Positions 1 to 64,000 of a stretch of 64,000 nt of DNA are shown in pieces (position 1 is the first letter of the stretch; each line of letters begins with the position of its first letter). The stretch is taken from contig JBAXTD010000001.1 of NCBI GenBank assembly GCA_037130335.1, positions 103,419-167,418 on the forward strand. Reading direction: 5' to 3'. The translations under genes and the position numbers were made by a program. The notes below the pieces were generated by a model. That model had not been told where the DNA came from. It worked only from the letters and a program-made list of their open reading frames with translations, and did not search any database. The DNA comes from a bacterium (GTDB lineage Bacteria; Patescibacteriota; Minisyncoccia; Phycocordibacterales; UBA9973).

Positions 1-1
1 C

Positions 2-1675
2 GTCAATCAAACATTTTCGTTGCTTGATCCGTATATCTTTCGTCATGTGATTGATGAATACGCTAGTAAACCAGACATGTATACTCGAGTAGAGTTTTTT
101 CATGGTATCGGTATACTTCTCCTTGCCATTATCGGTGTTGCGCTTGTATCTCGTACTGCCAAAAATTTTCAAGATTATTTTTTAAACGGTGTGAGTCAAC
201 GTGTGGGTGCAGATATTTATCGTGATGGCGTATCACATTCATTGTCGCTTCCATATGCATCATTCGAAGATGAACGAAGTGGGGAGACGCTTGGTAAATT
301 GCAAAAGGTTCGTGAAAATACCGAAAAATTTATTGCAGCATTTGTAAACGTATTGTTTGTGTCGCTTGTCGGATTTATTTTTGTTGCCGTTTATGCAGTT
401 CATATTTTTTGGGGAGTTGCGGTTGCATTCCTTATCACTGTGCCAATTATCGCAGGACTTAGTTTGGTGCTTTCAAAAAAAATAAAAAAGATTCAAAAGG
501 TGATTGTGTCTGAAACGACAATGCTTGCTGGTTCGACCACAGAATCATTGCGCAATATTGAATTAGTAAAAAGTTTAGGTCTTGCTGATCAAGAAATAAA
601 TCGTCTCAACACGACAACAGAAAAAATTCTCAAACTCGAACTCAAAAAACTTCGATATTTGCGAAGTCTCAGTTTTGTGCAAGGTACGGTGATTAATTTT
701 GTTCGTACGTCAATTTTATTTTTCCTTATGTATTTATTGTTTGTAAAGACAATCACATTCGGAGAATTTTTCTCATTGTATATTTATTCGTTTTATATTT
801 TTAATCCACTACAAGAAATTGGTACACTTATTGGCACATATCGTGAGGCAGAGGCATCACTTGCTAACTTTGAACAATTACTACGCCTCTCACCTGAAAT
901 CGCACCCGAGCACCCACAGGCGCTTGGTCCTGTAACCAAACTTTCATTCAAAAATGTTTCATTTACATATGCATCATCAAATGAAAACGCGCTTGATGCA
1001 ATTTCGTACGATATATCACGTGGACAAACCGTTGCGTTCGTTGGACCATCTGGTTCCGGTAAATCATCACTTGTAAAATTATTGGTCGGATTGTATACAC
1101 CGACATCAGGTGAAATTTTGTACAATAATGTTTCTCATAATGAATTAATCAAACAAGAGCTTCGCACGCAGATCGGATTTGTGACCCAAGAGACACAACT
1201 TTTTGCGGGAACAATTCGTGATAATTTGCGATTTGTGTATCCTGATGCGACCGATGAGCAATGTCTCAGCGCTCTCGAAAAGGCACAATGCAAAAATTTG
1301 CTTGTGCGTGGTAAACAAGGACTCGACACAATTATTGGTGAAGGCGGAATGAAATTATCTGGTGGAGAAAAACAACGTCTCTCAATTGCACGATCACTTT
1401 TGCGTGAGCCAAATATTTTGGTATTTGATGAGGCGACAAGCTCACTCGATTCATTGACCGAAGAAGAGATAACCAAAACAATTCGTGATGTAACGCATGT
1501 GAGTTCACATATTACAATTCTCATTGCACATCGACTCTCGACGATTATGCACGCAGACACGATTCATGTATTAGAAAAAGGTAAAATTACAGAATCAGGA
1601 AAACATCAAGAGTTGCTCGACAAAAAAGGTTTGTATTTTGCCATGTGGCGTCAACAGATAGGCGAGCGCATGTAG
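2..1675 (+). CDS. ABC exporter, fused permease and ATPase (MsbA-like). Partial: the 5' end runs off the window.
   Basis: The frame is open from the window edge. Six TM helices are followed by an NBD with Walker A GPSGSGKSS, signature LSGGEKQRLSIAR and Walker B ILVFDEATS. Confidence 0.85.
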   Translation, partial: VNQTFSLLDPYIFRHVIDEYASKPDMYTRVEFFHGIGILLLAIIGVALVSRTAKNFQDYFLNGVSQRVGADIYRDGVSHSLSLPYASFEDERSGETLGKLQKVRENTEKFIAAFVNVLFVSLVGFIFVAVYAVHIFWGVAVAFLITVPIIAGLSLVLSKKIKKIQKVIVSETTMLAGSTTESLRNIELVKSLGLADQEINRLNTTTEKILKLELKKLRYLRSLSFVQGTVINFVRTSILFFLMYLLFVKTITFGEFFSLYIYSFYIFNPLQEIGTLIGTYREAEASLANFEQLLRLSPEIAPEHPQALGPVTKLSFKNVSFTYASSNENALDAISYDISRGQTVAFVGPSGSGKSSLVKLLVGLYTPTSGEILYNNVSHNELIKQELRTQIGFVTQETQLFAGTIRDNLRFVYPDATDEQCLSALEKAQCKNLLVRGKQGLDTIIGEGGMKLSGGEKQRLSIARSLLREPNILVFDEATSSLDSLTEEEITKTIRDVTHVSSHITILIAHRLSTIMHADTIHVLEKGKITESGKHQELLDKKGLYFAMWRQQIGERM

Positions 1676-1726
1676 TATCGCATCCTTGAATAAAAAATAT
1701 TTTCCTATATATTACATATACTAATT

Positions 1727-2581
1727 ATGAACAATCACTACGTACTATTATTTTATAAATTTATTACTATAGCTGACCCGAAAGCAGTAGCAGATGAAGA
1801 GCGTGCAATCTGTACAGAACTTGGCCTTATGGGTCGTGTGATTATTGCGCATGAGGGAATTAATGCCACACTTGAAGGCGTACGAGAGCAAGTGGATGCA
1901 TACAAAGAGTTTCTAAAAAATGATTCATATTTTTTTGATATTCTGGTCAAAGAAAGTCCAAGTAACGGTAAATCGTTTCATCGATTATCCGTCAAAGTTC
2001 GTCCAGAAATTGTCACACTCGGTGCGGGTAGCTTTGATGTTAAAAATGAAACAGCAACAGAATTACCTGCGAGTGAGCTACAAAAATGGTATGAAAATAA
2101 TGAAGATTTTGTGGTACTTGATTTGCGTAATGAATATGAAATCATAAGTGGAAAATTCGAAAAAACAATTGATCCAAAGCTCGCAAACTTTCGCGATTTG
2201 CCAGCAAAAATTTCTGAAATGGGTGATTTAAAAAACAAAAAAGTTGTTACGGTTTGTACTGGTGGTATTCGTTGCGAAAAGGCGACATGTCTTTTGAAAA
2301 AAGAAGGTTTCTCTGATGTGTATCAACTCAAAGATGGAATTCATACATATATGCAACAGTATCCGGGTGAACATTTCAAGGGTACACTTTTTGTATTTGA
2401 TGATCGTATGACGACCGACGTAGTGCCGATTCCAAACAAAGAAATAATTGGTACATGTACGTTTTGTAATACGGCAACTGAAGCATACTGTTCCGATGAT
2501 AGTGTACGCCCTTCGCGCAAGATTTTGTGTTGCGGTGATTGTTTTGCGAAAGAATCACACCATCTACGCTCAAGTTGTTAA
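1727..2581 (+). CDS. trhO: Rhodanese-domain tRNA U34 hydroxylase (TrhO/YceA, UPF0176 family).
   Basis: N-terminus is MNNHYVLLFYKF...IAHEGINATLEG. The rhodanese active-site loop is CTGGIRCEKA. A Cys-rich C-terminal tail is present. Confidence 0.7.
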   Translation: MNNHYVLLFYKFITIADPKAVADEERAICTELGLMGRVIIAHEGINATLEGVREQVDAYKEFLKNDSYFFDILVKESPSNGKSFHRLSVKVRPEIVTLGAGSFDVKNETATELPASELQKWYENNEDFVVLDLRNEYEIISGKFEKTIDPKLANFRDLPAKISEMGDLKNKKVVTVCTGGIRCEKATCLLKKEGFSDVYQLKDGIHTYMQQYPGEHFKGTLFVFDDRMTTDVVPIPNKEIIGTCTFCNTATEAYCSDDSVRPSRKILCCGDCFAKESHHLRSSC

Positions 2582-2662
2582 ATAGTCGAGATACGCTCTT
2601 TGAAGAGTATCCAGACGTTTACGGTTCATAAAAGGTTGAAAAATAAGGGTCAAATACGCTAT

Positions 2663-2690
2663 TGACTTTTATTTTTATACGTGATACAAT
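2663..2690 (+). promoter_or_regulatory. Sigma70-like promoter, TTGACT-16-TACAAT.
   Basis: Near-consensus -35 and -10 hexamers sit about 60 bp upstream of the ATG at 2751. Confidence 0.6.
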
Positions 2691-2750
2691 ATGAATGATA
2701 TAAAAACGTCCATGTATGTGGATGATCGTTCATTTTAAAACTAAAGCCGT

Positions 2751-3128
2751 ATGGCAAAGAAACAAAAAATGCCTGCATTCGAAATGAGTATTATTGGTGG
2801 TCCTGGATACAAAGACTATCAAAATCTCAAAAAAGAATTTTTTCTTACTGTTCGTTATTTCGAGAACAGTAAAAAAATTGAGCAAAAAATTAAAGCTCGA
2901 TTTGTATGGTTTTCTTGGCACGATAGTAATCGAACTCTGGTTGCCGAAAATCTACAAGAAAAAAATTTATTTCTTTGTGGGGAAATTGAAATCCTGCAAG
3001 AAGAAACAAGTGTTGTATTACGTAGATCTGTAGAATTCTACAGTCTAAAAAAAAGAACCGGTGAGGTTTTTGAGGAGGGTGCAACTCTCCAAATTAAACC
3101 AACAAGAAATTTTGATACTAAAAAATAA
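2751..3128 (+). CDS. Hypothetical protein (125 aa).
   Basis: ORF with a strong upstream promoter and a downstream hairpin terminator. No recognisable domain. Confidence 0.5.
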   Translation: MAKKQKMPAFEMSIIGGPGYKDYQNLKKEFFLTVRYFENSKKIEQKIKARFVWFSWHDSNRTLVAENLQEKNLFLCGEIEILQEETSVVLRRSVEFYSLKKRTGEVFEEGATLQIKPTRNFDTKK

Positions 3129-3148
3129 TTGGTATCACACAAATAATA

Positions 3149-3186
3149 ACCAGCTATTACATGTATATGTATAGCTGGTTTTTTTA
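3149..3186. terminator. Bidirectional rho-independent terminator.
   Basis: Hairpin accagctat...atagctggt followed by a T7 run, between convergent genes. Confidence 0.7.
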
Positions 3187-4674
3187 TTCCACGTGCACTT
3201 TGATATCAGTACGTTCGTTTTTGAGTTTGAGAAACAGTGTTGCGAATGCACCGACAAAGATGATGACTGCGGCGATGAGGAATACATAATCGTATGCATC
3301 AATTTGTGCCTTGAGTTCTACGAGTCCGATATATTTTTGCATCACGATGGGTGAGTGACTATTTAGTTTACTGAAACTATTTATTGAAAATATATTATTT
3401 TTCACACGATCGTTTAGAATTGTTGCAAAGATTGCAATTCCAAATGCTCCGGCAACGTTGCGTACGAGTGCGAGGATTGATGATGCAACTCCGATTTCAC
3501 TTTGAGGAACTACAGATGCAATGATGTTTGTACGTTGTGCCATTCCAAATCCAAGTCCGAATGCCATGATTGAAAGAGGAATCATAATGTCGAGCGCTGT
3601 TGATTTGGGTTCGAGGTAAGAAAAGAAAAATATTCCAATTGATGCGACGATTGTACTCCAAAAAATAACGTACCGTGATTGAACTTTACCTGTGAGTGCT
3701 CCACCAATCGGTGCACCAATCATCATTGCGACCGCCATTGGCATAAACAAATATCCTGATTGTGTGGCATTGTATCCGAGAAATGTTTGAGCAAAAACTG
3801 GAATGAGAAAGATACCTCCCATAAGTCCCATAAATACAACAAAGTTATTTGCGAGCGCATTGAGAAATGCTGGAATTTTGAAAAATTTCAAATCCACGAT
3901 TGGTTCTGGAACTTTGTTTTCGATTTTTATAAATAGAATAAATGTTACAACGATAAAGAAATAACAAATTAAACTTGGTGATGAGAGCCAACCCCAATCT
4001 GTTCCTTGATCAAGTACGAGCACGACAGCAGAAAGCATTCCGCCTAATGTAAATGCGCCCCACCAATCAAAAAATTTTGTTTTTATTTCTGAACGAGATT
4101 CGTTGATAAATTGTATTGCCATGTAAATTCCAATAAGTCCGATTGGTAGATTAATGAGAAATACTGACCGCCAGCCGAAATTATCAATGAGTGGTCCACC
4201 GAGAAGTGGTCCAAATACTGTTGCTGCGGCAAATGATGAAGACCAGATACCAAGTGCTTGCGCGCGTTCTTTACCTTCGCGAAATGTGATTGCGAGAATT
4301 GCCATTGCGGTAGGGTAATCAGCCGATCCAGCTATTGCTTGAATTACACGAAAGACAATCATTGATTGGAGGTTCCATGCAAATCCGGCGAGGACTGATC
4401 CGACGATAAAAATCGAAAATCCAATGATGTAAACTTTTTTGCGTCCGATTGTGTCACCAAGTTTGCCCCAAATCGGCACAAAGACTGCATTGGCGAGAAT
4501 GTATGCAGTTGCAATCCATCCCGCAGCAGAAACACTGATACCAAAATCATTGATAATTTTGGGCAGTGCGAGATTGACGATGGTTTGATCGAGTCTACCT
4601 AGAAATGTTCCGACAATGACGGTGAGTAAAATCCACCAACGTAGATTATTTTTTTTAGATGGAATTGTTTCCAT
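3184..4674 (-). CDS. MFS drug efflux transporter, DHA2 (EmrB/QacA-like), 14 TMS.
   Basis: 496 aa polytopic protein. MFS motifs GRLDQTIVNLALP and WGKLGDTIGRKK. Confidence 0.8.
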   Translation of the reverse strand: METIPSKKNNLRWWILLTVIVGTFLGRLDQTIVNLALPKIINDFGISVSAAGWIATAYILANAVFVPIWGKLGDTIGRKKVYIIGFSIFIVGSVLAGFAWNLQSMIVFRVIQAIAGSADYPTAMAILAITFREGKERAQALGIWSSSFAAATVFGPLLGGPLIDNFGWRSVFLINLPIGLIGIYMAIQFINESRSEIKTKFFDWWGAFTLGGMLSAVVLVLDQGTDWGWLSSPSLICYFFIVVTFILFIKIENKVPEPIVDLKFFKIPAFLNALANNFVVFMGLMGGIFLIPVFAQTFLGYNATQSGYLFMPMAVAMMIGAPIGGALTGKVQSRYVIFWSTIVASIGIFFFSYLEPKSTALDIMIPLSIMAFGLGFGMAQRTNIIASVVPQSEIGVASSILALVRNVAGAFGIAIFATILNDRVKNNIFSINSFSKLNSHSPIVMQKYIGLVELKAQIDAYDYVFLIAAVIIFVGAFATLFLKLKNERTDIKVHVE

Positions 4675-4679
4675 AAAAA

Positions 4680-5321
4680 TTATTTTGTATATACCGTAAT
4701 TTTTGCAGACATTCCGTTTTTGAGTTCAGGATAGTCGGCGACGTTGAAACGAACTTTGATATCAAATTTTTTTGTTGGACGTTTGTCAGAAATTGAAAAC
4801 AAAACTCCTGTGTCGTCTGATGTTGAACTGATACTGTCGACAATTCCAACATATGTTTTACTGCCAAAGGTATCAACAGTGAATGTTGCTTTTTGCCCAA
4901 CGTGTATATTTTCTAATCCTTTGTTTTCGTCGATTGTTCCCATGACACGCATGTCTTCTGTGTGAATCATTGAAACAATCGGTTCGCCTGGTGTAAAGTA
5001 TTCTCCGATATTATTTTTGATCGTCAAAATAAGTCCACTTTGTTTGGAAGTTACGATATCTGTCCCTGTGAGCGCGACTGGTGTGTTTGCTTGGATTGAT
5101 TGACCTTCAGTTACATAGAGAGCGTTGAGTGTTCCTGGTGTGTTTGAAGAGAGATTAATGACAGGTGCACTTAGGTATGAATTTTCAATAAAAATTGTAT
5201 TTTTGTTTGATTGCCAAAAAATAAATCCAATAAGCATTGCTATTACGCCAACTATTCCAATGATACTTTGTACATTTGGTTTCTGTAAAATATTTTGTTT
5301 TTTTGTAGTTTGTTCTTCCAT
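4680..5321 (-). CDS. HlyD/EmrA-family membrane fusion protein (short form).
   Basis: N-terminal TM anchor, a lipoyl-like segment and a beta-barrel segment. Lies directly upstream of the MFS pump. Confidence 0.6.
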   Translation of the reverse strand: MEEQTTKKQNILQKPNVQSIIGIVGVIAMLIGFIFWQSNKNTIFIENSYLSAPVINLSSNTPGTLNALYVTEGQSIQANTPVALTGTDIVTSKQSGLILTIKNNIGEYFTPGEPIVSMIHTEDMRVMGTIDENKGLENIHVGQKATFTVDTFGSKTYVGIVDSISSTSDDTGVLFSISDKRPTKKFDIKVRFNVADYPELKNGMSAKITVYTK

Positions 5322-5342
5322 ATATGTATATATTAATTATGT

Positions 5343-6446
5343 TTAATGAGATGAGATTAATTCAATAACTGGTGTATTTGGTGTTGCGATTTGTCCAGCA
5401 GTGATTGAAACATTTGCGATTGTTCCGTCGACAGGGGCAGTTATAACTGTGTTGTTGTAATTACCTTGTGCAATTTGAAGTGCACCTTTTGTGCTTTCAA
5501 CTTGGGCTTGTGCAATTTGTAAATCTTCGGATCGTGTACCAGCAACTTTTTGATTTAGGTTTGCTTGTGCAGTATCAACTGTGCCTTGTGCAGTAGCGAT
5601 TGTTTGAGCTTGTGTTTGTAATGCTGATTGATATGCATTGTATGACGCGAGATATGTAGATGACTGTGTGTTTGGAATCGTAATTGTCCATATTGAATTC
5701 GAGCCTAAATTAAAATTTTGTGGAAATTGTATATAGAGACCTCGTGTACCGAGTGGAATCGCGACTGTGCCGACCGTTGCTTTGCCTGTTTCTAATCCTG
5801 TGTATGTGAAATAGTATCCACTTTGTGTTGGATATACCGTGATTGTATATGTTCCTTCCTCGTTGTTTGCGTACGTTCCAGAAATCGTGGGCGATGATGG
5901 AATTACTACGTTTGTCATGGTAGGTAATGCAGTAAGTCCACTGTTGTGTAGATTTGAAAGTGCATTTGTGACCAATACTTTTTGGGATGATACTGTATTG
6001 TCGTAATTATTTTTTGCGTTTGTGAGTGCTACTTGTGCAATTTGAATGTCTGTTTCAGTTGACCCTGCAATTAATTTTGCATAATTGTTTTGTGCAGCAA
6101 GATATGCACCGTTTGCTTGACTGACTGCGCCGAGTGCGTTTTGACTATCGAGACTTGCGAGGGTTTGTCCTGCTTTGACTTTATCTCCAATTTTTACAGA
6201 TACACTTTGAATTCTGCCACCGACTGGAAACGCAAGTGTGAGATCTTGTCCGGAAGTTATAGTCGTTGCAGAAGTTGTATTATTTGAAATATGTGCAAAC
6301 ATCGCTGTGCGATGTTTGTTTTGTATTACCAAAAACAATGCGCCTATAAGTATAGCAATAGCGAGAGTTACGCCGATTGCTTTTTTGGGTTTAGAAAGTA
6401 TACGTGCACATGTATTTTTAAATTTTTGCATACCTCTTATTAACAC
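5343..6446 (-). CDS. HlyD-family periplasmic adaptor (TM, lipoyl half-domains and a long coiled coil).
   Basis: TM anchor, then VKIGDKVKAGQTLASLD (N lipoyl) and APVDGTIANVSITAGQIA (C lipoyl), separated by a Gln/Ala-rich coiled coil. Confidence 0.6.
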   Translation of the reverse strand: MLIRGMQKFKNTCARILSKPKKAIGVTLAIAILIGALFLVIQNKHRTAMFAHISNNTTSATTITSGQDLTLAFPVGGRIQSVSVKIGDKVKAGQTLASLDSQNALGAVSQANGAYLAAQNNYAKLIAGSTETDIQIAQVALTNAKNNYDNTVSSQKVLVTNALSNLHNSGLTALPTMTNVVIPSSPTISGTYANNEEGTYTITVYPTQSGYYFTYTGLETGKATVGTVAIPLGTRGLYIQFPQNFNLGSNSIWTITIPNTQSSTYLASYNAYQSALQTQAQTIATAQGTVDTAQANLNQKVAGTRSEDLQIAQAQVESTKGALQIAQGNYNNTVITAPVDGTIANVSITAGQIATPNTPVIELISSH

Positions 6447-6585
6447 ATTTTTTGCAAAAAAGCAAGGTTTTGATTTTGTATTTTTGGACCCAAAAGTTTG
6501 AATTTATGGTATAGTGCGCCTGTATTACTAGTGTCTATATTGGGCATATCGTTTTGTCGTGATTTATTAATTATCTTTATTACAT

Positions 6586-7983
6586 ATGAAAAATATATTC
6601 TCAAAAATTATCTTCAGTGCTATGGTTCTCGTCACATCGTTTGTTTTTTCGGTGCATGTACACGCATACGTTACACCAACACTTTCTGTGTATGGTACAA
6701 GTGATGGAGATTCTGTGCAGGTCAATGCGTATGCCGATCCAAACGTAAGTATCACATTGTATTATCTCAAATCAGGTGCAGGTCAGCAGATTATTTCTCT
6801 CGGTAATACAAACTCAAGTGGTTTTCTTTCTACTACGGTAAGTAGTTCGCAATATGGTGTGATGTCAAATAGTCCAGTTCATATCACAGCAAACGGTATA
6901 AACGGAATATCATCATCGGTTGTAAATTGGCCGATTGTTACAACAAACATCACTAATGGAAATCTTTTGAGCCAGACAAGTGTGACAGTTTCTGTGGGGC
7001 AATCAGCAACAATAAATACAATCAACAATGTTGGTTCATTGTCTGTTTCAAGTAACTCAAATTCAAATGTCGCAAGTGTATATACAAATGGTAGTACAGT
7101 GACTGTCACTGGTAGTATGGTTGGTTCAACTACAATCAATATTTGTAATGCGTATTATAATCTCGTACCAAATTGTCAGAATTTATACGTTACTGTGCAA
7201 AATAGTAACAGTGGAAATCAAATAACATTTAGTCAAACAAATCCAACAATTTCTGTCGGACAAAATGTAAATATTTTTTTGTACGGAGGTTCTTCAAATT
7301 ATTACAGTATTTCTTCTAATTCAAATATAAATATTGTACAAGCAAGTATTTCTGGAAATAGTTTGAATGTGTACGGATTGTCATACGGTTCTTCTGTTAT
7401 AAATGTGTGTTCTTCAAATGGATATAGTTGTGGTCAAATTACAATAATGGTTTCTGGAAATAATCAGCCTGTATACAACACGAGCACAACTTTTTTGAAT
7501 GTAACACAATCAAAAATAAATATACTTACTGGTCAAAATACAACACTCTCTGTTTCTGGAGGTTCAGGTAGTGGATACAATATGGCATATATTTCTGGCT
7601 CCGGAATTATTTCTGGAGGCATAGCAGGAAATATCGTTACCGTCAGAGGAATTAGAAATGGATATGCCGTTATGGTTATTTGTGACTCGCTTAGTAATTG
7701 TGTTCCTGTTTCTGTTGTTGTCGGAAATACAATAAACCCATTAGGTAATCAATATCGATTTACTCAATATCTTTCGTTTGGTTCAACAGGAGCAGAAGTT
7801 GTTGCCTTACAACAAAGACTTACACAAGAGGGTGTATATAGTGGCCCAATCATTGGTGTTTTTGGTCCAATGACACAAGCGTCTGTGCAGCGATATCAAA
7901 GTGCGCATGGAATTCCAGTAACGGGTGTACTCGATAGTCTCACTCAAAACATGTTGAATGCTCAATTAAACATCGTATATTAA
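6586..7983 (+). CDS. Secreted repeat protein with a C-terminal peptidoglycan-binding domain (PG_binding_1).
   Basis: Signal peptide, Ser/Thr/Asn-rich repeated beta modules. C-terminus is GSTGAEVVALQQRLTQEGVY...SVQRYQSAHGIPVTGVLD. Confidence 0.65.
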   Translation: MKNIFSKIIFSAMVLVTSFVFSVHVHAYVTPTLSVYGTSDGDSVQVNAYADPNVSITLYYLKSGAGQQIISLGNTNSSGFLSTTVSSSQYGVMSNSPVHITANGINGISSSVVNWPIVTTNITNGNLLSQTSVTVSVGQSATINTINNVGSLSVSSNSNSNVASVYTNGSTVTVTGSMVGSTTINICNAYYNLVPNCQNLYVTVQNSNSGNQITFSQTNPTISVGQNVNIFLYGGSSNYYSISSNSNINIVQASISGNSLNVYGLSYGSSVINVCSSNGYSCGQITIMVSGNNQPVYNTSTTFLNVTQSKINILTGQNTTLSVSGGSGSGYNMAYISGSGIISGGIAGNIVTVRGIRNGYAVMVICDSLSNCVPVSVVVGNTINPLGNQYRFTQYLSFGSTGAEVVALQQRLTQEGVYSGPIIGVFGPMTQASVQRYQSAHGIPVTGVLDSLTQNMLNAQLNIVY

Positions 7984-8013
7984 TTTTTTATTTCTCTCTG
8001 ATATACTGTGTGT

Positions 8014-8394
8014 ATGAAATCAATTACAAAAACTCTTCTCGAAATAGAAGACCGTGCGCGATTACATTTTGAAAAAACTCCTTTTTTGCAAGCATTGCTT
8101 GCAGGTATTGGTGTGATTATTTTTTGGCGTGGAATTTGGGAATGGCTCGATGTGCAAAAAATTTCTCCAGTTGTCTCAGTGATGATTGGAAGTTTGATAC
8201 TTCTTTCTGTTGGAGTTTTTGTACAAACGTTTATTGGAAATACGATTATTATCAAAAACGTAAAACAAGAAGAACAGCTCGAGAAAAAAGCTATCAAAGA
8301 AATGGAGAGTGAAGTTGATACCGAAGAAGTAACACTTGCGAGTTTGTCTGCAAAGCTTGATTCGCTTTTGCAAAAGATTGACGATAAAAAATAA
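8014..8394 (+). CDS. Small membrane protein with a coiled-coil tail.
   Basis: Two TM helices followed by an acidic coiled-coil C-terminus. Confidence 0.4.
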   Translation: MKSITKTLLEIEDRARLHFEKTPFLQALLAGIGVIIFWRGIWEWLDVQKISPVVSVMIGSLILLSVGVFVQTFIGNTIIIKNVKQEEQLEKKAIKEMESEVDTEEVTLASLSAKLDSLLQKIDDKK

Positions 8395-9183
8395 ATGCAA
8401 AAAAAAAGAGATTCTAAAAAACAAAATATTCAAAAGACGCCACAGAATTCATGGGGTGGTGTAGCAGATTGGTACGATGAATATCTAGAGACAAACAAAG
8501 ATAGCTATCAAGAAAAAGTTATCGCGCCAAACTTGCTTCGAATTTTGGACATAAAAAAAGGAATGAGAATTGCCGATGTTGCATGTGGGCAAGGATTCTT
8601 TGCTCGCAAATTCAAAACCGAGGGTGCCCATGTGATTGGTTCTGATATTTCTTTCGAGCTTGTTGCTTCTGCCAAAAAACATTCAAATGATATTGAGTAT
8701 GTCGTTTCGCCTGCACACAAACTTCCGTTTCTAAAAGATGAATCAATTGATGTGGTGACAATCGTGCTCGCAATTCAAAATATCAAAGAAATGGATTTAG
8801 TTTTTAAAGAAGTATATCGTGTGCTTGCAAAAGGTGGACGATTAATTTTAGTCCTCAATCATCCAGCATTTCGAATTCCGAAACGTTCAAGTTGGGAGTT
8901 TGATGAAAAAAATAACAAACAATATCGTCGAATAGATGGATATTTAACCGAAAATAAAAATGTGATCGTCATGCATCCTGGACAAACGGGAAGTGAAGAA
9001 ACGATTTCGTATCATCGCAGTCTACAGGATTTTTTCAAAACATTTTATAAAACAAATTTTGCTGTGACGCGACTTGAAGAATGGATTTCTCACAAAAAAA
9101 GTGAACGTGGTCTGCGACAAATCGCCGAGGATACAGCACGCAAAGAAATTCCAATGTTTATGATGATAGAGGCAAAAAAATAA
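8395..9183 (+). CDS. Class I SAM-dependent methyltransferase.
   Basis: Motif I is DVACGQGFFARKF. A LAKGGRLIL motif matches the Methyltransf_11-like fold. Confidence 0.65.
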   Translation: MQKKRDSKKQNIQKTPQNSWGGVADWYDEYLETNKDSYQEKVIAPNLLRILDIKKGMRIADVACGQGFFARKFKTEGAHVIGSDISFELVASAKKHSNDIEYVVSPAHKLPFLKDESIDVVTIVLAIQNIKEMDLVFKEVYRVLAKGGRLILVLNHPAFRIPKRSSWEFDEKNNKQYRRIDGYLTENKNVIVMHPGQTGSEETISYHRSLQDFFKTFYKTNFAVTRLEEWISHKKSERGLRQIAEDTARKEIPMFMMIEAKK

Positions 9184-9209
9184 AACCCTTAACGGGGTTT
9201 TATTTTTTG
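9182..9209. terminator. Bidirectional terminator.
   Basis: aaaacccttaacggggtttt hairpin followed by a T-run. Confidence 0.6.
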
Positions 9210-9853
9210 TAAAATTTAAACACCAAACTCTCCGGTAACACTTCCGCTTTGAAATAATGCCCATATTCTGGTGAGCGAACTTTTATTTTATTTAATTCGT
9301 TTATTCTGTTTTGTTCGGCTGTGTCGATTTCAAAAATTATTTCTGGGTGATCGGCTAATTCTCTCATGAGTCGCTCAAATGAATGAATTCCATATATTAT
9401 TAGATCGGTGTAAATAATTATTTGTCCTCCTGGTTTGAGTAATCGAAGTGCTTCTTTGAGTACGGGAAGTCGTTCTCGATAAAACAAATCTATCTCTGAT
9501 TCGTCTCCGGCAAGTGGTCGATCGATGACAACAGTGTTGCCACTTTCAATTTTTATATTGGTACCCGCCTTATTCCATGTTTCGTGAATGGGTGCGGTGA
9601 GAGTGTTGCATATAAATATCTTATCAAACGATGTATCTGGTAGATAAATATTGATTGCGTCTTCGATGAGTAATTTTGGATTCGTTGGATATGGTTCATC
9701 ACTTTGAGCGAGTGCTTTAATATTTGCGCGAGCCTGTAGGAGTCTTTCCTGATCGATATCTATACCGGTATATTCGTCGTCAACGTTCCATGGAATTTGA
9801 TAACGAATGAAATAGGGAATCGAGCCCGTACCGATTTCGAGAATTTTTTGCAT
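9200..9853 (-). CDS. SAM-dependent methyltransferase-like protein.
   Basis: LEIGTGSI glycine-rich loop, acidic GIDID and LKPGG motifs. Confidence 0.5.
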   Translation of the reverse strand: MQKILEIGTGSIPYFIRYQIPWNVDDEYTGIDIDQERLLQARANIKALAQSDEPYPTNPKLLIEDAINIYLPDTSFDKIFICNTLTAPIHETWNKAGTNIKIESGNTVVIDRPLAGDESEIDLFYRERLPVLKEALRLLKPGGQIIIYTDLIIYGIHSFERLMRELADHPEIIFEIDTAEQNRINELNKIKVRSPEYGHYFKAEVLPESLVFKFYKK

Positions 9854-9916
9854 GTTGTATGTATTGTATCAAAACTTTGATTTTGCGTATACGTAATTTG
9901 AAATATTGAGTATTTC

Positions 9917-10723
9917 ATGAAAATATGTCATAGTGCAGATGTAATGATTAAACAAGATAAAAAATTCGTATCTGACAAAATATATATTTATGGCCATCAT
10001 GCTGTCGAAGAAGCTCTTTTGAACTGCCCACAATCGATGGATTTGATTTTGGCTGCACACCCGATTTCTTCAGAATATCTACAAATCGCAAAAGACAATA
10101 AAATTCGTATCGAAAAATTAACCAAAGATTCTATTCCGCGCGGAGTAGACAATACACTCGTACACCAAGGATATATTGGTCGTATTTCAATCGAAAATCT
10201 CGTTCGTCCATATAATGAATTCATTGAAACACTCGAAGTTACACCAGACATATGTATCGTCGTGCTTGGCGAAGTACAAGATCCACAAAACGTTGGCGCA
10301 ATTATTCGCTCGGCTGCTGCGTTTGGAATTGCGGCTGTGCTTATTCCAGAACACAAGCAGGCACAAGTAAATGGAACTGTCGTAAAAGTTTCTGCAGGTA
10401 TGGCTTTTCGCGTGCCACTTGTAAAAATCGGAAATGTAAATACAACTATCAAAGATTTGAAAGAGAGAGGATTTTGGATTTACGGACTTGATGGTGGAGC
10501 CAAACAATCACTTTCATCTGAAAAATTTGAATCCGCTGCAGTAATCATTCTCGGCAATGAAGGCGAGGGTATTCGTGAAAAAACTCTCGAAGCATGTGAT
10601 ATTCCACTTGCAATTCCAATGAACAAAAACTGTGAATCACTCAACGTGGCAGCTTCGGGTGCAGTTGCATTGTATGCATGGAGTGCTAAACACCCCAAAG
10701 CACTAAAGCGAGGAGAATTCTAA
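9917..10723 (+). CDS. rlmB: SpoU/TrmH-family RNA 2'-O-methyltransferase (RlmB-like).
   Basis: VVLGEVQDPQNVGAIIRSAAAFG, LILGNEGEGI and ESLNVAASGAVALY motifs of SPOUT methylases. Confidence 0.75.
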   Translation: MKICHSADVMIKQDKKFVSDKIYIYGHHAVEEALLNCPQSMDLILAAHPISSEYLQIAKDNKIRIEKLTKDSIPRGVDNTLVHQGYIGRISIENLVRPYNEFIETLEVTPDICIVVLGEVQDPQNVGAIIRSAAAFGIAAVLIPEHKQAQVNGTVVKVSAGMAFRVPLVKIGNVNTTIKDLKERGFWIYGLDGGAKQSLSSEKFESAAVIILGNEGEGIREKTLEACDIPLAIPMNKNCESLNVAASGAVALYAWSAKHPKALKRGEF

Positions 10724-10761
10724 AAACCTTTCATTTTGGACAAAAATACGGTATTGTCTAT

Positions 10762-12246
10762 ATGTATATGGCAAAAAACGAAGCAGTGCTCCGATTTGAA
10801 GGAGTGTCATTTGAATATGGTCCAAATAAACCTATTTTAGACGAGGTGACTTTTTCTTTGCGCGAGGGTAGTAAAGTTACAATCATGGGTCAAAACGGTG
10901 CTGGTAAAAGTACGATTTTTAAACTCATCACAAAGGATTTACTTCCAGAAAATGGAACAATAAATATTGTAAATGGTCTCTCAATTGCAATTTCTAAACA
11001 AGTCATTCCACGCGATGATTTGTCACTTACTGTGCGTGATTTTTTCCTTAAATGTTTCGATCAAAAAATTTATGATATCGATCCACGAATCGACGAAGTG
11101 CTTGAAGTTGTAAATTTGAAAGGCCACGAAAAAGTTCACGATCGAATAATAAAAACATTTTCCGGTGGGCAACAAGCACGACTTCTCCTCGCGTCAGCGC
11201 TCATCCAAAATCCTGATTTGCTTTTGCTTGATGAGCCGACAAATAATTTGGATCACGCGGGAATCAAACACCTCACTGATTTTCTCATTAAATATCAAAA
11301 AACTGTGATGGTCATTTCCCACGATGCAGAATTCCTCAATGCGTTTTCTGATGGTGTGCTTTATCTCGATATTCATACACGCAAAATTGAACAATATGCG
11401 GGTAACTACAACACCGTACTCAAAGATATTTCTGCACGTGTTGAAAAGGAAAACATGAAAAACGCTCAGCTTGCAAAACAAATTCAAGCCAAAAAAGACA
11501 AATCAAATGAATTTGCACACAAAGGAGGACGTCTTCGTCTCGTTGCAAAACGTATGAAAGAGCTCGCCGAAGAACTCGAAGACGAAATGGTGGATGTGCG
11601 TCGCGAAGACCGTACAATCAAAGCATTCACAATTCCGAACCAGCCCGATTTGATTGGAGAAATAATTTCAATTACTGCGTATACAATTGCACATCCGACC
11701 ACGCACAAGATTGTCAAAAAGACTGCAAAAGTTTCTTTGAAAAAAAATCAGCATTTGCTACTTCGTGGTCCAAACGGAATTGGCAAAAGTACATTGCTCG
11801 AAAAGATTGCGAGTGGTGAATCGGAAGGATCAAAAATCGCACCAGGTGTACGTGTCGGATATTATCGCCAAGATTTTTCAACACTTAATTTCGAAGACAC
11901 TGTCAAAGAATGTCTCTCGAACGCAATGCTCGAAGGCGGGGAGCGTCTCAATGAGGAACGTATGCGCTCTATTGCTGCGAGTTTCCTCATTACCGGAGAA
12001 ATCATTAATACCAAAATTGGCGCATTGTCTGAAGGTCAAAAAGGTCTCGTTGCGTTTGCGCGACTCGTGCTCGTCCGTCCAGGTTTACTTATCCTCGATG
12101 AGCCAACCAACCATATCAATTTCCGTCACTTGCCAGTCATTGCCGAAGCCCTTTCTCAGTATCAAGGCGCAATGATTGTCGTATCTCACGTTCCAGAATT
12201 TGTATCAAAAATTCGTATCGATGAAATTCTCGATTTGGAGAAATAG
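10762..12246 (+). CDS. ABC-F family ATPase (two tandem NBDs, no TMD).
   Basis: Walker A GQNGAGKST and GPNGIGKST, two signature motifs. A charged linker lies between the domains. Confidence 0.8.
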   Translation: MYMAKNEAVLRFEGVSFEYGPNKPILDEVTFSLREGSKVTIMGQNGAGKSTIFKLITKDLLPENGTINIVNGLSIAISKQVIPRDDLSLTVRDFFLKCFDQKIYDIDPRIDEVLEVVNLKGHEKVHDRIIKTFSGGQQARLLLASALIQNPDLLLLDEPTNNLDHAGIKHLTDFLIKYQKTVMVISHDAEFLNAFSDGVLYLDIHTRKIEQYAGNYNTVLKDISARVEKENMKNAQLAKQIQAKKDKSNEFAHKGGRLRLVAKRMKELAEELEDEMVDVRREDRTIKAFTIPNQPDLIGEIISITAYTIAHPTTHKIVKKTAKVSLKKNQHLLLRGPNGIGKSTLLEKIASGESEGSKIAPGVRVGYYRQDFSTLNFEDTVKECLSNAMLEGGERLNEERMRSIAASFLITGEIINTKIGALSEGQKGLVAFARLVLVRPGLLILDEPTNHINFRHLPVIAEALSQYQGAMIVVSHVPEFVSKIRIDEILDLEK

Positions 12247-12262
12247 AGATAAAAATATAAAT

Positions 12263-12739
12263 ATGCCAAAAAAACTTACCGACGAAGAATATCATAAATC
12301 GCTTCCAAAAAAACAAATTGGCACGGCTGTGTTATTTTTTAATTCAAAAAGAGAAATCCTTATTGTAAAACCAGATTATAAAGAATCGTGGCTTGTTGTT
12401 GGTGGTTCAAATGATGAAAATGAATCTCCGCTTCAGTGCGCAATCCGAGAAACAAAAGAAGAAATCGGTTTGGAGATTTCCCAAATGAAGTTGATTGGTG
12501 TGTATCATTCTCCAAAAAACGGAATTCATTCTGACGCTCTCAAATTTATTTTTGATGGAGGTGAATTGACTGACGAACAGATTTCGCAAATCAAATTACA
12601 GGCAGGTGAATTAACTGAATATAAATTTGAAAATCCGGAAAAAGCAATTCAATTGTTTTCAAACTCTCTCAAAAATTCTATTCCACAATGTTTGAATGCG
12701 ATCAAAGAAAATACGTGTGTGTATATTGATGGCGTATAG
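12263..12739 (+). CDS. NUDIX hydrolase.
   Basis: Nudix box GGSNDENESPLQCAIRETKEEIG. ATG at 12263 was chosen over the longer ORF from 12176, which overlaps the ABC-F end. Confidence 0.7.
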   Translation: MPKKLTDEEYHKSLPKKQIGTAVLFFNSKREILIVKPDYKESWLVVGGSNDENESPLQCAIRETKEEIGLEISQMKLIGVYHSPKNGIHSDALKFIFDGGELTDEQISQIKLQAGELTEYKFENPEKAIQLFSNSLKNSIPQCLNAIKENTCVYIDGV

Positions 12740-12748
12740 AGTTTAAAA

Positions 12749-13669
12749 TTGGAGAGATTGTGGTACACTAAGCATATGACATGGCTTATTTTGGCGATTC
12801 TTGCTCCATTTATCTGGAGTATTGCAAATTATGTAGATAAATTTATTCTCACCAAGGCTGGAGATTCAAATGGAGGAAGTGAAGGTTTGATTGTGTTGTC
12901 TTCGCTTATGAGTTTAATTTTTGCTTTGGGATTGTTTTTTGTAATAAAGAGTCAAGGTATTGTTCTCGATAAATATTCTATTTTTGTCTTGATACTTTCA
13001 GGTATCTTTGAGGCGTTGTATATTTATTTTTATTTTTTATCTCTCGAAATTGAATCTGCGAGTACTGTAATTGCGTTGTTTCAATTTGCGCCAGTGTTTG
13101 GAATATTATTTGGATATATATTTATTCATGAGATTCCAACTGGTATGCAATTGGTTGCCATGCTCGTTATATTTTTGGGTACGATTTGTCTCGTTGTAAA
13201 AAAAGGTGAGTTTCATTTTAATTGGAAAGTTATAAAATTAATGACTGTTTCAACGTTGTTTGTGGGACTTTTTAGTACCTTTTTTAAAATGGCAGGGGAA
13301 TCCGTTCCACTTTGGACAGCAATATTTTGGCAATATATCGGTATTGGACTTGTAGGAATCGCATTCTTGTTTTCTACCAAAGCTCAAAAACAATTTACAT
13401 CAATGCTTACTGGTAGTGCTGTTATTTTTTCTGGATTGGCTGAAATTTTAAACATCGGTGCAGTTTTGGCCCTCAACGCAGCTCTTGTACTCGCACCTGT
13501 TGGATTAGTGCTTTCAATAAGTTCAGTACAACCAGTATTTACCTTTGCAGAGGGGGTTCTTTTGGCTTTTTTGTTACCAAAAATATTCAAAAAAGATAAA
13601 CCCAGATTTAATTTGCAGTATTTACTCGGCATATCATTGGTAGTAATTGGAGGATTTCTAATATATTAA
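12749..13669 (+). CDS. EamA/DMT-family transporter (10 TMS).
   Basis: Ten predicted TM helices arranged as two 5-TMS halves. Confidence 0.6.
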   Translation: MERLWYTKHMTWLILAILAPFIWSIANYVDKFILTKAGDSNGGSEGLIVLSSLMSLIFALGLFFVIKSQGIVLDKYSIFVLILSGIFEALYIYFYFLSLEIESASTVIALFQFAPVFGILFGYIFIHEIPTGMQLVAMLVIFLGTICLVVKKGEFHFNWKVIKLMTVSTLFVGLFSTFFKMAGESVPLWTAIFWQYIGIGLVGIAFLFSTKAQKQFTSMLTGSAVIFSGLAEILNIGAVLALNAALVLAPVGLVLSISSVQPVFTFAEGVLLAFLLPKIFKKDKPRFNLQYLLGISLVVIGGFLIY

Positions 13670-13721
13670 CGAGTGGTAAAAACCTTATTTTTGTGATAAT
13701 CTGAAATATATAGAAGATTTT

Positions 13722-14624
13722 ATGATTCCTCAATTTCCTGAATTTAAAAAACTCGAACTTTCTGACCGAGATGAAATTGAAAGTTTTACAAAGAAATTTC
13801 CACCATATTCTGATTTTAATTTTATTAGCATGTGGAGTTGGGATATTAAAGGTGAAATGAAGGTTGCCTGGTTTAATGGAAATTTAGTAGTTAAATTTAC
13901 AGATTACCTCACGGGGGAGCCATTCTACTCATTTTTGGGTACAAATAAAGTAAATGAAACAGCAGCTGCTCTCATTGAAATATCAAAAATTCTTGGACAA
14001 AAGCATTCTATTTGTCTGATTCCAGAAACAATAGCTACATTATTGGACCCACGAGAGTTTATTATAAAAGAGGAACCCGATCATTTCGATTATATTTATG
14101 ATTTAGCGGTTGTTTCAAAGATGGAAGAAGAAATTTTTGAACGAAAACGACGCTATATTAAAAGTTTTTTGGAAAATGATAGTTTCTATCGCACTCTTGA
14201 TTTGTCTGATTCAGATGCACTGTCCATGATTGAAGAAGTTAATCAAACATGGATTAAAAATAAAGTTACAATAAATGCTAATTTTGAATATAAAAATGAA
14301 TTTATCGCACTTGGGCGTTTTTTAAATTCTCGTTCGTTTAAAAATGTAGTTGCAACTTTTTTACTTATTGAAAACAAGCCGGTTGCATATGCTATATACG
14401 AAGAAGATTTAAATGGATATATAATTTCTCATTTTGAAAAGGCAGATTTTTCATACAAGGGTATTAATGATTATTTTTTACAACAAGACTGCGCGTTTTT
14501 TTTAGAGAAAGGCTTTCATTTGATGAATATTGAGCAAGATTTGGGTATTCCAGGGCTTAAACAAAGTAAGAAAAGTTTTTCAACAGGTATGTACCTTAAA
14601 AAATATTCTATTATGTTAAAATAA
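13722..14624 (+). CDS. Hypothetical protein, possibly DUF2156 / MprF C-terminal-like GNAT fold.
   Basis: 300 aa soluble protein. Only a weak pattern recollection supports the family call. Confidence 0.3.
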   Translation: MIPQFPEFKKLELSDRDEIESFTKKFPPYSDFNFISMWSWDIKGEMKVAWFNGNLVVKFTDYLTGEPFYSFLGTNKVNETAAALIEISKILGQKHSICLIPETIATLLDPREFIIKEEPDHFDYIYDLAVVSKMEEEIFERKRRYIKSFLENDSFYRTLDLSDSDALSMIEEVNQTWIKNKVTINANFEYKNEFIALGRFLNSRSFKNVVATFLLIENKPVAYAIYEEDLNGYIISHFEKADFSYKGINDYFLQQDCAFFLEKGFHLMNIEQDLGIPGLKQSKKSFSTGMYLKKYSIMLK

Positions 14625-14628
14625 AATT

Positions 14629-15465
14629 ATGTTGATGAATAAAAAGGCGCTCAATATAGTGACTATTTTGATAATTGTTTTAGCTATTGTTTTTACATAT
14701 TTTTTTGTAAGTAATCTTTTTATTGTTCAACCAAACACAACTGACGTTGTAGGGGTGTTTACATGGGCTGACTTTTATCAAATTATTGCTCTTGTTGGAG
14801 GTGTAGCGGGTTTCTTTGTATCTCAAGCATGGGGCGGACTCAAGAGTATTTTAGGTAGAGCGATATTTTTTATTAGTCTAGGCTTATTTTTTCAGAATAT
14901 AGGACAGACAATCTTTAGTTTTTATGCAATTTATTGGCCAAATACAACATTCTATCCATCTCTAGCCGACATTGGATTTTTTGGAAGTGTTCTATCTTAT
15001 ATTTATGGTGTTTATTTGATTTGCAAAATGTGCGGAGTTCATAGAGGTTTTATAAATAGTAACAAAATCAAATTGGTTGTTTTCCTTGTTCCAATTGTTA
15101 TTCTAGGGGGTTCGTATTTTGTTTTTCTAAAGGATTATTTGTATGATCCGACAAGTCCCATAAAGGTTTTCTTGGATTTTGGATATCCATTGGGTCAGGC
15201 ACTTTATATCGCACTTACAGTGCTTGCATATATTGTTTCCAAAAACACTCTCGGTGGAATGATGCGAAGCACGATACTTATTTTGTTTATTGCGTTGCTT
15301 TTACAGTATGCTGCTGATTTTAATTTCTTGTATCAATCGACAAGTGATTCATGGGTTCTCTCTGGAAGCTACGGGGACTTTTTGTATCTAATTTCGTATA
15401 CATTTATGTCACTTACGTTGATTAAATTTGGCTATAAGAACCAAGAGTTTATGAAAAAAATATAA
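14629..15465 (+). CDS. Polytopic membrane protein, unknown function.
   Basis: About 8 hydrophobic helices. Confidence 0.5.
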   Translation: MLMNKKALNIVTILIIVLAIVFTYFFVSNLFIVQPNTTDVVGVFTWADFYQIIALVGGVAGFFVSQAWGGLKSILGRAIFFISLGLFFQNIGQTIFSFYAIYWPNTTFYPSLADIGFFGSVLSYIYGVYLICKMCGVHRGFINSNKIKLVVFLVPIVILGGSYFVFLKDYLYDPTSPIKVFLDFGYPLGQALYIALTVLAYIVSKNTLGGMMRSTILILFIALLLQYAADFNFLYQSTSDSWVLSGSYGDFLYLISYTFMSLTLIKFGYKNQEFMKKI

Positions 15466-15492
15466 CCTTACTAATAACACTCACTGATAATT

Positions 15493-15789
15493 ATGGACAC
15501 AACAATAAATGTATTTAATGAAATATCGATTCGAATCATCAAGGAGCAGGAGGCTATCATTGGCCCTTTGGCTTGGGCTGAGGCATCAAAGGTTTCTGGG
15601 TTTGAAGTTATTGATGCAGACAAAAAGATAGTAAACATCAAAGCTGAAGACCCAAGAGAAGTTGTAAATGCACTCGTTGCACGATACGAAAAACTTTTTG
15701 GAAGACTGTCTCGAGATGTAAGTAGACAAGCCGTTTCAGATTTAACCGCTGATATCCCAAACGAGGATATTCCTGCAAGTTTGAAATAA
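15493..15789 (+). CDS. Hypothetical small protein (98 aa).
   Basis: Balanced composition. The overlapping minus-strand ORF 15471..15842 is Ser/Ala-biased and judged spurious. Confidence 0.35.
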   Translation: MDTTINVFNEISIRIIKEQEAIIGPLAWAEASKVSGFEVIDADKKIVNIKAEDPREVVNALVARYEKLFGRLSRDVSRQAVSDLTADIPNEDIPASLK

Positions 15790-15877
15790 GTTAACGAGAG
15801 AACTGACTTTTTTGTTGGTTTATTTTTTTGTTTTTTATGCACCTAAAAGCGATTATCAGTCGTATTAATTATGTGGG

Positions 15878-15886
15878 TGCTATAAT
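15878..15886 (+). promoter_or_regulatory. Extended -10 promoter element, TGcTATAAT.
   Basis: TGn plus a perfect TATAAT, 16 bp upstream of the DoxX ATG. Confidence 0.4.
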
Positions 15887-15901
15887 AAAAATACAAAAAA
15901 T

Positions 15902-16291
15902 ATGAATATAAATAATACATTAAAATTGTGGGCGGGGCCCGTGCTACGCTATGTCATGTCGGCGGTTATTTTGTGGTTTGGTATACAACAATTTCTACAT
16001 ACTGAAGCATGGACTGCATATATTCCGGATTCGATTGTTGCAATTACTGGCGTGAGCGCGACAGTGTTGGTGTATGTAAATGCAGTGTTTGAAGTTTTAT
16101 TTGGATTTTTACTCCTTATCGGTTGGCAGACACGTATCGTCGCATTACTTCTTGGACTACATTTACTAGATATTATGTGGGTTGTAGGATACGGAGAAAT
16201 TGGGGTGCGTGATTTCGGACTCGCTATGGCATTGCTTGTCGTGTGCATGAATGGAGCAGATTTTCTTTCTCTTGATTATAAAAATAATTAA
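15902..16291 (+). CDS. DoxX-family membrane protein.
   Basis: 129 aa with 4 TM helices and a DoxX-like N-terminus (LRYVMSAVILWFGIQQF). Confidence 0.55.
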   Translation: MNINNTLKLWAGPVLRYVMSAVILWFGIQQFLHTEAWTAYIPDSIVAITGVSATVLVYVNAVFEVLFGFLLLIGWQTRIVALLLGLHLLDIMWVVGYGEIGVRDFGLAMALLVVCMNGADFLSLDYKNN

Positions 16292-16302
16292 TAATTTAAT
16301 TT

Positions 16303-16950
16303 ATGGAACCAAATAATTCAAATAAAAATCTGGGTATAGGAATATCGATTGCAGTTGTAGCGCTTGTCGTGTTTGTGACTGCTTTTTTTGGTAAAAATTC
16401 ATCTACTCAAACTGCTTCAAATACACAACCTGCTGATGTAAATAATACTTCAAGTAGTACAACAACAGGCAATACTAATACAAAAACATCGCCCGTAGTA
16501 AATACTACTACTGTTGCAAATCGTGATGATGAAAATGATTCTAATTCTGACGAGGATTCCGAAGGTTCTACAAATCCAGCCACACCAGTATCAAATCCGG
16601 TTCCAACACCAGTACCTATCGTTAACACAACCAAAAAAACAAGTGCAGGTTTGGTATACAAGGATGGGACATATACTGCAACCGGTTCATATGATTCACC
16701 AGGTGGATATGATCAGTTTAGTGTTACATTGACGGTAAAAAATGATATTGTAACTGCTGCTTCTATTGGTAATTTTCAAGGAGGTGGAACATCACAAAGA
16801 TACTATAATTATTTCCAAAGTGGATACCAGCAATACGTAGTAGGAAAAAATCTTTCGACGCTTAATGTAGGAAAAGTTTCTCGTTCATCACTTACACCAA
16901 TCGGTTTCAATGATGCTGTTGCGCAAATCCGTTCGCAAGCAAAAGCATAA
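16303..16950 (+). CDS. Membrane-anchored extracytoplasmic FMN-binding-domain protein.
   Basis: N-terminal TM, a Thr/Ser/Pro-rich linker, and a C-terminal FMN_bind-like domain (GTYTATGSYDSPGGYDQFSVTLTVKNDIVTAASIG...VGKVSRSSLTP). Confidence 0.6.
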   Translation: MEPNNSNKNLGIGISIAVVALVVFVTAFFGKNSSTQTASNTQPADVNNTSSSTTTGNTNTKTSPVVNTTTVANRDDENDSNSDEDSEGSTNPATPVSNPVPTPVPIVNTTKKTSAGLVYKDGTYTATGSYDSPGGYDQFSVTLTVKNDIVTAASIGNFQGGGTSQRYYNYFQSGYQQYVVGKNLSTLNVGKVSRSSLTPIGFNDAVAQIRSQAKA

Positions 16951-16953
16951 TCA

Positions 16954-17829
16954 ATGACTACGTTTACTTTTGATGCAATTGGCACCTCGTGGCAGATTGA
17001 TATTTATAAAACAATTCCTGATACAGAAAAATCAGAGTTATTTTTGGCAATACAAAAACGAATTACTGAGTTTGACAAAACATATTCACGCTTCCGGGAT
17101 GACTCGCTCGTTATGAATATCGCGCGTGAGTCTGGGAAATTTATTTTTCCCGAAGATTCCAAAAAAATATTTGAACTGTATTATGATTTGTATAATCTGA
17201 CTGATGGTTTTTTTACGCCATTTGTAGGGCAGATTTTGTCTGATGCGGGGTACGATGCACAGTATTCGTTGAAGCAAAAAAGAGAGCTCCAAAATCCGCC
17301 ACTGTGGGAAAGTGTTATCGATTTTGACTATCCGACACTTGTCGCCAAAGAACCCGTCCTGCTTGATTTTGGGGCTGGTGGCAAGGGATATCTCGTCGAT
17401 ATAGTCGCAGAAGTCATTGAAAAATATGGGATTTTTGAGTATGTCATTGATGCGGGAGGTGATATAGTACACAAGGGTAGTGTACCGATTAATATCGGAT
17501 TAGAACATCCACAAAATTTTGATCAAGCGATTGGAATATACAACCTTTCAAACGGAAGTCTCTGTGGCTCGGCAGGAAATAGAAGAGTGTGGGGAAACTT
17601 TACACATATCATAAATCCAGCAACGCTCGAGTCTCCAAAAAATATTTTGGGAGTATGGGTGTTTGCAAAAAACGCACTTCTCGCAGATTCGCTCGCAACA
17701 TGTTTGTTTTTTGTTTCGGCGCATAAACTTTTAAAAAAATACGATTTTGAATATCTCGTTATGTATGATGATATGCATATTGAGAAATCACATAACTTTT
17801 CTGCAGAAATTTTTCATGAAACAAAATAA
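16954..17829 (+). CDS. apbE: FAD:protein FMN transferase (ApbE family).
   Basis: GAGGKGYLVD and IDAGGDI motifs. Size and order of motifs fit ApbE. Confidence 0.7.
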   Translation: MTTFTFDAIGTSWQIDIYKTIPDTEKSELFLAIQKRITEFDKTYSRFRDDSLVMNIARESGKFIFPEDSKKIFELYYDLYNLTDGFFTPFVGQILSDAGYDAQYSLKQKRELQNPPLWESVIDFDYPTLVAKEPVLLDFGAGGKGYLVDIVAEVIEKYGIFEYVIDAGGDIVHKGSVPINIGLEHPQNFDQAIGIYNLSNGSLCGSAGNRRVWGNFTHIINPATLESPKNILGVWVFAKNALLADSLATCLFFVSAHKLLKKYDFEYLVMYDDMHIEKSHNFSAEIFHETK

Positions 17830-19534
17830 ACACAATTTAACAGAAGTTTTACAACCGTATATTTTTTCGGTTGTTGTTTTGGTGGTGCTTACAATTATTG
17901 CCAATGGACTTTCGCTTGCAGTTCCAAAAATTATCGCGAGTTCTATCGACTCATATACTCTGGGAACTTTTGTTTTGAATACAACACTTATAAAATTTAG
18001 TGTCATTGCATTGCTTATTCTTGTTTTTACATATTTACAAAATATTTCTCAGGTGTATGTATCAGAAAAAGTTGCTCGTAATTTACGCAACAAACTATCA
18101 GAAAAAATCTCAACTCAAACATACGCATATATAGAAAAGATTACCCCCGAAAAATTGCTTACTAATTTGACAGCCGACATTGATGCGATTAAATCATTTG
18201 TTTCGCAAGCAATTGTTTCGATTATTTCATCAATCTTTTTGATTATTGGAGCATCGGTATTGCTACTACTTACAAATTGGAAACTAGCGATACCAGTACT
18301 TTGTATTATTCCAGGTATTGGAATTACATTTTATTTTGTACTCAAAAAAGTTCGTACATTGTTTCGGAAAACCCAGGAGGCGATTGATTGGCTCAACAAG
18401 GTCATCAATGAAAGTATTTTGGGTGCGGCGCTTATCCGAATTTTGAATTCACGTGATATTGAGAAGAAAAAATTTGTGGCAGCAAATACACAAGCGCGTG
18501 ATATCAGTCTCAAAATATTGTCACTTTTTGCGGGTCTTATTCCGGCAATTAATTTCTTTATGAATTTGGCAACAATCGTGATCGTTGTACTCGGTGGTAA
18601 ATATGTTATTGATGGCTCGATGACACTTGGAAGTTTTACTGCATTCAATAGTTACTTGGCGATACTTATTTTTCCAATTATGATTATTGGATTTATGAGT
18701 AATGTGATTGCCGCAGCGTCTGCTTCGTATGGACGTATTGTAAAAGTATTATACGCACCAAGCGAAAAGAAACACGGCAAGGAACAAATTCTTTTGACTG
18801 GCACAATCAATGTCGCAGATATTAATCTTTCGTATGGACAAAAGGATGTACTCAAGCATGTATCATTTTCGGTTTTGCCTGGAACAAAAACTGCAATTAT
18901 TGGACCAACGGGTTCAGGTAAAACTCAATTATTGTATGTGATCACGGGTTTACTGGATTTAACATCTGGTTCTGTAATGTTTGATGGTATAAACGTACAT
19001 GATTTTGATAAAGAAAATTTTCACAGTCAAATAGGATTTGTATTTCAAGACAGTTCAATTTTTAATGTAAGCTTGCGAGAGAATATTGCATTTGGTGATA
19101 CCGTCACAGATGAATATCTGAAACGTGCGATTAGTTCGGCAGAGCTCGATGATTTCGTTGAGTCGCTTCCAAAAAAATTAGATACGATTGTTTCGGAGCG
19201 TGGATCAAGTCTCTCAGGTGGTCAGAAACAACGTATCATGCTTGCTCGTGCGCTTGCACTTAATCCAAAGATTTTATTACTTGATGATTTCACGGCACGC
19301 GTGGATACCAAAACCGAACGTGCGATTTTGAAAAATGTGGAAAATAATTATCCCGATATTACACTTATTTCTGTAACACAAAAAATTGCTTCTATTGAAC
19401 ACTATGATCAAATTATTTTGCTCGATGAAGGGGAAATTATTGCCACCGGTACACATGCAGAACTTCTCGAAAATTCTCCCGAGTACGTTCAAATTTATGA
19501 GTCGCAAAAAAGTACGGAGAATTATGAAGGATAA
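17816..19534 (+). CDS. ABC exporter, fused TMD-NBD (half of a heterodimer).
   Basis: Six TM helices, Walker A GPTGSGKTQ, signature LSGGQKQR. Its ATG overlaps the ApbE stop by 14 nt. Confidence 0.8.
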   Translation: MKQNKHNLTEVLQPYIFSVVVLVVLTIIANGLSLAVPKIIASSIDSYTLGTFVLNTTLIKFSVIALLILVFTYLQNISQVYVSEKVARNLRNKLSEKISTQTYAYIEKITPEKLLTNLTADIDAIKSFVSQAIVSIISSIFLIIGASVLLLLTNWKLAIPVLCIIPGIGITFYFVLKKVRTLFRKTQEAIDWLNKVINESILGAALIRILNSRDIEKKKFVAANTQARDISLKILSLFAGLIPAINFFMNLATIVIVVLGGKYVIDGSMTLGSFTAFNSYLAILIFPIMIIGFMSNVIAAASASYGRIVKVLYAPSEKKHGKEQILLTGTINVADINLSYGQKDVLKHVSFSVLPGTKTAIIGPTGSGKTQLLYVITGLLDLTSGSVMFDGINVHDFDKENFHSQIGFVFQDSSIFNVSLRENIAFGDTVTDEYLKRAISSAELDDFVESLPKKLDTIVSERGSSLSGGQKQRIMLARALALNPKILLLDDFTARVDTKTERAILKNVENNYPDITLISVTQKIASIEHYDQIILLDEGEIIATGTHAELLENSPEYVQIYESQKSTENYEG

Positions 19535-19540
19535 AAATAT

Positions 19541-21310
19541 ATGAATTACTCACTATACAAAACTGATATTGCAAAAGAAAAAGACAAAAAGGTTCTTTCG
19601 ACTGCATGGATGAGACTTGTACCACTACTTAAAAGTGAGGGTCGCGAAATGACGCTTGCACTCGTTGCGATTGTGCTTAATTCACTCGCGATGCTCGTCT
19701 CTCCATTTTTGATTGGACGTATTGTTGATTTATATATTGCACAGCACGATTTCCATGGAGTGCTTGTATATTCTGGAATTTTGGCTCTTGTTGGAATTGC
19801 GGGATTGTTTACTGCGTATACGCAGGTCAAAAAAATGGGAGGTATTGGTCGTCGTGTGTTGTTTAATTTGAGAAATTCAATTTTCAAAAAACTCCAAGAT
19901 TTGCCTGTTGCATTTTTTAATCAAAATAAAGCTGGTGATTTGATTTCACGTATCAATAATGACACCGACAAACTCAATCAATTTTTTTCTCAAGCGCTCG
20001 TGCAATTGATGGGGAACATTATTCTCATTATTGGTGCGGGGATATTTTTGTTGGTACTTAATCCACGGCTCGGATTTTTTGCGATGGTGCCAGCGTTTAT
20101 TGCGCTCGTCATCACGAGTCTTATTTCGCCATGGATTAAAAAGACAAATGTGAAAAGTTTGAGAACTCTCGGAGGGCTTTCTGGTGAAATTCAGGAAAGT
20201 ATCAACAATTTTAAAGTTGTTGCAGCATTTAATCGAATGGATTATTTCCGCAAAAAATTTAGTGAGGCAAACGATCTCAATTATAAATCATCTGTATCTG
20301 CTGGGGTCGCAAATAATATTTTTAATTCGCTCTATACGTTTGTCGCAACACTCGCGCAGATAATAGTATTGATGTATGGAATTTATCTTATTTCGATTGG
20401 TAATTTTACTGTAGGGCTTCTCATTGGATTTTTATTGTATGTAAACAATTTTTATACACCACTTCGCCAACTTGCTTCTGTGTGGTCGTCATTACAAATT
20501 GCGCTTGCGGGACTCGATCGAATTTCTGAAGTGCTTGCGCTTGAATCAAATATAACCACAATCGAAAGTAAAGAAAGAATTTCAGAAACTGCTCCAATTA
20601 TTGAATTTAAAAATGTATCTTTTTCATATTCTAATGAAAAAGAAGTTCTCAAACATGCAACGTTCTCTTTGGAGCGTGGCAAAACGTATGCACTTGTGGG
20701 GCCAACAGGTGGAGGCAAAACAACGACAGCTCTTTTGATGGCGCGATTGTATGATCCAACCGAAGGACAAATTATGCTTTTGGGTAAGGATATAAAAAGC
20801 TTTTCAAACATAGATAGAACAAAACATATTGGATTTATTTTGCAAGAACCTTTTTTGTTTACTGGAACTGTGCGTGAAAATATTTTGTACGGTAATGATG
20901 CATATATTGATACATTAAAAGAGGATTTTGATATCGTTTTGAGTAATATGGGATTTACAGAATTACTCAAGCGATTTTCTGACGGACTTGATACTCAAAT
21001 TTCTGGAAGTGGAGATTCAATAAGTTTGGGACAAAAACAACTTATTGCATTTATTCGTGCAGTGCTTCGCGATCCAGACATCCTCATTTTGGATGAAGCA
21101 ACTGCAAATATTGATACCGTAACTGAACAGTTACTCGAGATTGTACTTCAAAAATTACCATCGCGAACAACACGTGTAATTATTGCACATCGTCTAAATA
21201 CTATCGAAAACGCCGATGAAATATTTTTTGTAAATAATAAAGAAATTGTACGAGCGGGAAGTAAGGATGATGCGATTGAAATGCTCCTGCACGGCAAGCG
21301 CACAAGTTAG
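19541..21310 (+). CDS. ABC exporter, fused TMD-NBD (second half).
   Basis: Six TM helices, Walker A GPTGGGKTT, degenerate signature ISLGQKQL. Starts 7 bp after the previous ABC gene. Confidence 0.8.
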   Translation: MNYSLYKTDIAKEKDKKVLSTAWMRLVPLLKSEGREMTLALVAIVLNSLAMLVSPFLIGRIVDLYIAQHDFHGVLVYSGILALVGIAGLFTAYTQVKKMGGIGRRVLFNLRNSIFKKLQDLPVAFFNQNKAGDLISRINNDTDKLNQFFSQALVQLMGNIILIIGAGIFLLVLNPRLGFFAMVPAFIALVITSLISPWIKKTNVKSLRTLGGLSGEIQESINNFKVVAAFNRMDYFRKKFSEANDLNYKSSVSAGVANNIFNSLYTFVATLAQIIVLMYGIYLISIGNFTVGLLIGFLLYVNNFYTPLRQLASVWSSLQIALAGLDRISEVLALESNITTIESKERISETAPIIEFKNVSFSYSNEKEVLKHATFSLERGKTYALVGPTGGGKTTTALLMARLYDPTEGQIMLLGKDIKSFSNIDRTKHIGFILQEPFLFTGTVRENILYGNDAYIDTLKEDFDIVLSNMGFTELLKRFSDGLDTQISGSGDSISLGQKQLIAFIRAVLRDPDILILDEATANIDTVTEQLLEIVLQKLPSRTTRVIIAHRLNTIENADEIFFVNNKEIVRAGSKDDAIEMLLHGKRTS

Positions 21311-21429
21311 CTTGATATATAAGGTTTATTTTATCTACAGGTGTTCGTTTCGGTGGTTGTATATCTGTGCTAAAATTATATATGTCGATTCGTGTTAGTA
21401 GGTTTTATTTTTAATTAAATCAAAATTTT

Positions 21430-21732
21430 ATGCAAAATTCATCTTCATCAAAAAAGTTTGCCATAGCGGCAATCATTATTGTCATCATCATTGTTATTTA
21501 TATGGTGGTTAAAAAATCAGGTTCAAGTACTGTTTCTCAAACAGAAACAAATAATTCTCAGACAGAAACAACAAGTACTACAACACCAACTTCTTCGAAT
21601 CCTGCTGTATCACAAGTTCAAACAAATGGTAATTCAGATGCCTCACTTGTCAAAGATTCTGTAGTTATTGATACTGAGCTTCAAGGATTTAATGTTGAGT
21701 CGAGTGCTGCAACTGCAACAACTACTCAATAA
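21430..21732 (+). CDS. Small membrane-anchored Thr/Ser-rich protein.
   Basis: N-terminal TM followed by a Thr/Ser-rich low-complexity region. Confidence 0.4.
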   Translation: MQNSSSSKKFAIAAIIIVIIIVIYMVVKKSGSSTVSQTETNNSQTETTSTTTPTSSNPAVSQVQTNGNSDASLVKDSVVIDTELQGFNVESSAATATTTQ

Positions 21733-21757
21733 TTATTAATATAATTTATTTATATAT

Positions 21758-22582
21758 ATGAAAAATAAAAAAATTGCTCTCGTTAGTTTGGGTACAGCAG
21801 CAGGAACATTGATGTTGTTTAGTTTTGCAACACTTGCATTTGCACAAGGTGGTACAGCAAGTACAAAATTAGCAACAAAAACAAAGGTTAATCAAAGTAG
21901 CCTTGTTGAAAAATCAAATAAAGAAATTGATAAAAGAGTATCTGATTTGACTGATCTCCAATCTAGAATTTCTGTAATGAAAAATATGAGTAGTTCTCAA
22001 GTTTCTACTCTCACTGCATCTTTGGAATCTCAAAAAACTGAACTTTCTAATTTGAAAAGTAAAATTGCTTCAGATACAGATATGAAAAGTTTAACAGCGG
22101 ATGCAAAATCTATTACTGCAAATAATCGCACATATGCATTGGTTCTTCCAAAAGCTCGTATTCTCATTGCAGCTGATCGCGCAACTACGCTTACAGACAT
22201 GCTCACATCTCTCGGTGTAAAGTTGCAAGCTCGTATTTCTGAGGTTCAAGCTACAGGTAAAGATGTAACTGCACTTACTGCAGCTCTCGTAGATTTCAAT
22301 GCAAAACTTGCTGATGCTACAAGTTTGTCTGCAAGTATTCCAGCTGGAATTTCAAATCTCGTTCCTGATCAAGGAAACAAGACTGTAGCGGCTTCAAATG
22401 AAACAGCACTCAAAACAGCTCGTAAAAATTTAACACTCATCGATAAAGATTTGAAAGCAGCACGCGCTGATATGAAAATAATTATGGGTGGGGTAAAAGG
22501 TGTTGGACCAAGTGCTGGAGAAAACAAACAAGAATCAGAAACTGAAACTCACGCAACAACAACAGGTGAGGTAAATCAATAA
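21758..22582 (+). CDS. Secreted coiled-coil protein.
   Basis: Signal peptide, an Ala/Thr/Ser-rich helical region, and an acidic tail. Confidence 0.45.
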   Translation: MKNKKIALVSLGTAAGTLMLFSFATLAFAQGGTASTKLATKTKVNQSSLVEKSNKEIDKRVSDLTDLQSRISVMKNMSSSQVSTLTASLESQKTELSNLKSKIASDTDMKSLTADAKSITANNRTYALVLPKARILIAADRATTLTDMLTSLGVKLQARISEVQATGKDVTALTAALVDFNAKLADATSLSASIPAGISNLVPDQGNKTVAASNETALKTARKNLTLIDKDLKAARADMKIIMGGVKGVGPSAGENKQESETETHATTTGEVNQ

Positions 22583-22603
22583 TTCAGAAAATATATTTCA
22601 CAA

Positions 22604-22646
22604 AATTCCTCGCATTTCGTCAAACGACGAAGCGAGGAATTTTTGT
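22604..22646 (+). terminator. Rho-independent terminator.
   Basis: Hairpin ttcctcgc...gcgaggaa followed by tttttg. Confidence 0.6.
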
Positions 22647-22679
22647 GTTAGTATAGAAAGGTAGAATATTTTAATTATT

Positions 22680-23054
22680 ATGAAATTTCAAACAACAACA
22701 ATTTCTGGGGCAGGGCGAGGTAAAACGATGGGATATCCAACGGTTAATATGATTGTTCCAGATGATATACCTGTAGTTCTACGGCCTGGTGTATATGCAG
22801 CCAAAGCGATAATAAAAAACCAAATGTATAATGGTGCTCTTTATTATGGACCAATTCCAGTGTTTAATCAGACTGACTCAAGTCTCGAAATTTATCTTTT
22901 GGATACACTTAATTTGTATGTCCCCGAAGGTGAATTGATTGAAATCGAAACTGTAAAATTTATACGAGGTGTTATGGAATTTGATTTTCCTGAATTGCTG
23001 ATTAGACAAATGGATACTGATGTTGCATTAATTCGTAAGGCACTCAAAATATAA
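22680..23054 (+). CDS. Monofunctional riboflavin kinase (RibF C-terminal-domain type).
   Basis: GAGRGKTMGYPTVN flavokinase motif in a 124 aa protein. Confidence 0.6.
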   Translation: MKFQTTTISGAGRGKTMGYPTVNMIVPDDIPVVLRPGVYAAKAIIKNQMYNGALYYGPIPVFNQTDSSLEIYLLDTLNLYVPEGELIEIETVKFIRGVMEFDFPELLIRQMDTDVALIRKALKI

Positions 23055-23078
23055 TTTTTTTAATTCAAATTTGCGTGT

Positions 23079-25673
23079 ATGAAAAAAAGTAATAAAAAAA
23101 TAAAAAAAACTTCTGTTAGATTGCCTACTATTGCAACACCAATTCATTATGCAATTACGCTCAAGCCAGATTTAGAATCGCGTACTTTTTTTGGACATGA
23201 AACAATTATGGTTTCTTTGGAAAAACAGACCAAAAAAATCACATTACATTCAACTGAGCTTTCAATCAAAACTGTCAATATTATTTTTGGTAAACACAAT
23301 ATTGAAGCATCAAAAATTACATATAATACAAATATCGAAACGGTAACATTTGAATTTAAACAAATGCTTCCAAAGGGTAAACTCAAATTATCCATCGTGT
23401 TTACTGGAATACTTGCCGAAAACATGCGGGGATTTTATACGAGTAAGTATGTTGTAGACGGTGTCGAGCATGTAATGGCGACAACGCAGTTTGAAGCTAC
23501 GGATGCTCGACGTGCATTTCCATGTTTTGATGAACCGACACACAAGGCGGTGTTTGATGTAAATTTGATAATACCTGGAGATAAAATGGCAATTTCAAAC
23601 ACATTGCCAACATCAATTATAGAGCATGAAGCAGGATACAAAATTGTTTCATTTGCGTCGACGCCAAAGATGTCTACGTATTTACTCGCGTTTATCGTCG
23701 GAAATTTCGAGTGGCTCGAACAAAAAACAAAAAGTGGCGTGCTTGTGCGTGTACTCACGGTGCCTGGTAAATCGCATCAAGGAGCGTTTGCGCTTGATGT
23801 GACCGTACGATGTCTCGAATTTTACGAAGAATATTTTGGAATTTCATACCCACTCAACACGCTTGATATGATTGCGATTCCTGATTTTTCATCACTTGCG
23901 ATGGAAAACTGGGGTGCGATTACATTTCGAGAAATTGGACTCTTGTTTGATGAAAAACATACTTCAATAGCGTACAAACAATTGGTCGCATTGGTGATTG
24001 CACATGAACTTGCACATCAGTGGTTTGGAAATTTGGTAACGATGGAATGGTGGACACATTTGTGGCTCAATGAAGGTTTTGCAACATACATCGAATTTTT
24101 TGCGATAGACAAATTGTTTCCTGAATATGACATTTGGAGTCAGTTTATCGTAGGAGCTACGGCAACAGGTGGACATGGTCTGGGTTCTGCGCTTCATCTC
24201 GATGCACTTTCTCATACGCATCCAATCGAAATCGAAGTACATGATCCAAATGAAATCGGGGAAATTTTTGATGCCGTGTCATACGACAAAGGCGCAGCTG
24301 TCATACGAATGCTTGCTGAATATTTAGGAGAAAAAGATTTCCAAAAAGGCTTGCAACAATATCTCAAAAAACATAGTTACAAAAATGCGAGCACGATTCA
24401 TTTATGGGAAGCGTTCGAAAAAGTTTCCAAAAAGCCAGTCAAAAAAATGATGTCTGTGTGGACAAAAAAAGCAGGGTATCCAATTCTCGAAGCACACATT
24501 TCAAAAAACAACATATTACTTTCTCAAAAAAGATATTTTTCTAGTTCAACCAGCGCAAAGAAAATAAAAGACCATACATTGTGGCCAATCCCTATTTCGT
24601 GTGCCACAAAAGATGGTGAACATAAATTTCCACTGATGGCAAAAAAACAAATGATTATACCGCCCCCTGTTGATTCGTGGATTAAATTTAATTCACGAGA
24701 GACATCACTATATCGCACATTGTATGACAAGCAATTGATTACGTTGTTACAGAAACCACTTATTGAAAAAACACTTTCAGTTTCTGATCGAGTTGGAATT
24801 GTTCGTGATGCGTTTTCTTTTGCTGAATCAGGAGAAATGAATACAACTGATGTGCTTGAATTGGTACTTTTGTATAAAAATGAAACAGAATATATCGTAT
24901 GGATTGAAATTGTTTCTGGTTTGTTGTTTATTGCAAATATATTGCATGACACAAAATCATATGTAAATTTCAAAAAATATACTCGAGATGTTTTGTCTGA
25001 AATTATTACTCATGTCGGATTCGACATGCAATCTGGTGAATCAGAAAACAATACACAGCTTCGATCGCTCATATTAAATACTGCATCGTATTTCGGGAAT
25101 ACTGATGTGATTGAATGGGCAAAAAAGGCGTTTATGTATCGAAATGAAAAAAATATTCATCCAGATTTACGTAAATGTGTATATGCAACTCTCATTCGAG
25201 AGGGTGGGGAAATTGAATACGAAATATTGCTTGTAATGTATCGAAATGAAACACTTCACGAAGAAAAAAATCGAATCCTTGCTGCACTAGGAAAGACACA
25301 AAATAAAAAATTACTTTTGCGGACACTCGATTTTGCCCTTCAAGATGAAGTGCGAATGCAGGATCGAAATGGTTTGTTTGCAAGTGTGCTTACTAATCCG
25401 TATGGTAAGGATCTCGGATGGTTGTATTTGAAAACAAATTGGCAAAAAATAGGTGAGGTGTATGGAGAGGGTAATCACTTGCTTTCGCGACTTATTTCGG
25501 CGCTTAATCTCAATACAACCAAACAGTCATATGATGATATAAAATCATTTTTCAAAACACACAGAGATTCATCTGCCGAGCGCACAATACAGCAAACGCT
25601 CGAACACATCGATTCAAACATCAAATGGCTAGCACGAGATGAAATTAAAATTTCAAAGTGGCTTAAAGGGTAG
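23079..25673 (+). CDS. pepN: M1-family aminopeptidase N.
   Basis: GAMEN-like AMENWG motif, zinc motif HELAHQWFGN...LWLNEGFA, and an ERAP-type C-terminal domain. Confidence 0.85.
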   Translation: MKKSNKKIKKTSVRLPTIATPIHYAITLKPDLESRTFFGHETIMVSLEKQTKKITLHSTELSIKTVNIIFGKHNIEASKITYNTNIETVTFEFKQMLPKGKLKLSIVFTGILAENMRGFYTSKYVVDGVEHVMATTQFEATDARRAFPCFDEPTHKAVFDVNLIIPGDKMAISNTLPTSIIEHEAGYKIVSFASTPKMSTYLLAFIVGNFEWLEQKTKSGVLVRVLTVPGKSHQGAFALDVTVRCLEFYEEYFGISYPLNTLDMIAIPDFSSLAMENWGAITFREIGLLFDEKHTSIAYKQLVALVIAHELAHQWFGNLVTMEWWTHLWLNEGFATYIEFFAIDKLFPEYDIWSQFIVGATATGGHGLGSALHLDALSHTHPIEIEVHDPNEIGEIFDAVSYDKGAAVIRMLAEYLGEKDFQKGLQQYLKKHSYKNASTIHLWEAFEKVSKKPVKKMMSVWTKKAGYPILEAHISKNNILLSQKRYFSSSTSAKKIKDHTLWPIPISCATKDGEHKFPLMAKKQMIIPPPVDSWIKFNSRETSLYRTLYDKQLITLLQKPLIEKTLSVSDRVGIVRDAFSFAESGEMNTTDVLELVLLYKNETEYIVWIEIVSGLLFIANILHDTKSYVNFKKYTRDVLSEIITHVGFDMQSGESENNTQLRSLILNTASYFGNTDVIEWAKKAFMYRNEKNIHPDLRKCVYATLIREGGEIEYEILLVMYRNETLHEEKNRILAALGKTQNKKLLLRTLDFALQDEVRMQDRNGLFASVLTNPYGKDLGWLYLKTNWQKIGEVYGEGNHLLSRLISALNLNTTKQSYDDIKSFFKTHRDSSAERTIQQTLEHIDSNIKWLARDEIKISKWLKG

Positions 25674-25680
25674 ATTAAAA

Positions 25681-25716
25681 TAAAAAACTCATTTTAAAAA
25701 TGAGTTTTTTATTTTT
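25681..25716. terminator. Bidirectional terminator between pepN and rnj.
   Basis: aaaaaactcatttttaaaatgagtttttt palindrome with flanking T/A runs. Confidence 0.7.
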
Positions 25717-25719
25717 TAC

Positions 25720-27804
25720 TTATACTGCGAGAAGTACGGGGATGACGAGTGGGCGTTTTGCTGTTTTTTGGAAAAGGAATCGTGAGAGATTATCTCCGAG
25801 AACACTTCGTGTCGTGTCGAAGTTTACAATACCAAAGCCTTTGCTACTGTTTTCTTCGAGTGTTGTTTTTACAATTTGGCGAGCTTCATGGAGAAGATCT
25901 TGGGATTCTTTGAGATATACAAATCCGCGAGAAATAATATCAGGGGACTTTTTGAGTTTACCTGTCTTTTGGTCGATTGTGGCAACGATAACAAACATGC
26001 CGTCTTGAGAAAGCATTTGACGGTCACGGATTACAACATCCTGTTCGTCACCAATTGTAAATCCATCAACCATCATGATACCTGATGCAGCTTTTTCTTT
26101 GCGTAATGTCATCTTTTGTCCATCAGCAGAAATTTCAATGATCGAGCCATTGTCTGGAACTATGATGTGGTCTTCTGCCATGCCAATTTCCATTGCAAGT
26201 TCTTTGTGTGATTGAAGAAACGAATGATGTCCGTGAATTGGAATAAAGAACTTGGCATGAATTTTTTTGTGTAGCCAACGAACATCTTCTTTGTTGCCGT
26301 GTCCTGTAGCGTGCACGAAATCTTCACCAGGAGTTCTGTAACTAATTATTTTTACTCCTTGACGAGAAAGACCATCTTTCATTCTTTGAACTTGGCGTTC
26401 GTTGCCGGGAATAATCGAAGCCGAGAGAATAATCGTGTCGCCTTTTTTGAGCATGAATTTTTTGTGTGATTTATTTGCAGCACGATTGAGCGATGCAAAC
26501 TCTTCTCCTTGCGCACCTGTCATCAAAATAATGATTCGATCGGGCGCGTAATTATCAACATCTTCAATTTGAATGATGGTGTCTTTTTTGACTTTGAGAA
26601 GTCCTGCTTCGATTGCAACTTCAATGTTGCTTTTCATTGAACGTCCATCGAGAACAACTTTTTTACCAAGTTCTTCTGCAATTTGGATAACTTTGATAAG
26701 ACGTGTGATGTGTGAAGCAAAGGCTGCAATAATCAAACGACTTTTGATGCGTTTAATGAGACTTTCGAGACCTTGATGCACTTTTATTTCAGGAAGCGAG
26801 AATCCTTCGTTTTCTATGTTTGTCGAATCAGTCAACAAAAGCAAATTGTTTGCGTTATCAAAAATTGAATATTCTTTTTCTTCGGCATCACTTACAATTC
26901 CATCAACTTGGTCGAGCTTGTAATCTCCTGGTGTAATGATGTTTCCGTTTGGAGTTTCAATAATGATTCCCATTGAATCTGGAATTGTGTGAGTCACACC
27001 AAATGTACGGACACGCATCTTGCCCAAAAGAAGAACTTCGTTTTTTTCTACGACGATTGTGTTGAGTGCGGGAAGGTGAGGGAATTCTGCTTGACGCTTT
27101 TTCATCATGAGCACAGAAAGATTTCGAGAGTATACAGGAGGATTTCCGATACGTGAAAGTACGAGTGGAACTCCACCAATGTGATCTAAGTGTCCGTGTG
27201 TGATGATGAGTGCGCGAATTTTATCTTTGCGTTCCTCGAGGTATGTTGTGTTTGGAATAACATAATCGATACCAGGAGTTTCTTCTGTGGCAAAGTGCAT
27301 ACCAGCATCGATGACTATAATGTCATCTTTGGTTTCAATAGCGGTCATGTTTTTGCCGATTTCTTCGACACCTCCAAGTGGAATGATACGGTACACACCT
27401 TCCTCTGGTGGTGGAATAATTGCACCTTTTGGTTTTTTGTTTTCAGTTACAACTGTGCGTGAATGATTTGGATTTTGTGGTTTAGCACCTTTTCTTTTGT
27501 GTTCAAATTTTGGATATTGATATGAAGGGCGAGAAGGTCGGTCTTTGTTTGCACTTGCTGCAGCGGCATCGAGAACTTTGTTTGGATGATTTTGAGGTGT
27601 TCTGTTTTGTGTAAACGTAGGACGTGGTGCATGAGTGTGTGGTGTAGCTGTTTTGTTGTTTGGATGATGATACGGACGTCGTGGGCCGTTTGAAAACGGT
27701 CGAGGTGTTTGCGTACTTTGATTTCCGGTAGCGTTTGGCATATCGGATTTTAGTGATTGTAATATTGCTCCAAGTGGAGAACGGGGTTTTTGTGGTCGTG
27801 GCAT
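25720..27804 (-). CDS. rnj: Ribonuclease J with an unusual ~135-aa Pro/basic-rich N-terminal extension.
   Basis: The core aligns to RNase J (VYRIIPLGGVEEIGKNM, HGHLDHIGG, beta-CASP). The start is a verified ATG at 27802-27804. Confidence 0.8.
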   Translation of the reverse strand: MPRPQKPRSPLGAILQSLKSDMPNATGNQSTQTPRPFSNGPRRPYHHPNNKTATPHTHAPRPTFTQNRTPQNHPNKVLDAAAASANKDRPSRPSYQYPKFEHKRKGAKPQNPNHSRTVVTENKKPKGAIIPPPEEGVYRIIPLGGVEEIGKNMTAIETKDDIIVIDAGMHFATEETPGIDYVIPNTTYLEERKDKIRALIITHGHLDHIGGVPLVLSRIGNPPVYSRNLSVLMMKKRQAEFPHLPALNTIVVEKNEVLLLGKMRVRTFGVTHTIPDSMGIIIETPNGNIITPGDYKLDQVDGIVSDAEEKEYSIFDNANNLLLLTDSTNIENEGFSLPEIKVHQGLESLIKRIKSRLIIAAFASHITRLIKVIQIAEELGKKVVLDGRSMKSNIEVAIEAGLLKVKKDTIIQIEDVDNYAPDRIIILMTGAQGEEFASLNRAANKSHKKFMLKKGDTIILSASIIPGNERQVQRMKDGLSRQGVKIISYRTPGEDFVHATGHGNKEDVRWLHKKIHAKFFIPIHGHHSFLQSHKELAMEIGMAEDHIIVPDNGSIIEISADGQKMTLRKEKAASGIMMVDGFTIGDEQDVVIRDRQMLSQDGMFVIVATIDQKTGKLKKSPDIISRGFVYLKESQDLLHEARQIVKTTLEENSSKGFGIVNFDTTRSVLGDNLSRFLFQKTAKRPLVIPVLLAV

Positions 27805-27838
27805 GTAATTATTTTATAAGTTGATAAGGGCACAATTA

Positions 27839-29566
27839 TTATTTTGCAAATATTTTCCACACATTGTCGGTAGCGAGATACCAATTATTTTCATTAAAAA
27901 ATCTATCTTCCGGTCGATTGATGTGTGAGAGCGTAATGCCTTCACTAATGTCCGGACGAACGACATATATGTATGATGGGGAATAAATAAACACTGCAGG
28001 AATATCTGATGCAATTTCGTTTTCAAATTTTTGATACATTGTGTTTTGTTTGTCTGTATCGAGAATGCTTTTTCCTTGTTCAAGTAATTTGTCTACTGTT
28101 GCGTTTGCATATCCAGAAATATTTAATCCTGGGCTTGTGCGTTGTGATGAGTCCCAGAATGCAAATAGGTCAGCTTGGTTGGAGACCACTTGTCCAAAGA
28201 AAAGTGATTGAAATTTTCGTGGACGAATGATGTCTTGATTCAAACTTCCTGTTTCGTATACTTTTGGAATTGCTTCGATACCTACTTGTTTTAAATCAGC
28301 AACAATGTGGTCTATTGATTGCTTGAGTTCAGGTATGTTGTTTGTGTCAATTTCAAAAGAGAGTCTTGCTGTTTCTTTTTTTGAAATTACTTTTGTGTAA
28401 ATTCCATCAGCTCCTAATTTCCATCCATCTTTTTCTAATATTTTTTTTGCTTGAGTAACGTCTCCTGTCTGGTGAGTATCTGATACATCGTCAGTTAAAT
28501 GAATACTTTGTGGTATTGGGCTATCGATAGATTGTCCATATCCGAGTAATACATCTTTTACAATAGCATCTTTGTTGATTGCAATACTGATTGCTTGGCG
28601 TACTTTTATATCTGCAAAAAAGCTTGCTTGGCTTTGATTAAAAAATAGTCCAAAGATACGAGGTAGTGGTGTGGTTAAAACAATGGCACCTTTTTTGGCA
28701 AGCTGTGCTGCATCAACTGGATCGATACCACCCATAGTGTCGATATCTCCAGAGTTGTATGCGGCGATAAGTGTGTCTTCGCTTGTATAAAACTTCATTA
28801 CAATTGTATCAATACGTGGAGCGCCATCGGAATTTTTGCGATACGCAGACAATGTGTAATCTTGTGGAATACCTGAAGATGTTTGTGAAATTTTTGATAT
28901 TTTATACCATCCACTTCCGACAACGTTCGTTGTGTTGTTTGTGCTGTATGTCCAGTTATCATATGAAATATTTTGCCAGACATGTTTGGGTAAAATTCCA
29001 AGTGTAGTGTTTGCAAGAAAAGGTGCGTAAGGTTGTTTGAGTGTAAACGTGATGGTTGATGGATCGATAACTTTTGCACTCACACCCTCCCATGATACTT
29101 GTTCTGAACTATTTAGTGTTGGATTAACGGCTGAATTGATTGTAAACAATACATCGTCAGCGGTGATTTGTACGCCATCTTGGAAATATGCTTTCTTGAG
29201 AGTGAATGTATATGTGAGATTGTCACTTGAAACTGAATATGATTGTGCAAGATCTGGTACGAGATTTCCATCTGTGTCTTCTTTCATGAGACCTCGGTAT
29301 ACAAGTCTCGAAATGTCTTTGTCTGCATCTGTAACGGTGATAAGTGGATTCACATATCGTGGAGTCCCGATAATTCCTTCATGTAATGTGCCACCTTGCG
29401 TTGGGTAGGTGACGAGAAAATGATTATTGATTTTGTAAATTATTCTGCATATTGCTGTTACGCAAATAATAATTGCAATAATAAATACCACTCGTTCAAT
29501 TAATGAAAAAGTTCCGAGTGCACGAGATATATACTGTCGCACCGATAGATGCTCTTTTTGATCCAT
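27839..29566 (-). CDS. ABC substrate-binding protein, family 5 (peptide/nickel type), TM-anchored.
   Basis: N-terminal TM and SBP_bac_5-like architecture. No adjacent permease genes. Confidence 0.6.
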   Translation of the reverse strand: MDQKEHLSVRQYISRALGTFSLIERVVFIIAIIICVTAICRIIYKINNHFLVTYPTQGGTLHEGIIGTPRYVNPLITVTDADKDISRLVYRGLMKEDTDGNLVPDLAQSYSVSSDNLTYTFTLKKAYFQDGVQITADDVLFTINSAVNPTLNSSEQVSWEGVSAKVIDPSTITFTLKQPYAPFLANTTLGILPKHVWQNISYDNWTYSTNNTTNVVGSGWYKISKISQTSSGIPQDYTLSAYRKNSDGAPRIDTIVMKFYTSEDTLIAAYNSGDIDTMGGIDPVDAAQLAKKGAIVLTTPLPRIFGLFFNQSQASFFADIKVRQAISIAINKDAIVKDVLLGYGQSIDSPIPQSIHLTDDVSDTHQTGDVTQAKKILEKDGWKLGADGIYTKVISKKETARLSFEIDTNNIPELKQSIDHIVADLKQVGIEAIPKVYETGSLNQDIIRPRKFQSLFFGQVVSNQADLFAFWDSSQRTSPGLNISGYANATVDKLLEQGKSILDTDKQNTMYQKFENEIASDIPAVFIYSPSYIYVVRPDISEGITLSHINRPEDRFFNENNWYLATDNVWKIFAK

Positions 29567-29615
29567 AATGATTATGTATAAAAATGTTGTGTAAAGAAAT
29601 ATCTAAAAAGATATT

Positions 29616-29855
29616 TTAGTGAAATACGATTGCAAATACGCCAAGGGCGATAAACAAAATACCAAGTACGATTGTGGCAATAAAGAGTACTTTTTCAAAT
29701 CCGCGTTTAGTTTTGAACGCATTCATTCCGCTTGAACCTCCAAAAGACCCACCAACACCGGCAGTAGAAGGCTGCAAAAGAATAGCGGCCACAAGGAGAA
29801 CTGAGATTGTGATTTGCGCGATTGGCAAAAATTTTATAATTAACGTGTGGAACAT
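29616..29855 (-). CDS. secG: Preprotein translocase subunit SecG.
   Basis: 79 aa with two TM helices flanking a Gly-rich loop (LLQPSTAGVGGSFGGSSGMNAF). Start was set at the internal ATG (MFHTLII...) rather than the TTG at 29885. Confidence 0.65.
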   Translation of the reverse strand: MFHTLIIKFLPIAQITISVLLVAAILLQPSTAGVGGSFGGSSGMNAFKTKRGFEKVLFIATIVLGILFIALGVFAIVFH

Positions 29856-29941
29856 TGCAAAGAAAGTATGCCATATCGGGGTCAAAAATGCAATATCCCC
29901 ATGTTTTTATTTCCTGTCGGTTGATGTGAGTGTTATAATTT

Positions 29942-31405
29942 TTGTGTATGATTTCTCAAAAAAATACTATTGAAAATTTAGAAGATTCTTTTGTTGTCGA
30001 AGGCGCAGAAATTGAATCTGTGCCGACTGTTGAAATAAAAACCGGAGGACAGCTCTTTGTAAATGGAGTACCTTTTAGTGAATACGGTCGTGTGAGTTAT
30101 GGCCACAAGCAACGAGATGGCGTGTTTGGTTTTCATGATGACTTTGATAACAAAAATTTTATTGATCCACGAAATCCCGCAAAGGTTTTCCCGTCAATCC
30201 GTGTAGATGCTAATCGAAATGTCTTTGTAAAAGATTTTCACTGGGATTCTTTGCTCGGCAAAAAGTTTATTGGAAATGGCTATTTGGCATTTGTTGATCC
30301 GATTACTGAAAGCATTGTGTTTAAAACATTTACGACAAACAACGAAAAAGACCAAAGTGAAGTTGTGGTCAATAATGTTTCTTGGAAAAACAAATTCGCA
30401 AATATCATTTCAGTTGAGAGTTACAAAAATGTTGTTCTCGCGCTTGCTGAAAAGGAGCTCGCAAAAGTTGGTTTGTTTGTAAACGACAAGGAATGGAGTT
30501 GGCCTGCATACCAAGATCTTGAAATTCGAAAAGCAGAACGATTTCGCGATGCTACGACAAACGGATCGGGAACAGTTGTAGCCATTGTTACGTCGCAGCG
30601 TTCAGGCAAAGTTGCCGAGCATGTGTTTGTGGGGGATTATCATTCTGCAAAAAAGGAATGGAGAACATCGTTTGATTTAGTTCGAGAAGAAAATCCACAT
30701 CATGTTGCGGTTGATAAAAACTCTGACACAGTTGCTGTGGTGGGTACGATTGATGGATTTCCTACGCTCGTAGTAGATGACATTGTCTGCAAACTCAGTT
30801 CGCACCCGCATCGAGTTGAAAAACTTGCTGTCGAGAATGGTGTGGTATCGATACAATATATTGATGCAGTTGGAAAGCGTTTTGCAGAAAAAGTTTCTCT
30901 TGTTGAAAATGCGTATCAAATTCAAATGCATAAACAAGAGGCAGAACGCAATGAGGAGGCACTTCATTTACTTCGTCGATTATTGCACGAGGTCAATATT
31001 AAACCACATCAAGTTGTTGATATTTTGATTAAACACGACGATCTAAAAAATCAATTTGAAATTGTAAAACAAAAAGCCGAAGAAGTATGGCCAATAAAAA
31101 ATACAAATAACGTATTGATTTCTGAAAAAGAATTTCTTGCGCGAAATCTCGAAAATGAGAGATCAAAGAATGCTGCACTTGAGCGCAAGATTTCTGACAT
31201 GAATGAAATGATTGAAAAAGTAAAATCAGTGCTTGATGAAAACAAGCCAACAAAAGGTGTACTCAGCGATAAGTCAAAAATTAAAAAAGATGTATATGAT
31301 GTTTTGTGTACAACTGTTGGATATAAACAAAAAGAACAAATGACTCAAAACAAAGAATCAAAGAAACAAAAACCCTCAAACGATATCGCATTACTTAGTT
31401 TTTAG
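29942..31405 (+). CDS. Hypothetical protein with a C-terminal coiled coil.
   Basis: 487 aa, no recognised domain. Confidence 0.5.
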   Translation: MCMISQKNTIENLEDSFVVEGAEIESVPTVEIKTGGQLFVNGVPFSEYGRVSYGHKQRDGVFGFHDDFDNKNFIDPRNPAKVFPSIRVDANRNVFVKDFHWDSLLGKKFIGNGYLAFVDPITESIVFKTFTTNNEKDQSEVVVNNVSWKNKFANIISVESYKNVVLALAEKELAKVGLFVNDKEWSWPAYQDLEIRKAERFRDATTNGSGTVVAIVTSQRSGKVAEHVFVGDYHSAKKEWRTSFDLVREENPHHVAVDKNSDTVAVVGTIDGFPTLVVDDIVCKLSSHPHRVEKLAVENGVVSIQYIDAVGKRFAEKVSLVENAYQIQMHKQEAERNEEALHLLRRLLHEVNIKPHQVVDILIKHDDLKNQFEIVKQKAEEVWPIKNTNNVLISEKEFLARNLENERSKNAALERKISDMNEMIEKVKSVLDENKPTKGVLSDKSKIKKDVYDVLCTTVGYKQKEQMTQNKESKKQKPSNDIALLSF

Positions 31406-31423
31406 AGTTGTAACAAAAACCCT

Positions 31424-31446
31424 TCAATTTGAAGGGTTTTTGTTTG
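31424..31446 (+). terminator. Rho-independent terminator.
   Basis: aaaaacccttcaatttgaagggttttt. Confidence 0.7.
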
Positions 31447-31493
31447 GCCTGAAGGGGTTTTGATGCTTATATTTCTGGGGATTACTGTATCGC

Positions 31494-31522
31494 TTGACAT
31501 TGGCTTCGCGTTCATATACTAT
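31494..31522 (+). promoter_or_regulatory. Candidate rRNA promoter, TTGACA-17-TACTAT.
   Basis: Consensus -35 and a good -10 lie about 175 bp upstream of the mature 16S 5' end. Confidence 0.5.
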
Positions 31523-31692
31523 GGTCTCCGGTAGCTCGTATGAGCGCCATTTTATATCAAAGAGCCGACACAGGGAGCGATACCGATATAAAATTTCCAA
31601 ACATTGAAAAATTAATAGAGTATATAGAGTACTACGTTTTATTTTGTTCCGTTTATATTCCAGTTTTATGAAATTTTAATTTTGTAAATTTT

Positions 31693-33314
<1,622 letters not shown>

Positions 33315-33570
33315 ATTGAATTCTGTTTCATTTTCCTATTTATAGGGCTTTGAAATTTAGTGCGTCGATTTTTTGTGCCTCAATTGAGCACAAAAAGGTT
33401 TAGTAGGCACCTACAACTATTTGGCAGTTTGGAAAGACAAACAGGTAAGAATATTAAACGGAACAAAATATAGCGCATCACTCACATATACAAAAACAAA
33501 AAATAACATCCAAAACATTGGGTGATTTTTTGTATTTCATATAGCAAAAATATGTAGTGCGTGTTACAGT

Positions 33571-34266
33571 ATGCACGTGAATTATTTTCCTATTTTTAAA
33601 GGGTTTGATTGGGCAGTTGAGAAACTGTATACCAACGTGCGAGTATTCCTCGTACTTTTTTTTATTGGTCTTGCTGAATATGCAATTTATATGGGTACGT
33701 ATTACGGATATATTTCTGGATTTCAAATGCTTGCGGTAAGTAGTATTATCGTGCTTGGACTTCATGTAATCATTACAAATGCTGCCGTTAAACTATATAA
33801 AAACGAACATTCAAAAATTAGCTCGTTTTTTTCTGTATCATTTTCTATGATTTTTACAATAATAATTTCATACCTTATTATTGATTCTCCAAATTTATTG
33901 CGAAATATTTTTGGAAATATTTTTGTGGCGTACAGTGATGAAGTGGTTGTGATTACTGCAATATTTATATGTTTACTCGTGGTGTATAACTATATGTTTC
34001 CAGTGATTTTGGATCAAAATAAAGGTGTGATGCAATCATTTAAAGAATCCGCACGTATTTCAAATGGTGTACGATGGAAATTATTTGGATGGTTTGTTTT
34101 GGTCTTTTTTGGAATGCTTGTTGCAATTGCATTATGGAATTTTTTGTTTGCAAAAACTGGTATAGGATATGTAATTGAATTTACTGCACTTCCACTTTTT
34201 GTTGTTATGGTTCACATGATAAATGTGTATGTATATTTTGAACGCAAGAAATTATTACAGAAATAA
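33571..34266 (+). CDS. Polytopic membrane protein, unknown.
   Basis: 231 aa with 6 hydrophobic helices. Confidence 0.45.
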   Translation: MHVNYFPIFKGFDWAVEKLYTNVRVFLVLFFIGLAEYAIYMGTYYGYISGFQMLAVSSIIVLGLHVIITNAAVKLYKNEHSKISSFFSVSFSMIFTIIISYLIIDSPNLLRNIFGNIFVAYSDEVVVITAIFICLLVVYNYMFPVILDQNKGVMQSFKESARISNGVRWKLFGWFVLVFFGMLVAIALWNFLFAKTGIGYVIEFTALPLFVVMVHMINVYVYFERKKLLQK

Positions 34267-34271
34267 TATAT

Positions 34272-34748
34272 ATGAAAATTCCACGCTATGTTTCAATTAC
34301 GGTTTCCTTTGCAATTGTTATTGCAGTTCTTTCGTTGCCATTTATTTTTAATACAAAAAAACTTAGTACAGCAATCACAATAGCTCCAATTTCGTTCACA
34401 CATTCATTGTTGATTGGGCGACAGGAAATCACTGTCGCGTTTGCTATGACACCTTTTGAGCAGCAACAGGGTCTCTCTGGCACAAAGAATCTTTCTGTTG
34501 ATCATGGAATGTTATTTATTTTTGAGAAGCCAATAATTCCATCTTTCTGGATGAAAGATATGAATTACCCACTTGATATTATTTGGATTGATTCAAATAA
34601 AAAAATTATTGGAGTAAGCGAAAATTTGGACCCAAAAACATATCCACAAACATTTGCACCAGCATCAAATATTTTGTATGTACTTGAGGTTCCGGCAGGA
34701 TTTTACAGGACGAATTATTTAAAGATGGGGGATACAATTTCTTTTTAA
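34272..34748 (+). CDS. DUF192 (COG1430) domain protein with an N-terminal anchor.
   Basis: MLFIF...FWMKDMNYPLDIIWID...LEVPAG pattern typical of DUF192. Confidence 0.55.
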   Translation: MKIPRYVSITVSFAIVIAVLSLPFIFNTKKLSTAITIAPISFTHSLLIGRQEITVAFAMTPFEQQQGLSGTKNLSVDHGMLFIFEKPIIPSFWMKDMNYPLDIIWIDSNKKIIGVSENLDPKTYPQTFAPASNILYVLEVPAGFYRTNYLKMGDTISF

Positions 34749-34792
34749 CACGCACAAAAAAATCCGCTTAAAAGCGGATTTTTTTGTGCGTG
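34749..34792. terminator. Bidirectional terminator.
   Basis: cacgcacaaaaaaatccgcttaaaagcggatttttttgtgcgtg, a nested perfect palindrome. Confidence 0.75.
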
Positions 34793-34797
34793 TATGT

Positions 34798-36732
34798 TTA
34801 ATGATGCGCATCCATTCCGCTCGGTTTTTTGGCCTTAGAAATTCTGCGGATTGTAAGTATGACTGCAAGGATTATAAGGATTGTCACCAGCCATCCAATG
34901 ACTGTAGTTGGGAAAAATCCAGAACCGAGTGCAAATCCACCGAGTGAACTTACACCACCTGATGCATGATTGAGTACGTATCCCACGGAACTATCTTTTA
35001 CGCCGTTTGGATATGTGAATGAAAGTGAGCCATTGGTTACAAGTGTGTTTGTGAGCGATACACCACTTCCAACTTTAGCTTGCATAAATATTGAACCAGC
35101 ATATCCTGGAGCGAGTGTTTTGAGATCAGCGGTTACTAGTGTGGGTGATGTTATTTGTCCTGTGGTTATTTGAGTAACAGTAAAACCTTGAGGTAATGAG
35201 ATGTTCAAGACTACATTTTTTAATGCCTTTGTTGTGTTGTTTTTGTAATCAATTTTATATTCAACTGTTTCGCCAATTGCCACCTTATCGTTTGTATTTG
35301 TAATGGATAAAAACACGCCAGTCGCTGGATTTGCTATTGCATTTTGGGTTGCAGATGTGTTTGTTGTGTTTGAACTTTGTGCGTATACCGTTGTATCGTT
35401 TTCACCTTTGGATACAAATGACATAATATCTCCACGTGAAATTACTCCGTTTGATTCTGTTACTGCACGATAGTAATAGGTGGTTGAAGGTGTGGTATAC
35501 ATTACTGCATTAAATCCAGAAGTTACTTGTCCTGAAAAGTTTTGTTTTGATGTATTTGAACCCATACTTGTATCAACACCATATTCAAACCATGCATTTG
35601 TCGGGTAGTATGTTCGCACAAGGATTCCATTTAATTTTGCAGAGTAAGGTCCGACATTTGTTGCAATACTTGTGATTGCGTTTGAACCACTACTGTTTTG
35701 TGAATTGTTGTATGAGTATGATCCACCGGTTACATAAATTGTAAGTGGTGGCCATGTAGTAGAATTATTTCCGTTTGCTGTGAGTATAAGGTCCGTTGTT
35801 CCATAAATTGGATTTGTTTGGATACTTCCATTCGCTGAAAGATAATATCCGTTTGAGATGCTTCCATTTGCTGAAGTGATAGAAACGCTTGAGCATCCAA
35901 CTGTAGACCATGAGAGATGTGTTGTTTGTCCGCTTGAAATATATGTTGGTGATGCAGTAAAGTTTGTTACGACACAATTATCACTACTGTTTCCGTAGTT
36001 GTAATTATAATATGAGTTATTTACTGATACGGTAACTTGTTTGGTTTGGTTGATTCCGTTAAAGTCTGTTGCGGTTAGTGTATATACAACACTTGAGACA
36101 AACGGACCAACATTCATATTTGAAACATTTGCTTGATTATTAAAAAATACTCCATTGTTTCCAGAAATTGAAACATTCGTACATCCAGATGATGTGTTCC
36201 AATCGAGCGTTACATATTGTCCTGTTGTAACTTGAACATAGTTTGAACCATTTGCGTTAAATGAATATAGTTGGCATGTTGAGCTAGTCCCCAAAGTGGT
36301 TTTGGTCATATTTATCGTAAGTGCTTTTTGAGAAATTGTTCCGTTTGCATCTTTTCCGACAAGTATAAATGATGTTGTTCTACCGATCGGTACAGTTTCA
36401 ATAGACGTTTTACCTGCAACTGATGTATCCGAAAAAGCTTGATCAGAACTTGAAAGTAAGAGAGTTGTACAGTTTGATTGTGTCCATGAAAGTGTTGCAA
36501 TGCCCCATTCGGCAACAGTGTTTCCTGGTGCATTGCTTGTCAGTGTGTCGACACTACATGCTGGTGTTGAAATGGTGGGAATTTCGTTTACTACATAATT
36601 GTTATTTTGATTAGTTGTCGTTGGACTGCCGACCGTAAGTGCTTTTGAAACTATAGGGAAATAAAAAACAACAAGCGCAAAAAAGAAAAGCGCTGATCGT
36701 AACACGTATGATGATGAGATATTTTTTTTCAT
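34798..36732 (-). CDS. Large cell-surface protein: signal peptide, Ser/Thr/Asn-rich beta repeats, C-terminal TM plus basic tail.
   Basis: 644 aa. N-terminal signal anchor. C-terminus is GWLVTILIILAVILTIRRISKAKK with no canonical LPXTG. Confidence 0.6.
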   Translation of the reverse strand: MKKNISSSYVLRSALFFFALVVFYFPIVSKALTVGSPTTTNQNNNYVVNEIPTISTPACSVDTLTSNAPGNTVAEWGIATLSWTQSNCTTLLLSSSDQAFSDTSVAGKTSIETVPIGRTTSFILVGKDANGTISQKALTINMTKTTLGTSSTCQLYSFNANGSNYVQVTTGQYVTLDWNTSSGCTNVSISGNNGVFFNNQANVSNMNVGPFVSSVVYTLTATDFNGINQTKQVTVSVNNSYYNYNYGNSSDNCVVTNFTASPTYISSGQTTHLSWSTVGCSSVSITSANGSISNGYYLSANGSIQTNPIYGTTDLILTANGNNSTTWPPLTIYVTGGSYSYNNSQNSSGSNAITSIATNVGPYSAKLNGILVRTYYPTNAWFEYGVDTSMGSNTSKQNFSGQVTSGFNAVMYTTPSTTYYYRAVTESNGVISRGDIMSFVSKGENDTTVYAQSSNTTNTSATQNAIANPATGVFLSITNTNDKVAIGETVEYKIDYKNNTTKALKNVVLNISLPQGFTVTQITTGQITSPTLVTADLKTLAPGYAGSIFMQAKVGSGVSLTNTLVTNGSLSFTYPNGVKDSSVGYVLNHASGGVSSLGGFALGSGFFPTTVIGWLVTILIILAVILTIRRISKAKKPSGMDAHH

Positions 36733-36821
36733 TTTGTATGATTAAAATTTTATAAAAGACTCTATATATTGTAACAGGGGAATGGCAGGTTTGCAAATCG
36801 TGAATTCTATTGTATAATAGA

Positions 36822-37232
36822 TTTGTTCCGATTGGATGATCGCGCAAAATTTATTTTGTGAGGAAAGTCCGAACACGCAGCTCTGGGCGGATTTTTTGAA
36901 AAAAACTTTTTTTCAAAAAATCCGCCCAGAATTAAACGTAGTGGGTAATTCCCATCGTCCGCGAGGATAGCGGTGCGAGCAGTGACGCTTTGAGGCGAAA
37001 GCCAAAAAGCACCCCGAATTTTTGGGCTTGCCCAAAAATTCGGGGTGAATTCCTCTGGAAACCTAGGAAGTGAAACGGCAAAATCCGTACGCGCGTGCAA
37101 GATCGTGTTCGGGCGGCCCCGCTTTGCGGGGCCGCCCGAAAGAATCGCTCGAGGATAGAGGTAACTCTATTCCCAGATAAATGATCATCGTCTCGCAAGA
37201 GATACAAAATTCGGCTTATAGGTCGGAACACT
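36822..37232 (+). ncRNA. rnpB: RNase P RNA (bacterial type A).
   Basis: P4 5' strand gaggaaagtccgaacac. 3' region agataaatgatcatcgtctcgcaagagatacaaaattcggcttataggtcgg matches the E. coli AGAUGAAUGACUGUCCACGACAGAACCCGGCUUAUCGGUCAG. P1 pairing is tgttccgattgg / taggtcggaaca. gtgaaacggcaaaatccgtacg is a P10-12 analogue. Confidence 0.85.
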
Positions 37233-37240
37233 GAAATATG

Positions 37241-37268
37241 AGAAAAACGCCCTAATTAGGGCGTTTTT
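37241..37268 (+). terminator. Terminator after rnpB.
   Basis: gaaaaacgccctaattagggcgtttttc. Confidence 0.7.
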
Positions 37269-37287
37269 CTATACTTCAAAACACACC

Positions 37288-37316
37288 TTGACTTTTGTCA
37301 ATAAATCTGATACAAT
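37288..37316 (+). promoter_or_regulatory. Sigma70 promoter, TTGACT-17-TACAAT.
   Basis: Near-consensus hexamers about 90 bp upstream of the ATG at 37407. Confidence 0.6.
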
Positions 37317-37406
37317 ACGCGCGAACCTTATTGATTCTAAAAAACTAAAAAATCAATATTCTAAACATTTATAACTAAATAATCAAAAACAAAAAAAACG
37401 ACAGAC

Positions 37407-38936
37407 ATGAAAAAGTTAATTACTTTTATGGCATTAATCGCCATCGCAATTTGCGCAAAAGCGCACAATGTTATTCCAGTATCTTCTGTAAAGATGCCTG
37501 GAGCATTAACAGCAGTTGTTACTGTAAAAAAGGATACCACAGTGGTTCCTATTTCAGATTCACTATGGTACAGAGTTTTAATTTATGCTGACTCTAATCT
37601 TACTGGTACGCCAATAAGTGGGCCGTGGGATTCAGGTACTGTTTACATGTTCACTAAGACAGTGCCGATACCTGACACTATATGCTGCGCTATGGTCATA
37701 GAAACAAAGCATCGGGATACAATAACCCATGCTCTGGTTTCAGATGTGTCGCATTTTGTGATAATGAGTAAACCACCTACTGGATCTGTTACGTATACGG
37801 TATCAACGGATTCTATTTATTACAACCTTAATGTAAAAGGGGGAAATAATAATGGAGTTCCGGTGCTAATTGAAGCGTTTACGGATACTACATGTATGTG
37901 GGCTTTTGGTTCAAGTACAATGTACTACGTAAGCGGTCCGAGTAATTTTAACTTTACTGGGGCTGTTAGAGCTCATTTTTATTCAGGTATGTCTTATTGC
38001 ATTCGAATTACGGTAACTAATCCAGTAACCGGAGTTAAGGTGTTAAAACAAATCGTAACTACTGCTACTCCATTTACAACATTGCCATACGTTGAGCTTT
38101 CCAGCCCAACCACGGCAACTGATACGTCAGTAAATATTTTTATCGGATTAAATTGTTTCAGCAGGAAATCCCTCGATACTTTGTATTTAAGGGACAGCAC
38201 TGAGGTCACCTGGTCTCGTGTGATTCCAATCAGCAATTTATTCGATACAACAATTACTGGGTTACAGACACAGACTGTACATGTGGGTGGATTACATCCA
38301 TCACATACGTATTTATACGATGTGAAAGTAAAAAATATCGTTGGTCCGACGTTATTAGGCACGCAACGTATCCAAACATTGGATACACCTGTGTTTACAG
38401 GTAGTACCAATACATTTGCGTTGCTGTCTGTGAACGCCACATATAACGCAATGGCCGATAGTATTATTTACAATGTTTATGTAGGCAATGTTGTTGGTGG
38501 TACATCAACAATTAATGCTGTGTTGGATAAAGCTGGAAGTGTGATTTACTCAATAATGCCTGTGACTAAATCAGGTCATGGTATTGTGCGGGTTGCTTTC
38601 CCAGTATCTGGTGATACAGGAAATTTTCAAGTGTACGCATGGAGTTATGATGACTTAGGATCTACGGACTCAACTGGAAGTTATGTTGCGTACACGTCAC
38701 ATGTTCCAGTTCACGTTCCAGGTAAAAATACAACTGGAATATTAGATGTTACTGAAAACAAAAATTTACACGGCTGTGTAAATTTCTATTCAGAAATTGG
38801 GGAAGTTGTTGGAAAATATAAATGTACGTTTGGAGAAATTAATATGATTGCTCCTAATAATAAATTTATTATTTATGAATTCATCTCCGATGACGGTCAG
38901 TTTACTAATCGCCAAAAAATCTTTGTCCAAAGATAA
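37407..38936 (+). CDS. Secreted Thr/Val-rich beta-rich protein (Ig/FN3-like repeats likely).
   Basis: Signal peptide followed by 490 aa of low-charge, Thr/Ser/Val-rich sequence. Confidence 0.5.
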   Translation: MKKLITFMALIAIAICAKAHNVIPVSSVKMPGALTAVVTVKKDTTVVPISDSLWYRVLIYADSNLTGTPISGPWDSGTVYMFTKTVPIPDTICCAMVIETKHRDTITHALVSDVSHFVIMSKPPTGSVTYTVSTDSIYYNLNVKGGNNNGVPVLIEAFTDTTCMWAFGSSTMYYVSGPSNFNFTGAVRAHFYSGMSYCIRITVTNPVTGVKVLKQIVTTATPFTTLPYVELSSPTTATDTSVNIFIGLNCFSRKSLDTLYLRDSTEVTWSRVIPISNLFDTTITGLQTQTVHVGGLHPSHTYLYDVKVKNIVGPTLLGTQRIQTLDTPVFTGSTNTFALLSVNATYNAMADSIIYNVYVGNVVGGTSTINAVLDKAGSVIYSIMPVTKSGHGIVRVAFPVSGDTGNFQVYAWSYDDLGSTDSTGSYVAYTSHVPVHVPGKNTTGILDVTENKNLHGCVNFYSEIGEVVGKYKCTFGEINMIAPNNKFIIYEFISDDGQFTNRQKIFVQR

Positions 38937-39630
38937 AAATAATAAATGGACGCATCATAATAGCTTCGACTTTCTTAAATGAAAGCCGGAGCTATTTTTT
39001 TTTATTCTATTTTTATAGTATCTAATTTACTAGACACATTTTTTATATTTGATATACTCTCTGTGTGAGTATGGTTCTCCAATGAATTATTACAAACAAT
39101 TGCCTACGCAAGGCCCGCCTCACGGCGGGTTTTGTGCTTTTGGGAGAGATGGTATATACTCTAAGTACGTTCCCACATATCGTGGTGAACGTCTCCACTC
39201 ACATAGGCAATTGTGTTGGAGTTCGGACACGCTCACCACAATGTGTGGAAGCAAAACAAAAAATCGTTCATCGAAAGATGAGCGATTTTTTGTTTCTAAT
39301 TTTTTAATAGTATTAAACATAATTTTGTGAATATAATTTTGCGTAATAAAAAAAATTTTTGAAAAATAAAAATAAATTAATTAAAAAAATAAAATAAAAT
39401 AAAAAAACTTTTTCAAAAAAATATTTTTTATTTTATTTTTAAAAAAGTTTTCCACATATTTCGTAAAAAATAATTGCGAATAATTTTTGATTGTAGGATA
39501 ATTACTGTAGTTGCGATTTGATTAGTGCGCAAAAATTTTTTGGAAAAATATTTTTTAAATTTATTTTCAAAAAAAGTTGCGCGGTCGAAATCAAACGCCA
39601 CTTAATAAAAATAATAAACTCAAAAATTTT

Positions 39631-39702
39631 ATGGCAGCAAAAAAGAAAGCAAAAAAGGCAGCACCAAAAAAGAAGGTTGCAGCAAAAAAGAAGCGAGCAT
39701 AG
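39631..39702 (+). CDS. Candidate micro-protein, 23 aa, Lys/Ala-rich (MAAKKKAKKAAPKKKVAAKKKRA).
   Basis: ATG-initiated ORF followed immediately by two hairpin terminators (39722-39755, 39766-39784). Too short for the ORF track. Confidence 0.35.
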   Translation: MAAKKKAKKAAPKKKVAAKKKRA

Positions 39703-39721
39703 TTTTATTTGTTCCGCTCAA

Positions 39722-39755
39722 GAAAACAACTCCTCACGGAGTTGTTTTCTTTTGG
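39722..39755 (+). terminator. Rho-independent terminator after the micro-ORF.
   Basis: gaaaacaactcctcacggagttgttttc followed by ttttgg. Confidence 0.6.
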
Positions 39756-39823
39756 GGCGGGTTTTCGCGAAGCGAAAACCCGCCATTCCAAAAACCTTCT
39801 TTTTGTGCTAGAATTAAGGTCTT

Positions 39824-42337
39824 ATGGCTATATTACAGAATCTTTTTGGAGATAGTAAAATGAAGTTTGCAAACAGTGTAAAAGCGGTTGTGGCAGAAGT
39901 TGCATCATATGAAGACGAGCTCAAAACCCTTGAGGATACTGTATTTCCCGAAAAAACAGCAAATTTAAAACTACGATATAAAAACGGAGAAACGCTAGAC
40001 CAATTATTACCCGAAGCATTTGCGCTTGTGCGTGAAGCATCACGTCGTGCTATTGGTCAACGTCATTACGATGTACAAATTATTGGAGGTATTGCACTTC
40101 ATCGAGGCAACATTGCAGAGATGCGCACCGGTGAAGGAAAGACATTGGTAGCAACGCTTCCAGTGTATCTCAATGCGCTTGCTGGACGTGGCGTGCACGT
40201 CGTGACTGTGAATGATTATCTTTCACGTCGTGATGCGGTATGGATGAGTCAGGTGTATCATTTCCTCGGACTTTCTGTGGGTGTAATTAATTCACAAAAT
40301 ATTTCCTATGTATATGATCCTACACACACCGAAAAGCAAACTGAACAAGAAGGAGTTTCTGTATACAAAGTTGTATATGATTTTTTGCGACCATCATCGA
40401 GACGTGATGCATACAACGCAGATATTACGTATGGTACAAATAATGAATATGGTTTTGATTATTTGCGCGACAATTTAGCAACACATGCAGAAAATTTAGT
40501 TCAACGTGATCACTTTTTTGCTGTTGTAGATGAAATCGATTCAATTTTGATTGATGAAGCACGTACACCACTTATTGTTTCTTCTGATTCAGAAGAGTCA
40601 GGAAGTTTTTATAAAACATTTTCTGATATTGCTTCGCAAATGATTGCAGAAGAAGATTTTACTGTAGATGAAAAACGCAAAGCAATTTCGCTTACTGATG
40701 CAGGAATTTCAAAAGCAGAAGCAAAACTTGATATCAGTAATATTTACACCGAAAAAGGAATCAAATATGTTCATCATCTCGAAACCGCAGTGCGTGCAAA
40801 GGCATTGTTTATTCGCGATCGAGATTATGTTGTCAAAGATGGTGAGGTAATCATCGTCGACCCATTTACTGGACGTATGCAGCCGGGTCGTCGTTGGAAT
40901 GAAGGCTTGCATCAAGCAATCGAAGCCAAAGAAAGTGTAAAGATTCAAAAAGAAACTCGCACGAGTGCATCGATTACATTTCAAAATTATTTTAAATTCT
41001 ACGAGAAGCTTTGTGGAATGACAGGAACTGCACAAACAAGTGATGAAGAATTCCGTAAAGTATATGGCTTAACTGTTGCAGTAATTCCAACTCATCGCGA
41101 AATCAAACGTGTTGATCACAATGATTTAATTTTTCAAACAGAAAAGGGTAAATGGCAGGCGATTGCGCGCGAAGTCAAAGCTCGTCACGAAAAAGGTCAG
41201 CCAGTACTTATCGGTACGATTTCAATTGAACGCAATGAATTACTCTCTGCGTATTTGCGTGATGCAGGTGTGCCACATACGCTCCTTAATGCCAAGAACC
41301 ACGAAAAGGAAGGTGAGTTGATTGCTCAAGCAGGTAAGCGTGGAGCAGTAACTGTGGCGACAAACATGGCTGGACGTGGAATTGATATTATTTTAGGTGG
41401 TGTGCCAGCAACCGATGAATCAAAAGAAGAAATCCGTGCGCTTGGTGGATTGTATGTGCTGGGAACAGAACGTCACGAGGCACGTCGTATCGACAATCAG
41501 CTTCGCGGACGCGCAGGACGTCAGGGTGATCCAGGCGAGACACAATTTTTTGTTTCGCTCGAAGACGATCTCATGCGTGTGTTTGGATCTGACCGTATCA
41601 AAAACATGATGGGACGTTTTGGAATTCCAGAAGACCAACCAATCGAAAACAGCATGATTACAAGTGCACTTGAAACTGCTCAGAAAAAAATCGAAGGATT
41701 TCATTTCGATGCTCGTAAATACACACTCGAATACGACAACGTGCTTTCACATCAGCGTGGAATTATTTATTCTCGTCGTCGTACAATGCTTCTTTCCAAA
41801 AAGGAGGACATGCAGACATATCTCGATCAATTCATTGGCGTAGATTCACACGTCGCCACTCTCGTTTCTCAAAAACGAGCGGCATTTGGTGATGATGCGT
41901 TCTTTGAAACATTTCGTCGAATTGTGTTGTTTGTCACTGATACACTGTGGATTGAACATCTCGAGACAATGGAATATTTGCGTTCATCGGTAAATTTGCG
42001 TGCATATGGTGGACGCGAACCGCTTGTCGAGTATCAACGTGAAGGTTTGCGATTATTCAAAGATTTGGAAGCAAGTTTCCGTGAACAAGTAATTGATTTG
42101 GTTGAAAAAATGTCTGAGCAACCCGTGATGCAAAACACACCAATCGAAATTCCCACACCACAAACATTCACTGCAACTCACATGGAACCAGAGGAACTAA
42201 CCGGCAAAGTGGAAAAGAATTCTCCACTCGCACAAAATAATTCTCAATCAAAATCAGAATCAAAAGTAGGTAGAAACGACCCATGTCCATGCGGTAGCGG
42301 CAAAAAATACAAGAAGTGTCATATGAATGGGAACTAG
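39824..42337 (+). CDS. secA: Preprotein translocase ATPase SecA.
   Basis: N-terminus MAILQNLFGD...EMRTGEGKTLVATLP (Walker A), DEAD-like VDEIDSILIDEARTPLI, C-terminal zinc finger CPCGSGKKYKKCH. The last five codons lie inside the attL repeat. Confidence 0.95.
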   Translation: MAILQNLFGDSKMKFANSVKAVVAEVASYEDELKTLEDTVFPEKTANLKLRYKNGETLDQLLPEAFALVREASRRAIGQRHYDVQIIGGIALHRGNIAEMRTGEGKTLVATLPVYLNALAGRGVHVVTVNDYLSRRDAVWMSQVYHFLGLSVGVINSQNISYVYDPTHTEKQTEQEGVSVYKVVYDFLRPSSRRDAYNADITYGTNNEYGFDYLRDNLATHAENLVQRDHFFAVVDEIDSILIDEARTPLIVSSDSEESGSFYKTFSDIASQMIAEEDFTVDEKRKAISLTDAGISKAEAKLDISNIYTEKGIKYVHHLETAVRAKALFIRDRDYVVKDGEVIIVDPFTGRMQPGRRWNEGLHQAIEAKESVKIQKETRTSASITFQNYFKFYEKLCGMTGTAQTSDEEFRKVYGLTVAVIPTHREIKRVDHNDLIFQTEKGKWQAIAREVKARHEKGQPVLIGTISIERNELLSAYLRDAGVPHTLLNAKNHEKEGELIAQAGKRGAVTVATNMAGRGIDIILGGVPATDESKEEIRALGGLYVLGTERHEARRIDNQLRGRAGRQGDPGETQFFVSLEDDLMRVFGSDRIKNMMGRFGIPEDQPIENSMITSALETAQKKIEGFHFDARKYTLEYDNVLSHQRGIIYSRRRTMLLSKKEDMQTYLDQFIGVDSHVATLVSQKRAAFGDDAFFETFRRIVLFVTDTLWIEHLETMEYLRSSVNLRAYGGREPLVEYQREGLRLFKDLEASFREQVIDLVEKMSEQPVMQNTPIEIPTPQTFTATHMEPEELTGKVEKNSPLAQNNSQSKSESKVGRNDPCPCGSGKKYKKCHMNGN

Positions 42338-43914
42338 AAAATAAAGTCGATTTCTACCTTGTTGTCTCCGGCTCGAATCTCCTTGATAATACTGCGTAAA
42401 ATCATCTTTTTCTCATCCAGTTCCATCTTGTCCCAGCAGGCATCAAAATCCTTCAAAGAGGCCACTAATTTGCGTGTTACAGCCACTTTCTGTGCGGTAG
42501 TGGTTGAGAGTAGAGATAAGCGTTCCACCTCCACACGGCTTTTTTGGATTTCCTGCCTAATCCTTGAAATATGCGCATCCAGTTGCTCCAAGGTTTCGAC
42601 TCCTTTTTCATAAGCTTCTTGATGTCGTTGCTCTCTGGCTGGACCTGATTCAATATCTCGGTTTAATCGAGCAATCGTTTTTTCTCTGTCATTTTCTTCC
42701 TGGTTGCCAGCCGTATAAGTTATATTTTCTTGGACCTTGGGGTGCGAATACAGATTTTTTATATGATCCAAAACTGCGCCTTCCAACTTGTCGGCACTCA
42801 TCACTCTTTGAGAGCAAATGCCTTTGTATTTGTATCCCGTGCAGATATATTCAAAAGTCGTTGTATCTTTCCATTTTGGATTTTTGTCAGATCTCTTGTG
42901 GCGACGTTTTTGATAGCCAACGCCGCTCTTGCAGCGGATGCATTTTGCAATTCCGGTGAGAACCCCTAGGGACCTCCCAGCTCCGCCTTTTGCGTGCTTG
43001 GTCCTCCCAGCTCTAATTTCTTTGACGAGGTTAAAAATAGTTTCGTCTACGATGGGGGAGTGTTCGCCATTTCCCACATACCCAACCTTGCCACGTCTCT
43101 GCCATTCCTTATTTTTCTTGTAGTCGGCATGTCTCCAGCCCCACCACACTTTGCCTGTGTATGTCGGATTGGCCAAAATATATCTGATGGTTTGGATACT
43201 CCAATTTATTCCATTGGGAGCGCTCCATCCCTTTTTATTCATTTCGATCGCTATTTTTCTGTCGCCATTGCCCCGAGCATATTCATTGAAGATAAAGCGG
43301 ATTTTCTGCGCTTCATCCTCGTCAACGATGACCGTCCTTTTTATTTTATTACCCTCCAGTGTTCTTACGACTTTGTATCCGTAGGGCACGCGGTTTGGTA
43401 TTTTCCCTTCTTTCGCCTTTATCATTTTTCCGCCCTTCATTCGACGATTGATGGCCGTTCGTTCGAGATCGGCTTTCATGTCTGAGATTGTCTCCATGAT
43501 CGTCGCCGAATCATTGTCGTCTGGGTCGTACTCGCTGACCGACTTTGGCTCGACAGGGGTGTTGATCGAGTAGGTTTGAATCCCGAGCCCTTTTAGTTCT
43601 TGCCGGATGATGGCGGCCGCATCTTTGTTTCTGGCAAATCTGTCATAATCCTTTACTATGATGAGGTCAAATTTATGTTCTCGCGCATCCCGCATCATGG
43701 ACTGCAATCCATGTCGCTCCTCCGTCAAATGACCGCTCACTCCTTCGTCTGTGTATTCCTGAAAAAATATCCATCCCTTTTCAAGTATCACCTTGTGGCA
43801 ATCTCTAATTTGCTGGGGGATTGAAGTTTTTTTCTGAGCTTGCTCTTGAGTACTCACTCTTCCATACGGAGCGACTCTCAAGCTCGTATTCACTGCACCT
43901 GCATTTCTATCCAT
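42334..43914 (-). CDS. Large serine recombinase.
   Basis: N-terminal resolvase domain with the catalytic Ser in YGRVSTQEQ, plus a recombinase domain, Cys-rich zinc ribbon (CIRCKSG...C) and C-terminal coiled coil. Its stop overlaps the secA stop by 2 nt. Confidence 0.8.
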   Translation of the reverse strand: MDRNAGAVNTSLRVAPYGRVSTQEQAQKKTSIPQQIRDCHKVILEKGWIFFQEYTDEGVSGHLTEERHGLQSMMRDAREHKFDLIIVKDYDRFARNKDAAAIIRQELKGLGIQTYSINTPVEPKSVSEYDPDDNDSATIMETISDMKADLERTAINRRMKGGKMIKAKEGKIPNRVPYGYKVVRTLEGNKIKRTVIVDEDEAQKIRFIFNEYARGNGDRKIAIEMNKKGWSAPNGINWSIQTIRYILANPTYTGKVWWGWRHADYKKNKEWQRRGKVGYVGNGEHSPIVDETIFNLVKEIRAGRTKHAKGGAGRSLGVLTGIAKCIRCKSGVGYQKRRHKRSDKNPKWKDTTTFEYICTGYKYKGICSQRVMSADKLEGAVLDHIKNLYSHPKVQENITYTAGNQEENDREKTIARLNRDIESGPAREQRHQEAYEKGVETLEQLDAHISRIRQEIQKSRVEVERLSLLSTTTAQKVAVTRKLVASLKDFDACWDKMELDEKKMILRSIIKEIRAGDNKVEIDFIF

Positions 43915-44092
43915 TTTTAATTTCTAAAAATCGTAATTTTTTTAGTCCGGACATACTAAAAGGACGGTCCTGGCTGCCCAATATACTTGCTCCGTAGGAG
44001 TAGACATAGTGGCAGGACCGCCCTTTTAAGGTCGCTATATCTACTTTATTCCTACACTTTCGTATATCAGGCAGCATAAACATTATACCACA

Positions 44093-44296
44093 TTAAGCCT
44101 CTTTTTGGAGCTCTCTTTGGACGATTTTGTTGATAAGACTAGGCATCAATAGAGACAATTTTTCAGCAAGAGAGTCAACGTCCGTGCCAGCAAAAAATAC
44201 ATCCACAGATGGTCCGCTCTCATCATTGGTCGTATTCTTTTTGGCTGGTACGATTGAGGTCATGTAAGTGTTACTTGTCCTATTTATTTCTTGCAA
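44093..44296 (-). CDS. Hypothetical small protein (67 aa).
   Basis: ORF overlapping the integrase 3' end by 17 nt. No domain. Confidence 0.25.
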   Translation of the reverse strand: MQEINRTSNTYMTSIVPAKKNTTNDESGPSVDVFFAGTDVDSLAEKLSLLMPSLINKIVQRELQKEA

Positions 44297-45392
44297 GAAT
44301 GTCTCGAAAAACCCGAAGTTCTTCTTCGGTCAGGGAACCGTCCTTGTGTTCTCCTTGTGAATTCTTCAGGCTTTTGACGATTCTGATGGCCTCGTTCGCG
44401 GTCATGTTGCCGTACCCATACGAACCGAATGTCGTGGCGACATCTTCGTGTCCCAAGTTGAGGCTGACTGCCTTCTTTTCCTCCTCGGTCAGTCGCTTCT
44501 TGCTCACGATTGCCACCGCCAAATTCCTGAACGAGTGTGGATGATAGTAAGGCATACCGGCTGAGAGGTATCGTTTCTGGAGAATCTTCCGCGCCGATCC
44601 GGAACTGCTCCAAAAATCTGTACCGATCGTTCCTCTGCTGTAAGCGCTCTCGCCAGTTTCAAGATCATTCTGTGTTGTAGGGAAAATCGGATCGTCCGGT
44701 CCGAAGCTCTTCGACTCCAGATATTCGTACCACTCCACGAAGTACCGCTCCGGGTCGTCCCAGCCGAGAGGGAAAAACGTACACAGGATACGTTTCGAGC
44801 TTTTGGTTTTGACGCCGTCCGCGGGGTTCTGGTCGATAACTTTTTCCTGTTTATCAAAACTCTTCATCTTGAGCGTAATGATTGCCGAAATGCGGGCACC
44901 TACCGTAAAGGCAAAACAGATGAGCGCTCGATCGCGCATGTCTATCTCATTTTTGATTTCAATGCCCTCTATGAGCTTCCGGATTTCCTCGAATGTGGGA
45001 ATCTTTTTGGTTGTGCTCTGTCGGGCGATGCGAGTATCCTTTTTGGAAAGACGTAAGTATTCAATATCGCCTTTTGCCATCTTGCTTTTGTACCCTGGCT
45101 GGTCGGAGAGCCATTCGAAAAACTTCTTTACACGGCGGAGATAGTTGTATCGGGTGACAATAGCGATTTTTCCCGTCGGAGTTTTTGACGATTTTGTCTC
45201 AAGCCACTCGACGAACGCCGTCGCCTTCATTTTGTTGAAATTGGCGAAGTCCTCGTTCCCTGTAAAAAGTTGCCACTTGGCAATCGCTCCAGCAAAGACG
45301 AGGATAGAGCCCTTGGTGAACCCTCGGGCACCCAGGAGTTGCTCTAAAAAGTCCCGCTTCGCCTTTTCATTTTCGTATGGTATGTCTGTCAT
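44280..45392 (-). CDS. Tyrosine recombinase / phage-type integrase.
   Basis: SAM-like N-domain. Catalytic R...HPHSFRN...LGHEDVATTFGSYGY (R, HxxR, Y). Confidence 0.8.
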   Translation of the reverse strand: MTDIPYENEKAKRDFLEQLLGARGFTKGSILVFAGAIAKWQLFTGNEDFANFNKMKATAFVEWLETKSSKTPTGKIAIVTRYNYLRRVKKFFEWLSDQPGYKSKMAKGDIEYLRLSKKDTRIARQSTTKKIPTFEEIRKLIEGIEIKNEIDMRDRALICFAFTVGARISAIITLKMKSFDKQEKVIDQNPADGVKTKSSKRILCTFFPLGWDDPERYFVEWYEYLESKSFGPDDPIFPTTQNDLETGESAYSRGTIGTDFWSSSGSARKILQKRYLSAGMPYYHPHSFRNLAVAIVSKKRLTEEEKKAVSLNLGHEDVATTFGSYGYGNMTANEAIRIVKSLKNSQGEHKDGSLTEEELRVFRDILARNK

Positions 45393-45398
45393 AGCCTG

Positions 45399-45632
45399 TT
45401 ATTTCAGTGGTAACGGGGTCGGTTTGAGCGGTTTCAGGGTTTTTGCCATTCTTTCCAAGAGCATGATGTTGGGCAGTAGGTCATTCGCCGCCTGAAACTG
45501 CTTTTTCTTGACGCAAACTTTTTGGATTTTTTTGAGATGTTCGATTTCCGACTCAAGCGCGGAGAGAACGTATGGGATATTTTTAAGACTGATGTTGAGG
45601 CTTATTTTTTCTTCGGTTGATGGAGTTTCCAT
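45399..45632 (-). CDS. Hypothetical small protein (77 aa).
   Basis: Lies between the xis-like gene and the integrase. Confidence 0.3.
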   Translation of the reverse strand: METPSTEEKISLNISLKNIPYVLSALESEIEHLKKIQKVCVKKKQFQAANDLLPNIMLLERMAKTLKPLKPTPLPLK

Positions 45633-45776
45633 GGTGTTAATTTCTGAGATTTTGTTTGTAATAATGCTCGACTGTTTGATTCATTTTTGCTGACTATTTT
45701 TGTCGTGATTTCGGTATGTGCGCCCACGGTTCATAACAGACATTTACGTTAGAAGAGAGGGTATACCATAGTCCTT

Positions 45777-46130
45777 TCAGGAGGGTCTGATTGTCCGGCT
45801 CATCTTCCTGTTGCAGACACGGCATTCGCCTGTTTTTCGGTTCGCCAATTTTCTAATCGTGCCCCGTTTTGCTAGTCGTGCGGCTCTGCATTTGAAGCAG
45901 TAAAACTCACACCGCTTCAACTTCACTTTTTTCTTGGAATCTTTTTTTCGCAAAAATTCTTTGATGTCGGAGCCCAGCAGGAGGATCGGTTTCTTGCTTC
46001 CTTGGACGATTGGCAGGCCGCTCTCGATCCAGCGTGAAATGGTTTTTTCAGTGGCGTCCACATCGTTCGATAGTTCTTTGATCGTGTAACTGATATGGTC
46101 ATATATTTTTTGACGGTTTATCCGTGTCAT
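45777..46130 (-). CDS. Excisionase-like HTH DNA-binding protein with a C-terminal zinc ribbon.
   Basis: YTIKELSNDVDATEKTISRWIESGLPIV HTH (Xis/MerR-type), plus CEFYCFKC...CRVC. Confidence 0.5.
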   Translation of the reverse strand: MTRINRQKIYDHISYTIKELSNDVDATEKTISRWIESGLPIVQGSKKPILLLGSDIKEFLRKKDSKKKVKLKRCEFYCFKCRAARLAKRGTIRKLANRKTGECRVCNRKMSRTIRPS

Positions 46131-46141
46131 CGGATTCCGCT

Positions 46142-46426
46142 CTATTCCGAGTAGAGTTTGTTCTTTAGCGCCTTCATGTGGTCAAAATACGACCGGGCTT
46201 TGACCTCCAAGCGGTTCGAGAAATACTTGTCAGTTACTTCCTCGATGCCACTTTCCTTTTTGAACATAAACAGAGCTTTGCGCGGATTGCTTTTTTCAAC
46301 CGCTACAAGCTCAAAATCCGCACATAGGAGTGCGGCTGATACACCGAGGTCGTACGTTGTCCACACGAAATCGGGGTCATCGAGCGGGATGGACCCGCGA
46401 GATGCTTTCTTTGCTTTGTTACTCAT
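46142..46426 (-). CDS. Hypothetical protein (94 aa).
   Basis: Immediately downstream of the 582-aa gene on the same strand. Confidence 0.35.
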   Translation of the reverse strand: MSNKAKKASRGSIPLDDPDFVWTTYDLGVSAALLCADFELVAVEKSNPRKALFMFKKESGIEEVTDKYFSNRLEVKARSYFDHMKALKNKLYSE

Positions 46427-46597
46427 CGTAATTTTAGCTAGGTTTTGTAATATGAGAGTGTTCCTGCTCTCAATTACAGTTTTGATTTTTTGGAATGTTC
46501 TGCGTATTTCTTGTGATTTCTTGGAAACGCAAAATCCACCTTTATTTCAAAGGTGGATTTTTTCTAGAGAGAGCGATTTTTCAAGAAGTCACAGGAT

Positions 46598-48346
46598 TTA
46601 GCCCATCTTGTTATTGAAGCTCACTCCGACGGCTCGTACTATCTTGATGAGTGGTTTTCCATTATCTTCCGTTTTTGCTATTTCGGCGTATCGTAGAAAT
46701 CCGTTGCTCTTATCGGTGAGATTCGTTTGTATGAACTTCCGCATTTCCTCGTCATTTTTCGATTTTAATTTCGGAATCCGGCTCTTTACTTCGGCGAATA
46801 GTTCCTCATATTTTATCTCTCCGCCCTCGGGTCGGGTCGCATATAAAGCGCTGAATGTCTTGTAGTAATCAGCATCTTTTGAAAGGCCAAGCACGCCGCC
46901 CTTATACTTAAAATCGTCGCCATTTTTTGTGATATAAAAAAGATTTTGCGGATTTTTTTCGTACTTATTTAGTACCTCAATTTTCATTACGCCATCTTTT
47001 TCGGGAGTGACTTTTTTAGTCCTTTGCTCTGAAATGAGCTTTGTTATCTCTTCGAGCTGTTTTTCTTCGTCTGTCATTTCAGATTTTTCCTCGCCAAGAA
47101 TACATAATTTTGTAATCTCGCTATGCGTGCTATACAGCGATGGCCTGATTGTATCCCAAGACAGAACAGGACCAAGCGTCTCCGTCGGATTTTTAGGGTC
47201 GCCGTTCCATTCCATTTCGGCAGAATACAGATCGCCCTTAAATTGCTTGCAAGGATTGATACGATAGTGTTTCAAGGACAAACCGCGCGTGATGGTTTCG
47301 ATTTTATTTTTGAGCAAAAGGTAGGCGCTGTTCAGCTCCTTTGTGGGGTGGGTGATGTTCTCGCAAAAAATCTCAAGAATATCCATATATGCCTGGTGGT
47401 GTTTTCTCAATTCCTCGATTACATCTTTTTTTGCGAGCGCTGTCGCTTTGTCCTGCAAAATATCTTTTTCCTCCCATTCGAGTAAGACGTCGTCTGGTAA
47501 AATTGGCTGTTCTTCAAAACTTGTTATGATGTACTCGTTCCCGAGACGCTCGACAAGAAAATTATCATATTTCAAATACTTTTCTAGTTTTACAGCAAGC
47601 TCATCCGTCCTCTTCTCGTTGGCGTTGTGATTGAGCGGATGGAGGAGTGTTGTGATTATTTCTTTGATGGTCCAGTTTGCGTTGATGGCTTTTTTACGGA
47701 TAGTTTGTAGAACATCGTCAAAGTTGTAAAAAGAATTTTCTTCAAACAAGTCATCCACTAAGTAGGCGTGGATTACTTTTTGATTATAGAGCGCAGGTTC
47801 CTCCTCTATGATCGGTGATATAATTTTTCTTATAGCAAAATTGGTGAGGTAATTGTTGATTTCCTCCGCGACCAATTCAAGAACCTTCTCGCTGAAAGTG
47901 CCACTATTTATATCGGGCAATTCTTTGACTTCATCTTTTGTTGTTTCTTCCGAATTGATTTCCTCGGTGTCGTCGGTGATCGGCACGATTTTTGCAATGC
48001 GTTCGTCTGATTGTATCCGTAGGTTTTCGTAAGAAAGTACCTGGTTTAGCCCGTCAATAAAATTTTTTCGTAATTGCAAATCGGTGAAATTTAGTGGATG
48101 ACAAAACTCTTCAAGAACGCTAAAAAGTCCATCCTCTGTCGGTATTTTACCGAACGCATCAAGTGTTATTCGCCATTTGGCGTAGAGTGCTACGTCGGTA
48201 GAGATATGAGCATCCGTAAAGACATTCACGATCTCGTTTGTCGTAAATTGTCCCGCTATTAAGCGAGCGATTTTTTCTTTGACTCGAACACTGATTTTCA
48301 TAGTTGAGAGTAATAGTAATTTTCTTGCACAATTGAATCCTAGCAT
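46598..48346 (-). CDS. Large uncharacterised island cargo protein (582 aa, mostly helical).
   Basis: No recognisable catalytic motifs. Divergently transcribed from the AbiE pair. Confidence 0.5.
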   Translation of the reverse strand: MLGFNCARKLLLLSTMKISVRVKEKIARLIAGQFTTNEIVNVFTDAHISTDVALYAKWRITLDAFGKIPTEDGLFSVLEEFCHPLNFTDLQLRKNFIDGLNQVLSYENLRIQSDERIAKIVPITDDTEEINSEETTKDEVKELPDINSGTFSEKVLELVAEEINNYLTNFAIRKIISPIIEEEPALYNQKVIHAYLVDDLFEENSFYNFDDVLQTIRKKAINANWTIKEIITTLLHPLNHNANEKRTDELAVKLEKYLKYDNFLVERLGNEYIITSFEEQPILPDDVLLEWEEKDILQDKATALAKKDVIEELRKHHQAYMDILEIFCENITHPTKELNSAYLLLKNKIETITRGLSLKHYRINPCKQFKGDLYSAEMEWNGDPKNPTETLGPVLSWDTIRPSLYSTHSEITKLCILGEEKSEMTDEEKQLEEITKLISEQRTKKVTPEKDGVMKIEVLNKYEKNPQNLFYITKNGDDFKYKGGVLGLSKDADYYKTFSALYATRPEGGEIKYEELFAEVKSRIPKLKSKNDEEMRKFIQTNLTDKSNGFLRYAEIAKTEDNGKPLIKIVRAVGVSFNNKMG

Positions 48347-48456
48347 CTTTTTCTATGAAAACTAAGTGTTTTTTGTTGTTCTCAAAACTTGCTGTTATTT
48401 TAAGATATGCTAAACTGTTTCCAAAGAGTGCTATAAATAGCATCTTTTGGAAATAT

Positions 48457-49083
48457 ATGCAATATCAAGAATTACGTCAAAAACTCAAGGATTTCAGTGT
48501 TTTTTCGCTTTCAGACATTCGAAAGATCGAATCTGATTTTCATCGTCGTCGCTTGAATGAATGGCAAGAAAAGGGTTATATCAAGAAGCTCCGTCGCGGA
48601 TACTATATTTTCTCCGATCTCTTAATCTCCGAAGAGACGCTTTTTCTCATTGCCAATCGTCTTTATAATCCCTCGTACGTATCACTTGAGATGGCGATGT
48701 CGCGCTACGGATTGATTCCTGAGTCGGTCTATGGCGTGACTTCAGTTGGGAGTAAAAAGACCGCCGATTTTAAGACACCGATAGCAACTTTTCTATATCG
48801 CAGTATCAAGCCGTCGCTTCTTTTTGGCTACAAGCTGGAAGGAACAAAGAAGCAGAAATATAAGATCGCCGAGATTGAAAAGGCGGTGTTAGATTATCTC
48901 TATTTCAACAAACATTTATCCGCTGACGATGATTTTGAGGGGATACGTTTCAATGGCGAGGAGTTTCTAAAAAAGGCTGATATGTTGAAGTTCGAGCGAT
49001 ACCTCAGAGTATTCAAGAATAAAAATTTAACAGAGCGGGCTGGTGCGCTTATCAATTATATAAAGAATAACAACCATGCTTAG
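48457..49083 (+). CDS. AbiEi-family antitoxin / transcriptional regulator (type IV TA / Abi).
   Basis: N-terminal wHTH MQYQELRQKLKDFSVFSLSDIRKIE...GYIKKLRRGYYIFSD typical of the AbiEi N-domain. Start placed at the internal ATG 48457. Confidence 0.65.
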   Translation: MQYQELRQKLKDFSVFSLSDIRKIESDFHRRRLNEWQEKGYIKKLRRGYYIFSDLLISEETLFLIANRLYNPSYVSLEMAMSRYGLIPESVYGVTSVGSKKTADFKTPIATFLYRSIKPSLLFGYKLEGTKKQKYKIAEIEKAVLDYLYFNKHLSADDDFEGIRFNGEEFLKKADMLKFERYLRVFKNKNLTERAGALINYIKNNNHA

Positions 49084-49852
49084 CCTTCAAGAAATCGAAG
49101 TTCAGTATCCAGAAAACCTACGCCCCTTCAAGCGCAACATTTTGCGTGAGTATTTGCAATACAAGATTTTGGAGATCATCTTCAAATCGTCTCACGCGGC
49201 TAAGCTTTCCTTTCTCGGGGGTACGGCGCTCCGAATCGTCCACAACAACAGTCGCTTCTCGGAGGATCTTGATTTTGATAACTTCGGGCTGGAAGAGAGT
49301 GAGTTCAATGCTATCGCCGAAGAGGTAAAAGCAGGGCTCGATGCTCTTGGATTGAAGACGGAAATCAATACTGTGATGAAGGGAGCATATCGTTGCAACG
49401 TCAGACTTCCTGAAGTGCTTTTTGTGAATGAACTATCTCCCTTGCAAGAGGAAAAGATATTGATCCAGATCGACACGGTCCCACACCAGTATCCATATAC
49501 GCCTGACAAAAAAATCCTCAACAAGTTTGACGTGTTTTCGGAGATCTTTGTCACGCCCGTGTCGCTCTTGCTTTCACAAAAAATCTGGGCTGCCATCAAT
49601 CGCAAGCGAGCAAAGGGTCGTGATTTCTACGACATCGTCTTTCTCTTTTCTTTCACTAAACCTGAGTACCCGTATTTGATGCAGAAGATCGGTGCGGGCG
49701 ATGGGGAAGCGGTTCGACAAAAGCTACTCGACTCTATCCAAGACCTAGATTTTAAGATGCTTGCTGACGATGTTCGTCCGTTCCTATTCAATCCGGCTGA
49801 TGCACAGAAGGTTGAGCTTTTCAGGGAATTTGTAGTTCAAGTAGAGTTTTAG
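49076..49852 (+). CDS. AbiEii/AbiGii-family nucleotidyltransferase toxin (DUF1814).
   Basis: LREYLQYKILEIIFKS...LSFLGGTALRIVHNNSRFSEDLDFDNFG is the hallmark N-terminus. Overlaps AbiEi by 8 nt. Confidence 0.7.
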   Translation: MLSLQEIEVQYPENLRPFKRNILREYLQYKILEIIFKSSHAAKLSFLGGTALRIVHNNSRFSEDLDFDNFGLEESEFNAIAEEVKAGLDALGLKTEINTVMKGAYRCNVRLPEVLFVNELSPLQEEKILIQIDTVPHQYPYTPDKKILNKFDVFSEIFVTPVSLLLSQKIWAAINRKRAKGRDFYDIVFLFSFTKPEYPYLMQKIGAGDGEAVRQKLLDSIQDLDFKMLADDVRPFLFNPADAQKVELFREFVVQVEF

Positions 49853-49867
49853 TATAATTGCAAATAT

Positions 49868-50641
49868 ATGAATTTCGAATTACCAAAATTACAACGCATG
49901 CCAGATGAGCCATCAGGCAGTGCTGATAATGAGACAATAAAAATAGGAAAACAGTATAATGAGTTTGCTGAAAATTTCGCTGATAAACATAAAAATTTAG
50001 ATGAAATTACGCAAGCTTCTTTTCAAAAAGCACTATTAGGAATAGTGTTTAAAGACAAAAAAGTTATTGATTTAGGGTGTGGAGATGGTTACGATTTATT
50101 GAAACTGCAAGAAAAAGGAGCGATTGTTTACGGTCTTGACGCTTCTGAAGAAATGATAAAACTTGCAAAGGCAAAGAACAGCCAGGGTAATTTTGAGAAT
50201 GGTTTTTTTGAAAATATTCCTTATGCCGATGCTTCTTTCGATGTTGTTATAAGTAAATATGCAATGCAAACAAGCAAGGATGTTCCTAAAATACTAGAGG
50301 AAGTTGGGCGAATTTTAAAACCTGGCGGAAAACTTGTGTATGTAGTAACTCATCCAGTCAGACAATTTATGGAGAAAAAGAAGGCGAACAAGGATTATTT
50401 TGAACAAGAGGTAGTAGATTCTGTTTTGTTTGACGGTGCAATTACTGTTCACGAGCCATCGCACACCCTCGCTGAATATCTTAATCCAGAATTTTTAAAA
50501 AATTTCGACTTAACTTTTTACGAAGAAAAATTTGATCCAAGTAATGCTGAAATGGTAGAAGGCTCAAGTTACCCAGCTTTTCTTTGTGTTGGAGCAAAAA
50601 GAAAAAATGCGAGTGAATCAACAATTTCTCAAACAGCTTAA
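49868..50641 (+). CDS. Class I SAM-dependent methyltransferase.
   Basis: VIDLGCGDGYD motif I, DASEEMI, LKPGGKLV. Confidence 0.6.
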   Translation: MNFELPKLQRMPDEPSGSADNETIKIGKQYNEFAENFADKHKNLDEITQASFQKALLGIVFKDKKVIDLGCGDGYDLLKLQEKGAIVYGLDASEEMIKLAKAKNSQGNFENGFFENIPYADASFDVVISKYAMQTSKDVPKILEEVGRILKPGGKLVYVVTHPVRQFMEKKKANKDYFEQEVVDSVLFDGAITVHEPSHTLAEYLNPEFLKNFDLTFYEEKFDPSNAEMVEGSSYPAFLCVGAKRKNASESTISQTA

Positions 50642-50756
50642 TACCAAGTTAGAACTATTGTTATTCAATAATTAACTCAACAAAACCCTCCCTAGACGGC
50701 ATTAAAAAAGACCATGATTGAAATCATGGTCTTAAGTATCTTCGTCTAGGTGCACC

Positions 50757-51548
50757 TTATGCTCTTACTTTTTCAAGCAGGTTCTCCGTTGTAAATGGCA
50801 GTTGTAGATAATGAGGATTATCATTTGCCATCCACCCCGCAGCGATCACTCGCTGTTCGGGTTTTTTCGCCACTAACAATTTCTCAAAAACATCTTTTAC
50901 ATCTTTGCTTTTTACTTGCCCGTTAATCTCGCCTATAAGCAAGGTGATATCAGGATTTTTTTCAGCAAATGTAAGGGGGGCGTTTTCAGTACTCTCATTA
51001 GGGACAAAAATTACATTGAAGTCTGCCTTTAAGCTCTCTTCCAGTCTTTTTTTGTAGTCGTCATTGACTCCAATTAACATGAAAGATTTCTTAGTAGAAG
51101 CTTTCGGCTGCTCGCCAAGTTCGGCGTTCTCGATGGACATAAACCCTTCCGCTGCTGCCAGCCAGTTTTTGTTTCCCTGGTTGAAGCCGCTTACGAATGA
51201 GTTTTTGCCAAGGAGGCTGTCCATCGCCCAAGCTATGGGGCTCGCGTGATGACTGATGTCAGTCAATATGGCTACATGGGGAACGCCCGTGTTTTTTGCC
51301 AATATTGAAAGTATCAGACCGTACGGAGTGTCCTTACCGATTTCGGCTGTAGGGCCGACGCCTTCCTTCTCTCCCGGCATCATCAGATCCGTCAGCAGGA
51401 TGTCGAACTTCCTGGTTTTTAACAAGCCCACCGCCATGGAGTACATGGGGCAGCAAGTCAGGATGACATTTTTGCCGTTGAATTGTTTTTCTGCCGCATC
51501 AAGGTTTGCGCGCGTGTCGTCTACTACTAAGATTGCTATCTTTTTCAT
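50757..51548 (-). CDS. Orphan response-regulator receiver (REC) domain protein with an uncharacterised C-terminal half.
   Basis: ILVVDD (acid pocket) and DILLTDLMMPG (phospho-Asp) motifs. The C-terminal ~140 aa is unknown, possibly a second degenerate flavodoxin-like fold. Confidence 0.55.
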   Translation of the reverse strand: MKKIAILVVDDTRANLDAAEKQFNGKNVILTCCPMYSMAVGLLKTRKFDILLTDLMMPGEKEGVGPTAEIGKDTPYGLILSILAKNTGVPHVAILTDISHHASPIAWAMDSLLGKNSFVSGFNQGNKNWLAAAEGFMSIENAELGEQPKASTKKSFMLIGVNDDYKKRLEESLKADFNVIFVPNESTENAPLTFAEKNPDITLLIGEINGQVKSKDVKDVFEKLLVAKKPEQRVIAAGWMANDNPHYLQLPFTTENLLEKVRA

Positions 51549-51793
51549 ATTTGTTGATTTTAAGTTTGAAATTATTGGTTTATTTCAACCTCTCTGTCGG
51601 GAGGGGCTCAAATAAACCAATAAAGCTTAAAATCAAAGGTTATTAAGGATTTCTTAAATCTTGATTATATCATAGCATGTTTATATATAAAAGTCAAGGC
51701 TAATTCAGCCTCGGCTTGGCCAATTGTTGACTTTCTATAAATATATGTTATCCTATAAAAAAATCACTCTTTCAACTTTTAAATAGCACTTTT

Positions 51794-52111
51794 ATGAAGA
51801 AAATAATGGTTTTCGGTATTTTCGTTTGCTGCATCGCGGCCAGTTGTTCTAAGCGCCCCCAAGTTGTTAAAGTCCTGCCTGGCAAGCTCGTTCGAGTGAT
51901 CGGCAACGATGTATTCTGCCAGTTAAAGCTCGAAGTCGATACTTCACTGAAAGGAGGATTCGGCATTGTTGCCACCTCCTACAACGTATTCGATCACGAC
52001 GCCGAGAAAGGTGACAGTATGCGGGTGGCTCTGTATTCTGACGGGTCCGTCGAAGCTCATACGTACCGCATGCGTACGGACATCATGATCAGGGAGGATC
52101 GCGGGGACTGA
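51794..52111 (+). CDS. Small secreted protein or lipoprotein.
   Basis: Signal peptide MKKIMVFGIFVCCIAASCS. Confidence 0.4.
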   Translation: MKKIMVFGIFVCCIAASCSKRPQVVKVLPGKLVRVIGNDVFCQLKLEVDTSLKGGFGIVATSYNVFDHDAEKGDSMRVALYSDGSVEAHTYRMRTDIMIREDRGD

Positions 52112-52255
52112 TGCCAAAAGGAAAACGGGTGCGCCTATTCGTAAAAGTGCCCACAAATTAAGCCCTTGGAAAAACCAAGGCACTGTCGCAAGGTAATTGC
52201 TTTGCCTGATGAGTCCATGAGGACGAAACAGCTGTTCTTTACATAAAAAATCTAT

Positions 52256-53053
52256 ATGCTCAATTTCAAGGAGTTCCAAGCCAAAGCTCGGGAACTATTC
52301 GGCAAACTGAACTGCGATCCGGCCGGTGACGACCCCATCACATTTCTGCACTCCCTTCCCTGGGAGATACCGAACGGTCCTGCTTTTTCCGAAGAGGAAG
52401 TGGCACGAATGAATATCGACTTCGACGTGCGCGGCTGTTTCGGCCGGGCACTCAAAGCCGCAGTGTTGGTTGAGAAGTATTTTCCGAACGAAACTTTTTA
52501 CAACGGCGAGGTGCTCGAAGACTTGCTTCGCTCCATGCTAATGAAAAAAGTGACACCGGAAAAATGGCATGACGATACCTACGTCGCTGAGATTCTCCAG
52601 TATGAGAATCCGCACGTGGCGATCGTCTGGAACGATTCGCAGTTTGATCCAATCTTCAGTCTTCTGACTGACAGGCCGGAAACGCTCAAGCATCCGTCAA
52701 TATTGAAACATAGCCAATGGGAAGGATTGTACTGCTACTATCTCGTAAGCAGTGGCATGCTCTTGTTCAGACAAAAGCAAAATCCAAACCTATACTTGCA
52801 AGCTCTCAAGCAAGCCGAGGCGATCTGCCCGCACATGCTTCTCGTCAAAGAAAATCTGGTGAGCGCACTCTGCGCCCTGAACAGATTCGACGAGTCGGTC
52901 GCGATTGCGAAATCGCTGGTCGGAAAGCGCAAGGACGCGAAAATGCTATGGTTCCTATTGCAGATGACCGGAGACCCGGCGTACAAAGATCGGCTCGTAC
53001 GCGAGTATGACATCCAAATGCTTCACTTCTTAAACAAAGCGTTCATACCATGA
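52256..53053 (+). CDS. Hypothetical protein (265 aa, high GC).
   Basis: Helical, TPR-like C-terminus. Translationally coupled (ATGA) to the next ORF. Confidence 0.45.
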   Translation: MLNFKEFQAKARELFGKLNCDPAGDDPITFLHSLPWEIPNGPAFSEEEVARMNIDFDVRGCFGRALKAAVLVEKYFPNETFYNGEVLEDLLRSMLMKKVTPEKWHDDTYVAEILQYENPHVAIVWNDSQFDPIFSLLTDRPETLKHPSILKHSQWEGLYCYYLVSSGMLLFRQKQNPNLYLQALKQAEAICPHMLLVKENLVSALCALNRFDESVAIAKSLVGKRKDAKMLWFLLQMTGDPAYKDRLVREYDIQMLHFLNKAFIP

Positions 53054-53235
53054 CACCATCGGACTTGTCACCCGCTATGCGTAAGGCCTACGAGGCCCTT
53101 CCGGAAAACGAAAGAGAAGCGTTCCTTGAAGAGTATGCACACTGGTACGGCGAAACCGTGCGAGGAAACATATCTCGCATAATGGCACGCAATTTTTCGC
53201 ACAATGTTGGGAAACATGTGACGGAAGCGCAGTAA
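53050..53235 (+). CDS. Hypothetical small protein (61 aa).
   Basis: Its start overlaps the previous stop. Confidence 0.35.
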   Translation: MTPSDLSPAMRKAYEALPENEREAFLEEYAHWYGETVRGNISRIMARNFSHNVGKHVTEAQ

Positions 53236-53349
53236 AGAAATTGAAATTCCCAAAGGATAACGGACGAGCCTATATGTAAAATCGTCCACATTTTAGAGCC
53301 CATGAGGAAACTCGTGGTCTCTGAATGAAATTGTACTTTCACAAAATTT

Positions 53350-53395
53350 TTATTGATGACCAGAGAAGGTCACCACCTTTTGTGGTCATCAATAA
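53350..53395. promoter_or_regulatory. Perfect 12-bp inverted repeat (ttattgatgacc N22 ggtcatcaataa), operator-like.
   Basis: Read directly from the sequence. Sits at or over the 5' end of the 53407 gene. Confidence 0.4.
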
Positions 53396-53406
53396 AATCT
53401 CAAATA

Positions 53407-53979
53407 ATGGAAATTATATATAAGAGTAATTCGACTATGGACTTTGCCACTCGCGTAAAGGAAACCATAACATATCTGGACACGGCGATTTTCGAAAAGC
53501 CCGCACGAGTGTCAATAAATACTGACGTGCGTTACGCGAATTTCGGCACTGGTGGATTCATGTCAAAAAGATTGCTATTCAGATTGCTTGGATTATCTGA
53601 TGACTATGTCATCTTTGAAAGAAGCAAGAAAATGGAAATTATAATGAAGATGGACTTCATGGCCACCTGCCTCGCCGCGCACGAAGTTCGGCATCGGTTC
53701 CAACATTACAACAAGAAGACGCTCATCACTTTTGATTTTCTACAGAAGAATAAGATTCTTACTGAACCGGCACTCGCGCACATTCAGAAAGGAAACTATG
53801 ATCTGTACGGAAAAGACAAAGAGATGTATGGGCGCGAGTTTGATGCCTCGGCGATCGAGACGATAATCTCCGGTTGCTCCAAGGCTAAGAATTTCACGAT
53901 GAACGACGTGATTGATTTGATAAAGTGCAATGAAAGCACAATTAGTCAGATTGTCTCTGGAATTGCTAAGCGAAGGTAA
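53407..53979 (+). CDS. Hypothetical protein.
   Basis: ORF from 53353. The internal ATG at 53407 was preferred because the palindrome covers 53350-53395. Confidence 0.4.
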   Translation: MEIIYKSNSTMDFATRVKETITYLDTAIFEKPARVSINTDVRYANFGTGGFMSKRLLFRLLGLSDDYVIFERSKKMEIIMKMDFMATCLAAHEVRHRFQHYNKKTLITFDFLQKNKILTEPALAHIQKGNYDLYGKDKEMYGREFDASAIETIISGCSKAKNFTMNDVIDLIKCNESTISQIVSGIAKRR

Positions 53980-54029
53980 GTTGTTCTCAGTCAAGAAAAT
54001 CCCAAAGCCAACCATTTCGGTTGGCTTTT

Positions 54030-54272
54030 TTACTTTTCTATTTTGGTAAAGCGAAACGCGATAAATGAGAGGTAGAAAAGAACGAGCATTTCGATCCATG
54101 TCATCCAGAGCGGATAGGTCATGCCGCCGAGGCTGATTTCAAATCCGGTCATGATACGGAGCAGGTGAATAAATCCGCCGAAGAAAAAGAGGACTGTGGA
54201 AATATAGAAAAATATTTTCTTGTTCATGGATACAAGAATAGCATATCTAAAAAACGCCATATGTGTGTACAC
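54030..54272 (-). CDS. Small membrane protein (80 aa, 2 TM).
   Basis: Hydrophobic helices. Confidence 0.3.
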   Translation of the reverse strand: MYTHMAFFRYAILVSMNKKIFFYISTVLFFFGGFIHLLRIMTGFEISLGGMTYPLWMTWIEMLVLFYLSFIAFRFTKIEK

Positions 54273-54286
54273 ATTACCACGGTCTA

Positions 54287-55215
54287 CGTATTGTAACCAA
54301 TAGCTTCACACCACCTGCATTGGAGTTAAGTAATTAATCCCTCCATGAACTCGTTTGTTGTTGTAATATTTTAAATACTTTTTAAGTGCACAATTAATTT
54401 CCGAAACATCATTTGAAATTTTGTCTAAACATTCTTCTTGTACTGTTCGATTGAATCTTTCAACATGTGCATTGTCATTCGGTTTTCCGATTCGGGTATA
54501 CCGATGATTTTTCTGTATTTGAGTTACAAACCATTTCCCAAACTCCGGTCCGTGATCCGATTGTAGCATTTTGAATTTGAATGAAGAATGTCGTTGCGCT
54601 TCATTCACAAACCGTATTGTGGTTTGTGAATTCATTTTTGCATATGCTTTTGCATATACCCAACGTGAATATGTATCAATGATGACAAAAACATACAGAC
54701 GTTTCTTCTCCGATATCATCCGATGGATTGTATCAATCTCTAGTAAATCGCCTGATTTCAAGGCGTATGGGCGGTCTACATGCGGATGATATCGTTTCCA
54801 AGGACTTCGTTTCTTCGTTAAATATTTTCGATCGAGTGTTCTTTTTACAGACGAAAGAGAAACTGTTACTCCATCATTTTCTAACTCTTTGTGAACTGCT
54901 TCTGCATATCGATTGTGTTCCAATCTTTTCTTTACGATTTTTCTGACGATATTTTCTGGTAGGGCATTCGGATGTGATTTTGGTTTTGAACTTTTTGTTA
55001 GTATTGGGTGGTCTCCAATGATTCTTGATTTTCGTACCCATTCGGTAATCGCTGTATGATGGAAACCCAGATATCTTCCGACCTTTCTTGCACTCCAACC
55101 TTTATGGACGAGACGCGCTGCGTCTCGTCTGATTCGTGGCATGTTTTTGTTTGATGTGTATGGCATGCTTGATATGGTAATCCAGCGGGTGGTGCCAAGC
55201 TATTGAACCTATACG
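54287..55215 (-). mobile_element. IS481-like insertion sequence (929 bp) with ~38-bp imperfect terminal inverted repeats and a 6-bp target-site duplication GGTCTA.
   Basis: Left end cgtattgtaaccaatagcttcacaccacctgcattgg versus the reverse-complemented right end cgtataggttcaatagcttggcaccacccgctggatt. GGTCTA at 54281-54286 and 55216-55221. Confidence 0.7.
54306..55166 (-). CDS. DDE transposase (HTH plus rve integrase core), IS481/IS3-superfamily type.
   Basis: N-terminal HTH. DDE triad at IDTIH, QSDHGPEF and ERFNRTVQEE. C-terminus is YYNNKRVHGGINYLTPMQV. Confidence 0.8.
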   Translation of the reverse strand: MPYTSNKNMPRIRRDAARLVHKGWSARKVGRYLGFHHTAITEWVRKSRIIGDHPILTKSSKPKSHPNALPENIVRKIVKKRLEHNRYAEAVHKELENDGVTVSLSSVKRTLDRKYLTKKRSPWKRYHPHVDRPYALKSGDLLEIDTIHRMISEKKRLYVFVIIDTYSRWVYAKAYAKMNSQTTIRFVNEAQRHSSFKFKMLQSDHGPEFGKWFVTQIQKNHRYTRIGKPNDNAHVERFNRTVQEECLDKISNDVSEINCALKKYLKYYNNKRVHGGINYLTPMQVV

Positions 55216-55290
55216 GGTCTATTGACATTCTATACATTATATGATAATATACCAGCGATAAATGTTCACTCACAATTAAATATATAACTC

Positions 55291-56037
55291 ATGAAATCAA
55301 TTCTTTTTTGCACCGCTATTTTGATTGTTACTCTTTCTGCTTGTCAGAATGCAAAAGACCCATATGCAGCGACTGTCGATTTTTCAAAACCCGCTGCATC
55401 GAATGCCGATTTTATATTTTCCACCTGCCAGGGTAAGACCCTTCTTGTGGCAGACGCCGCAAGCGCACAAAAAGTTAGTGATAACCTGAAAGCGAAAACC
55501 GGCGGAATATTGTCGGACATGGGAATTGGGAATGCATTTGCGCTTACTTTGCAGGGAAAAACATATTTATGTACTGCAAGGCACGGCGCGGTTGGATTGG
55601 AAAAATATACCAGAACCATCGGGGCGGATATTGCGTTGATAGATTATAACGCCATACCGAACCATGATCTTGGTACAGGATTTCAACTGACCAGCTCGTA
55701 CGAAATGGATACGACCATCCGCACAGGAGACTCGATATTCATTAAGGGATACCTCTTTACCAAAGAGGGAGAGCTGCAAACCGTAACCATCGGCGGCAAA
55801 GGAAAAATAATAGACAAGACTGAGTACGGGAAAAATGTAAGTTTTGGTACTAACGCGCAATACATGCAGCAGCATGAGCTCGTTATCAAGCTTGGTGAGA
55901 ATGTTGAATTGGCAGGTCTTTCTGGCTCTCCGGCATTCAATGCACAAGGGAAGGTGATCGGTGTTTACTCTGGGAGAACCATAGACCAGGACCATGGCAC
56001 TGATACCTACTACATCCGAGTCTCGCTATTTAACTGA
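55291..56037 (+). CDS. Lipoprotein, trypsin-like (S1) serine peptidase fold.
   Basis: Lipobox LSAC. His region CTARHGAV and Ser motif GLSGSPAF. Confidence 0.45.
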   Translation: MKSILFCTAILIVTLSACQNAKDPYAATVDFSKPAASNADFIFSTCQGKTLLVADAASAQKVSDNLKAKTGGILSDMGIGNAFALTLQGKTYLCTARHGAVGLEKYTRTIGADIALIDYNAIPNHDLGTGFQLTSSYEMDTTIRTGDSIFIKGYLFTKEGELQTVTIGGKGKIIDKTEYGKNVSFGTNAQYMQQHELVIKLGENVELAGLSGSPAFNAQGKVIGVYSGRTIDQDHGTDTYYIRVSLFN

Positions 56038-56048
56038 TCTGCATCGGG

Positions 56049-56075
56049 CGACACAATTAAGACCATACTTCTGTA
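56049..56075 (+). terminator. Rho-independent terminator.
   Basis: aagaccatacttctgtatggtctttt. Confidence 0.6.
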
Positions 56076-56232
56076 TGGTCTTTTCTTATAGAGTTTTCTT
56101 AACTGCACGCCGACACCCGAATATTTTTTGTGTGCTAGAATAGGGAACATGACCACCGAAAAACAGACTATTTTAGCTTTCCCATTAGTACAACATGTCA
56201 AGAATTGTCACGGGAAATAAAAACTTTTTTTT

Positions 56233-56553
56233 ATGGAATCAAATAATGTAAAACTAGTTATATTTGTTCCACTTTCCCATGCCGACATTGTACGTGAAGT
56301 CTTGGGGAAAACGGGCGCTGGAAAAATTGGCAATTATGAATTCTGCTCATTCTCTACTCGAGGAATAGGGCGTTTTCGTGGAAACAAAAATTCGAATCCA
56401 TCAATCGGACAAGCTGGAAATTTTGAATCAGTCGAAGAAGAACGAATTGAAGTTATTGTTCCAAGAAAAATTTTAAATGATGTGATTGAAAAAATAAAAG
56501 CAGTGCATCCATACGAGGAAGTTGCGTATGATGTATATTCACTCGAGAATTAA
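56233..56553 (+). CDS. NIF3/YqfO C-terminal-like small protein.
   Basis: Ends ...AVHPYEEVAYDVYSLEN, resembling the NIF3-family C-terminus. Confidence 0.35.
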   Translation: MESNNVKLVIFVPLSHADIVREVLGKTGAGKIGNYEFCSFSTRGIGRFRGNKNSNPSIGQAGNFESVEEERIEVIVPRKILNDVIEKIKAVHPYEEVAYDVYSLEN

Positions 56554-56556
56554 TAT

Positions 56557-57084
56557 ATGAAAAAATTTCTTTGTAATCAAAATGAAATTTTCTGGCTCCC
56601 AAAGGAATTCAAAGCCGATGTTGAAACCTATCTTTCAGATGAATTGCCTCCGCTTGAATTGTGTCCATCGTCATATGCGCTCGTATTCAAAGACAGAGCG
56701 CTTCTCCAGACTGATTTACGAGAAGGAGAACGACCAGCAAGAACTTTAGATATCCCCGGTGGGCATATTGATGAAGGAGAAACACCCGAGCAGGCTGTTA
56801 TTCGAGAAATATTTGAGGAAACTGGTGTTCGTGTTCAGTCTCTCAAGCTCGTTGCCTATAAAAAAATAACAATACATACTCCAAAACCTGAAGGGTATAA
56901 ATATCCATACCCAGTAAGTTATATGATATATTATATTGCAGAATTTTCCGAAGAAATTCCCTTTGAAGGTAATGCTGAAGTCCACGGTCGCGTATGGCTT
57001 GAATTAGATAAATATCAAAAATCTCCATGGTATATGAGTGAAAAAATTATGGTTGATGAGATTATTAAAGAATATTTAAAATAA
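56557..57084 (+). CDS. NUDIX hydrolase.
   Basis: Nudix box GGHIDEGETPEQAVIREIFEETGV. Confidence 0.7.
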   Translation: MKKFLCNQNEIFWLPKEFKADVETYLSDELPPLELCPSSYALVFKDRALLQTDLREGERPARTLDIPGGHIDEGETPEQAVIREIFEETGVRVQSLKLVAYKKITIHTPKPEGYKYPYPVSYMIYYIAEFSEEIPFEGNAEVHGRVWLELDKYQKSPWYMSEKIMVDEIIKEYLK

Positions 57085-57087
57085 TTC

Positions 57088-57585
57088 ATGCAAAGAATTT
57101 CAATTGTTGGAATATCAGGTTCGGGTAAATCGACACTCGCAAACAATCTTGGTAAAAAATTAAATTTACCAGTTTTTCATCTCGACAAATATTTTTGGAA
57201 TGCTGACTGGACGGAACGTTATACAACAAAAGATGAATTTAATATTGTTGCAAAAAGTTTTGCAGAAAAAGATTCCTGGATTATAGATGGAAATTATCGG
57301 GGTACGATTGATTTTCGTTTTGAGAGAGCTGATACAATCATCTTTCTCGATTTTCCAAAATGGAGATGTTTACTGAGAGCTTTTCTCAGGTCTTTCAGTA
57401 AGGAAAAACCATTTGATAAACCAGAAGGTGCAAAAGAAAAAATTGATTGGTTTTTGGTTAGATGGATATTAAAATACAAGAGTGTGGAGATGCGAAATAA
57501 AGTTTTGAATTACAAAGATACAAAGAATGTATATATCGTTCGAAATAATCGAGAAATTAATAAAATATTATCTGATTTAATATAA
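57088..57585 (+). CDS. P-loop NTPase (adenylate-kinase-like / topology-modulation FlaR-type).
   Basis: Walker A GISGSGKST at the N-terminus. 165 aa. Confidence 0.55.
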   Translation: MQRISIVGISGSGKSTLANNLGKKLNLPVFHLDKYFWNADWTERYTTKDEFNIVAKSFAEKDSWIIDGNYRGTIDFRFERADTIIFLDFPKWRCLLRAFLRSFSKEKPFDKPEGAKEKIDWFLVRWILKYKSVEMRNKVLNYKDTKNVYIVRNNREINKILSDLI

Positions 57586-57588
57586 TTT

Positions 57589-58086
57589 ATGCAAACAATC
57601 CGGGAAAATTACAAAGGTTATGGTGGGGTTGAATATATTTTTGAATATACCGATGCGGATTCGTTTGATCACCTCGAGTATTCACATGTGCGACAGGCGT
57701 ACGGAGTGTGTTTTTGTGATGACAAAATCGTAATTGGTTTTGGTGGCAACAAACATGCCTGGGGATTGATCGGCGGTACGGTGGAAGCAGGCGAAACATA
57801 TGAGAAGACACTCATCCGAGAAATCCAAGAAGAATCCAACATGGAAGTTTTGAAATGTGTCCCGATCGGATATCAAAAAGCAACCGATACTCGTGATGGC
57901 AGTTTTATTTATCAACTCAGGTACGCATGCATCGCGCGTCCGTATGGGCCATTTGTTTCTGATCCTGCACGAGGCGTAACAGAAATAAAATTAATTGATC
58001 CAAAAGACTATAAAAATTATTTTGATTGGGGAAAGATCGGTGAGAGAATTATTGAGCGAGCATTAGAATTAAAAAATACATTATAA
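57589..58086 (+). CDS. NUDIX hydrolase.
   Basis: Nudix box GGTVEAGETYEKTLIREIQEESN. Confidence 0.7.
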   Translation: MQTIRENYKGYGGVEYIFEYTDADSFDHLEYSHVRQAYGVCFCDDKIVIGFGGNKHAWGLIGGTVEAGETYEKTLIREIQEESNMEVLKCVPIGYQKATDTRDGSFIYQLRYACIARPYGPFVSDPARGVTEIKLIDPKDYKNYFDWGKIGERIIERALELKNTL

Positions 58087-58125
58087 AATTCCCATACGTG
58101 TTTTTTTGCGGTAAAATACAATCTC

Positions 58126-59331
58126 ATGAAAGAATACATGCTCAAACTTTGGGATAGTGGTGATATTCCGCACGAGGCAAAATTACTTACGCGTATTACA
58201 TCCATTCGCTGGATTGGATGGGGATTTGCAGAGTCACTTGTCCCTGTTTTTTTGTATTCATTTGGTCATTCATTTGCTGATGCAGGACTTTTGCGTTCGG
58301 CCTACGACATTGCATTTATCATTGCACTTCCGCTCGTGGGTGTATTTGCAGATAGAATGAGAGCAACGACGCTTGTACTTATTGGGCTTTGTCTATATGT
58401 TTTTTGTGGAACATCATATTTTTTGGCAGGAATGACAGGACTTGTTGTTTTTGTTGTGTTTGCTCGTGCAATTCACGGTGTTTCATTTGCGCTCGATGCC
58501 GTCGGTCGCAACACCTGTATTCGCAGACATACACCTGCGTCGAAACTCGCAACAGTTTTTGGGTATTTTGATACAGTTGCGTATTTTTGGTGGATGGTAG
58601 CTGCGTGTGTCGGTATGTTTTTGATAAAATATATTTCAATTCCGAATCTTTTGTTTTTGGTTGCGCCGACATCACTTATTTCAATTATCATTCTTGTCAG
58701 GTATAGAAAACAAAAAATCGAGCGTTCGACAAGTGTAGAAAGGGAAGTAGCTTCTGTCTCGTCTATTTTTAAGGAGTTGAAATTCTGGGATACCAAACTC
58801 AAAAGCTTACTGCTTTTTAATTTTTTTATTGCATTTACTGGAGCAATCGTTGTATTTTTTCTTCCAATTCAAGCATACATAAATGGGGATGGATATAATT
58901 CAGTAATTCTTATGGGAATTATTGTGGTGCTACCTACGATCTTTAGTTGGCGGTTGGGTAAGTTATTTGACGGTCGTGGTGCACAAATTTTTACTAAAAT
59001 TTTATTTTTATTTGCCGGGCTTATTTTTTCGCTTGTATTTTTTCAAACATATATATGGCAACTCGTGGTTCTTTTCCTTGTGAGTCTTATTATTGAATTA
59101 CTTTCTTTGGGTACAAACGAAATGATGACAGTGTATGCCAAACCCGAACATTTCGGTCGGGTCGATGGAATCATGCGAAGCGTTGCCGACATTGGCAGTA
59201 TGATTGGTCCACTTTTGATTGGTATTATTATGGATTCATATGGAGTGCCTATTGCATATTCAGTATTGGGAACAATAATTCTTGCACTCGCAATTATGTT
59301 TTATGTTACACTCAGTAGAAATAAACAATAA
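58126..59331 (+). CDS. MFS transporter (12 TMS).
   Basis: 401 aa. DRMRAT-type loop motif between TM2 and TM3. Confidence 0.65.
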   Translation: MKEYMLKLWDSGDIPHEAKLLTRITSIRWIGWGFAESLVPVFLYSFGHSFADAGLLRSAYDIAFIIALPLVGVFADRMRATTLVLIGLCLYVFCGTSYFLAGMTGLVVFVVFARAIHGVSFALDAVGRNTCIRRHTPASKLATVFGYFDTVAYFWWMVAACVGMFLIKYISIPNLLFLVAPTSLISIIILVRYRKQKIERSTSVEREVASVSSIFKELKFWDTKLKSLLLFNFFIAFTGAIVVFFLPIQAYINGDGYNSVILMGIIVVLPTIFSWRLGKLFDGRGAQIFTKILFLFAGLIFSLVFFQTYIWQLVVLFLVSLIIELLSLGTNEMMTVYAKPEHFGRVDGIMRSVADIGSMIGPLLIGIIMDSYGVPIAYSVLGTIILALAIMFYVTLSRNKQ

Positions 59332-59357
59332 AAAACACCCATATGGGTGTTTTTTAT
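59330..59357. terminator. Bidirectional terminator.
   Basis: aaaaacacccatatgggtgtttttt. Confidence 0.7.
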
Positions 59358-59360
59358 TGT

Positions 59361-59663
59361 TTATTTCTTTAGTATCTTTTTTGTTATTTTCTTTGCTTTT
59401 GAAATTTCCTTTTTGGCGTTTTTTTCTATTTTTTTGACTGCTTCAATGAATTTTTTATCGGCATTTTTTATCATTGGTTTTGCTTTACGTTCTAGTTTTT
59501 GTTCCATGCCTTTGATTAGGGTTGCGGCTTTTTTTTGATGTGCCTTACCTTTTGGTCCCATGAAATAATACGCACCTGCACTTACTGCTGCGACACCTGC
59601 ACCGATTGCCGCTATTTTTCCGGCTGACATTCCATTCTTTTTGACTTGTTTCTTTTGTGCCAT
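59361..59663 (-). CDS. Lys-rich small protein with one hydrophobic segment.
   Basis: 100 aa. IAAIGAGVAAVSAGAYYF followed by a highly basic helical tail. Confidence 0.4.
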   Translation of the reverse strand: MAQKKQVKKNGMSAGKIAAIGAGVAAVSAGAYYFMGPKGKAHQKKAATLIKGMEQKLERKAKPMIKNADKKFIEAVKKIEKNAKKEISKAKKITKKILKK

Positions 59664-59709
59664 ATATTTATGTATTATCTTTTAATAGTAAAAACTTATT
59701 GATTATAAG

Positions 59710-60024
59710 CTATTCCTTGGTTTTTTTGTGTCTGTGTTGTTTGCCAAATATAAATTGAAATAATCGACTTTCCTTTATTTCCCACAAAACATCTTCAGTG
59801 GCGTCACCAATTCTATCAATATCCTTTTCTACCTTTTTCATGATTCGCGAGAAGGTATGCATGATGCGGATAAGGTAGGCGAGGAGGATTGCGATCAAAA
59901 TCCATAAAAAAACGAAGCCAACGGACGAAATAAAAAAGAAAACTTCTGAATTTGTAGCTGTGTTCATGTATACATTGTACTCTTTCTTGAATGAAATGCT
60001 ACATATGGGCGACAGGGGAATCAA
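59710..60024 (-). CDS. Small membrane protein (104 aa).
   Basis: One TM helix plus a charged tail. Confidence 0.35.
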   Translation of the reverse strand: MIPLSPICSISFKKEYNVYMNTATNSEVFFFISSVGFVFLWILIAILLAYLIRIMHTFSRIMKKVEKDIDRIGDATEDVLWEIKESRLFQFIFGKQHRHKKTKE

Positions 60025-60109
60025 CAGGCTACATACTACGCATTATTTATTGCCAAAGTGTCAAGGTTTGTATTGCAAAAAACCCTTATAAAATAAGGGT
60101 TTTTTGCCT

Positions 60110-60168
60110 TTGACAACAACAAAAAGTGTTGTATAACTATTGACTTTTGTTCTCGTTTGTGATACTAT
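60110..60168 (+). promoter_or_regulatory. Tandem sigma70 promoters (TTGACA-17-TATAAC and TTGACT-17-TACTAT).
   Basis: Two consecutive near-consensus -35/-10 pairs upstream of the gene at 60288. Confidence 0.5.
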
Positions 60169-60287
60169 ATAGGGGAATCTGAATATGGTAAGAAACGAAA
60201 GTTTATTGCTATGTACAGATTTTTTTGTTTCCCGTGCATGGGAAACTAAATATCAGTTTTAAGTTGGCGAAGCGTAATCGCTACATT

Positions 60288-60899
60288 ATGCACAAGTATT
60301 TTAAAAATTCCCTGCAGGCTCTCGTTGCTTTTCCTGTAATAGCAACTACCCTTGTAAGTCCATTTTCCGGGACAACACTTGGGTCACCCACTGCAGCAGT
60401 TATATCTCCCGACACAAACAGGCCCCTTTCTTCAATGGTCACTGTTAACCAACAGTCTGCCGACCTTGATGTAAAGGCTCAAAAAATTGACGCATTCTTT
60501 GCACAACGTAAACTTCCGATGGTAGGTCAAGGTAAAAAACTTGCCGCTGCCGCTGAGAAGAATGATTTGCCTTGGACTCTTATTGCCTCGATGGCAGTTA
60601 TAGAATCAACAGCTGGTGTACATGCTTGTCCAGATAACAAATACAATGTTTTCGGATGGGGTTCATGTCACGGTGAAAAGTTTGATTCATATGATGATGC
60701 AATCGATACGGTTGCAAAAGCCGTTGCTGGTAATAGTGATCAGACAAAGAGATATTATGAGGGTAAAAATCTTCCGGATATTTTGGAAACTTATAACGGT
60801 AGTGCAAACCCTGACTATGTTAAAAATACAATGTGGGTCATGAATCAGATTGAGCAACAGCCGATTGCAACAAATTTATCAGGTTCAACAAACAGTTAA
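60288..60899 (+). CDS. Secreted protein, possible glucosaminidase / lysozyme-like peptidoglycan hydrolase.
   Basis: Signal peptide. LPWTLIASMAVIESTAG resembles glucosaminidase / lytic-enzyme motifs. The family call is weak. Confidence 0.35.
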   Translation: MHKYFKNSLQALVAFPVIATTLVSPFSGTTLGSPTAAVISPDTNRPLSSMVTVNQQSADLDVKAQKIDAFFAQRKLPMVGQGKKLAAAAEKNDLPWTLIASMAVIESTAGVHACPDNKYNVFGWGSCHGEKFDSYDDAIDTVAKAVAGNSDQTKRYYEGKNLPDILETYNGSANPDYVKNTMWVMNQIEQQPIATNLSGSTNS

Positions 60900-60914
60900 T
60901 TACTAGTTCGGCTA

Positions 60915-60965
60915 AAAATACAAAATGCCTCGCAAAGCAAAGCTTTGCGAGGCATTTTGTATTTT
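60915..60965. terminator. Bidirectional terminator.
   Basis: Long palindrome aaaatgcctcgcaaagc...gctttgcgaggcatttt. Confidence 0.75.
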
Positions 60966-60972
60966 ATTGCAG

Positions 60973-61671
60973 TTACTTACATCCAAGATAGCATACGACA
61001 ATAGCAGCTGTCTCTGCGCGTAGGGTTAGCTCGCCAAGCGATGCAATCGTACAACCTGAGTCTTTGGCACTCAAAACTTCCTTGTCTCCAAAACCGCCTT
61101 CTGGGCCCACAAATAGGTTTATTGTGTTTAGATTTGATATAGAATCTTTTTCATTTAAATTTTTACCACTTCCGTCGAAAAGTATCGTGTGTTTTGGATC
61201 GATTGATTTGATTGCTTGTTCAAACGATATTGGTTCAGATAGTTCTGGAACTGTTGTACGGCCGGATTGTTCGCATGCCTCGAGGATTATTTTTTCGAGA
61301 CGAGCTTTATTGAAACCAATTTTGACTGTTCGTTCCGTGAGAAGGGGGACGATTCTTGAAATACCAATTTCGGTCGCTTTTTGGACAACGATTTCGAAAT
61401 TTTCTCGACGGAGAAGTGATGCGTATAATGTAACTTCTTTTTGTGTTCCGCGAATGATTTTTTTGCGAGTAAGTACGGCTAGTGTTGTAGATTTTTTGTT
61501 CATATCTTCGATTATGGCTTCACTTTCAGTGCCGTTGCCGTCAGACAAAATTACTTTGTCTCCAGTTTTGAGGCGAAGCACAGAATGCCATTGCGAAATA
61601 AGATGCAGGTCGGTGACATTAATTAGGTCGTGCTCGAGGTTGAATGCGCCAATAAATCGATGATATCTCAT
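60973..61671 (-). CDS. rsmE: 16S rRNA m3U1498 methyltransferase RsmE.
   Basis: MRYHRF N-terminus with a PUA-like domain. SPOUT C-terminus with FVGPEGGF and LGELTLRAETA motifs. Confidence 0.7.
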   Translation of the reverse strand: MRYHRFIGAFNLEHDLINVTDLHLISQWHSVLRLKTGDKVILSDGNGTESEAIIEDMNKKSTTLAVLTRKKIIRGTQKEVTLYASLLRRENFEIVVQKATEIGISRIVPLLTERTVKIGFNKARLEKIILEACEQSGRTTVPELSEPISFEQAIKSIDPKHTILFDGSGKNLNEKDSISNLNTINLFVGPEGGFGDKEVLSAKDSGCTIASLGELTLRAETAAIVVCYLGCK

Positions 61672-61682
61672 ATGTTTGGCTA

Positions 61683-62312
61683 CTATATCACATTTGTGGC
61701 TCTAATTTCTATATCGTCGGCTTTGCGTAAATTTCTGATCATTTTGGGCGTGAGGATGTTTTGGTGAGGTGAATCATCAAGTGCACATGCGATTTCATAC
61801 AAATCAGCGTCGCTTGTTATCCATTCGATACCAAATTTTTTAAAAATAGGAAATTTATTCGAAAAACTGCGCAAGTTTTTTTTGCCATCGCTTAGAAAAT
61901 ATTCGTGAAAATATGACATCGCAATTTCGCGCGCTGATAGATAAATTGGTTCGCGAAATCGAAGTACTGAATGGTTTGTTTTTGAAATTGACCCAATATG
62001 TCCGTCTATTACAAAAAGTGCAACAACATGATCAGAGTCGATATTGTTTTTTGTATCAACTTTTAAATCAAGTAAATATGTTTCATATCCATGATATGCA
62101 AGCATTACGCATGCAAGCAGTGCGCCTTCTATACAGCTTGCTTCGTTTTTTGAGATAGTGGCGCGAGGGGAGCGGACAATTGGTTCATTGTCGTCGTGTC
62201 GCATTGGAATTGAGTTGATATAATCCTGAATTTTTGAAGGAGTGGAGTATTTGTCAAAAATTTTTATTTCATTTTTACTCAATATTTTTTGGAGAGAAAT
62301 TTTTTTCACCAT
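61683..62312 (-). CDS. Hypothetical protein, possible transglutaminase-like / papain-fold (Cys...His...Asp).
   Basis: CIEGALLACVML followed by DHVVALF. The call is tentative. Confidence 0.3.
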   Translation of the reverse strand: MVKKISLQKILSKNEIKIFDKYSTPSKIQDYINSIPMRHDDNEPIVRSPRATISKNEASCIEGALLACVMLAYHGYETYLLDLKVDTKNNIDSDHVVALFVIDGHIGSISKTNHSVLRFREPIYLSAREIAMSYFHEYFLSDGKKNLRSFSNKFPIFKKFGIEWITSDADLYEIACALDDSPHQNILTPKMIRNLRKADDIEIRATNVI

Positions 62313-62382
62313 GTATACATTTTACCTTAAAATTAAAAAATCACTTACCGGAAAAATTAAGTGATTTTTTAATGCTATGAAT

Positions 62383-62514
62383 CTATTTTGCTCGTTTCTT
62401 TGGATTAGATTTTTTTGCAGAAAGCATTGCTCTTTTTGCTGTAAGGCGCTTCGCAGTTTTATGCGGACCTTTTGGCATTTTTTTTGGGCTTACGCTTGTT
62501 TTTCTTTTTGCCAT
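62383..62514 (-). CDS. Candidate basic micro-protein, 43 aa (MAKRKTSVSPKKMPKGPHKTAKRLTAKRAMLSAKKSNPKKRAK).
   Basis: ATG ORF absent from the ORF track (<60 aa). Followed on its own strand by a hairpin plus T-run at 62335-62370. Confidence 0.35.
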   Translation of the reverse strand: MAKRKTSVSPKKMPKGPHKTAKRLTAKRAMLSAKKSNPKKRAK

Positions 62515-62654
62515 TTTACTTTGCGAAATCATACTGTATGACGTCGACCGAAACACAGTACAATATGCTTATTAATAATATAGTTTAATTATACTACATA
62601 AATAACAAAATAAACCATATACTAAGTGTTTTTTGTAATACAAAACAATTTAAT

Positions 62655-62683
62655 TTGAATTTTGTCAAATAATATGATATACT
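62655..62683 (+). promoter_or_regulatory. Sigma70 promoter, TTGAAT-17-TATACT.
   Basis: Upstream of the ATG at 62729. Confidence 0.45.
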
Positions 62684-62728
62684 TGCGTGAGGTACATATA
62701 TTAATAATAATTTATACGAAATAATTTT

Positions 62729-63226
62729 ATGGAAAAAAATAATTCAAAAATGTGGATGTGGGTCGGTGTTGTAATCGTTGTTGTTGCTATTATTTTATTT
62801 TTTGTTGTAAAAAATAAAAAAGGAGATGACACTCTTTCGCAAGAAGTGGCCAACACTGTCGCTACAAGTACAACGGCTACAAGTACACAACAAGAATCTA
62901 CCCAAGACAAAACTGGTGTTACTTCTGGAGCTGGTTCTGTTTCAATATCATATGCTGATGCGCTTGTTAAATATTCAGATCGTAGAATTCAACTTGATTT
63001 AGTATGTCAGGCTCATCCAAATGTTGTAACATACAAAGATAATACTGGTATCATGATTGATAATCGTTCTCCTTTTTCTCGAACAGTAAAAGTTGGTACA
63101 ACATTTACAATCAAACCATACGGTTTCAAAATCGTAACTCTTCCTGATGTATATCTTGCAAGCAAGACACTTCTCGTTAGTTGTGATAAATCTCAAAACG
63201 TTGCAACAATTTTGGTTCAGGAATAA
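62729..63226 (+). CDS. Membrane-anchored secreted protein, unknown.
   Basis: N-terminal TM, a Thr/Ser linker and a 100 aa beta-rich domain. Confidence 0.45.
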   Translation: MEKNNSKMWMWVGVVIVVVAIILFFVVKNKKGDDTLSQEVANTVATSTTATSTQQESTQDKTGVTSGAGSVSISYADALVKYSDRRIQLDLVCQAHPNVVTYKDNTGIMIDNRSPFSRTVKVGTTFTIKPYGFKIVTLPDVYLASKTLLVSCDKSQNVATILVQE

Positions 63227-63237
63227 TCATTATAAAA

Positions 63238-63287
63238 AATTTACGCACAAAAAAATCCCCTCGAGGGGATTTTTTTGTGCGTAAATT
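63238..63287. terminator. Bidirectional terminator.
   Basis: aatttacgcacaaaaaaatcccctcgaggggatttttttgtgcgtaaatt, a nested palindrome. Confidence 0.8.
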
Positions 63288-63963
63288 ACGAAGGTTGTTT
63301 TAGAATTATTATTTTATACATATCTACAAGCGAGATGAGAAGTGAAAGTATAATTGGTCCAAAAATAAATCCAAGTGGTCCAAAAAACATTACTCCTCCT
63401 AGTATTGAAAAGAGTATAAATACAGGGGATGTATCGAGTCCTTTACCAAAGAAGTATGAGGACAATACATTGTCGATAAAGAGCATAATAAGGACACCAA
63501 ATAATCCGAGAGCAATCGCGAGTAAAATATTGCCAGTAAGTACAAGATATATAACTGTTGGAAAAATTACAAATGGAGTTCCAAGTCCTGGGATAATACC
63601 GATAAGACCTGCGATACTTCCCCATATCATTGCGTCATGGACTCCAAAGATATAAAACCCGATTGTAAATAATACCCATCGTATAATTCCAACAAGCAAT
63701 GTACCTTCGATGACAGATGTAATTGTGCGGTGCATTGATTCTAGTATTTCGATATTTTGATCTTTTTGGAATGGGTTGAGAGCTATAAGTGAATAAAATA
63801 TCTCATCGCCATCTCGGACAAAGAAAAATAAAGTGAAAAGCATAAAGAATATTTCAAAGAATATATATGCAGTTTGTGAAATAAGTGCTGTGAAATTATT
63901 GGAAACAAATCCAAGTATAATTGATGCGTAATTTGAAACGTTTAATGAGAAATAAGGAAACAC
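63286..63963 (-). CDS. AI-2E family (PerM/UPF0118) transporter. Likely partial: the N-terminal part lies beyond the window.
   Basis: Multiple TM helices and a C-terminal GPLGFIFGPIILSLL-type motif. Only 225 aa in the window, whereas the family is usually about 340 aa. Confidence 0.55.
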   Translation of the reverse strand: MFPYFSLNVSNYASIILGFVSNNFTALISQTAYIFFEIFFMLFTLFFFVRDGDEIFYSLIALNPFQKDQNIEILESMHRTITSVIEGTLLVGIIRWVLFTIGFYIFGVHDAMIWGSIAGLIGIIPGLGTPFVIFPTVIYLVLTGNILLAIALGLFGVLIMLFIDNVLSSYFFGKGLDTSPVFILFSILGGVMFFGPLGFIFGPIILSLLISLVDMYKIIILKQPS

Positions 63964-64000
63964 ATGACGAACGAGGGTTTCAATGGTATCTTTGATTGTT

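Follow-up and report, generated by a model that had tools for sequence, protein, structure and literature searches.

The 887-bp gap upstream of secA in the window (the whole 64,000-nt stretch of DNA analysed here) is probably a compact island of three independent, unannotated transcription units conserved across Paceibacteria (Parcubacteria/"Nomurabacteria"): two adjacent small RNAs, RNA1 and RNA2, with complementary segments that covary, and a gene for a 23-residue lysine-rich peptide preceded by a conserved DnaA box. The DNA belongs to a Paceibacterota/"Nomurabacteria"-like bacterium of the CPR. Transcription and translation of the three units, and the binding of DnaA, are predicted from sequence signals and conservation. 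The RNA pair is not in Rfam and the peptide is in neither Pfam nor NCBIfam. Full-text literature searches turned up no account of these elements in CPR bacteria, the sole related item being an A/K-rich tail of uS19.

No ORF of at least 100 aa lies between a 509-aa ORF ending at 38936 and secA itself (39824–42337, with SecA Pfam domains), in keeping with the original prediction of a non-coding AT-rich gap; a coding gene is nevertheless present inside it. The part singled out beforehand as GC-richer, 39060–39295, has 44% GC versus 10% in 39296–39473, and 39040–39295 folds at −104 kcal/mol (z = −8.2 versus shuffles). Upstream of the peptide-gene promoter runs a spacer of A and T tracts (39296–39446, no strand), with many indels and no conservation relative to the closest relative, L182. 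The stretch 39330–39600 had been put at more than 85% AT; it measures 82.3%, only 39296–39473 reaching 90%, and it is part non-conserved spacer, part promoter and leader of the peptide gene. Genes for 16S rRNA and RNase P RNA share the island with the peptide gene and the RNA pair. When loci are retrieved by the RNA2 loop only, the peptide gene and secA are found in 67 of 103 metagenome loci; most of the remainder, as far as listed, are contigs only a few kb long or carry RNA2 close to an end.

Two adjacent small RNAs

The proposal of an unannotated structured small RNA at 39060–39295 holds in that both the sequence and the structure of the region are conserved, on the plus strand, in more than 130 related loci and the region belongs to no Rfam family, but it comprises two adjacent RNAs, not one, each with its own predicted promoter and terminator. 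RNA1 (about 75 nt, ~39065–39140, plus strand, like every stranded feature described below) is conserved by nhmmer and blastn and follows a near-consensus promoter at 39031–39058 (TAGACA, 16 nt, TG-n-TATACT; 10/12 in the promoter scan), where relatives carry TTGACA or TTGACT, 17 nt and TGCTATACT. It begins with segment a (5′ GUGAGU, 39065–70), continues with segment e (CUCCAAU, 39077–83), an AU-rich linker and segment b (ACAAUUGCCUA, 39096–106), and ends in a terminator-like hairpin with a U tract, P3 (39107–36). The hairpin gcccgcc-tcac-ggcgggtttt is indeed present in P3, at 39113–39133. P3 has compensatory changes relative to L182 and covaries among relatives, for example as CAAUAAA…UUUAUUG and GAAGAAA…UUUCUUC.

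RNA2 is a long hairpin of about 85 nt (39169–39252) with a −10 box of its own (TATACT, 39155–39160). A TATAAT-like box, often with TG, stands 6–10 nt 5′ of the RNA2 stem in all loci, including those that have a protein gene immediately before RNA2 and no intervening RNA1. RNAalifold predicts 26 pairs, 21 of them with compensatory changes; the minimum free energy is −39.7 kcal/mol (z = −5.8), and internal mismatches are small. Model R1 scores the window copy at 82.6 bits (E = 4e-21) on the plus strand and finds no match on its minus strand at E ≤ 1; in relatives the minus strand, where it scores at all, scores far lower (for example, 35 versus 94 bits). Over 88 nt, RNA2 is 100% identical in the window and L182, with diverged flanks. 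The sequence ccacaatgtgtgg, read beforehand as a local hairpin, turns out to be the 3′ strand of the covarying stem of about 30 bp that makes up 39169–39252. The predicted clean terminator, aaaaaatcgttcatcgaaagatgagcgatttttt, is present, as a site scored at 39254–39295 with 19 pairs and then a T run; its structure is preserved in L182 through compensatory changes, and about 95 of 105 RNA2 copies have a terminator.

The stem is closed by an invariant 27-nt apical loop (39195–39221, CACUCACAUAGGCAAUUGUGUUGGAG) that holds segments c (ACUCAC, 39197–202), d (UAGGCAAUUGU, 39204–14) and f (GUUGGAG, 39215–21) and is probably the functional surface of the molecule. In one relative, L084, RNA2 forms the 5′ untranslated region of secA, a fusion that hints at a role in cis outside the model proposed below.

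The term 'unannotated' is borne out by Rfam. At the gathering threshold the whole window yields only 16S rRNA and RNase P RNA, both elsewhere; at E ≤ 10, positions 38850–39900 give only sub-threshold matches to unrelated families, far short of the gathering score and for the most part located at terminator hairpins; and in six homologous loci at E ≤ 1 the RNA pair gets only sub-threshold matches of the same kind. Neither in the window nor in these six relatives is there a family for RNA1, RNA2 or the peptide-gene leader. We also compared the two RNAs with the hallmarks of known housekeeping RNAs. SRP RNA (4.5S, ffs) is marked by helix 8, with its GNAR tetraloop and, as the binding site of Ffh, the conserved GGAAG(C/G)AGC symmetric and asymmetric loops; the helix-8 motif (GGAAGCAGC) is absent, at up to three mismatches, from RNA1, RNA2, the window and the fetched loci. 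tmRNA combines a tRNA-like domain (acceptor stem, T-arm, CCA) with a tag reading frame; ARAGORN found no tmRNA in the window, 28 homologous loci or all 183 loci, and no relevant tRNA in the window or any locus, and the conserved RNA parts have no T-loop or tag ORF. 6S RNA is a rod of about 180 nt with a large central bubble mimicking an open promoter; RNA2 has about 85 nt and small internal mismatches only, and the Rfam 6S models are silent.

Pairing between RNA1 and RNA2

Segments a, e and b of RNA1 are complementary to c, f and d of RNA2, respectively, and together cover the whole 27-nt loop. Many compensatory changes are seen across about 75 distinct RNA1/RNA2 pairs, in every one of which b and d can form a duplex of 10–14 bp, with at least ten different compensated sequences. 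In a formal count, the 18 e–f and b–d base pairs are 97.9% paired, a figure that leans towards the structure because the segments were chosen by best fit, and five have changed on both sides. In 500 shuffles the percentage paired, the numbers of pairs and of cells with changes on both sides, and the covariation score all stayed below the observed values, and slid controls were 30–49% paired. The e–f helix varies only in wobble-compatible ways, apart from GUUGGGG with UCCCAAU. Pairing between a and c is near-invariant and therefore barely testable (five pairs are invariant; L095 has GUGAGCG opposite CGCUCAC, and L084 a shifted register); RNAalifold predicts a rival pairing in cis, of c with UGGAG, and forming all three helices at once on a closed loop may be impossible.

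Wherever both RNAs occur they share a strand and RNA1 precedes RNA2, and they sit among housekeeping RNA genes next to secA. This arrangement would suit a single pseudoknotted transcript of about 230 nt running through P3, or an extremely divergent or split SRP RNA, 6S RNA or tmRNA, and canonical SRP RNA and tmRNA were not seen in 1.36 Mb of relatives, a sampling that is uninformative on this point. We nevertheless consider such an identity improbable. P3, which a single molecule would have to run through, has the canonical form of a GC hairpin and then a U tract; RNA2 stands alone in about 30 loci; and the spacer is not conserved, varying by between 0 and about 120 nt among the loci listed, with 70–314 nt from the end of b to the loop core. 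A known RNA is further opposed by the lack of any Rfam match to the pair even at E ≤ 10, by the lack of an SRP helix-8 motif, T-loop, CCA end or tag ORF in RNA2, and by a size half that of 6S RNA. The separate −10 boxes, the RNA2-only loci and the variable spacer argue for two units. Those loci amount to about 30% of RNA2 copies without an adjacent RNA1, so RNA1 may not be obligatory.

As two units, the RNAs have the makings of generic trans-acting small RNA genes: promoters, terminators, covariation and plus-strand scores above those of the minus strand, with predicted expression. RNA1 would be a dedicated partner of RNA2, its single-stranded segment b probably nucleating pairing at the loop centre d, after which e and a would pair with the loop flanks f and c. 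Through this pairing with centre and flanks RNA1 would mask or complete the whole RNA2 loop, and the two would act like a small RNA and its anti-sRNA, or like a two-piece RNA. We also considered secA as an RNA1 target and rejected it: the UUGGAG in the opening codons of secA that is complementary to e is an artefact of Phe-Gly-Asp codons, and its nucleotides are not conserved.

A gene for a lysine-rich micro-protein

As predicted, an ATG at 39631 opens a frame with its stop at 39702 that encodes MAAKKKAKKAAPKKKVAAKKKRA, 23 aa with 11 Lys, 1 Arg and no acidic residue. Homologous MAAKKK… ORFs of 19–58 aa lie upstream of secA in the loci of 53 of 80 related genomes. Differences are distributed 28/49/100 over codon positions 1/2/3; between the window and L078 there are 8 synonymous codon differences and 1 non-synonymous, and between L036 and L051, 7 and 0. 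With its frame, MAAKKK start, stop and terminator preserved and with mostly synonymous, third-position changes, the micro-ORF is, on this comparative evidence, a real protein-coding gene, and the idea of a tiny polycationic peptide is upheld. Across the family the composition is 50% K, 27% A and 5% R, with no D or E and no hydrophobic segment, and (A/V/T)KK-type repeats vary freely in number, as does overall length.

Two terminators had been predicted after the stop. The first is terminator-like (39714–39760, a stem followed by UUUUCUUUU; −28.2 kcal/mol, z = −7.4), and the listed relatives have a GC-rich hairpin and T run about 15–40 nt after the peptide stop. The second is an extra GC-rich hairpin (39752–39791) that has no U tract, is absent from L182 and is specific to this window; the 72-nt stretch that holds it, 39752–39823, folds at −32 kcal/mol (z = −4.9). 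An extended −10 box, TGcTAGAAT, can be read at 39806–39814, and TGnTA(A/T)AAT boxes lie directly 3′ of the peptide-gene terminator in relatives; secA would thus have its own promoter, and its ATG at 39824, right after the box, implies a nearly leaderless mRNA. The peptide gene itself would be transcribed as a monocistronic mRNA encoding a Lys/Ala polycation of 23 aa. Shine–Dalgarno sites are absent in this lineage, and translation of the peptide would start without one, as is normal there.

The peptide is low-complexity and therefore beyond the reach of homology searches. Five peptides searched against Pfam and NCBIfam gave only sub-threshold compositional matches (Pfam HC2, E = 0.28; NCBIfam H1-like, E = 0.08), and neither profiles nor sequence place the family with the H1-like/Hc2 proteins or the known ribosomal micro-proteins. 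A profile search of the PDB found nothing at E ≤ 10, and one of a collection of 5.8 billion protein clusters gathered 8000 candidates on shared words but no significant match. That collection also lacks all ten family members for which the exact sequence was looked up, which indicates that gene callers miss these genes. A ribosome- or nucleic-acid-associated role, as originally put forward, is a reasonable inference; most likely the peptide would serve as a nucleic-acid counter-ion and compaction factor, resembling an H1 tail, on DNA and/or rRNA.

Its position invites comparison with secretion monitors. In 39 of 52 loci the ORF immediately precedes secA on its strand (median distance 124 nt), its stop codon is about 15 nt from the terminator, and poly-lysine stretches are reported to slow ribosomes (PMC9207662). 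A SecM-like arrest or attenuation ORF, in which poly-Lys stalling controls terminator read-through into secA, is nonetheless very unlikely: between the ORF and secA the listed relatives have a complete intrinsic terminator and, after it, the separate secA TGnTAnAAT box, and the ORF has its own DnaA-box promoter and leader, has no signal, transmembrane or other hydrophobic segment with which to sense secretion, and varies in length and repeats. Linkage is variable too: 13 loci have the ORF 0.4–2 kb away from secA, 2 have it inverted, and L084 and L156 have secA but no such ORF.

A DnaA-box promoter and a structured leader

The peptide gene is preceded by a putative DnaA-box-type operator (39447–39456, GTTTTCCACA; in relatives, GTTATCCACA). 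The DnaA-box-like 9-mer that had been pointed out, TTTTCCACA at 39448–39456, is the window copy, with one mismatch to TTATCCACA, and it proves to be a conserved promoter element: each of 52 loci keeps a box, in a constant orientation and 16–18 nt upstream of the −35, and it is usually a perfect TTATCCACA. Perfect copies number 64 in about 720 kb of related loci versus 5.5 expected, 45 of them at the promoter position. The window contains 20 DnaA-like boxes versus 21 expected, that is, chance level, so the significance of the box at 39448 comes from the comparison with relatives, in which conserved position and orientation make the 9-mer a candidate operator site. The promoter scan places the peptide-gene promoter at 39474–39502 (TTGCGA, 17 nt, GATAAT), and relatives keep ATTGCG or ATTGTG and (G)GATAAT or CATACT. 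With a DnaA box centred near −58 of a sigma-70-type promoter, transcription is probably tied to DnaA and, through it, to replication status.

A conserved and, in relatives, perfect DnaA box adjoining a 90% AT stretch might instead mark a replication origin or a site that titrates or reactivates DnaA (datA, DARS), the ORF being incidental. We regard this as highly improbable. A chromosomal origin would show a GC-skew switch, clustered DnaA boxes and, usually, dnaA or dnaN close by. GC skew is positive throughout the 64 kb and does not switch at 39 kb, box density in the window is at chance, and ten dnaA- or dnaN-sized ORFs tested include neither gene. A search of 330 nt per locus shows a single box everywhere but in L060, and its helical distance from the −35 and −10 is fixed; the AT stretch is not conserved, and the ORF is under coding selection.

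Downstream of the promoter, the structured 5′ leader (39509–39630) has an AT-rich inner hairpin within an outer helix, 39510–23 with 39588–601. GGUCG (39583–87), which is invariant, stands 5′ of the returning strand, and an unstructured A/U-rich stretch then runs up to the AUG. Of 54 loci, 53 have GGTCG 37–85 nt upstream of the ATG (background, 0.0007 per nt), and the helix just after it has different sequences in different lineages. Cognate leader arms reach 9 bp in 41% of cases versus 10% for non-cognate arms when the test is anchored; a longest-duplex test is weak owing to the AT-rich background. The window leader folds with z = −2.9. Folded into a helix, the 120-nt leader would present GGUCG, probably as a site of post-transcriptional feedback or processing.

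These features bear on a further reading, that the peptide is a new lineage-specific ribosomal protein (compare bTHX, bS22/bL37 and eL41) and the GGUCG leader an autogenous operator that mimics rRNA. We hold this to be possible, though on balance unlikely. The peptide is tiny and extremely basic and has strong expression signals, a structured leader is typical of ribosomal-protein operons, and the gene shares its island with 16S rRNA and RNase P RNA. Yet its free variation in length and repeats would be unusual in a fixed rRNA pocket, it has no similarity to any PDB chain, and we know of no description of DnaA-box control of ribosomal-protein genes. Nor does GGUCG look like an rRNA mimic, as the 16S rRNA of the window contains no GGUCG and the copy in the RNase P RNA is ordinary P1/P2 sequence. 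A similar A/K-rich tail is nevertheless found as a C-terminal extension of Parcubacterial uS19 (PMC9297842).

Because the small ORF adjoins small RNAs, a type I toxin–antitoxin-like module, with the RNAs repressing a small-peptide mRNA, was also weighed. The leader 5′ end of one clade, GUGUGAGUGUGA, is complementary to the RNA2 loop, but this signal is confined to that clade and absent in the window, and the RNA1–mRNA duplex (−17.9 kcal/mol) is no better than shuffles (−16.7 kcal/mol). The peptide is not hydrophobic, and the module is single-copy, syntenic and class-wide, unlike typical toxin–antitoxin loci. We find this reading scarcely credible.

Discussion

Genomes of CPR/Patescibacteria are tiny, mostly derived from metagenomes and annotated almost entirely by homology, and genes of fewer than 30 codons and lineage-specific RNAs escape such annotation. 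A single gap has here pointed to three class-wide elements, all bearing clear signals for expression: a co-evolving small RNA pair, a micro-protein that is half lysine and a DnaA-box promoter outside any origin. More speculatively, we suggest as one possible view, though less likely than not, that together they form a hitherto unseen core module of Paceibacteria, in which a DnaA-controlled, highly expressed poly-Lys/Ala micro-protein would be the main nucleic-acid counter-ion, either in chromatin, in the manner of protamine or an H1 tail, or as a new component of the ribosome, alongside a new class-wide complex of RNA1 and RNA2 whose housekeeping function would be tied to the secA, rRNA and RNase P locus. 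If the peptide does act on chromatin or the ribosome, it would change the view of how minimal cells neutralize and organize their nucleic acids, and the DnaA regulon would gain a member. To our knowledge, no regulatory RNA has been described in this lineage, and RNA1 and RNA2 offer a clean, testable case of RNA–RNA co-evolution. The covariance model and sequence patterns could serve to annotate these genes in many more metagenome-assembled genomes.

RNA1 and RNA2 resemble small RNAs with their sponges (GcvB–SroC and the ChiX–chb decoy) and kissing antisense pairs (CopA–CopT and RNA I–RNA II) in that the hairpin loop of one RNA meets a single-stranded complement in the other, pairing would start at the loop and extend, and each RNA has a promoter and a terminator. 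They differ in that the whole loop is covered by three RNA1 segments in permuted order (a, e, b versus c, d, f), co-evolution is free in the central helix but the flanks are invariant, and the pair is class-wide in a housekeeping locus with no known mRNA target; unlike CopA–CopT and RNA I–RNA II, the genes are in tandem on the same strand and not antisense. With two-piece RNAs, such as alpha-proteobacterial tmRNA and the U4/U6 snRNAs, they share several intermolecular helices with a hairpin between, but they would come from separate promoters and not from one processed precursor, and RNA2 is also found without RNA1. In contrast to two-piece tmRNA, they have no tRNA-like end or tag ORF, and ARAGORN and Rfam are negative.

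Like SecM, MifM and VemP, which precede secretion genes, the micro-ORF is a small ORF and lies immediately upstream of secA on the same strand; unlike them, it is separated from secA by a terminator and the secA promoter, has no export signal or conserved arrest motif, and is not obligatorily linked. Its promoter recalls DnaA-regulated promoters (E. coli dnaA and nrdAB; B. subtilis sda and dnaA), with TTATCCACA at a fixed promoter position away from oriC, but here a single box near −58 serves a micro-protein gene, and DnaA binding in CPR bacteria is putative. Finally, the peptide is small, Lys/Arg/Ala-extreme with (A/V/T)KK-type repeats and probably nucleic-acid-binding, as are bTHX, bS22/bL37, eL41, Hc2, the Burkholderia H1-like proteins and the uS19 tail (PMC9297842); it has no detectable homology to these proteins and differs from them as a stand-alone product of 19–58 aa, variable in repeat number, with its own DnaA-box promoter and GGUCG leader.

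Two RNAs in the gap upstream of secA

The sequence features of the 887-bp gap between a 509-aa ORF and secA are as originally described, apart from four corrections. Segment 39330-39600, put at >85% AT, measures 82.3%, and ccacaatgtgtgg, taken for a hairpin, is instead one strand of a long stem. Of the two terminator hairpins described after the micro-ORF, the second lacks a U tract and is missing from the closest relative, L182. The DnaA-box-like site is discussed with the micro-ORF promoter.

The predicted stable fold is borne out: 39040-39295 has a folding energy of -104 kcal/mol (z = -8.2), with a near-consensus promoter at one end (39031-39058) and a terminator at the other (39254-39295). 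The proposal of a single sRNA at 39060-39295 holds as a conserved RNA region with promoter and terminator, but homologue sequences resolve it into two units, RNA1 (~39065-39140) and RNA2 (39169-39252). Related loci retain both this segment and the micro-ORF. Searches with blastn and nhmmer recovered the RNA segment ahead of secA in about 30 of 80 loci; it can point either way relative to secA and is thus an independent gene.

In the homologues, RNA1 starts about 7 nt after TTGACA-17-TGCTATACT and comprises, in order, 5'-GUGAG(U), a (C/U)UCCAA(U/C) motif (e), an AU-rich linker or hairpin, a variable segment b of 10-12 nt, and P3, a GC hairpin followed by a U tract, with covariation in its extended stem. 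Next comes a spacer that is not conserved, with insertions of 0 to about 120 nt among the homologues printed, then a second TATAAT-type box and RNA2, a long hairpin with compensatory changes at 21 stem pairs and a nearly invariant apical loop, (G/C)C(A/G)CUCAC-AU-d-GUUGGAG. Between the window and L182, RNA2 is 100% identical across 88 nt, both terminators carry compensatory changes and the spacers are scrambled. A covariance model of RNA2 matches 32 of 80 loci, the window copy scoring 82.6 bits; on the minus strand it finds no match in the window and, in relatives, scores far lower where it matches at all (for example, 35 versus 94 bits). For about 30 RNA2 copies, the nearest 400 nt contain no RNA1.

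The Rfam scan proposed for this region returned no family for RNA1 or RNA2, even at E <= 10. RNA2 was considered as SRP, tmRNA or 6S RNA and rejected, as the defining features of each are absent; a divergent form of any of these is likewise improbable. By eye, in a few relatives (for example, L012 and L007), the upper RNA2 stem (39184-39196 with 39222-39233) has a recurrent C-C mismatch one step below the loop-closing UGC/GCA pairs, which could be a protein-recognition feature. In the metagenome relative L084, on the minus strand of a 14.8-kb contig that yielded no Lys-rich ORF, RNA2 lacks a terminator and stops 12 nt short of the secA ATG, so that it forms the secA 5' UTR; this fusion hints at a link between RNA2 and secA expression. 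L156 has RNA2, terminator, promoter and then secA, without the micro-ORF.

RNA1 and RNA2 pair through permuted segments

In every locus holding both RNAs, segment b of RNA1 and segment d of the RNA2 loop form a contiguous duplex of 10-14 bp, whose sequence varies by lineage: ACAAUUGCCU/AGGCAAUUGU in the window and, elsewhere, ACAAAUGCCU/AGGCAUUUGU, ACAAAUGACUA/UAGUCAUUUGU, ACAAUUGCAUA/UAUGCAAUUGU, ACACAAGUGCUU/AAGCACUUGUGU, UCUAAAUGUCUU/AAGACAUUUAGA and CUAUGUC/GACAUAG. Motif e is complementary to the invariant GUUGGAG; its variants are only wobble-compatible ones (CUCUGAU, UUCCGAU, CUUCAAU and others), and it reads UCCCAAU where the loop has GUUGGGG. The 5' GUGAG of RNA1 complements CUCAC of the loop, with GUGAGCG facing CGCUCAC in L095 and a register shift, GAGUGC with GCACUC, in L084. 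The segments, a, e, b in RNA1 and c, d, f in RNA2, are in permuted order.

In a formal count over 52 distinct RNA1/RNA2 pairs, with segments chosen by best fit, the 18 e-f and b-d pairs were 97.9% paired, five of them with changes on both sides. All 500 shuffles fell short of the real data in percentage paired, in the number of pairs or cells with changes on both sides and in covariation score, and slid controls gave 30-49%. At the level of sequence, this shows that the two RNAs co-evolve; RNA1 would mask or complete the RNA2 loop.

A lysine-rich peptide gene behind a DnaA-type box

ORFs beginning MAAKKK and spanning 19-58 aa occur in 53 of 80 related loci (54 including the window, where the micro-ORF of 23 codons lies at 39631-39702, plus strand), and 39 of 52 share the strand of secA and lie no more than 400 nt upstream of it. 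Differences at codon positions 1/2/3 number 28/49/100 across 11 equal-length ORF pairs; the window and L078 differ by eight synonymous codons and one non-synonymous, L036 and L051 by seven synonymous changes and no others. This pattern shows coding selection, as judged from substitutions, and the suggestion of a tiny polycationic peptide is upheld by both the conserved ORFs and the prevailing third-position changes. Lysine makes up 50% of the family's residues, alanine 27% and arginine 5%, and acidic residues are absent. No match was found in Pfam, NCBIfam, the PDB or a large protein collection; all ten members looked for in that collection were absent, so the gene is evidently not being called.

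The peptide probably neutralises or compacts DNA and/or rRNA; a comparable A/K-rich tail is found on Parcubacterial uS19 (PMC9297842). That the peptide is a new ribosomal protein is a serious alternative. A SecM-like uORF, which the position ahead of secA might suggest, is unlikely: each of the listed copies has a GC-rich hairpin and T run behind it, and secA has its own TGnTAnAAT box after this terminator, a few nt before its ATG. A toxin-antitoxin module, as a reading of the region with its small RNAs and tiny peptide, is also unlikely. A motif, CCCACUUA(C/A)GAA, between stop codon and terminator (window 39703-39720) recurs in many relatives, and a similar C(C/U)NCUUA follows the leader helix.

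Relatives conserve the micro-ORF promoter, TTGCGA-17-GATAAT (39474-39502). DnaA-like boxes are no commoner in the window than chance would give (20 observed, 21 expected), yet the site noted earlier is conserved in position: GTTATCCACA (window form GTTTTCCACA) lies 16-18 nt upstream of the -35 element, in the same orientation, in all 52 loci with enough sequence. Perfect TTATCCACA boxes number 64 in about 720 kb of related loci against 5.5 expected; 45 are at this promoter position, and several others lie upstream of secA in loci without an ORF passing the ORF filter. The comparison shows a DnaA-type box fixed in position. An oriC, the other reading of such a box, was rejected as unlikely: GC skew stays positive throughout the window without switching, and none of ten ORFs of matching size tested is dnaA or dnaN. 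The box is therefore better read as an operator, through which DnaA would couple peptide expression to replication status.

The transcript opens with a helix, variable in sequence among lineages and in one group carrying an inserted AT-rich hairpin. GGUCG, always directly 5' of the helix 3' strand, occurs 37-85 nt ahead of the ATG in 53 of 54 loci (background 0.0007 per nt). Across loci the motif shows as fixed in the leader, and it probably serves as a feedback or processing site. In one clade (L011, L012, L020, L083, L093, L102, L113, L130, L158 and L165), the peptide mRNA 5' end is GUGUGAGUGUGA, a sequence similar to the start of RNA1 and complementary to CACUCACA in the loop of RNA2, with duplex energies of -20 to -25 kcal/mol; it is absent from the window and its close relatives.

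The micro-ORF ATG has no preceding Shine-Dalgarno sequence, as is normal for the lineage: GGAG, GAGG or AGGA occurs within 20 nt upstream of only 2 of 53 window ORFs (background 7.5%). The 16S 3' end (window 33270-33316) reads ...GGAUUACUUCAAAU, without the canonical anti-Shine-Dalgarno CCUCC, which L020 (2470-2495) likewise lacks, and many window ORFs have a TAnAAT box immediately 5' of the ATG. Taken together, the lineage appears to translate without Shine-Dalgarno sites, often from leaderless mRNAs.

Genomic context

The secA gene (39824-42337) encodes the complete set of SecA Pfam domains, and its nearest relatives in a species-level genome collection (55-82% identity) are MAGs named Candidatus Nomurabacteria, Paceibacterota or Parcubacteria, which places the window in a Paceibacteria-type CPR bacterium. 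The gap sits within a small cluster of genes for housekeeping RNAs: at gathering threshold, Rfam finds only 16S rRNA (31691-33316) and RNase P RNA (36824-37234) in the whole window, and no tRNA or tmRNA is present. The neighbours in the relative L020 match (16S, sRNA region, RNase P, micro-ORF and secA). The class A RNase P RNA scores only 109.5 bits (gathering score 100) and departs from the model through large insertions and deletions; it is thus a divergent CPR form. Two plus-strand ORFs have no Pfam match, the 509-aa one directly 5' of the gap (37407-38936) and a 487-aa one ahead of 16S (29942-31405); a DUF11 repeat in a 644-aa minus-strand ORF (34798-36732) points to a surface protein. 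Directly after secA, a block with GC of 0.43-0.45 against about 0.36 (42334-~54000) starts with a large serine recombinase (42334-43914) and a tyrosine integrase (44280-45392), both on the minus strand, and is probably an integrated mobile element.

As an unbiased test of the secA association, a metagenome scan seeded with the RNA2 loop alone returned 103 loci. Both the Lys-rich micro-ORF and secA are present in 67, which argues that the module is real and not a selection artefact; the remainder, among those listed, are mostly few-kb contigs or have RNA2 near a contig end. Either RNA2 is followed 300-500 nt on by the micro-ORF and then secA, or RNA2 and the micro-ORF/secA group are divergent. 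Canonical signals and class-wide conservation show three predicted transcription units.

Relation to known systems

None of the three kinds of element, small RNA, micro-protein and DnaA operator, is new as such. These RNA and peptide families are absent from Rfam, Pfam and NCBIfam, and we found no description of them in the literature. What sets them apart as unusual variants are the putative three-segment permuted RNA pairing and a predicted poly-Lys peptide driven from a DnaA-box promoter.

Follow-up and report, generated by a model that had tools for sequence, protein, structure and literature searches.

A 13,889-bp interval of the chromosome of a Patescibacteria host (Paceibacterota/Nomurabacteria-like) with a tiny genome is, with high probability, a mobile element that its own large serine recombinase (LSR) integrated within the last codons of secA. 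It spans positions 42313-56201 of the 64-kb stretch of DNA that was analysed (64,000 nucleotides, here called the window), between secA and a host gene of 106 aa (56233-56553, + strand) that is followed by NUDIX, kinase-like and NUDIX genes. In the Patescibacteria (candidate phyla radiation) mobile elements are poorly charted and genetic manipulation is hard, and this locus yields, at nucleotide level, the attL, attR, attP and attB sites of an LSR family aimed at the nearly universal SEC-C zinc-finger codons of secA.

The interval stands apart from the host in GC content, as the original prediction had claimed, and in tetranucleotide usage. GC is 42.9% in the island (42338-56220) versus 37.1% in the remaining window, with a maximum of 38.8% among 143 other 13.9-kb sliding windows, and the correlation in tetranucleotide usage between island and host is 0.67, compared with 0.90-0.95 between host segments of equal size. 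A GC shift had been predicted at both edges, but the step is found only at the right one (about 56,000-56,250), the 3' 1.3 kb of secA being itself at 42-47% GC. Inside the island GC is patchy, being highest in a block of genes that includes a tyrosine integrase and falling to 35-37% in a methyltransferase gene (49.8-50.7 kb) and an insertion sequence (54.3-55.0 kb).

The GC-rich 3' half of secA, which leaves the left GC boundary blurred, would fit a native variable region 3' of secA, with no mobile insertion and with GC differing by gene content, as would the closest relative (L005, with a SecA 82% identical), in which synteny downstream of secA is not conserved. This reading has next to no probability, as it is contradicted by a displaced secA tail at 56202-56220, a palindromic attP, free forms of attP and the adjacency to secA across the LSR family, and we consider it refuted by the junction evidence. 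The predicted gene order without the island, secA followed by a homologue of the 56233 gene, is indeed present in four relatives (L006, L007, L008 and L082), where this homologue lies 0.2-2.3 kb 3' of secA with no island genes. Both samples that carry the island (ERZ27300129 and SRR7053525) have the integrated form.

The insertion has left its mark on secA (39824-42337, + strand, 837 aa; Pfam SecA_DEAD, P-loop_SecA, SecA_SW, SecA_PP_bind and SEC-C). In the window the gene ends in KKYKKCHMNGN-stop at 42337, and its last 25 nt (42313-42337), encoding (K)KCHMNGN-stop, are of element origin if the crossover took place at the AA dinucleotide proposed below. A displaced native tail, (K)NCHGK-stop, lies at 56202-56220, just 5' of the 56233 gene, and matches the CHGx-stop tails of SecA in island-free relatives; the reconstructed attB also resembles the secA ends of relatives. 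This stranded tail, the relatives lacking the island and the reconstructed attP bear out the earlier proposal of an integrative island in the last secA codons with a rebuilt C-terminus. The element-derived P' sequence is found after secA, identical to that of the window, in L035, L085, L087 and L143, and in L035 a 270-bp relic of the LSR 3' end follows a secA ending in HMNGN-stop.

On the + strand, attL (42283-42340) comprises a B arm up to 42310, the proposed crossover AA at 42311-42312 and a P' arm (42313-42340) that overlaps the stop codons of secA and of the LSR gene, while attR (56172-56220) comprises a P arm (56172-56199), the crossover AA at 56200-56201 and a B' arm with the native secA tail. 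Joining the left side of attR to the right side of attL gives an attP that is an imperfect palindrome, with 18 of 28 positions symmetric about the AA (background 7.35 ± 2.45), the maximum among shifted centres. This reconstruction matches the intact attP of free relatives: five non-integrated relatives without secA (L089, L095, L096, L098 and L108/L109) have a contiguous attP directly after the LSR stop codon, with the symmetry peaking at the same AA (12-21 of 28), and the P arm of the window attR is identical to the L089 attP at 19 of 23 positions. The 9,302-bp contig of L108 overlaps itself by 127 bp at its ends, i.e. it is a circular assembly of ~9.2 kb. Sites of the attR type with displaced native tails were also found in L090, L093 and L113.

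The repeat predicted at the island ends was recovered as a short shared core (AAGAAGTGTCA / AAGAATTGTCA), but not as a long direct repeat: attL and attR have only AAGAA and TGTCA in common, the two copies of the duplicated segment match imperfectly (10/11), and the repeat alone is no better than chance; it gains significance through the reconstruction of attP and through comparison within the family. A shared core alone is what is expected here. Because the mismatches between attL and attR are all at third codon positions, the first AA is favoured by dyad symmetry only, and the crossover could equally have occurred at other shared dinucleotides (AA at +4/5, TG or CA).

The LSR gene (42334-43914, - strand, 526 aa) is convergent with secA, and the two stop codons overlap (CTAG). 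Its product has a catalytic domain (Pfam Resolvase, PF00239, E = 1e-25) with the motif YGRVSTQEQ, and S21, R19 and other residues are invariant in a 14-sequence alignment. The C-terminal part matches Recombinase (PF07508, 4e-19) and the zinc ribbon Zn_ribbon_recom (PF13408, 6e-8), and the PDB matches are the TP901-1 catalytic domain and, over residues 282-525, the A118 integrase C-terminal domain. These domains, with an attP forming an imperfect inverted repeat, identify the protein as a serine integrase. Directly upstream lies a 56-aa ORF (44093-44263, - strand) with no match in Pfam or NCBIfam, whose C-terminal ~28 aa are found again upstream of the LSR, with position and strand unchanged, in L143 (71%), L128, L085, L100, L106, L089 and L095, making it the best candidate for a directionality or accessory factor.

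A second recombinase, a tyrosine recombinase/integrase of 370 aa (44280-45392, - strand; Pfam Phage_integrase 7e-10, PHROG_1 integrase 4e-18), belongs to a conserved five-gene block and has more than 550 homologues at ≥57% identity in Patescibacteria. The block also includes, all on the - strand, orf77 (45399-45632, function not assigned), with copies 57-78% identical beside the integrase in L144 and L145; a 117-aa HTH_17-like protein (Xis/MerR-like, 45777-46130) with a C-terminal CxxC...CxxC, 61-70% identical in the same two loci; and a 94-aa DUF5659 protein (46142-46426, Pfam 1.4e-9) that is 80% identical in L144 and is also present in the secA-LSR elements L091 and L108. The original prediction had listed an LSR, a tyrosine integrase and an Xis-like HTH protein as mobility genes; Pfam confirms the first two, but the HTH_17 match (E = 3.9e-4) falls below the cutoff, at 21 bits versus 27.

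With integrase and HTH_17-like protein both in the island, the tyrosine integrase, helped by the latter protein, might be thought to have integrated it, the LSR being a passenger or resolvase, and tyrosine integrases typically insert at the 3' ends of genes and restore them. Such a role is highly improbable, since the tyrosine integrase is present in none of the other 26 secA-adjacent elements, homologous integrase blocks in L144 and L145 lie away from secA, attP, with its dyad symmetry of the LSR type, abuts the LSR stop codon, and attL and attR lack a 6-8-bp perfect overlap flanked by arm-type sites. The predicted integrase-type insertion holds, with the refinement that the LSR, and not the tyrosine integrase, integrated the island. 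The island is chimeric, composed of the LSR with its 56-aa ORF, the five-gene tyrosine-integrase block and cargo. We see some chance, although the smaller one, that this block (44264-48346, possibly together with neighbouring cargo) is a separate element nested in an older LSR element, as suggested by its GC, the highest in the island, its absence from the other secA-LSR elements and its recurrence, with conserved synteny, beside LSRs unrelated to that of the window (L144, 25% identity; L145). However, in both of these loci a small ORF and an LSR once more lie directly downstream of the block and in its orientation, which looks like a recurrent functional pairing and not random nesting, and the island was found to contain neither flanking repeats nor a second att pair.

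The insertion is not a one-off. We identified 153 homologues of the LSR, and in 27 of 32 informative distinct loci (LSRs 43-80% identical) the SEC-C-encoding end of secA lies at most 260 nt from the LSR gene, in convergent orientation, so that this one site in secA is shared by no fewer than 27 distinct related elements. The family occurs in at least two Patescibacteria lineages, one Paceibacterota-like and the other Microgenomates such as Daviesbacteria and Woesebacteria. No paper in a limited literature search described secA as a target of LSRs; an earlier description elsewhere is possible, and this large family of elements sharing the secA landing site is apparently undescribed.

Most characterised LSRs are phage integrases, and an attP beside the integrase gene is a phage layout. 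Abi genes are also frequent prophage cargo, and one family member (L093) has matches to a P4-like primase, Phage_P4_cII and GP3_package, which would suit a degraded temperate prophage or phage satellite using an LSR integrase. This origin is nevertheless improbable. In the island, Pfam and PHROGs detected no phage, replication, transfer or packaging genes, with no matches to capsid, portal, terminase, tail or lysis proteins, and no relaxase, coupling protein or oriT was detected, so that the island does not qualify as an ICE or integrative mobilisable element. Among 50,697 phage and 72,556 plasmid records no LSR is more than 27-29% identical to that of the island, and the LSR family is missing from the 2.9 million contigs of IMG/VR, where the matches are only 23% identical and no attP match was found. 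Moreover, the free relatives look plasmid-like or mobilisable, with an AAA_25 helicase in L108 and a TrwB-like coupling protein plus Replic_Relax in L095 and L098. The island, an LSR element in which no replication, transfer or packaging genes were detected, may be immobile or helper-dependent.

Its cargo, with AbiE, a methyltransferase and possibly an AbiJ/HEPN-like protein, is mostly of the defence type. The predicted AbiE pair is confirmed by adjacent, overlapping genes on the + strand (48355-49852) for the AbiEi antitoxin (48355-49083) and the AbiEii nucleotidyltransferase (49076-49852), with PADLOC E-values of 9e-63 and 9e-93 (Pfam AbiEii 5e-20), which identify an AbiE type IV toxin-antitoxin / abortive infection system. 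Upstream, orf582 (46598-48346, - strand) encodes two repeated helical N-terminal domains and a helical bundle with a conserved R-x6-H motif, and is possibly AbiJ/HEPN-like. The low-GC methyltransferase gene (49868-50641, + strand, 257 aa, SAM-dependent; Pfam Methyltransf_11/25/31, partial PADLOC mad2 2e-20) is followed by one for a 263-aa protein with an N-terminal receiver domain (50757-51548, - strand; Pfam Response_reg 1.8e-7), and by four ORFs of 105, 265, 61 and 208 aa (51794-53979, + strand, ~50% GC) that have no annotated function and no match in Pfam, PHROGs, PADLOC or NCBIfam. The IS element of the original prediction is IS481-like (54298-55205, - strand), with a transposase gene (54306-55166) encoding rve domains (NCBIfam IS481 1e-49, 170 bits, the family cutoff being 224), 21-nt terminal inverted repeats (86% complementary) and a possible target duplication of only 3 bp (AAC); it is single-copy in the window. 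A gene for a 248-aa trypsin-like serine protease (55291-56037, + strand; weak Pfam Trypsin/Peptidase_S7 matches) precedes a terminator hairpin (56059-56082).

We propose that in the free circular form attP, a ~56-bp imperfect palindrome centred on the non-palindromic AA, lies immediately after the LSR gene, and that attB lies within the stretch of secA that encodes the final zinc ligands of the SEC-C motif (K-K/N-C-H-G-x-stop). LSR dimers on attP and attB would form a synapse, and cleavage with a 2-nt stagger at the AA, rotation and religation would give attL (42311-12) and attR (56200-01). The P' arm would bring its own last codons, so that the Cys and His ligands of SecA are retained and the protein ends in KCHMNGN-stop instead of NCHGK-stop, and essential secA would survive the insertion because of these codons, with the LSR gene left convergent and the stop codons overlapping. 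Excision would need a directionality factor, possibly the 56-aa ORF product, and the IS481-like element probably arrived later than the assembly of the island.

The change to the SecA C-terminus amounts to four residues in the window. In a sister clade, the segment from the att core to the LSR stop codon is a start-less 'exon' adding about 30 aa to SecA (H-[LI]-N-R-E-P-Q...EAYNLY...EEW..RRYGKK-stop), and purifying selection acts on it in no frame but that of SecA (pN/pS 0.44, 36/36 pairs; ~1 in shifted frames). We tentatively raise the possibility that this LSR clade is a phylum-wide integration system dedicated to secA, whose elements rewrite the C-terminus of the host secretion motor; if the ~30-aa peptide is functional, these elements modify SecA itself. 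The locus accounts for the movement of defence cargo (AbiE, restriction-modification, GmrSD) between small genomes and provides a marker for islands in metagenome-assembled genomes, and the LSR/attP pair is a candidate site-specific integration vector or tool for Patescibacteria.

Among known systems, tyrosine-integrase islands occupy the 3' end of a tRNA, tmRNA or protein gene (e.g. guaA). They too carry a replacement copy of the target 3' end that keeps the gene functional, but the enzyme class and chemistry are different, and here there is no extended identical core, only an imperfect 10/11 segment with LSR-type symmetry.

Diverse LSR clusters converging on one conserved gene site (Mg-chelatase/ComM-like, prolyl isomerase) were described by Durrant et al. 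2022 (PMC10083194), whose main text makes no mention of secA or Patescibacteria. Here also many divergent LSRs (down to 43% identity) share a single conserved coding site, but this site is at the gene's very 3' end, and the insertion restores the gene instead of disrupting it.

The phage-type serine integrases (A118/LI, TP901-1, phiC31, Bxb1) resemble the window LSR in their three-domain architecture, with matches to the TP901-1 and A118 domains, in an attP beside the integrase gene, in imperfect palindromic att sites around a non-palindromic dinucleotide and in the separate directionality factor to be expected, but identities are at most 27-29%, the element has no phage genes and its relatives are plasmid-like or mobilisable.

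The SCC elements of staphylococci (SCCmec, Ccr LSRs) are likewise non-phage, non-conjugative cargo islands, inserted by an LSR into the final codons of rlmH/orfX, a conserved housekeeping gene that stays intact, and CcrB is the best NCBIfam match of the window LSR (E = 1.8e-49). Orthology with Ccr and membership of SCC were rejected, since the score, 169 bits against an equivalog cutoff of 900 for CcrB, is far too low and the target is secA, not rlmH. The present island further differs from SCC in its Patescibacteria host, in having the recombinase gene at the junction with overlapping stop codons and in the added tyrosine recombinase block.

The window's secA (39824..42337, + strand) carries all of its domains, SEC-C included, and its product ends in ...GKKYKKCHMNGN*, with the TAG stop codon at 42337 overlapping that of the large serine recombinase (LSR; 526 aa, 42334-43914, - strand) encoded on the opposite strand (CTAG). 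At the other end of the island, the sequence ...GTC AAG AAT TGT CAC GGG AAA TAA, corresponding to KNCHGK*, is found immediately 5' of the host gene at 56233..56553 (the 56233 gene). In relatives free of the island the SecA terminus follows the pattern ...K-[K/H/Q]-C-H-G-x(1-3) (CHGK in loci L010, L023 and L067), and this resemblance identifies the right-end fragment as the displaced native tail. A homologue of the 56233 gene begins about 200 bp past secA in L006, and 0.9-2.3 kb downstream of it in L007, L008 and L082, with no island genes at any of these secA loci, which are empty sites. Look-ups by exact protein, aimed at an empty site, recovered island-bearing contigs alone (samples ERZ27300129 and SRR7053525). 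The junctions predicted for excision of this island would read ...GGCAAAAAATACAAGAATTGTCACGGGAAATAA for attB (the empty site) and ...CCCATTAGTACAACATGTCAAGAAGTGTCATATGAATGGGAAC for attP (the free element). The island is real, and the original prediction, an integrative insertion into the last codons of secA with a rebuilt C-terminus, is supported and sharpened.

Combining the left attR half with the right attL half gives ...tCCCATTagtacaacatgtc-AA-gaagtgtcatatgAATGGGaac. This reconstructed attP is an imperfect palindrome with 18/28 symmetric positions around the AA, a value that tops all shifted centres (background in the window, 7.35 +/- 2.45). In five relatives (L089, L095, L096, L098 and L108/L109) a contiguous attP is present straight after the LSR stop codon with no secA nearby, and the symmetry of all five peaks on the same AA (12-21/28 positions); the element-side arm of the window attR is identical to that of L089 at 19/23 positions. 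All six attP sites have their dyad centre at the first AA (window 42311-12 and 56200-01), which makes this dinucleotide the probable crossover point and would give an element of 13,889 bp. The stretches AAGAA and TGTCA are common to attL and attR, and the mismatches between them, as in the L093 and L113 pairs, are all at third codon positions, so that sequence identity permits several crossover dinucleotides. With crossover at the first AA, the element would contribute G AAG TGT CAT ATG AAT GGG AAC TAG to secA, and its codons would encode the final zinc-binding Cys and His of the SEC-C motif.

A search for exact direct repeats between the island ends returned only chance 10-13-mers; the true core is imperfect. 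When up to 3 mismatches are allowed, the core pattern occurs in the window at chance frequency, so the repeat by itself is no proof. No internal att-like site was found in the window island, and there is therefore no sign of tandem elements such as those of L090, where, with secA on the + strand, attL is followed by a 10.2-kb LSR element, a hybrid site at +10,197, a 1.17-kb second unit and attR at +11,366, both units being bounded by att-like sites.

The association with secA extends to the LSR family. We retrieved 153 homologues at E<1e-20, and among the 120 matches listed those with a named source are all from unclassified MAGs or Patescibacteria (Patescibacteria group, Woesebacteria, Daviesbacteria and Microgenomates). 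Considering the 32 distinct loci with DNA available beyond the LSR stop codon, the SEC-C-encoding end of secA is convergent with the LSR and at most 260 nt from it in 27, and the remaining five are attP forms. This adjacency persists down to 43% LSR identity, and displaced native tails are also found at attR in L090, L093/L129 and L113. In L035 just a 270-bp relic of the LSR 3' end remains, after a secA ending in HMNGN*. The cargo is wholly different between elements, including type I restriction-modification, GmrSD and Prim-Pol genes in L085, giant transglutaminase/Ig proteins in L087 and a P4-like primase in L093, so that the conserved unit is the LSR/attP module. Neither the LSR family nor its attP was detected in scans of IMG/VR. 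An inovirus origin, suggested by literature on such viruses in these phyla, was also considered and rejected, as no Zot-like ATPase was found.

Free members of the family are represented by L108 (Ga0209520_10003323), a 9,302-bp contig whose ends overlap by 127 bp and which is therefore a circular assembly, about 9.2 kb in length. Besides the LSR, this plasmid-like free form has genes for an HTH_17/MerR protein, a DUF5659 protein, an AAA_25 helicase and proteins with Macro and cREC_REC domains, and its attP is intact. In L095 and L098, genes for a TrwB-like coupling protein and a Replic_Relax protein adjoin attP. The attP forms L095, L096 and L098 are much higher in GC (53-54%), and L095 is flanked by genes for a PAS histidine kinase and a LuxR regulator, neighbours that are unusual for Patescibacteria.

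The gene content proposed for the window island is confirmed by domain and profile matches. Among the three mobility genes, the LSR (Resolvase, Recombinase and Zn_ribbon domains) and the tyrosine integrase stand, and the match of the HTH_17 protein is sub-threshold. The AbiE pair is recovered by PADLOC (AbiEi 9e-63, AbiEii 9e-93), a DUF5659 protein is present, and the uncharacterised cargo amounts to four unknown ORFs, besides a SAM methyltransferase, a receiver-domain protein and a weakly matching trypsin-like protease. The predicted IS element is an IS481-like transposase gene between 21-nt inverted repeats (54298-54318 and 55185-55205); this element (54298-55205; considered together with L002 and L004) occurs once in the window. 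A break within it in the Logan assembly of SRR7053525 suggests that the genome or community holds more copies. Searches of the island for phage, replication or transfer genes gave no hit. A 56-aa ORF (44093..44263, - strand) lies directly upstream of the LSR, and its C-terminal half is found at the same position in the close clade (71% in L143, then L128, L085, L100, L106, L089 and L095); it is a candidate accessory or directionality factor. No terminator-like sites are predicted from the secA stop to about 42657 (+ strand; window 42337-42660); in the integrated state secA transcripts probably run antisense into the LSR gene, and such read-through could damp LSR expression.

Next after the 56-aa ORF is a block of five co-oriented genes, orf582, DUF5659, HTH117 (the HTH_17-like protein), orf77 and the tyrosine recombinase, the last having over 550 homologues with identities of 57% or higher. 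The whole block recurs at 53-80% identity in L144 (6782-12948) and L145 (9296-12618), where it is followed by a small HTH gene and an LSR of a different family, with just 25% identity to the window LSR in the catalytic domain. In L145 this LSR is fragmented and the element adjoins uvrB, not secA. These cases suggest that the pairing of tyrosine and serine recombinases is recurrent in Patescibacteria elements. Since the block recurs elsewhere and is absent from all other secA-LSR loci, the window island is chimeric, made up of two modules that are widespread in Patescibacteria and of cargo.

The island also differs in composition from its host, whose secA is closest to those of MAGs labelled Nomurabacteria, Paceibacterota or 'Saccharibacteria', i.e. 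Patescibacteria (best match, 82% identity). Against a low background (about 37% GC for the window), positions 42338-56220 have 42.9% GC versus 37.1% in the remaining window, the 143 other 13.9-kb windows all stay at or below 38.8%, and the tetranucleotide correlation with the host is 0.67 versus 0.90-0.95 for equal-sized host segments. The step at the right edge is as predicted. There is none at the left edge, where a jump immediately after the secA stop had been claimed, as the final 1.3 kb of secA is already at 42-47%. The GC of the island is patchy (35-37% at the methyltransferase and at the IS), and in other members (L085, L087, L090, L091, L093, L099 and L143) the element side exceeds the host side by about 2.5 points at most and is usually the poorer of the two, so the raised GC belongs to the window chimera and not to the LSR family. 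A GC spike at 32-33 kb is due to a 16S rRNA gene (31691-33316; 1,626 nt matched to the 1,533-position model), the only rRNA match reported for the window; near it is an RNase P RNA of class A (36824-37234), and no tRNA genes are present anywhere in the window.

In a sister clade (L101, L103-L105, L108, L111, L114, L115, L121, L123, L125 and L093), the DNA past the att core extends the SecA frame by about 30-35 codons (H[LI]NREPQ..EAYNLY..EEW..RRYGKK*), and this long tail terminates at the LSR stop codon or within 5 nt of it. For the region between att core and LSR stop, the SecA frame gives a pN/pS of 0.44 (36/36 pairs) and the shifted frames give values of about 1, a coding-type constraint seen in the SecA frame only. 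The free form L108 has an in-frame stop 4 codons upstream and no ATG. Judging from this constraint, it is possible that the LSR elements functionally modify SecA. In addition, a miniature insert of about 105 nt occupies the same secA position in L030 (12412-12560), L046 (3549-3660) and L064 (12715-12860), with a variant in L032 (4002-4130). At these loci secA ends in KKCHMTQG*, a hairpin and a strong terminator come next, and in L030 and L064 a second AGAAAGTGTCAT(A/G)GGGATTTAG after the insert represents the displaced tail. The insert is 87-92% identical across genomes whose adjacent secA DNA is 47-64% identical, has a folding z-score of -3.8, and may be a non-autonomous or deletion derivative using the same attB.

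Diverse LSRs are known to converge on a single conserved gene site (PMC10083194), and in the literature searched we found no description of secA, or of Patescibacteria, in this context. What is added here is a large LSR family that targets secA, has defined att sites and occurs in a host phylum without genetic tools. Judged by its domain content and att-site architecture, the window enzyme is a bona fide large serine recombinase. It is far removed from the characterised enzymes: no LSR of the phage or plasmid collections is closer than 27-29% identity. Its best NCBIfam model is CcrB (169 bits, versus a cutoff of 900), its sole PDB matches are domains of TP901-1 and A118, and the nearest functional analogue of the secA island is SCCmec, inserted in the 3' end of rlmH.

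Follow-up and report, generated by a model that had tools for sequence, protein, structure and literature searches.

The imperfect inverted repeat in the gap upstream of a large serine recombinase (integrase) gene of an uncultured CPR bacterium is one helix, here called helix C, of a conserved folded RNA, and not a DNA recombination site. The structure is ~120-140 nt in size, belongs to the integrase-sense (minus) strand, occupies a fixed position relative to a promoter box and to the integrase gene, and is separate from the attachment sites of the mobile element that carries it. In our opinion the repeat probably serves as the long-range helix of a minus-strand RNA, which would be either the 5' leader of the integrase mRNA or a short RNA ending before the gene. 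The RNA is best filed as a new family among the structured RNA motifs that are linked to recombinase genes of mobile elements. The coordinates of the features are collected in Table 1; they refer to the window, i.e. the whole stretch of 64,000 nucleotides that was analysed.

Table 1. Position of the RNA helices, genes, promoter box and attachment sites in the window
Feature	Position	Strand	Remarks
Whole structured RNA element	43937..44075	-	helices A, Bo, Bi and C, and the 3' hairpin/A-run
Helix A, 5' strand, GCUGCCUGAUAUAC	44062..44075	-	pairs with 43973-43986; 10/13 pairs change on both sides (12 sequences)
Helix A, 3' strand, GUAUAUUGGGCAGC	43973..43986	-	from repeat search and structural alignment
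Helix B, 5' strands	44035..44055	-	Bo 44050-44055 (GUAGGA), Bi 44035-44044 (GUAGAUAUAG), 5-nt bulge between them
Helix B, 3' strands	43994..44009	-	Bi 44000-44009 (CUAUGUCUAC), Bo 43994-43999 (UCCUAC)
Helix C, 5' strand, UAAAAGGGCGGUCCUG	44013..44029	-	right arm of the preliminary description; in the apical loop of helix B
Helix C, 3' strand, CAGGACCGUCCUUUU[A]	43957..43972	-	left arm of the preliminary description; directly after the helix A 3' strand, followed by a U-rich tract
Extended -10 promoter box, TGgTATAAT	44082..44090	-	ends 6 nt before helix A; consensus match only
Conserved small ORF, 56 aa from ATG	44093..44263	-	C-terminal motif LAEKL..LMP.(I)INKIVQRE; always precedes promoter and RNA
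Large serine recombinase, 526 aa	42334..43914	-	Resolvase, Recombinase and Zn_ribbon_recom domains; phrog_95 integrase
attL	42290..42333	-	directly after the integrase stop; P arm 42310-42333; central TT 42311-42312; runs into the resident secA
attR	56178..56220	-	original secA end joined to the P' arm (ACATGTTGTACTAATGGGAA); central TT 56200-56201

The inverted repeat and the RNA fold

The preliminary description of the window had reported two arms, 43958-43978 (aaaaggacggtcctggctgcc) and 44011-44029 (ggcaggaccgcccttttaa), separated by a 32-bp spacer. Arms and spacer are exact, and the repeat does lie in the gap 5' of the serine recombinase gene, which measures 178 bp from the stop of the small ORF at 44093 to the recombinase start at 43914 (minus strand). 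In a repeat search the gap-free core was 43957-43972/44013-44028, two segments of 16 nt which lie 40 nt apart and are complementary at 15 of the 16 positions (94%); the extra GCC/GGC of the arms described earlier falls outside this core, past a 3-nt bulge. The sole 'mismatch' of the core, a G·T, pairs on the minus strand as a G·U wobble. Further inverted repeats, forming a second set, are interleaved with the first in the same gap (43973-43986/44062-44075 and 43999-44009/44035-44045). When inverted repeats with at least 15/16 Watson-Crick matches and a spacer of 20-60 nt were counted, the window had 12 matches, and 20 shuffles preserving the local composition had 0. The remaining matches in the window either fell in a low-complexity stretch of A/T (39345-39451) or formed the outer portions of long palindromes of terminators.

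On the minus strand these repeats define a helix A of 14 bp, a bulged helix B of 6 + 10 bp, which was identified by the repeat search and the minimum-free-energy fold, and a helix C of 15-17 bp. Their strands follow each other in the order A-B-C-B'-A'-C', which is a pseudoknot topology. The structured core extends from 44075 to 43957 (119 nt), and the leader up to the integrase ATG is 161 nt long. Folding of the 171-nt region gave z = -2.6. Single-sequence folding favours the interleaved A/B set over helix C, the energies of the nested sub-folds being -49.0 kcal/mol (A+B) and -43.4 kcal/mol (C fold). RNAalifold, run on unedited MAFFT alignments of variants 1 and 3 (see below), predicted helix C with a short CCA:UGG extension and an inner hairpin. 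The modelled energies of the two stable sub-folds are similar, and a switch between them is conceivable; the pairs found only in the second fold, however, are almost without compensatory change. To have the full 15-17 bp of helix C together with intact helices A and B, helix A would have to be folded back along helix B. This arrangement seems plausible because the lengths of A and B match in each variant (14 vs 16, 13 vs 12 and 12 vs 11 bp).

Two other local structures were considered. A mini-hairpin, CUCC-UAC-GGAG, which RNAalifold predicted in place of Bo, shows almost no compensatory change and is left as a possible alternative state. In variant 2 (L031, L058 and L080) this mini-hairpin carries GNRA loops. 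A hammerhead-like 'CUGAUA...GAAA' pattern was discarded, its bases fall within the covarying helix A and it is absent in L001.

Conservation and covariation

We fetched 98 loci around relatives of the recombinase, almost all homologues of which come from CPR/Patescibacteria metagenome-assembled genomes. The palindrome recurs beside homologous recombinases: 25 other loci share the architecture of the window, 21 of them with the complete structure, and the integrases of these loci are 50-80% identical to that of the window. In all three variants the strands succeed one another as A-B-C-B'-A'-C', directly 5' of the recombinase gene and on the same strand. Variant 1 comprises L001, L002, L004, L022-L027, L037, L042, L077, L095/96 and L099, variant 2 L058 and L080 as well as L031, which is without the 5' strand of helix A, and variant 3 L006, L035/36 and L046. 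The full layout, in which a TGnTATAAT-type box is followed after exactly 6 nt by these strands and, behind them, by a short hairpin/A-run, was seen in the closest relatives (60-80% identity) and again in a clade at 50-54% identity. Next to recombinases with 41-49% identity no such structure was found, there a small gene of the HTH type (MerR/excisionase-like) abuts the recombinase instead. L028, L040 and L043 represent a simpler variant, whose C-like helix is placed at the extreme 5' end of the predicted transcript and has no U-run. In L039 and L041 the 3' strand of helix C is lost and the recombinase gene is intact, thus helix C is dispensable for the enzyme and termination is no universal feature of the family.

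The structural alignment was made by hand and fitted to the model. It contains 12 distinct sequences (the window and 11 of the other loci), and each row was checked to be a contiguous genomic sequence. Standard pairs occupy 97.3% of the 474 alignment cells, compared with 79.6% after shuffling and 33-48% when the partners were slid. Compensatory changes are frequent: 29 of the 46 pairs are altered on both sides, a number reached by 0/500 shuffles, although these statistics are inflated by relatedness, the ~12 distinct sequences coming from three or four lineages. The double changes are distributed over all helices (A 10/13, Bo 5/6, Bi 6/10, C 8/17). In helix C 98.4% of the cells pair, and there is a conserved G·U at GGGCGG/CCGUCC. 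Among the non-Watson-Crick cells of the alignment 28 are G·U and 3 are A·C, and one G·U position of helix C is kept in 9 of the 12 sequences. This asymmetry between G·U and A·C assigns the structure to the recombinase-sense single strand and not to duplex DNA.

A covariance model (R1) built from seven close loci had one match in the window, 43929-44077 (minus strand), with 150.7 bits; strong matches elsewhere were found only at the equivalent position. The sense strand scored ~150 bits and the antisense strand at most 29 bits. R1 is too sequence-specific for the distant variants, L035 scored 35 bits and L006 9.8 bits even with the filters off. The sequence of the proximal half of helix C (AAAGGG(G)C/G(U)CCCUUU) is kept in all variants, and the junction nucleotides show little conservation. 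From the sequences, the conserved proximal half with its G·U looks more like a protein-recognition helix than like a ligand pocket.

Promoter and coding context

In all 13 distinct loci of variants 1 and 3 the distance between a TGnTA(Y)AAT/TATACT box and the first G of helix A is identical, 6 nt. Judged from this consensus, transcription would start from the extended -10 box at about 44075, and the 5' and 3' ends of the RNA are likewise predicted. The ordinary genes of this genome have no Shine-Dalgarno sequence and have -10-like boxes within ~15 nt of the ATG, which makes a structured leader of 161 nt exceptional here. A Shine-Dalgarno/anti-Shine-Dalgarno role of helix C, which we considered, is moot in a genome whose genes are without Shine-Dalgarno sequence. 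Hexamers resembling a -10 box also occur 5-17 nt before the recombinase ATG, therefore the gene may have a promoter of its own, and the upstream structure may exist separately as a small RNA.

The terminators of the window are palindromes composed of an A-run, a stem and a U-run. Helix C has a similar, terminator-like form with a G+C-rich core, an A-run on the 5' side, and a U-run and then a U-rich tail on the 3' side. The stem, GGGCGGUCCUG/CAGGACCGUCC, followed by UUUUAGUAUGU, is the combination of G+C stem and U-tract by which intrinsic terminators are recognized, and the tails after helix C contain 5-9 U per 10 nt in variants 1-3. The consensus terminator scan did not call helix C; its 'loop', made by the folded A/B domain, is 40 nt long, as against 3-8 nt in such terminators.

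Protein-coding readings of the region were also considered. A 58-aa ORF (43907-44083) is not conserved, it has early stops in L022, L002 and L023. In L023, L024 and L001 a possible upstream ORF of 21 codons (MSTPTEQVYWAARTVLLVCPD) has a shifted frame or has lost its start codon, and it was judged to be incidental; the differences in it are non-synonymous yet compensated in the helices.

Attachment sites and limits of the element

In all close relatives the recombinase stop is followed by ~24 nt of conserved sequence (TTCCyATTnAnATGACACTTCTT), with or without secA behind it. In the window and in L001, L003, L004/L099, L005, L022, L023, L026/L027 and L029/L030 this P arm is followed by the body of secA in antisense orientation. 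In L024, L028, L031, L038, L041 and L053 it is followed by GAAnTGC...AATGGrAA and then by unrelated DNA. Each of these six non-secA sequences forms an imperfect dyad of 44 bp centred on the same TT (nt 22|23); they are free attP sites, and the corresponding sequence of the window, 42290-42333, is thus attL. The P arm, which derives from the element, encodes a replacement C-terminus for secA, KKCHMNGN*.

A search for the other end as a direct repeat of the secA end gave no match, as is expected of serine-integrase sites, which have only a 2-bp core in common; attR was then located with a crossover-spanning pattern. The secA remnant in attR reads, on the plus strand, AAGAATTGTCACGGGAAATAA, i.e. 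AAG AAT TGT CAC GGG AAA TAA, corresponding to KNCHGK*, and the P' arm matches the attP of L024 at 17 of 24 positions (counted by hand). In the B arm the TTCC motif lies closer to the centre by 5 bp than it does in the P arm, an offset that is said to be expected for large-serine-integrase sites from the Listeria integrase-attP structures of Rutherford and Van Duyne. The reconstructed attP is TTCCCATTCATATGACACTTCTTGACATGTTGTACTAATGGGAA, and by inference attB is the secA end ...GGCAAAAAATACAAGAATTGTCACGGGAAATAA. The element spans about 42312-56200 (13.9 kb) and is inserted in the end of secA of the uncultured CPR bacterium.

The preliminary description had considered that the repeat could be an attP/res-like site of the serine recombinase or the boundary of a nested element. 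The repeat is indeed part of the serine-recombinase module, but neither of these identities holds. The att sites of large serine integrases consist of two half-sites which abut a central crossover dinucleotide, they are ~40-50 bp long and have no long spacer. In the repeat, 40 nt (32 in the extended version) lie between the arms in place of a central dinucleotide. The repeat is not at an element-host junction, it lies 1.65 kb inside the element, and the true att sites are elsewhere. Moreover, 8 of the 17 pairs of helix C change on both sides, whereas the true P arm keeps its sequence in the same loci. With regard to res, such sites belong to small (~185-aa) resolvases and contain three dimer-binding subsites 5' of the gene, and large serine recombinases are not known to use them. 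The enzyme encoded here has 526 aa with Recombinase and Zn-ribbon domains, and no array of related subsites was found in 43500-44500.

A nested-element boundary is contradicted by the same distance from the element end and by the conservation of the module in elements which do not have the tyrosine integrase. Since the trio of small ORF, RNA and recombinase occurs also in such elements, there is no nested-element end at the repeat. The stop of the tyrosine-integrase gene is separated from the ATG of the small ORF by 17 nt, which leaves no room for an end there either. The two different recombinases, from which a composite or nested element had been suggested, are both present, but the tyrosine enzyme is Xer-like cargo and marks no nested element here. 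An integron attC-type site, which is recombined by an integron-type tyrosine integrase and recurs between cassettes, was also considered and rejected; the structure is present in a single copy in the window, and it is found beside serine recombinases in loci without tyrosine integrase.

Comparison with known systems

The covariance models of Rfam 15 (4227 families, E <= 1) gave no match overlapping the element (38000-52000) and none in six related loci. Searches of phage and plasmid collections with megablast and blastn gave no match to the region. Among viral contigs the protein scan yielded only an unrelated match of 23% identity, and the DNA pattern of helix C yielded none. No account of such an RNA, or of CPR elements that target secA, turned up in full-text searches of the literature; neither the integration site at the secA end nor attP, attL and attR of this clade were found in them.

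The RNA resembles the orphan structured RNA motifs described by Weinberg et al. (2010, 2017; PMC2864571, PMC5737381) in being short, supported by covariation, intergenic and associated with one class of mobile-element genes. It differs from those motifs in that it is tied to secA-targeting large serine recombinases of CPR bacteria and has a long-range helix interleaved with a two-helix domain. With attenuators and intrinsic terminators located in leaders it shares the G+C helix, the flanking A-run and U-tract, the position near an ORF and the alternative folds of similar stability. Unlike in those, helix C closes a structured insert of 40 nt instead of a 3-8 nt loop, the competing helices share no nucleotides with C except the possible CCA:UGG extension, and there is neither a conserved leader peptide nor a conserved junction resembling a ligand pocket.

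The bridge RNA of IS110 elements (Durrant et al. 2024, PMC11208160) is similar as a structured RNA of ~120-180 nt which lies directly 5' of a recombinase gene and travels with it. The enzyme of IS110 is a DEDD/Tnp protein, whereas the RNA described here accompanies a large serine recombinase with DNA-binding domains of its own, and the P arm of the att site stays constant while the helices of the RNA change. A guide function was looked for by comparing the 23-nt att arm of each locus with its own leader on either strand, and similarity and complementarity were at chance level in 7/7 loci. An att half-site mimic noticed by eye in the leader tail ('GTCCTTTTAGTATGTC'), which would have pointed to autoregulation or a guide, was also rejected; the systematic scan was at chance in 7/7 loci. 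With the attP and attB sites of large serine integrases the repeat has in common that it is an imperfect inverted repeat near the integrase gene, but it has neither the TT-centred 44-bp dyad nor the TTCC offset of the sites identified here for this enzyme family, which look canonical. The inverted repeat of ccrAB in SCCmec (Zhang et al. 2015, Antimicrob Agents Chemother 59:6223, cited in PMC9728531) also lies 5' of large-serine-recombinase genes and is linked to the control of their expression. That repeat is presented as promoter-region DNA, whereas the evidence for the structure reported here points to an RNA lying 3' of the promoter.

Proposed function and alternative explanations

Features of the sequence suggest a new cis-acting leader (or small RNA) which would control expression of the integrase by attenuation or through RNA stability. 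We favour a cis-acting leader because a structured leader is unusual in this genome and because helix C is terminator-like with a U-rich tail. The RNA would start at ~44075 from the extended -10 promoter (44082-44090) on the minus strand. The A/B domain could hold the two strands of helix C together, or it could compete with the fold consisting of C and its extension. The state of helix C might then set the amount or the stability of the transcript reaching the integrase ORF, and as a result integrase synthesis would be kept low or conditional.

It is possible, although we are inclined to doubt it, that the structure is an independent small RNA of ~120 nt, extending from the -10 box to helix C with its U-tract as terminator and acting in trans, and that the integrase is expressed from its own promoter. 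The U-rich tails of variants 1-3 (5-9 U in 10 nt) would suit such a molecule, and so would the A-run/stem/U-run form that helix C shares with the terminators of the genome. Genes in this genome typically have -10 boxes near the ATG, and in several loci the integrase ATG has TAnAAT-like hexamers in front of it. On the other hand, a structured 'loop' of 40 nt is atypical of a terminator and the terminator scan made no call, the L001-type tail (UUUGGUGUGG) is weak, and no target complementarity was found when the att arms were scanned against the leader, the matches being at chance level. The tight and fixed linkage to the integrase start does not decide the question, it is equally expected of a leader. 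We regard it as unlikely that the RNA is a cofactor or decoy bound by the enzyme or the small protein through the invariant AAAGGG(G·U)C segment, or a ligand-sensing, riboswitch-like bistable element. If the cofactor or decoy reading were true, the RNA would couple integration or excision to a cellular signal, and, on this reading as on the riboswitch-like one, no RNA component of a serine-integrase system would have been described before it.

Strand asymmetry and covariation alone do not separate RNA from single-stranded DNA, in which G·T wobbles are tolerated, and a published candidate RNA motif proved to match integron attC sites, such motifs being hard to distinguish by bioinformatics (Weinberg et al. 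2017, PMC5737381). With this precedent, and with TrwB and relaxase genes present in some relatives (L028), a single-stranded DNA structure on the integrase-sense strand, such as an initiation site or origin or a transfer-related hairpin, has to be considered. We give it a small chance, since a conserved extended -10 box at an invariant distance of 6 nt from the first paired base fits a transcript start and not a DNA origin, and since the structure is always 5' of the integrase gene and co-oriented with it although the replication and transfer modules differ. Still less probable, in our view, is an operator in double-stranded DNA, where the arms would be bound by a dimer of the recombinase, of the small upstream protein or of a host factor, with repression of the integrase promoter as the result. 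The sequence conservation of the proximal half of helix C in all variants would agree with a protein site, and the ccrAB promoter repeat, reported to act in this manner and to modulate ccrAB expression, is a precedent as cited in PMC9728531, but the arms are 40 bp apart and 3' of the -10 box, and three interleaved pairs of repeats are no operator layout. The distal half of helix C and the whole of helices A and B differ in sequence between loci but remain complementary, which would not occur in a protein site, and an excess of 28 G·U over 3 A·C is meaningless for duplex DNA. The att, res or nested-end reading discussed above can account for an imperfect inverted repeat next to a recombinase gene which is conserved beside homologues; we consider it hardly credible after identification of the true attP (a 44-bp dyad after the stop), attL and attR, and in view of the internal location, the 40-bp spacer, the covarying arms and the lack of space for a boundary.

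Large serine integrases are major tools of genome engineering, and little is known about the natural control of their own expression; CPR/Patescibacteria are genetically almost unexplored. This work adds a covariation-supported RNA family that travels with one integrase clade, and a set of sites for this clade (attP, attL and attR, with attB inferred), according to which insertion is precise in the last secA codons and a replacement C-terminus is supplied. It also defines a conserved module of three parts, small protein, RNA and integrase. Should the RNA prove to regulate or assist the integrase, it would offer a new handle on integrase control and would be one of the rare regulatory RNAs from CPR bacteria.

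Gene content of the element

The window contains no tRNA or tmRNA genes. Homologues of the small ORF were found in L023, L024, L026, L035, L095 and L099; the ORF has no match in Pfam, PHROG or NCBIfam. Besides the three-part module the element carries genes for the Xer-like tyrosine recombinase, HTH_17 and DUF5659 proteins, an uncharacterised protein of 582 aa, AbiEi/AbiEii, a methyltransferase, an IS3-type transposase and a trypsin-like protein. The cargo varies among related elements, which have PrimPol, an AAA_25 helicase, a DnaA-like ATPase or, as in the window, the tyrosine integrase.

Integration at the secA end

The 13.9-kb element is inserted at a TT within the final codons of secA, and its insertion swaps the SecA C-terminus from KNCHGK* to KKCHMNGN* (attachment sites in the table). 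Among the loci fetched around relatives of the large serine recombinase (L numbers), the secA stop overlaps or abuts the recombinase stop in L022, L026/L027, L029/L030 and L095-L099, and an antisense secA-like 3' end immediately follows the recombinase stop in L001, L003, L004/L099, L005 and L023. This arrangement was seen across different CPR lineages. A free attP is present in L024, L028, L031, L038, L041 and L053. As cargo, the element carries among other things an AbiEi/AbiEii toxin-antitoxin pair and a transposase of the IS3 family. The Xer-like tyrosine recombinase located inside the element could serve to resolve multimers of the circle formed on excision, or could represent a second integration system.

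Coordinates of features in the window and in related loci
Feature	Location	Strand	Remark
attL	window 42290-42333		one end of the element
attR	window 56178-56220		other end of the element
AAAGGTCGA motif, window version	window 43937-43953		TGTCCGGACTAAAAAAATTA
21-codon ORF	window 44007-43942	-	MSTPTEQVYWAARTVLLVCPD*
Small-protein ORF	window 44093-44263	-	upstream of promoter, RNA and recombinase
Small-protein homologues	L023:3318-3662; L024:1271-1468; L026:4662-4823; L035:4717-4866; L095:3653-3811; L099:651-812
Xer-like tyrosine recombinase	window 44280-45392	-	370 aa
Genes upstream of it	window 45399-46426	-	HTH_17 protein, 77-aa protein, DUF5659 protein
AbiEi/AbiEii pair	window 48355-49852	+
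Transposase (rve)	window 54306-55166	-	IS3 family
Degenerate leader copies	L039:~700-830; L041:~3960-4120
Direct repeats	L029:4600-4990		four, ~21 nt each
Perfect palindromes, 22-26 nt	window 59317-59368, 63238-63287, 36882-36930, 60915-60965, 34748-34793

Sequences around the RNA

The order small protein, promoter, RNA, recombinase is constant in the window, L023, L024, L026, L035, L095 and L099. The small protein is 49-65 aa long (114 aa in L023), has the C-terminal motif (L)AEKL..LMP.(I)INKIVQRE and matched no family in Pfam, PHROG or NCBIfam; we regard it as a candidate directionality factor or regulator.

Within the RNA region, a 21-codon ORF starts in the 3' strand of helix B, downstream of helix C's 5' strand, which is rich in purines. 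The frame of this ORF is kept in the window, L022 and L002. In L023, L024 and L001 it is frame-shifted or has lost its start; it is probably an incidental by-product of constraints on the RNA.

In other variants, the stretch from the structure to the recombinase start contains another conserved motif, AAAGGTCGA(C)..A-rich..TAA, 15-35 nt upstream of the ATG (L028, L031, L038-L041, L043, L054, L058, L080). This motif often falls within a short DNA palindrome (GTCGAC, GGTCGACC, GTCCGGAC), and could be an operator or a portion of the RNA. The degenerate leaders of L039 and L041 retain this motif and the 5' strand of helix C, the 3' strand being gone, despite which their recombinase genes are intact. 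The L029 recombinase is 67% identical and likewise integrated at secA; the region upstream of it lacks the RNA structure, and in its place has direct repeats (CGAACAAAAATGGCAAAAAAC) spaced by ~60 nt, which look like iterons.

Gene starts and terminators

No Shine-Dalgarno sequence was found at any gene start in the window (e.g. 1727, 9200, 49868, 58126). Many ATGs are preceded by a TATAAT-like box only 5-15 nt upstream, which suggests that mRNAs are leaderless or have very short leaders throughout the genome. The perfect palindromes have an A-run/stem/T-run form and lie between convergent genes; they are probably bidirectional intrinsic terminators.

What the first reader, a model, noticed from the sequence alone, without database searches (positions are those of the whole stretch)
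44280..46130. Second recombination module (tyrosine integrase plus Xis-like HTH/zinc-ribbon protein) inside the same island
An integrase with an intact RHRY-type active site lies 400 bp from the serine recombinase and shares its orientation. An excisionase-like HTH protein carrying an unusual C-terminal CxxC...CxxC ribbon lies 385 bp upstream. The directly repeated core at the island ends fits tyrosine-integrase chemistry better than serine-recombinase chemistry. Which enzyme moved the island is unresolved.
Basis: inference. Interest (0 to 1): 0.5.

Follow-up and report, generated by a model that had tools for sequence, protein, structure and literature searches.

The report
Tyrosine recombinase core inside serine-integrase island
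The tyrosine recombinase and its zinc-ribbon DNA-binding partner are real and intact, but the neighbouring serine integrase put this 13.9-kb island into the end of secA; the pair is the conserved core of a previously undescribed family of islands in Patescibacteria that always couples it to a swappable serine integrase.

Summary
A 370-aa tyrosine recombinase (44280-45392, -) has all catalytic residues. A 117-aa HTH plus CxxC-21-CxxC protein (45777-46130, -) is a real gene, although gene callers missed it.

I located both island ends. attL lies in the last codons of secA (~42310-42321). attR lies at ~56199-56210, followed by the displaced original secA tail (KNCHGK*, 56200-56220). Joining the ends rebuilds a dyad-symmetric attP that matches an attP-like site beside a related serine integrase outside secA. 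It also rebuilds an attB that matches relatives' intact secA.

Homologues of this serine integrase (43-80% identity) lie beside the secA 3' end in 8 other elements, none with a tyrosine recombinase. So the serine integrase moved the island. The "direct repeat" is secA-tail mimicry.

The tyrosine recombinase is not a nested element. In 62 of 64 Patescibacterial loci, HTH-Zn, a conserved 48-nt site, the recombinase and a large serine recombinase lie in this order. HTH-Zn and the recombinase co-evolve, while the serine integrase is exchanged and sets the target, usually a tRNA gene that overlaps its own 3' end.

The recombinase's role is inferred: it probably acts on its adjacent site, for example to resolve multimers.

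The parts
42278..42345 (+). attL (B-O-P') of the island. It holds the last secA codons, the shared core CAAGAAGTGTCA (42310-42321), and the element-supplied secA tail (K)KCHMNGN*, whose stop overlaps the LSR stop.
   Evidence: Nucleotide homology to the attP-like locus L075 stops at 42310. Junction sequences are compared. attP and attB are rebuilt.
42334..43914 (-). Large serine recombinase, 526 aa, of a clade specific for the secA 3' end. It is the island's integrase.
   Evidence: Resolvase, Recombinase and Zn_ribbon_recom domains. Homologues at 43-80% identity. Eight other elements at secA 3' ends.
43934..44043 (-). Conserved region upstream of the LSR, with a 16-nt inverted repeat (43957-43972 / 44013-44028).
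   Evidence: 79% identical to L075, and alignable with L072 up to 44043. Inverted repeat I1.
44093..44263 (-). s56, a 56-aa ORF belonging to the swapped-in LSR module. It may be a regulator or directionality factor; this is inferred.
   Evidence: tblastn hits to small ORFs upstream of the LSR in L072 (35% identity, E 8e-7) and L075 (E 7e-5). Absent from the other tyrosine-recombinase loci.
44280..45392 (-). Simple (Xer-like) tyrosine recombinase, 370 aa, catalytically intact.
   Evidence: The only PDB sequence match is XerH. Family size.
45399..45632 (-). p77, a conserved 77-aa ORF between the site and the recombinase. Specific to one subfamily.
   Evidence: 74-86% identity in 9 loci. Alignment.
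45731..45781 (-). Conserved 48-nt non-coding site, CCAAAAGGACTAt..GATAyyC...TAAATGTCC. Candidate recombination site or operator for the recombinase and HTH-Zn.
   Evidence: Raw sequences. nhmmer finds one copy per locus in 62 loci plus the window. Independent alignment A3 has 10 invariant columns and fixed spacing. No consensus RNA structure and no Rfam match.
45777..46130 (-). HTH-Zn, 117 aa: N-terminal MerR/Xis/gpNu1-type winged HTH plus a C-terminal CxxC-21-CxxC zinc ribbon. Co-evolves with the recombinase.
   Evidence: Spearman 0.86 with recombinase identity.
46142..46426 (-). DUF5659 protein, a frequent member of the conserved core.
   Evidence: Pfam E 1.4e-9. Cluster c6 in 19 loci.
46598..56037 (.). 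Island cargo: a 582-aa protein of unknown function, the AbiEi/AbiEii pair, a SAM methyltransferase, a receiver-domain protein, several unknowns, an rve-family IS transposase (54306-55166) and a trypsin-like protein.
56167..56234 (+). attR (P-O-B'). It holds the P arm ...TTTCCCATTAGTACAACATGTC, the shared core CAAGAATTGTCA (56199-56210), and the displaced original secA tail AAGAATTGTCACGGGAAATAA (KNCHGK*, 56200-56220).
   Evidence: This is the only hit with at most 4 mismatches to relatives' secA tails in 42400-60300 on either strand. Reconstructions.

Best explanation
The genes flagged are the conserved core of a family of integrative islands in Patescibacteria. The core is an HTH/zinc-ribbon DNA-binding protein, a conserved 48-nt site and a simple Xer-like tyrosine recombinase. 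A large serine recombinase (LSR) always follows them.

Shown:
- The 13.9-kb island in this window (about 42310 to 56210) was inserted by the LSR, not by the tyrosine recombinase.
- The LSR's attP overlaps its own stop codon and carries a replacement for the last codons of secA.
- Integration therefore leaves secA intact and displaces the original tail to the far end of the island.
- The LSR module (s56 plus LSR, 42311-44263) belongs to a clade specific for secA. It has been swapped in downstream of the recombinase core.
- Elsewhere in the family other LSR lineages occupy that position, and most target tRNA genes.

Inferred, with about 40% probability:
- The tyrosine recombinase, helped or regulated by HTH-Zn, acts on the single conserved site next to its gene, independently of the chromosomal target.
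- The most likely job is resolving multimers or tandem copies of the excised or integrated element, as Cre/loxP, XerH/difH or plasmid resolution modules do.
- HTH-Zn would then be the accessory or autoregulatory DNA binder rather than a classical excisionase.
For: Island ends.
- The displaced secA tail lies at 56200-56220, with 3 of 21 mismatches to the tail of a relative whose secA is 75% identical.
- The rebuilt attB encodes GSGKKYKNCHGK*, against KNCHGQ* in L084.
- The rebuilt attP aligns without a break, 51 of 68 identical, with the region after the LSR stop in L075. L075 is an LSR at 71% identity that is not next to secA.
- The attP arms show dyad symmetry at 21 of 34 positions; 9 of 50,000 shuffles reach this.

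LSR clade at secA.
- L072 and L076 have the same 4-nt stop-codon overlap as the window, and in L087 and L107 the LSR stop abuts the secA stop.
- L101, L158, L160 and L162 have the LSR convergent with secA, 9-126 nt from its end.
- None of the eight has a tyrosine recombinase in the sequence examined.

Conserved string.
- An LSR lies directly downstream of the recombinase in 62 of 64 loci.
- HTH-Zn lies upstream in about 52 loci.

Co-evolution.
- The Spearman correlation of pairwise identities is 0.86 for recombinase with HTH-Zn and 0.28 for recombinase with LSR.
- The window's recombinase is 62% identical to its nearest family member and HTH-Zn 71%, but its LSR is at most 27% identical to any other LSR in the family.

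Target follows the LSR.
- Among pairs whose recombinases are at least 80% identical, pairs with different targets have a median LSR identity of 48%, against 90% for same-target pairs (p 2e-5).
- Among pairs whose LSRs are at least 70% identical, recombinase identity does not differ between same- and different-target pairs.

Conserved site.
- It occurs once per locus, always between HTH-Zn and the recombinase, with fixed spacing.
- It is not an RNA structure.

Recombinase type.
- It has no arm-binding domain, and XerH is the only PDB sequence match.
Against: - No experiment or read-level evidence shows excision, or any activity of the tyrosine recombinase.
- The 48-nt site has no clear dyad of recombinase-binding arms around a 6-8 bp spacer. 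It could be only an operator or promoter region.
- No replication gene was identified in the conserved core, so the need for multimer resolution is unproven.
- No circular contigs were found.
- tRNA genes are the classical targets of tyrosine integrases. Use of tRNA genes by large serine integrases is rarely reported (PMC7192596). In the tRNA-targeting relatives, a role for the tyrosine recombinase in integration is therefore not excluded.
- The pairwise statistics use non-independent pairs.
Confidence: 0.7

Rival explanations
1. First reader's reading. The tyrosine recombinase, with the HTH protein as excisionase, inserted the island at secA by strand exchange within the directly repeated core. 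The serine recombinase is a passenger.
For: A 12-nt near-identical core lies at both ends. The recombinase is intact. An HTH_17-type protein lies upstream.
Against: The core is the duplicated secA tail and would be present whichever enzyme acted. Eight other elements at the secA 3' end carry the LSR and no tyrosine recombinase. The attP arms are conserved with an element that has only an LSR, and they overlap the LSR stop codon. The recombinase has no arm-binding domain. No other tyrosine-recombinase locus abuts secA.
Confidence: 0.04
2. The tyrosine recombinase is a second, alternative integrase. The 48-nt site would be its attP and would let the element enter a different chromosomal or plasmid site in other hosts. 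In the relatives that sit in tRNA genes, it might even be the enzyme responsible.
For: The site lies next to the recombinase gene, as in many int-attP modules. 47 of 62 family loci sit in tRNA genes, the typical target of tyrosine integrases (PMC7192596).
Against: The 48-nt site is intact in all 63 occurrences and never split. The host junction is always at the LSR 3' end, and the tRNA overlaps the LSR ORF. Recombinases 81-89% identical to each other sit at different tRNAs, and those elements carry dissimilar LSRs.
Confidence: 0.15
3. HTH-Zn and the tyrosine recombinase form a docking or fusion system. Recombination between the 48-nt sites of two sibling elements would make cointegrates and so exchange cargo and LSR modules.
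For: LSR modules and cargo are clearly shuffled between recombinase lineages. One locus (L063) carries two recombinase copies.
Against: HTH-Zn, on one side of the site, and the recombinase, on the other side, are strongly congruent (Spearman 0.86). The LSR swap point in the window lies downstream of the recombinase (44263-44280), not at the site. The only apparent double site (L059) is an artefact of a scaffold gap.
Confidence: 0.1
4. The module is only a regulatory relic. The recombinase would no longer recombine anything here, or it would act as an invertase or phase switch for neighbouring genes.
For: The recombinase's function is untested. The window's island did not need it for integration.
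Against: All catalytic residues are invariant across more than 60 genomes. The family has 240 representative clusters at E <= 1e-30. No inverted copy of the site and no inverted repeats flanking a segment were found near the module.
Confidence: 0.08

Closest known systems
Large serine integrases that insert at the 3' end of a conserved gene (SCCmec CcrA/CcrB at rlmH/orfX; phage integrases such as phiC31, Bxb1 and A118)
   Same: Resolvase, Recombinase and zinc-ribbon domain architecture. The best NCBIfam similarity is to CcrB. The attP of about 50-68 bp is dyad-symmetric around a central dinucleotide. The target gene is kept intact. Small partner proteins lie upstream of the gene.
   Different: The scores are far below the Ccr cut-offs (169 bits against 900). 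The target is the SEC-C zinc-finger tail of secA. attP overlaps the integrase's own stop codon. The hosts are Patescibacteria. Sister lineages overlap tRNA genes, which is rarely reported for large serine integrases.
Single-recombinase Xer systems whose site lies next to the gene (XerH/difH of Helicobacter; XerS/difSL of streptococci)
   Same: A simple tyrosine recombinase without an arm-binding domain. XerH is the only PDB sequence match. There are weak NCBIfam hits to XerA, XerD and XerS. A conserved site lies immediately upstream of the gene.
   Different: The module is carried on a mobile island, between attL and attR. It is present in few genomes (66 loci among 185,579 species representatives). 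Scores are far below the Xer cut-offs. There is no GC-skew switch at this position. The site is 48 nt long without an obvious 11-6-11 dyad. A dedicated HTH/zinc-ribbon partner is present.
Multimer-resolution modules of plasmids and phages (Cre/loxP of P1, ResD/rfsF of F)
   Same: A recombinase gene with one cognate site beside it, a single copy per replicon, and no dependence on where the element resides.
   Different: No replication functions were recognised in the core. There is no sequence relationship beyond the tyrosine-recombinase fold. No activity has been shown.
Lambda-type Int/Xis modules
   Same: A small MerR/Xis/gpNu1-type winged-HTH protein is encoded next to a tyrosine recombinase.
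   Different: The recombinase has no arm-binding domain. The HTH protein carries an extra zinc ribbon. The module is not at an island end. The candidate site is intact in the integrated state. In these islands, HTH_17 proteins also accompany the LSR (c3 in 30 loci; the 78-aa protein in L160).

Membership tests
Tyrosine recombinase superfamily (Pfam PF00589) | Profile match above the gathering score | tested here: met
   39.4 bits against a cut-off of 27.1.
Tyrosine recombinase superfamily (Pfam PF00589) | Catalytic R-K-H-R-H/W-Y residues | tested here: met
   R167, K197, H286, R289, H315 and Y325 are invariant in 19 sequences.
Xer chromosome-dimer resolvases (XerC/D/S/H/A) | Score above the NCBIfam equivalog cut-offs | tested here: not met
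   XerD scores 41.6 bits against 329.6, XerA 42.3 against 220, and XerS 21.9 against 267.
Xer chromosome-dimer resolvases (XerC/D/S/H/A) | A housekeeping gene present in most genomes of the clade, acting at a terminus dif site | tested here: not met
   The gene lies inside a mobile island. Only 66 loci were found in the species-representative scan. There is no GC-skew inversion in the window.
Phage/ICE-type tyrosine integrases | An N-terminal arm-binding domain, and att sites at the ends of the element | tested here: not met
   Only a weak SAM-like core-binding hit was found. The island ends are LSR-type. The candidate site is internal and intact.
Excisionase / HTH_17 (PF12728) | Profile match above the gathering score | tested here: inconclusive
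   The window protein scores 21.1 bits against 27. Several orthologues carry PF12728 in precomputed annotation. The fold matches gpNu1, BldC and RacA winged-HTH domains.
Excisionase / HTH_17 (PF12728) | Stimulates excision by a cognate integrase | not testable with these tools
   This needs a recombination assay.
Large serine recombinases (integrases) | Resolvase catalytic domain, Recombinase domain and zinc beta-ribbon domain | tested here: met
   E-values of 1e-25, 3.8e-19 and 5.8e-8, all above their cut-offs.
Large serine recombinases (integrases) | Simple attP and attB of about 40-50 bp with imperfect dyad arms around a central dinucleotide, and an attB occupied recurrently by clade members | tested here: met
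   Rebuilt attP and attB. Eight other occupied secA sites.
SCCmec Ccr recombinases | Score above the equivalog cut-off | tested here: not met
   CcrB scores 168.9 bits against 900.
Integron platform (IntI + attI + attC cassettes) | Arrays of cassettes bounded by repeated recombination sites next to the integrase | tested here: not met
   The conserved site occurs once per locus. No repeat arrays were found around the module. The IntI-specific insertion was not examined.

The most novel reading that the evidence does not exclude
Patescibacteria would harbour a distinct class of integrative defence-type island built on an obligate two-recombinase design. An exchangeable large serine integrase has its attP embedded in its own 3' end. 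It supplies the 3' end of the target gene, which is a tRNA gene in most members and secA here. That would make these among the first well-supported large serine integrases that target tRNA genes. A conserved Xer-like tyrosine recombinase, its HTH/zinc-ribbon partner and a 48-nt site would provide a second, target-independent recombination function needed for the element's life cycle.
Probability: 0.3. Interest if true: 0.75.

Novelty: new variant of a known kind. Interest (0 to 1): 0.55.

Why it matters
For this window, the work settles which enzyme moved the island and gives base-level attL, attR, attP and attB. These can be tested directly.

More broadly, it reveals a recurrent island architecture in Patescibacteria that I could not find described. 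These organisms have tiny genomes and poorly known mobile elements.
- The islands carry restriction-modification, Abi and retron-like cargo.
- They combine a conserved tyrosine recombinase module with swappable serine integrases.
- Those integrases target secA or tRNA genes. This runs against the usual rule that tRNA targets indicate tyrosine integrases.
- It offers new serine integrase and att pairs with highly conserved targets.

Tried and rejected
- Generic repeat searches found no convincing island-end repeat. They missed the real 12-nt core.
- A 12-nt exact repeat, GCAAAAAATACA, occurs at 42300-42311 and 44190-44201. I rejected it as chance because the second copy lies inside the conserved s56 ORF.
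- A 21-nt similarity at 56489-56508 lies inside the conserved p106 gene, so I rejected it.
- A KKCC... peptide at 60121 lies in a promoter-like region, so I rejected it.
- A short inverted match at 54213-54225 lies inside a small membrane-protein ORF.
- A P-arm-like 9-mer near 59990 is in the wrong orientation and not significant.
- An 11-nt inverted repeat flanks p77 (45382-45392 / 45733-45743). It is not conserved in relatives, so p77 is not an invertible segment.
- The duplicated 48-nt site in L059 is an artefact of a scaffold gap of Ns.
- Exact-protein look-ups for an empty site returned only the same arrangement.
- A scan of IMG/VR viral contigs for the recombinase found no relatives.
- Rfam, the promoter scan and RNAalifold gave nothing for the 48-nt site.
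- PADLOC gave nothing on the core proteins beyond a generic HTH hit.
- A search for displaced tRNA 3' fragments within 10 kb upstream in relatives found none.
- No small contig showed the terminal overlap expected of a circle.
- Literature searches on DUF5659 and on recombinases of the candidate phyla radiation found no description of this architecture.
Full report
**What is at the coordinates**

The region reads, all on the minus strand:
- large serine recombinase (LSR), 42334-43914;
- a 56-aa ORF, s56, 44093-44263;
- tyrosine recombinase, 44280-45392;
- a 77-aa ORF, p77, 45399-45632;
- HTH/zinc-ribbon ORF, 45777-46130;
- DUF5659 protein, 46142-46426.

secA (39824-42337, +) converges on the LSR, and their stop codons overlap in CTAG.

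The recombinase passes the Pfam threshold for Phage_integrase. It keeps R167, K197, H286, R289, H315 and Y325 in an alignment whose mean column identity is 75%.

The HTH/zinc-ribbon ORF was not called on the two public copies of this contig, but it is a real gene:
- tblastn finds it directly upstream of the recombinase in about 55 related loci.
- C78, C81, C103 and C106 are invariant in 52 orthologues.
- The protein database holds 45 homologues, none with a functional name.
- An AlphaFold model (pLDDT 83.6) shows a winged HTH followed by a beta ribbon.
- The HTH resembles the gpNu1 small-terminase DNA-binding domain, BldC and RacA, which belong to the MerR/Xis superfamily.

**The recombinase belongs to a conserved string that includes a serine recombinase**

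The recombinase has more than 550 homologues at about 60% identity, named from Paceibacterota, Moranbacteria and Minisyncoccota. A full HMMER scan counts 240 representative clusters at E <= 1e-30.

A scan of one genome per species returned 66 loci, all from Patescibacteria MAGs apart from a few with evidently wrong taxonomic labels. I called ORFs, clustered them and drew maps. The recurrent order is:

1. variable cargo;
2. DUF5659;
3. a 60-aa protein (c4);
4. HTH-Zn;
5. the recombinase, preceded by p77 in one subfamily;
6. a 60-aa HTH_17 protein (c3, in 30 loci);
7. an LSR;
8. host DNA.

An LSR lies downstream of the recombinase on the same strand in 62 of 64 loci, counting the window. The gap is usually 2-440 bp. 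It is longer only where other genes have been inserted, such as the type III restriction-modification cassette in two of these loci. This rules out the idea that the recombinase is an unrelated nested element.

No relative was found in IMG/VR viral contigs.

**HTH-Zn and the recombinase are a co-evolving pair; the LSR is a swappable module**

- Pairwise identities of the recombinase and HTH-Zn correlate strongly (Spearman 0.86).
- Pairwise identities of the recombinase and the LSR correlate weakly (0.28).
- There are clear swaps. For example, L004, L013, L025 and L026 share LSRs at 85-94% identity while their recombinases are 52-58% identical.
- The window is an extreme case. Its recombinase is 62% identical to its nearest family member and HTH-Zn 71%, but its LSR is at most 27% identical to any other LSR in the family.
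- Homology with other LSR elements covers the LSR, a conserved upstream region with a 16-nt inverted repeat, and s56. It ends just before the recombinase stop. The s56-LSR module (42311-44263) was therefore swapped in as a unit.

**The window's LSR belongs to a clade that occupies the secA 3' end without any tyrosine recombinase**

The LSR has 269 homologues. I examined ten genomic contexts besides the window's own contig.

| Loci | LSR identity to window | Position relative to secA |
|---|---|---|
| L072-74 | 69% | same 4-nt stop-codon overlap |
| L076/77 | 67% | same 4-nt stop-codon overlap |
| L087, L107 | 59-61% (C-terminal fragment only) | LSR stop abuts the secA stop; secA tail CHMNGN* identical to the window's |
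| L101 | 62% | convergent, about 117 nt from the secA end |
| L158 | 52% | convergent, 126 nt from the secA end |
| L160 | 47% | convergent, 20 nt from the secA end |
| L162 | 43% | convergent, 9 nt from the secA end |

None of these carries a tyrosine recombinase in the flanking 8-10 kb. Their cargo differs: Prim-Pol, type I restriction-modification, and P4-like primase.

One more homologue, L075 (71%), is not next to secA. Downstream of its LSR stop it still carries a mimic of the secA tail (KMCHMNRN*) and then diverges. That makes it an attP-like site.

Conversely, no other tyrosine-recombinase locus abuts secA.

**Island ends**

- Unoccupied secA genes of relatives end in ...KKYKKCHG(A/Q)*. 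Occupied ones end in ...KKC(H/C)Mxx N*. The last codons are therefore supplied by the element.
- The closest relatives (75% secA identity) show secA followed either directly by the homologue of window gene 60225-60899 (L078), or by about 1.85 kb of other sequence, a p106 homologue and then that gene (L084).
- I searched the window for relatives' natural secA tails. There was one hit: AAGAATTGTCACGGGAAATAA at 56200-56220 (KNCHGK*), with 3 of 21 mismatches to L084, immediately upstream of p106.
- Joining 56167-56200 to 42312-42345 rebuilds an attP that aligns without a break with L075 (51 of 68 identical). It has 34-nt arms with dyad symmetry at 21 of 34 positions (9 of 50,000 shuffles reach this), centred on an AA inside the shared CAAGAA.
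- Joining 42278-42311 to 56201-56234 rebuilds an attB that encodes ...GSGKKYKNCHGK*, as in relatives.

The island is therefore about 13.9 kb. It encloses the recombinase module, an AbiEi/AbiEii pair, a methyltransferase, an rve-family IS and other genes.

The repeat at the ends, CAAGAA[G/T]TGTCA, is the duplicated secA tail. It would be present whichever enzyme acted, so it says nothing in favour of tyrosine chemistry.

**The same design across the family**

ARAGORN shows that in 47 of 62 family loci a convergent tRNA gene overlaps the 3' end of the LSR ORF by 13 nt or more. The tRNAs are Gln, Ser, Asp, Lys, Arg, Asn and Ala. About six of the remaining loci end at a contig edge close to the LSR 3' end.

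The family therefore embeds the LSR's attP in the LSR 3' end and supplies the 3' end of the target gene. The window is the secA variant of this design.

The target follows the LSR rather than the tyrosine recombinase:
- Among pairs whose recombinases are at least 80% identical, pairs at different tRNAs have a median LSR identity of 48%, against 90% for pairs at the same tRNA (p 2e-5).
- Among pairs whose LSRs are at least 70% identical, recombinase identity does not differ.
- The pairs are not independent, so the p-values are only indicative.

This matters because tRNA genes are the classical targets of tyrosine integrases, and use of tRNA genes by large serine integrases has hardly been reported (PMC7192596). 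For the tRNA-type relatives I therefore keep a rival reading open, in which the tyrosine recombinase takes part in integration.

**What the tyrosine recombinase probably does (inference)**

- It is a simple tyrosine recombinase without an arm-binding domain.
- Its only PDB sequence match is XerH.
- Its NCBIfam hits to Xer families are far below their cut-offs.
- Immediately downstream of the HTH-Zn stop lies a 48-nt non-coding block, CCAAAAGGACTAt..GATAyyC...TAAATGTCC. It is conserved with fixed spacing across loci whose recombinases are only 46-60% identical.
- nhmmer finds exactly one copy per locus, always at this position. In the window it lies at 45731-45781. The single apparent duplication, in L059, is an artefact of a scaffold gap.
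- The block has no consensus RNA structure, no Rfam match and no consensus promoter.

A recombinase gene beside a single conserved site recalls XerH/difH, XerS/difSL, Cre/loxP and plasmid resolution modules.

I propose that the recombinase acts on this site, independently of the chromosomal target, with HTH-Zn as accessory factor or autoregulator. The most likely job is resolving multimers or tandem copies. My confidence in this is about 40%.

Arguments against:
- The site lacks an obvious dyad.
- No replication gene is recognised in the core.
- No circular forms were found.

A housekeeping Xer role is rejected. The module lies between attL and attR, it is rare among genomes, and the window shows no GC-skew switch.

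A role in exchanging modules at the site is disfavoured. HTH-Zn and the recombinase, which lie on opposite sides of the site, are congruent, and the swap point in the window lies downstream of the recombinase.

**Comparison with known systems, and verdict**

The LSR works like phage and SCCmec-type large serine integrases, but it is not a Ccr equivalog. The recombinase and its site resemble single-recombinase Xer or resolution modules, but fail the Xer membership tests. The HTH-Zn protein shares only the fold of excisionases.

I found no paper describing this paired architecture, or DUF5659.

The finding is real. Its central question is resolved in favour of the serine integrase. The tyrosine recombinase module turns out to be the conserved core of an apparently undescribed family of Patescibacterial islands. 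I rate this a new variant of a known kind, of moderate to good interest.

Noticed in passing
L003-L067 (for example L011:12929-13000, L004:12921-13006, L040:12743-12816): In 47 of 62 related loci a convergent tRNA gene (Gln, Ser, Asp, Lys, Arg, Asn or Ala) overlaps the 3' end of the large serine recombinase ORF by 13 nt or more. This suggests large serine integrases that target tRNA genes, which is rarely reported.
   Followed up: partly
window 45731-45781 (-), and one copy in each of 62 related loci: A conserved 48-nt non-coding block with fixed spacing lies between HTH-Zn and the tyrosine recombinase. It has no RNA structure, no Rfam match and no consensus promoter. It is a candidate recombination site or operator.
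   Followed up: partly
window 45399-45632 (-): A 77-aa ORF (p77) lies between the 48-nt site and the recombinase. It is 74-86% identical in nine loci of one subfamily and has no Pfam or NCBIfam match.
   Followed up: partly
window 43934-44263 (-): A 56-aa ORF (s56) and an upstream region with a 16-nt inverted repeat (43957-43972 / 44013-44028) travel with the secA-type LSR in other elements (L072, L075). s56 may be a directionality factor or regulator.
   Followed up: partly
window 56233-60024: The block from p106 to the MFS gene (a NIF3-cap-like protein, two NUDIX proteins, an AAA_18 kinase-like protein, an MFS transporter and two small ORFs) is absent between secA and the next conserved gene in the closest relative, L078. 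L084 has only p106 there. The secA-downstream region is therefore a variable hotspot beyond the island itself.
   Followed up: partly
window 48355-49852 (+): An AbiEi-like antitoxin and AbiEii nucleotidyltransferase toxin pair lies inside the island, followed by a SAM-dependent methyltransferase (49868-50641).
   Followed up: no
window 54306-55166 (-): An rve-family (IS-type) transposase lies nested near the attR end of the island. Its ends were not defined.
   Followed up: no
window 46598-48346 (-); L009, L014, L058: A 582-aa protein of unknown function. Its C-terminal ~125-190 residues are shared (41-62% identity) with ORFs in L009 and L014, and a different internal segment (residues 229-444, 30%) matches L058. 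Other unannotated large proteins (clusters c8, c40, c49, c53, c55, c56) occupy the same position upstream of DUF5659.
   Followed up: no
L021:11113-15520, L028:9716-14001, compared with L005, L007, L013, L035: A type III restriction-modification cassette (Mod plus Res) lies upstream of the core on the opposite strand in some loci. In others it lies between the small HTH_17 gene and the LSR. It behaves as a mobile cassette within the islands.
   Followed up: no
L048, L059 and others (cluster c12, for example L059:1090-2055): A reverse-transcriptase-like protein with a YGDD motif recurs among the loci (cluster c12, seven loci). It was judged retron- or group-II-like by eye and not scanned against any profile library.
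   Followed up: no
L160:6428-6673 and L160:7744-7980: DUF5659 and a 78-aa HTH_17/MerR protein also occur in an LSR-only secA island that lacks the tyrosine recombinase. These small proteins are therefore general components of Patescibacterial islands and not specific partners of the tyrosine recombinase.
   Followed up: no
L059:10264-10363: A run of Ns flanked by repeated sequence creates a false duplication of the 48-nt site and a split recombinase gene in this MAG scaffold.
   Followed up: yes
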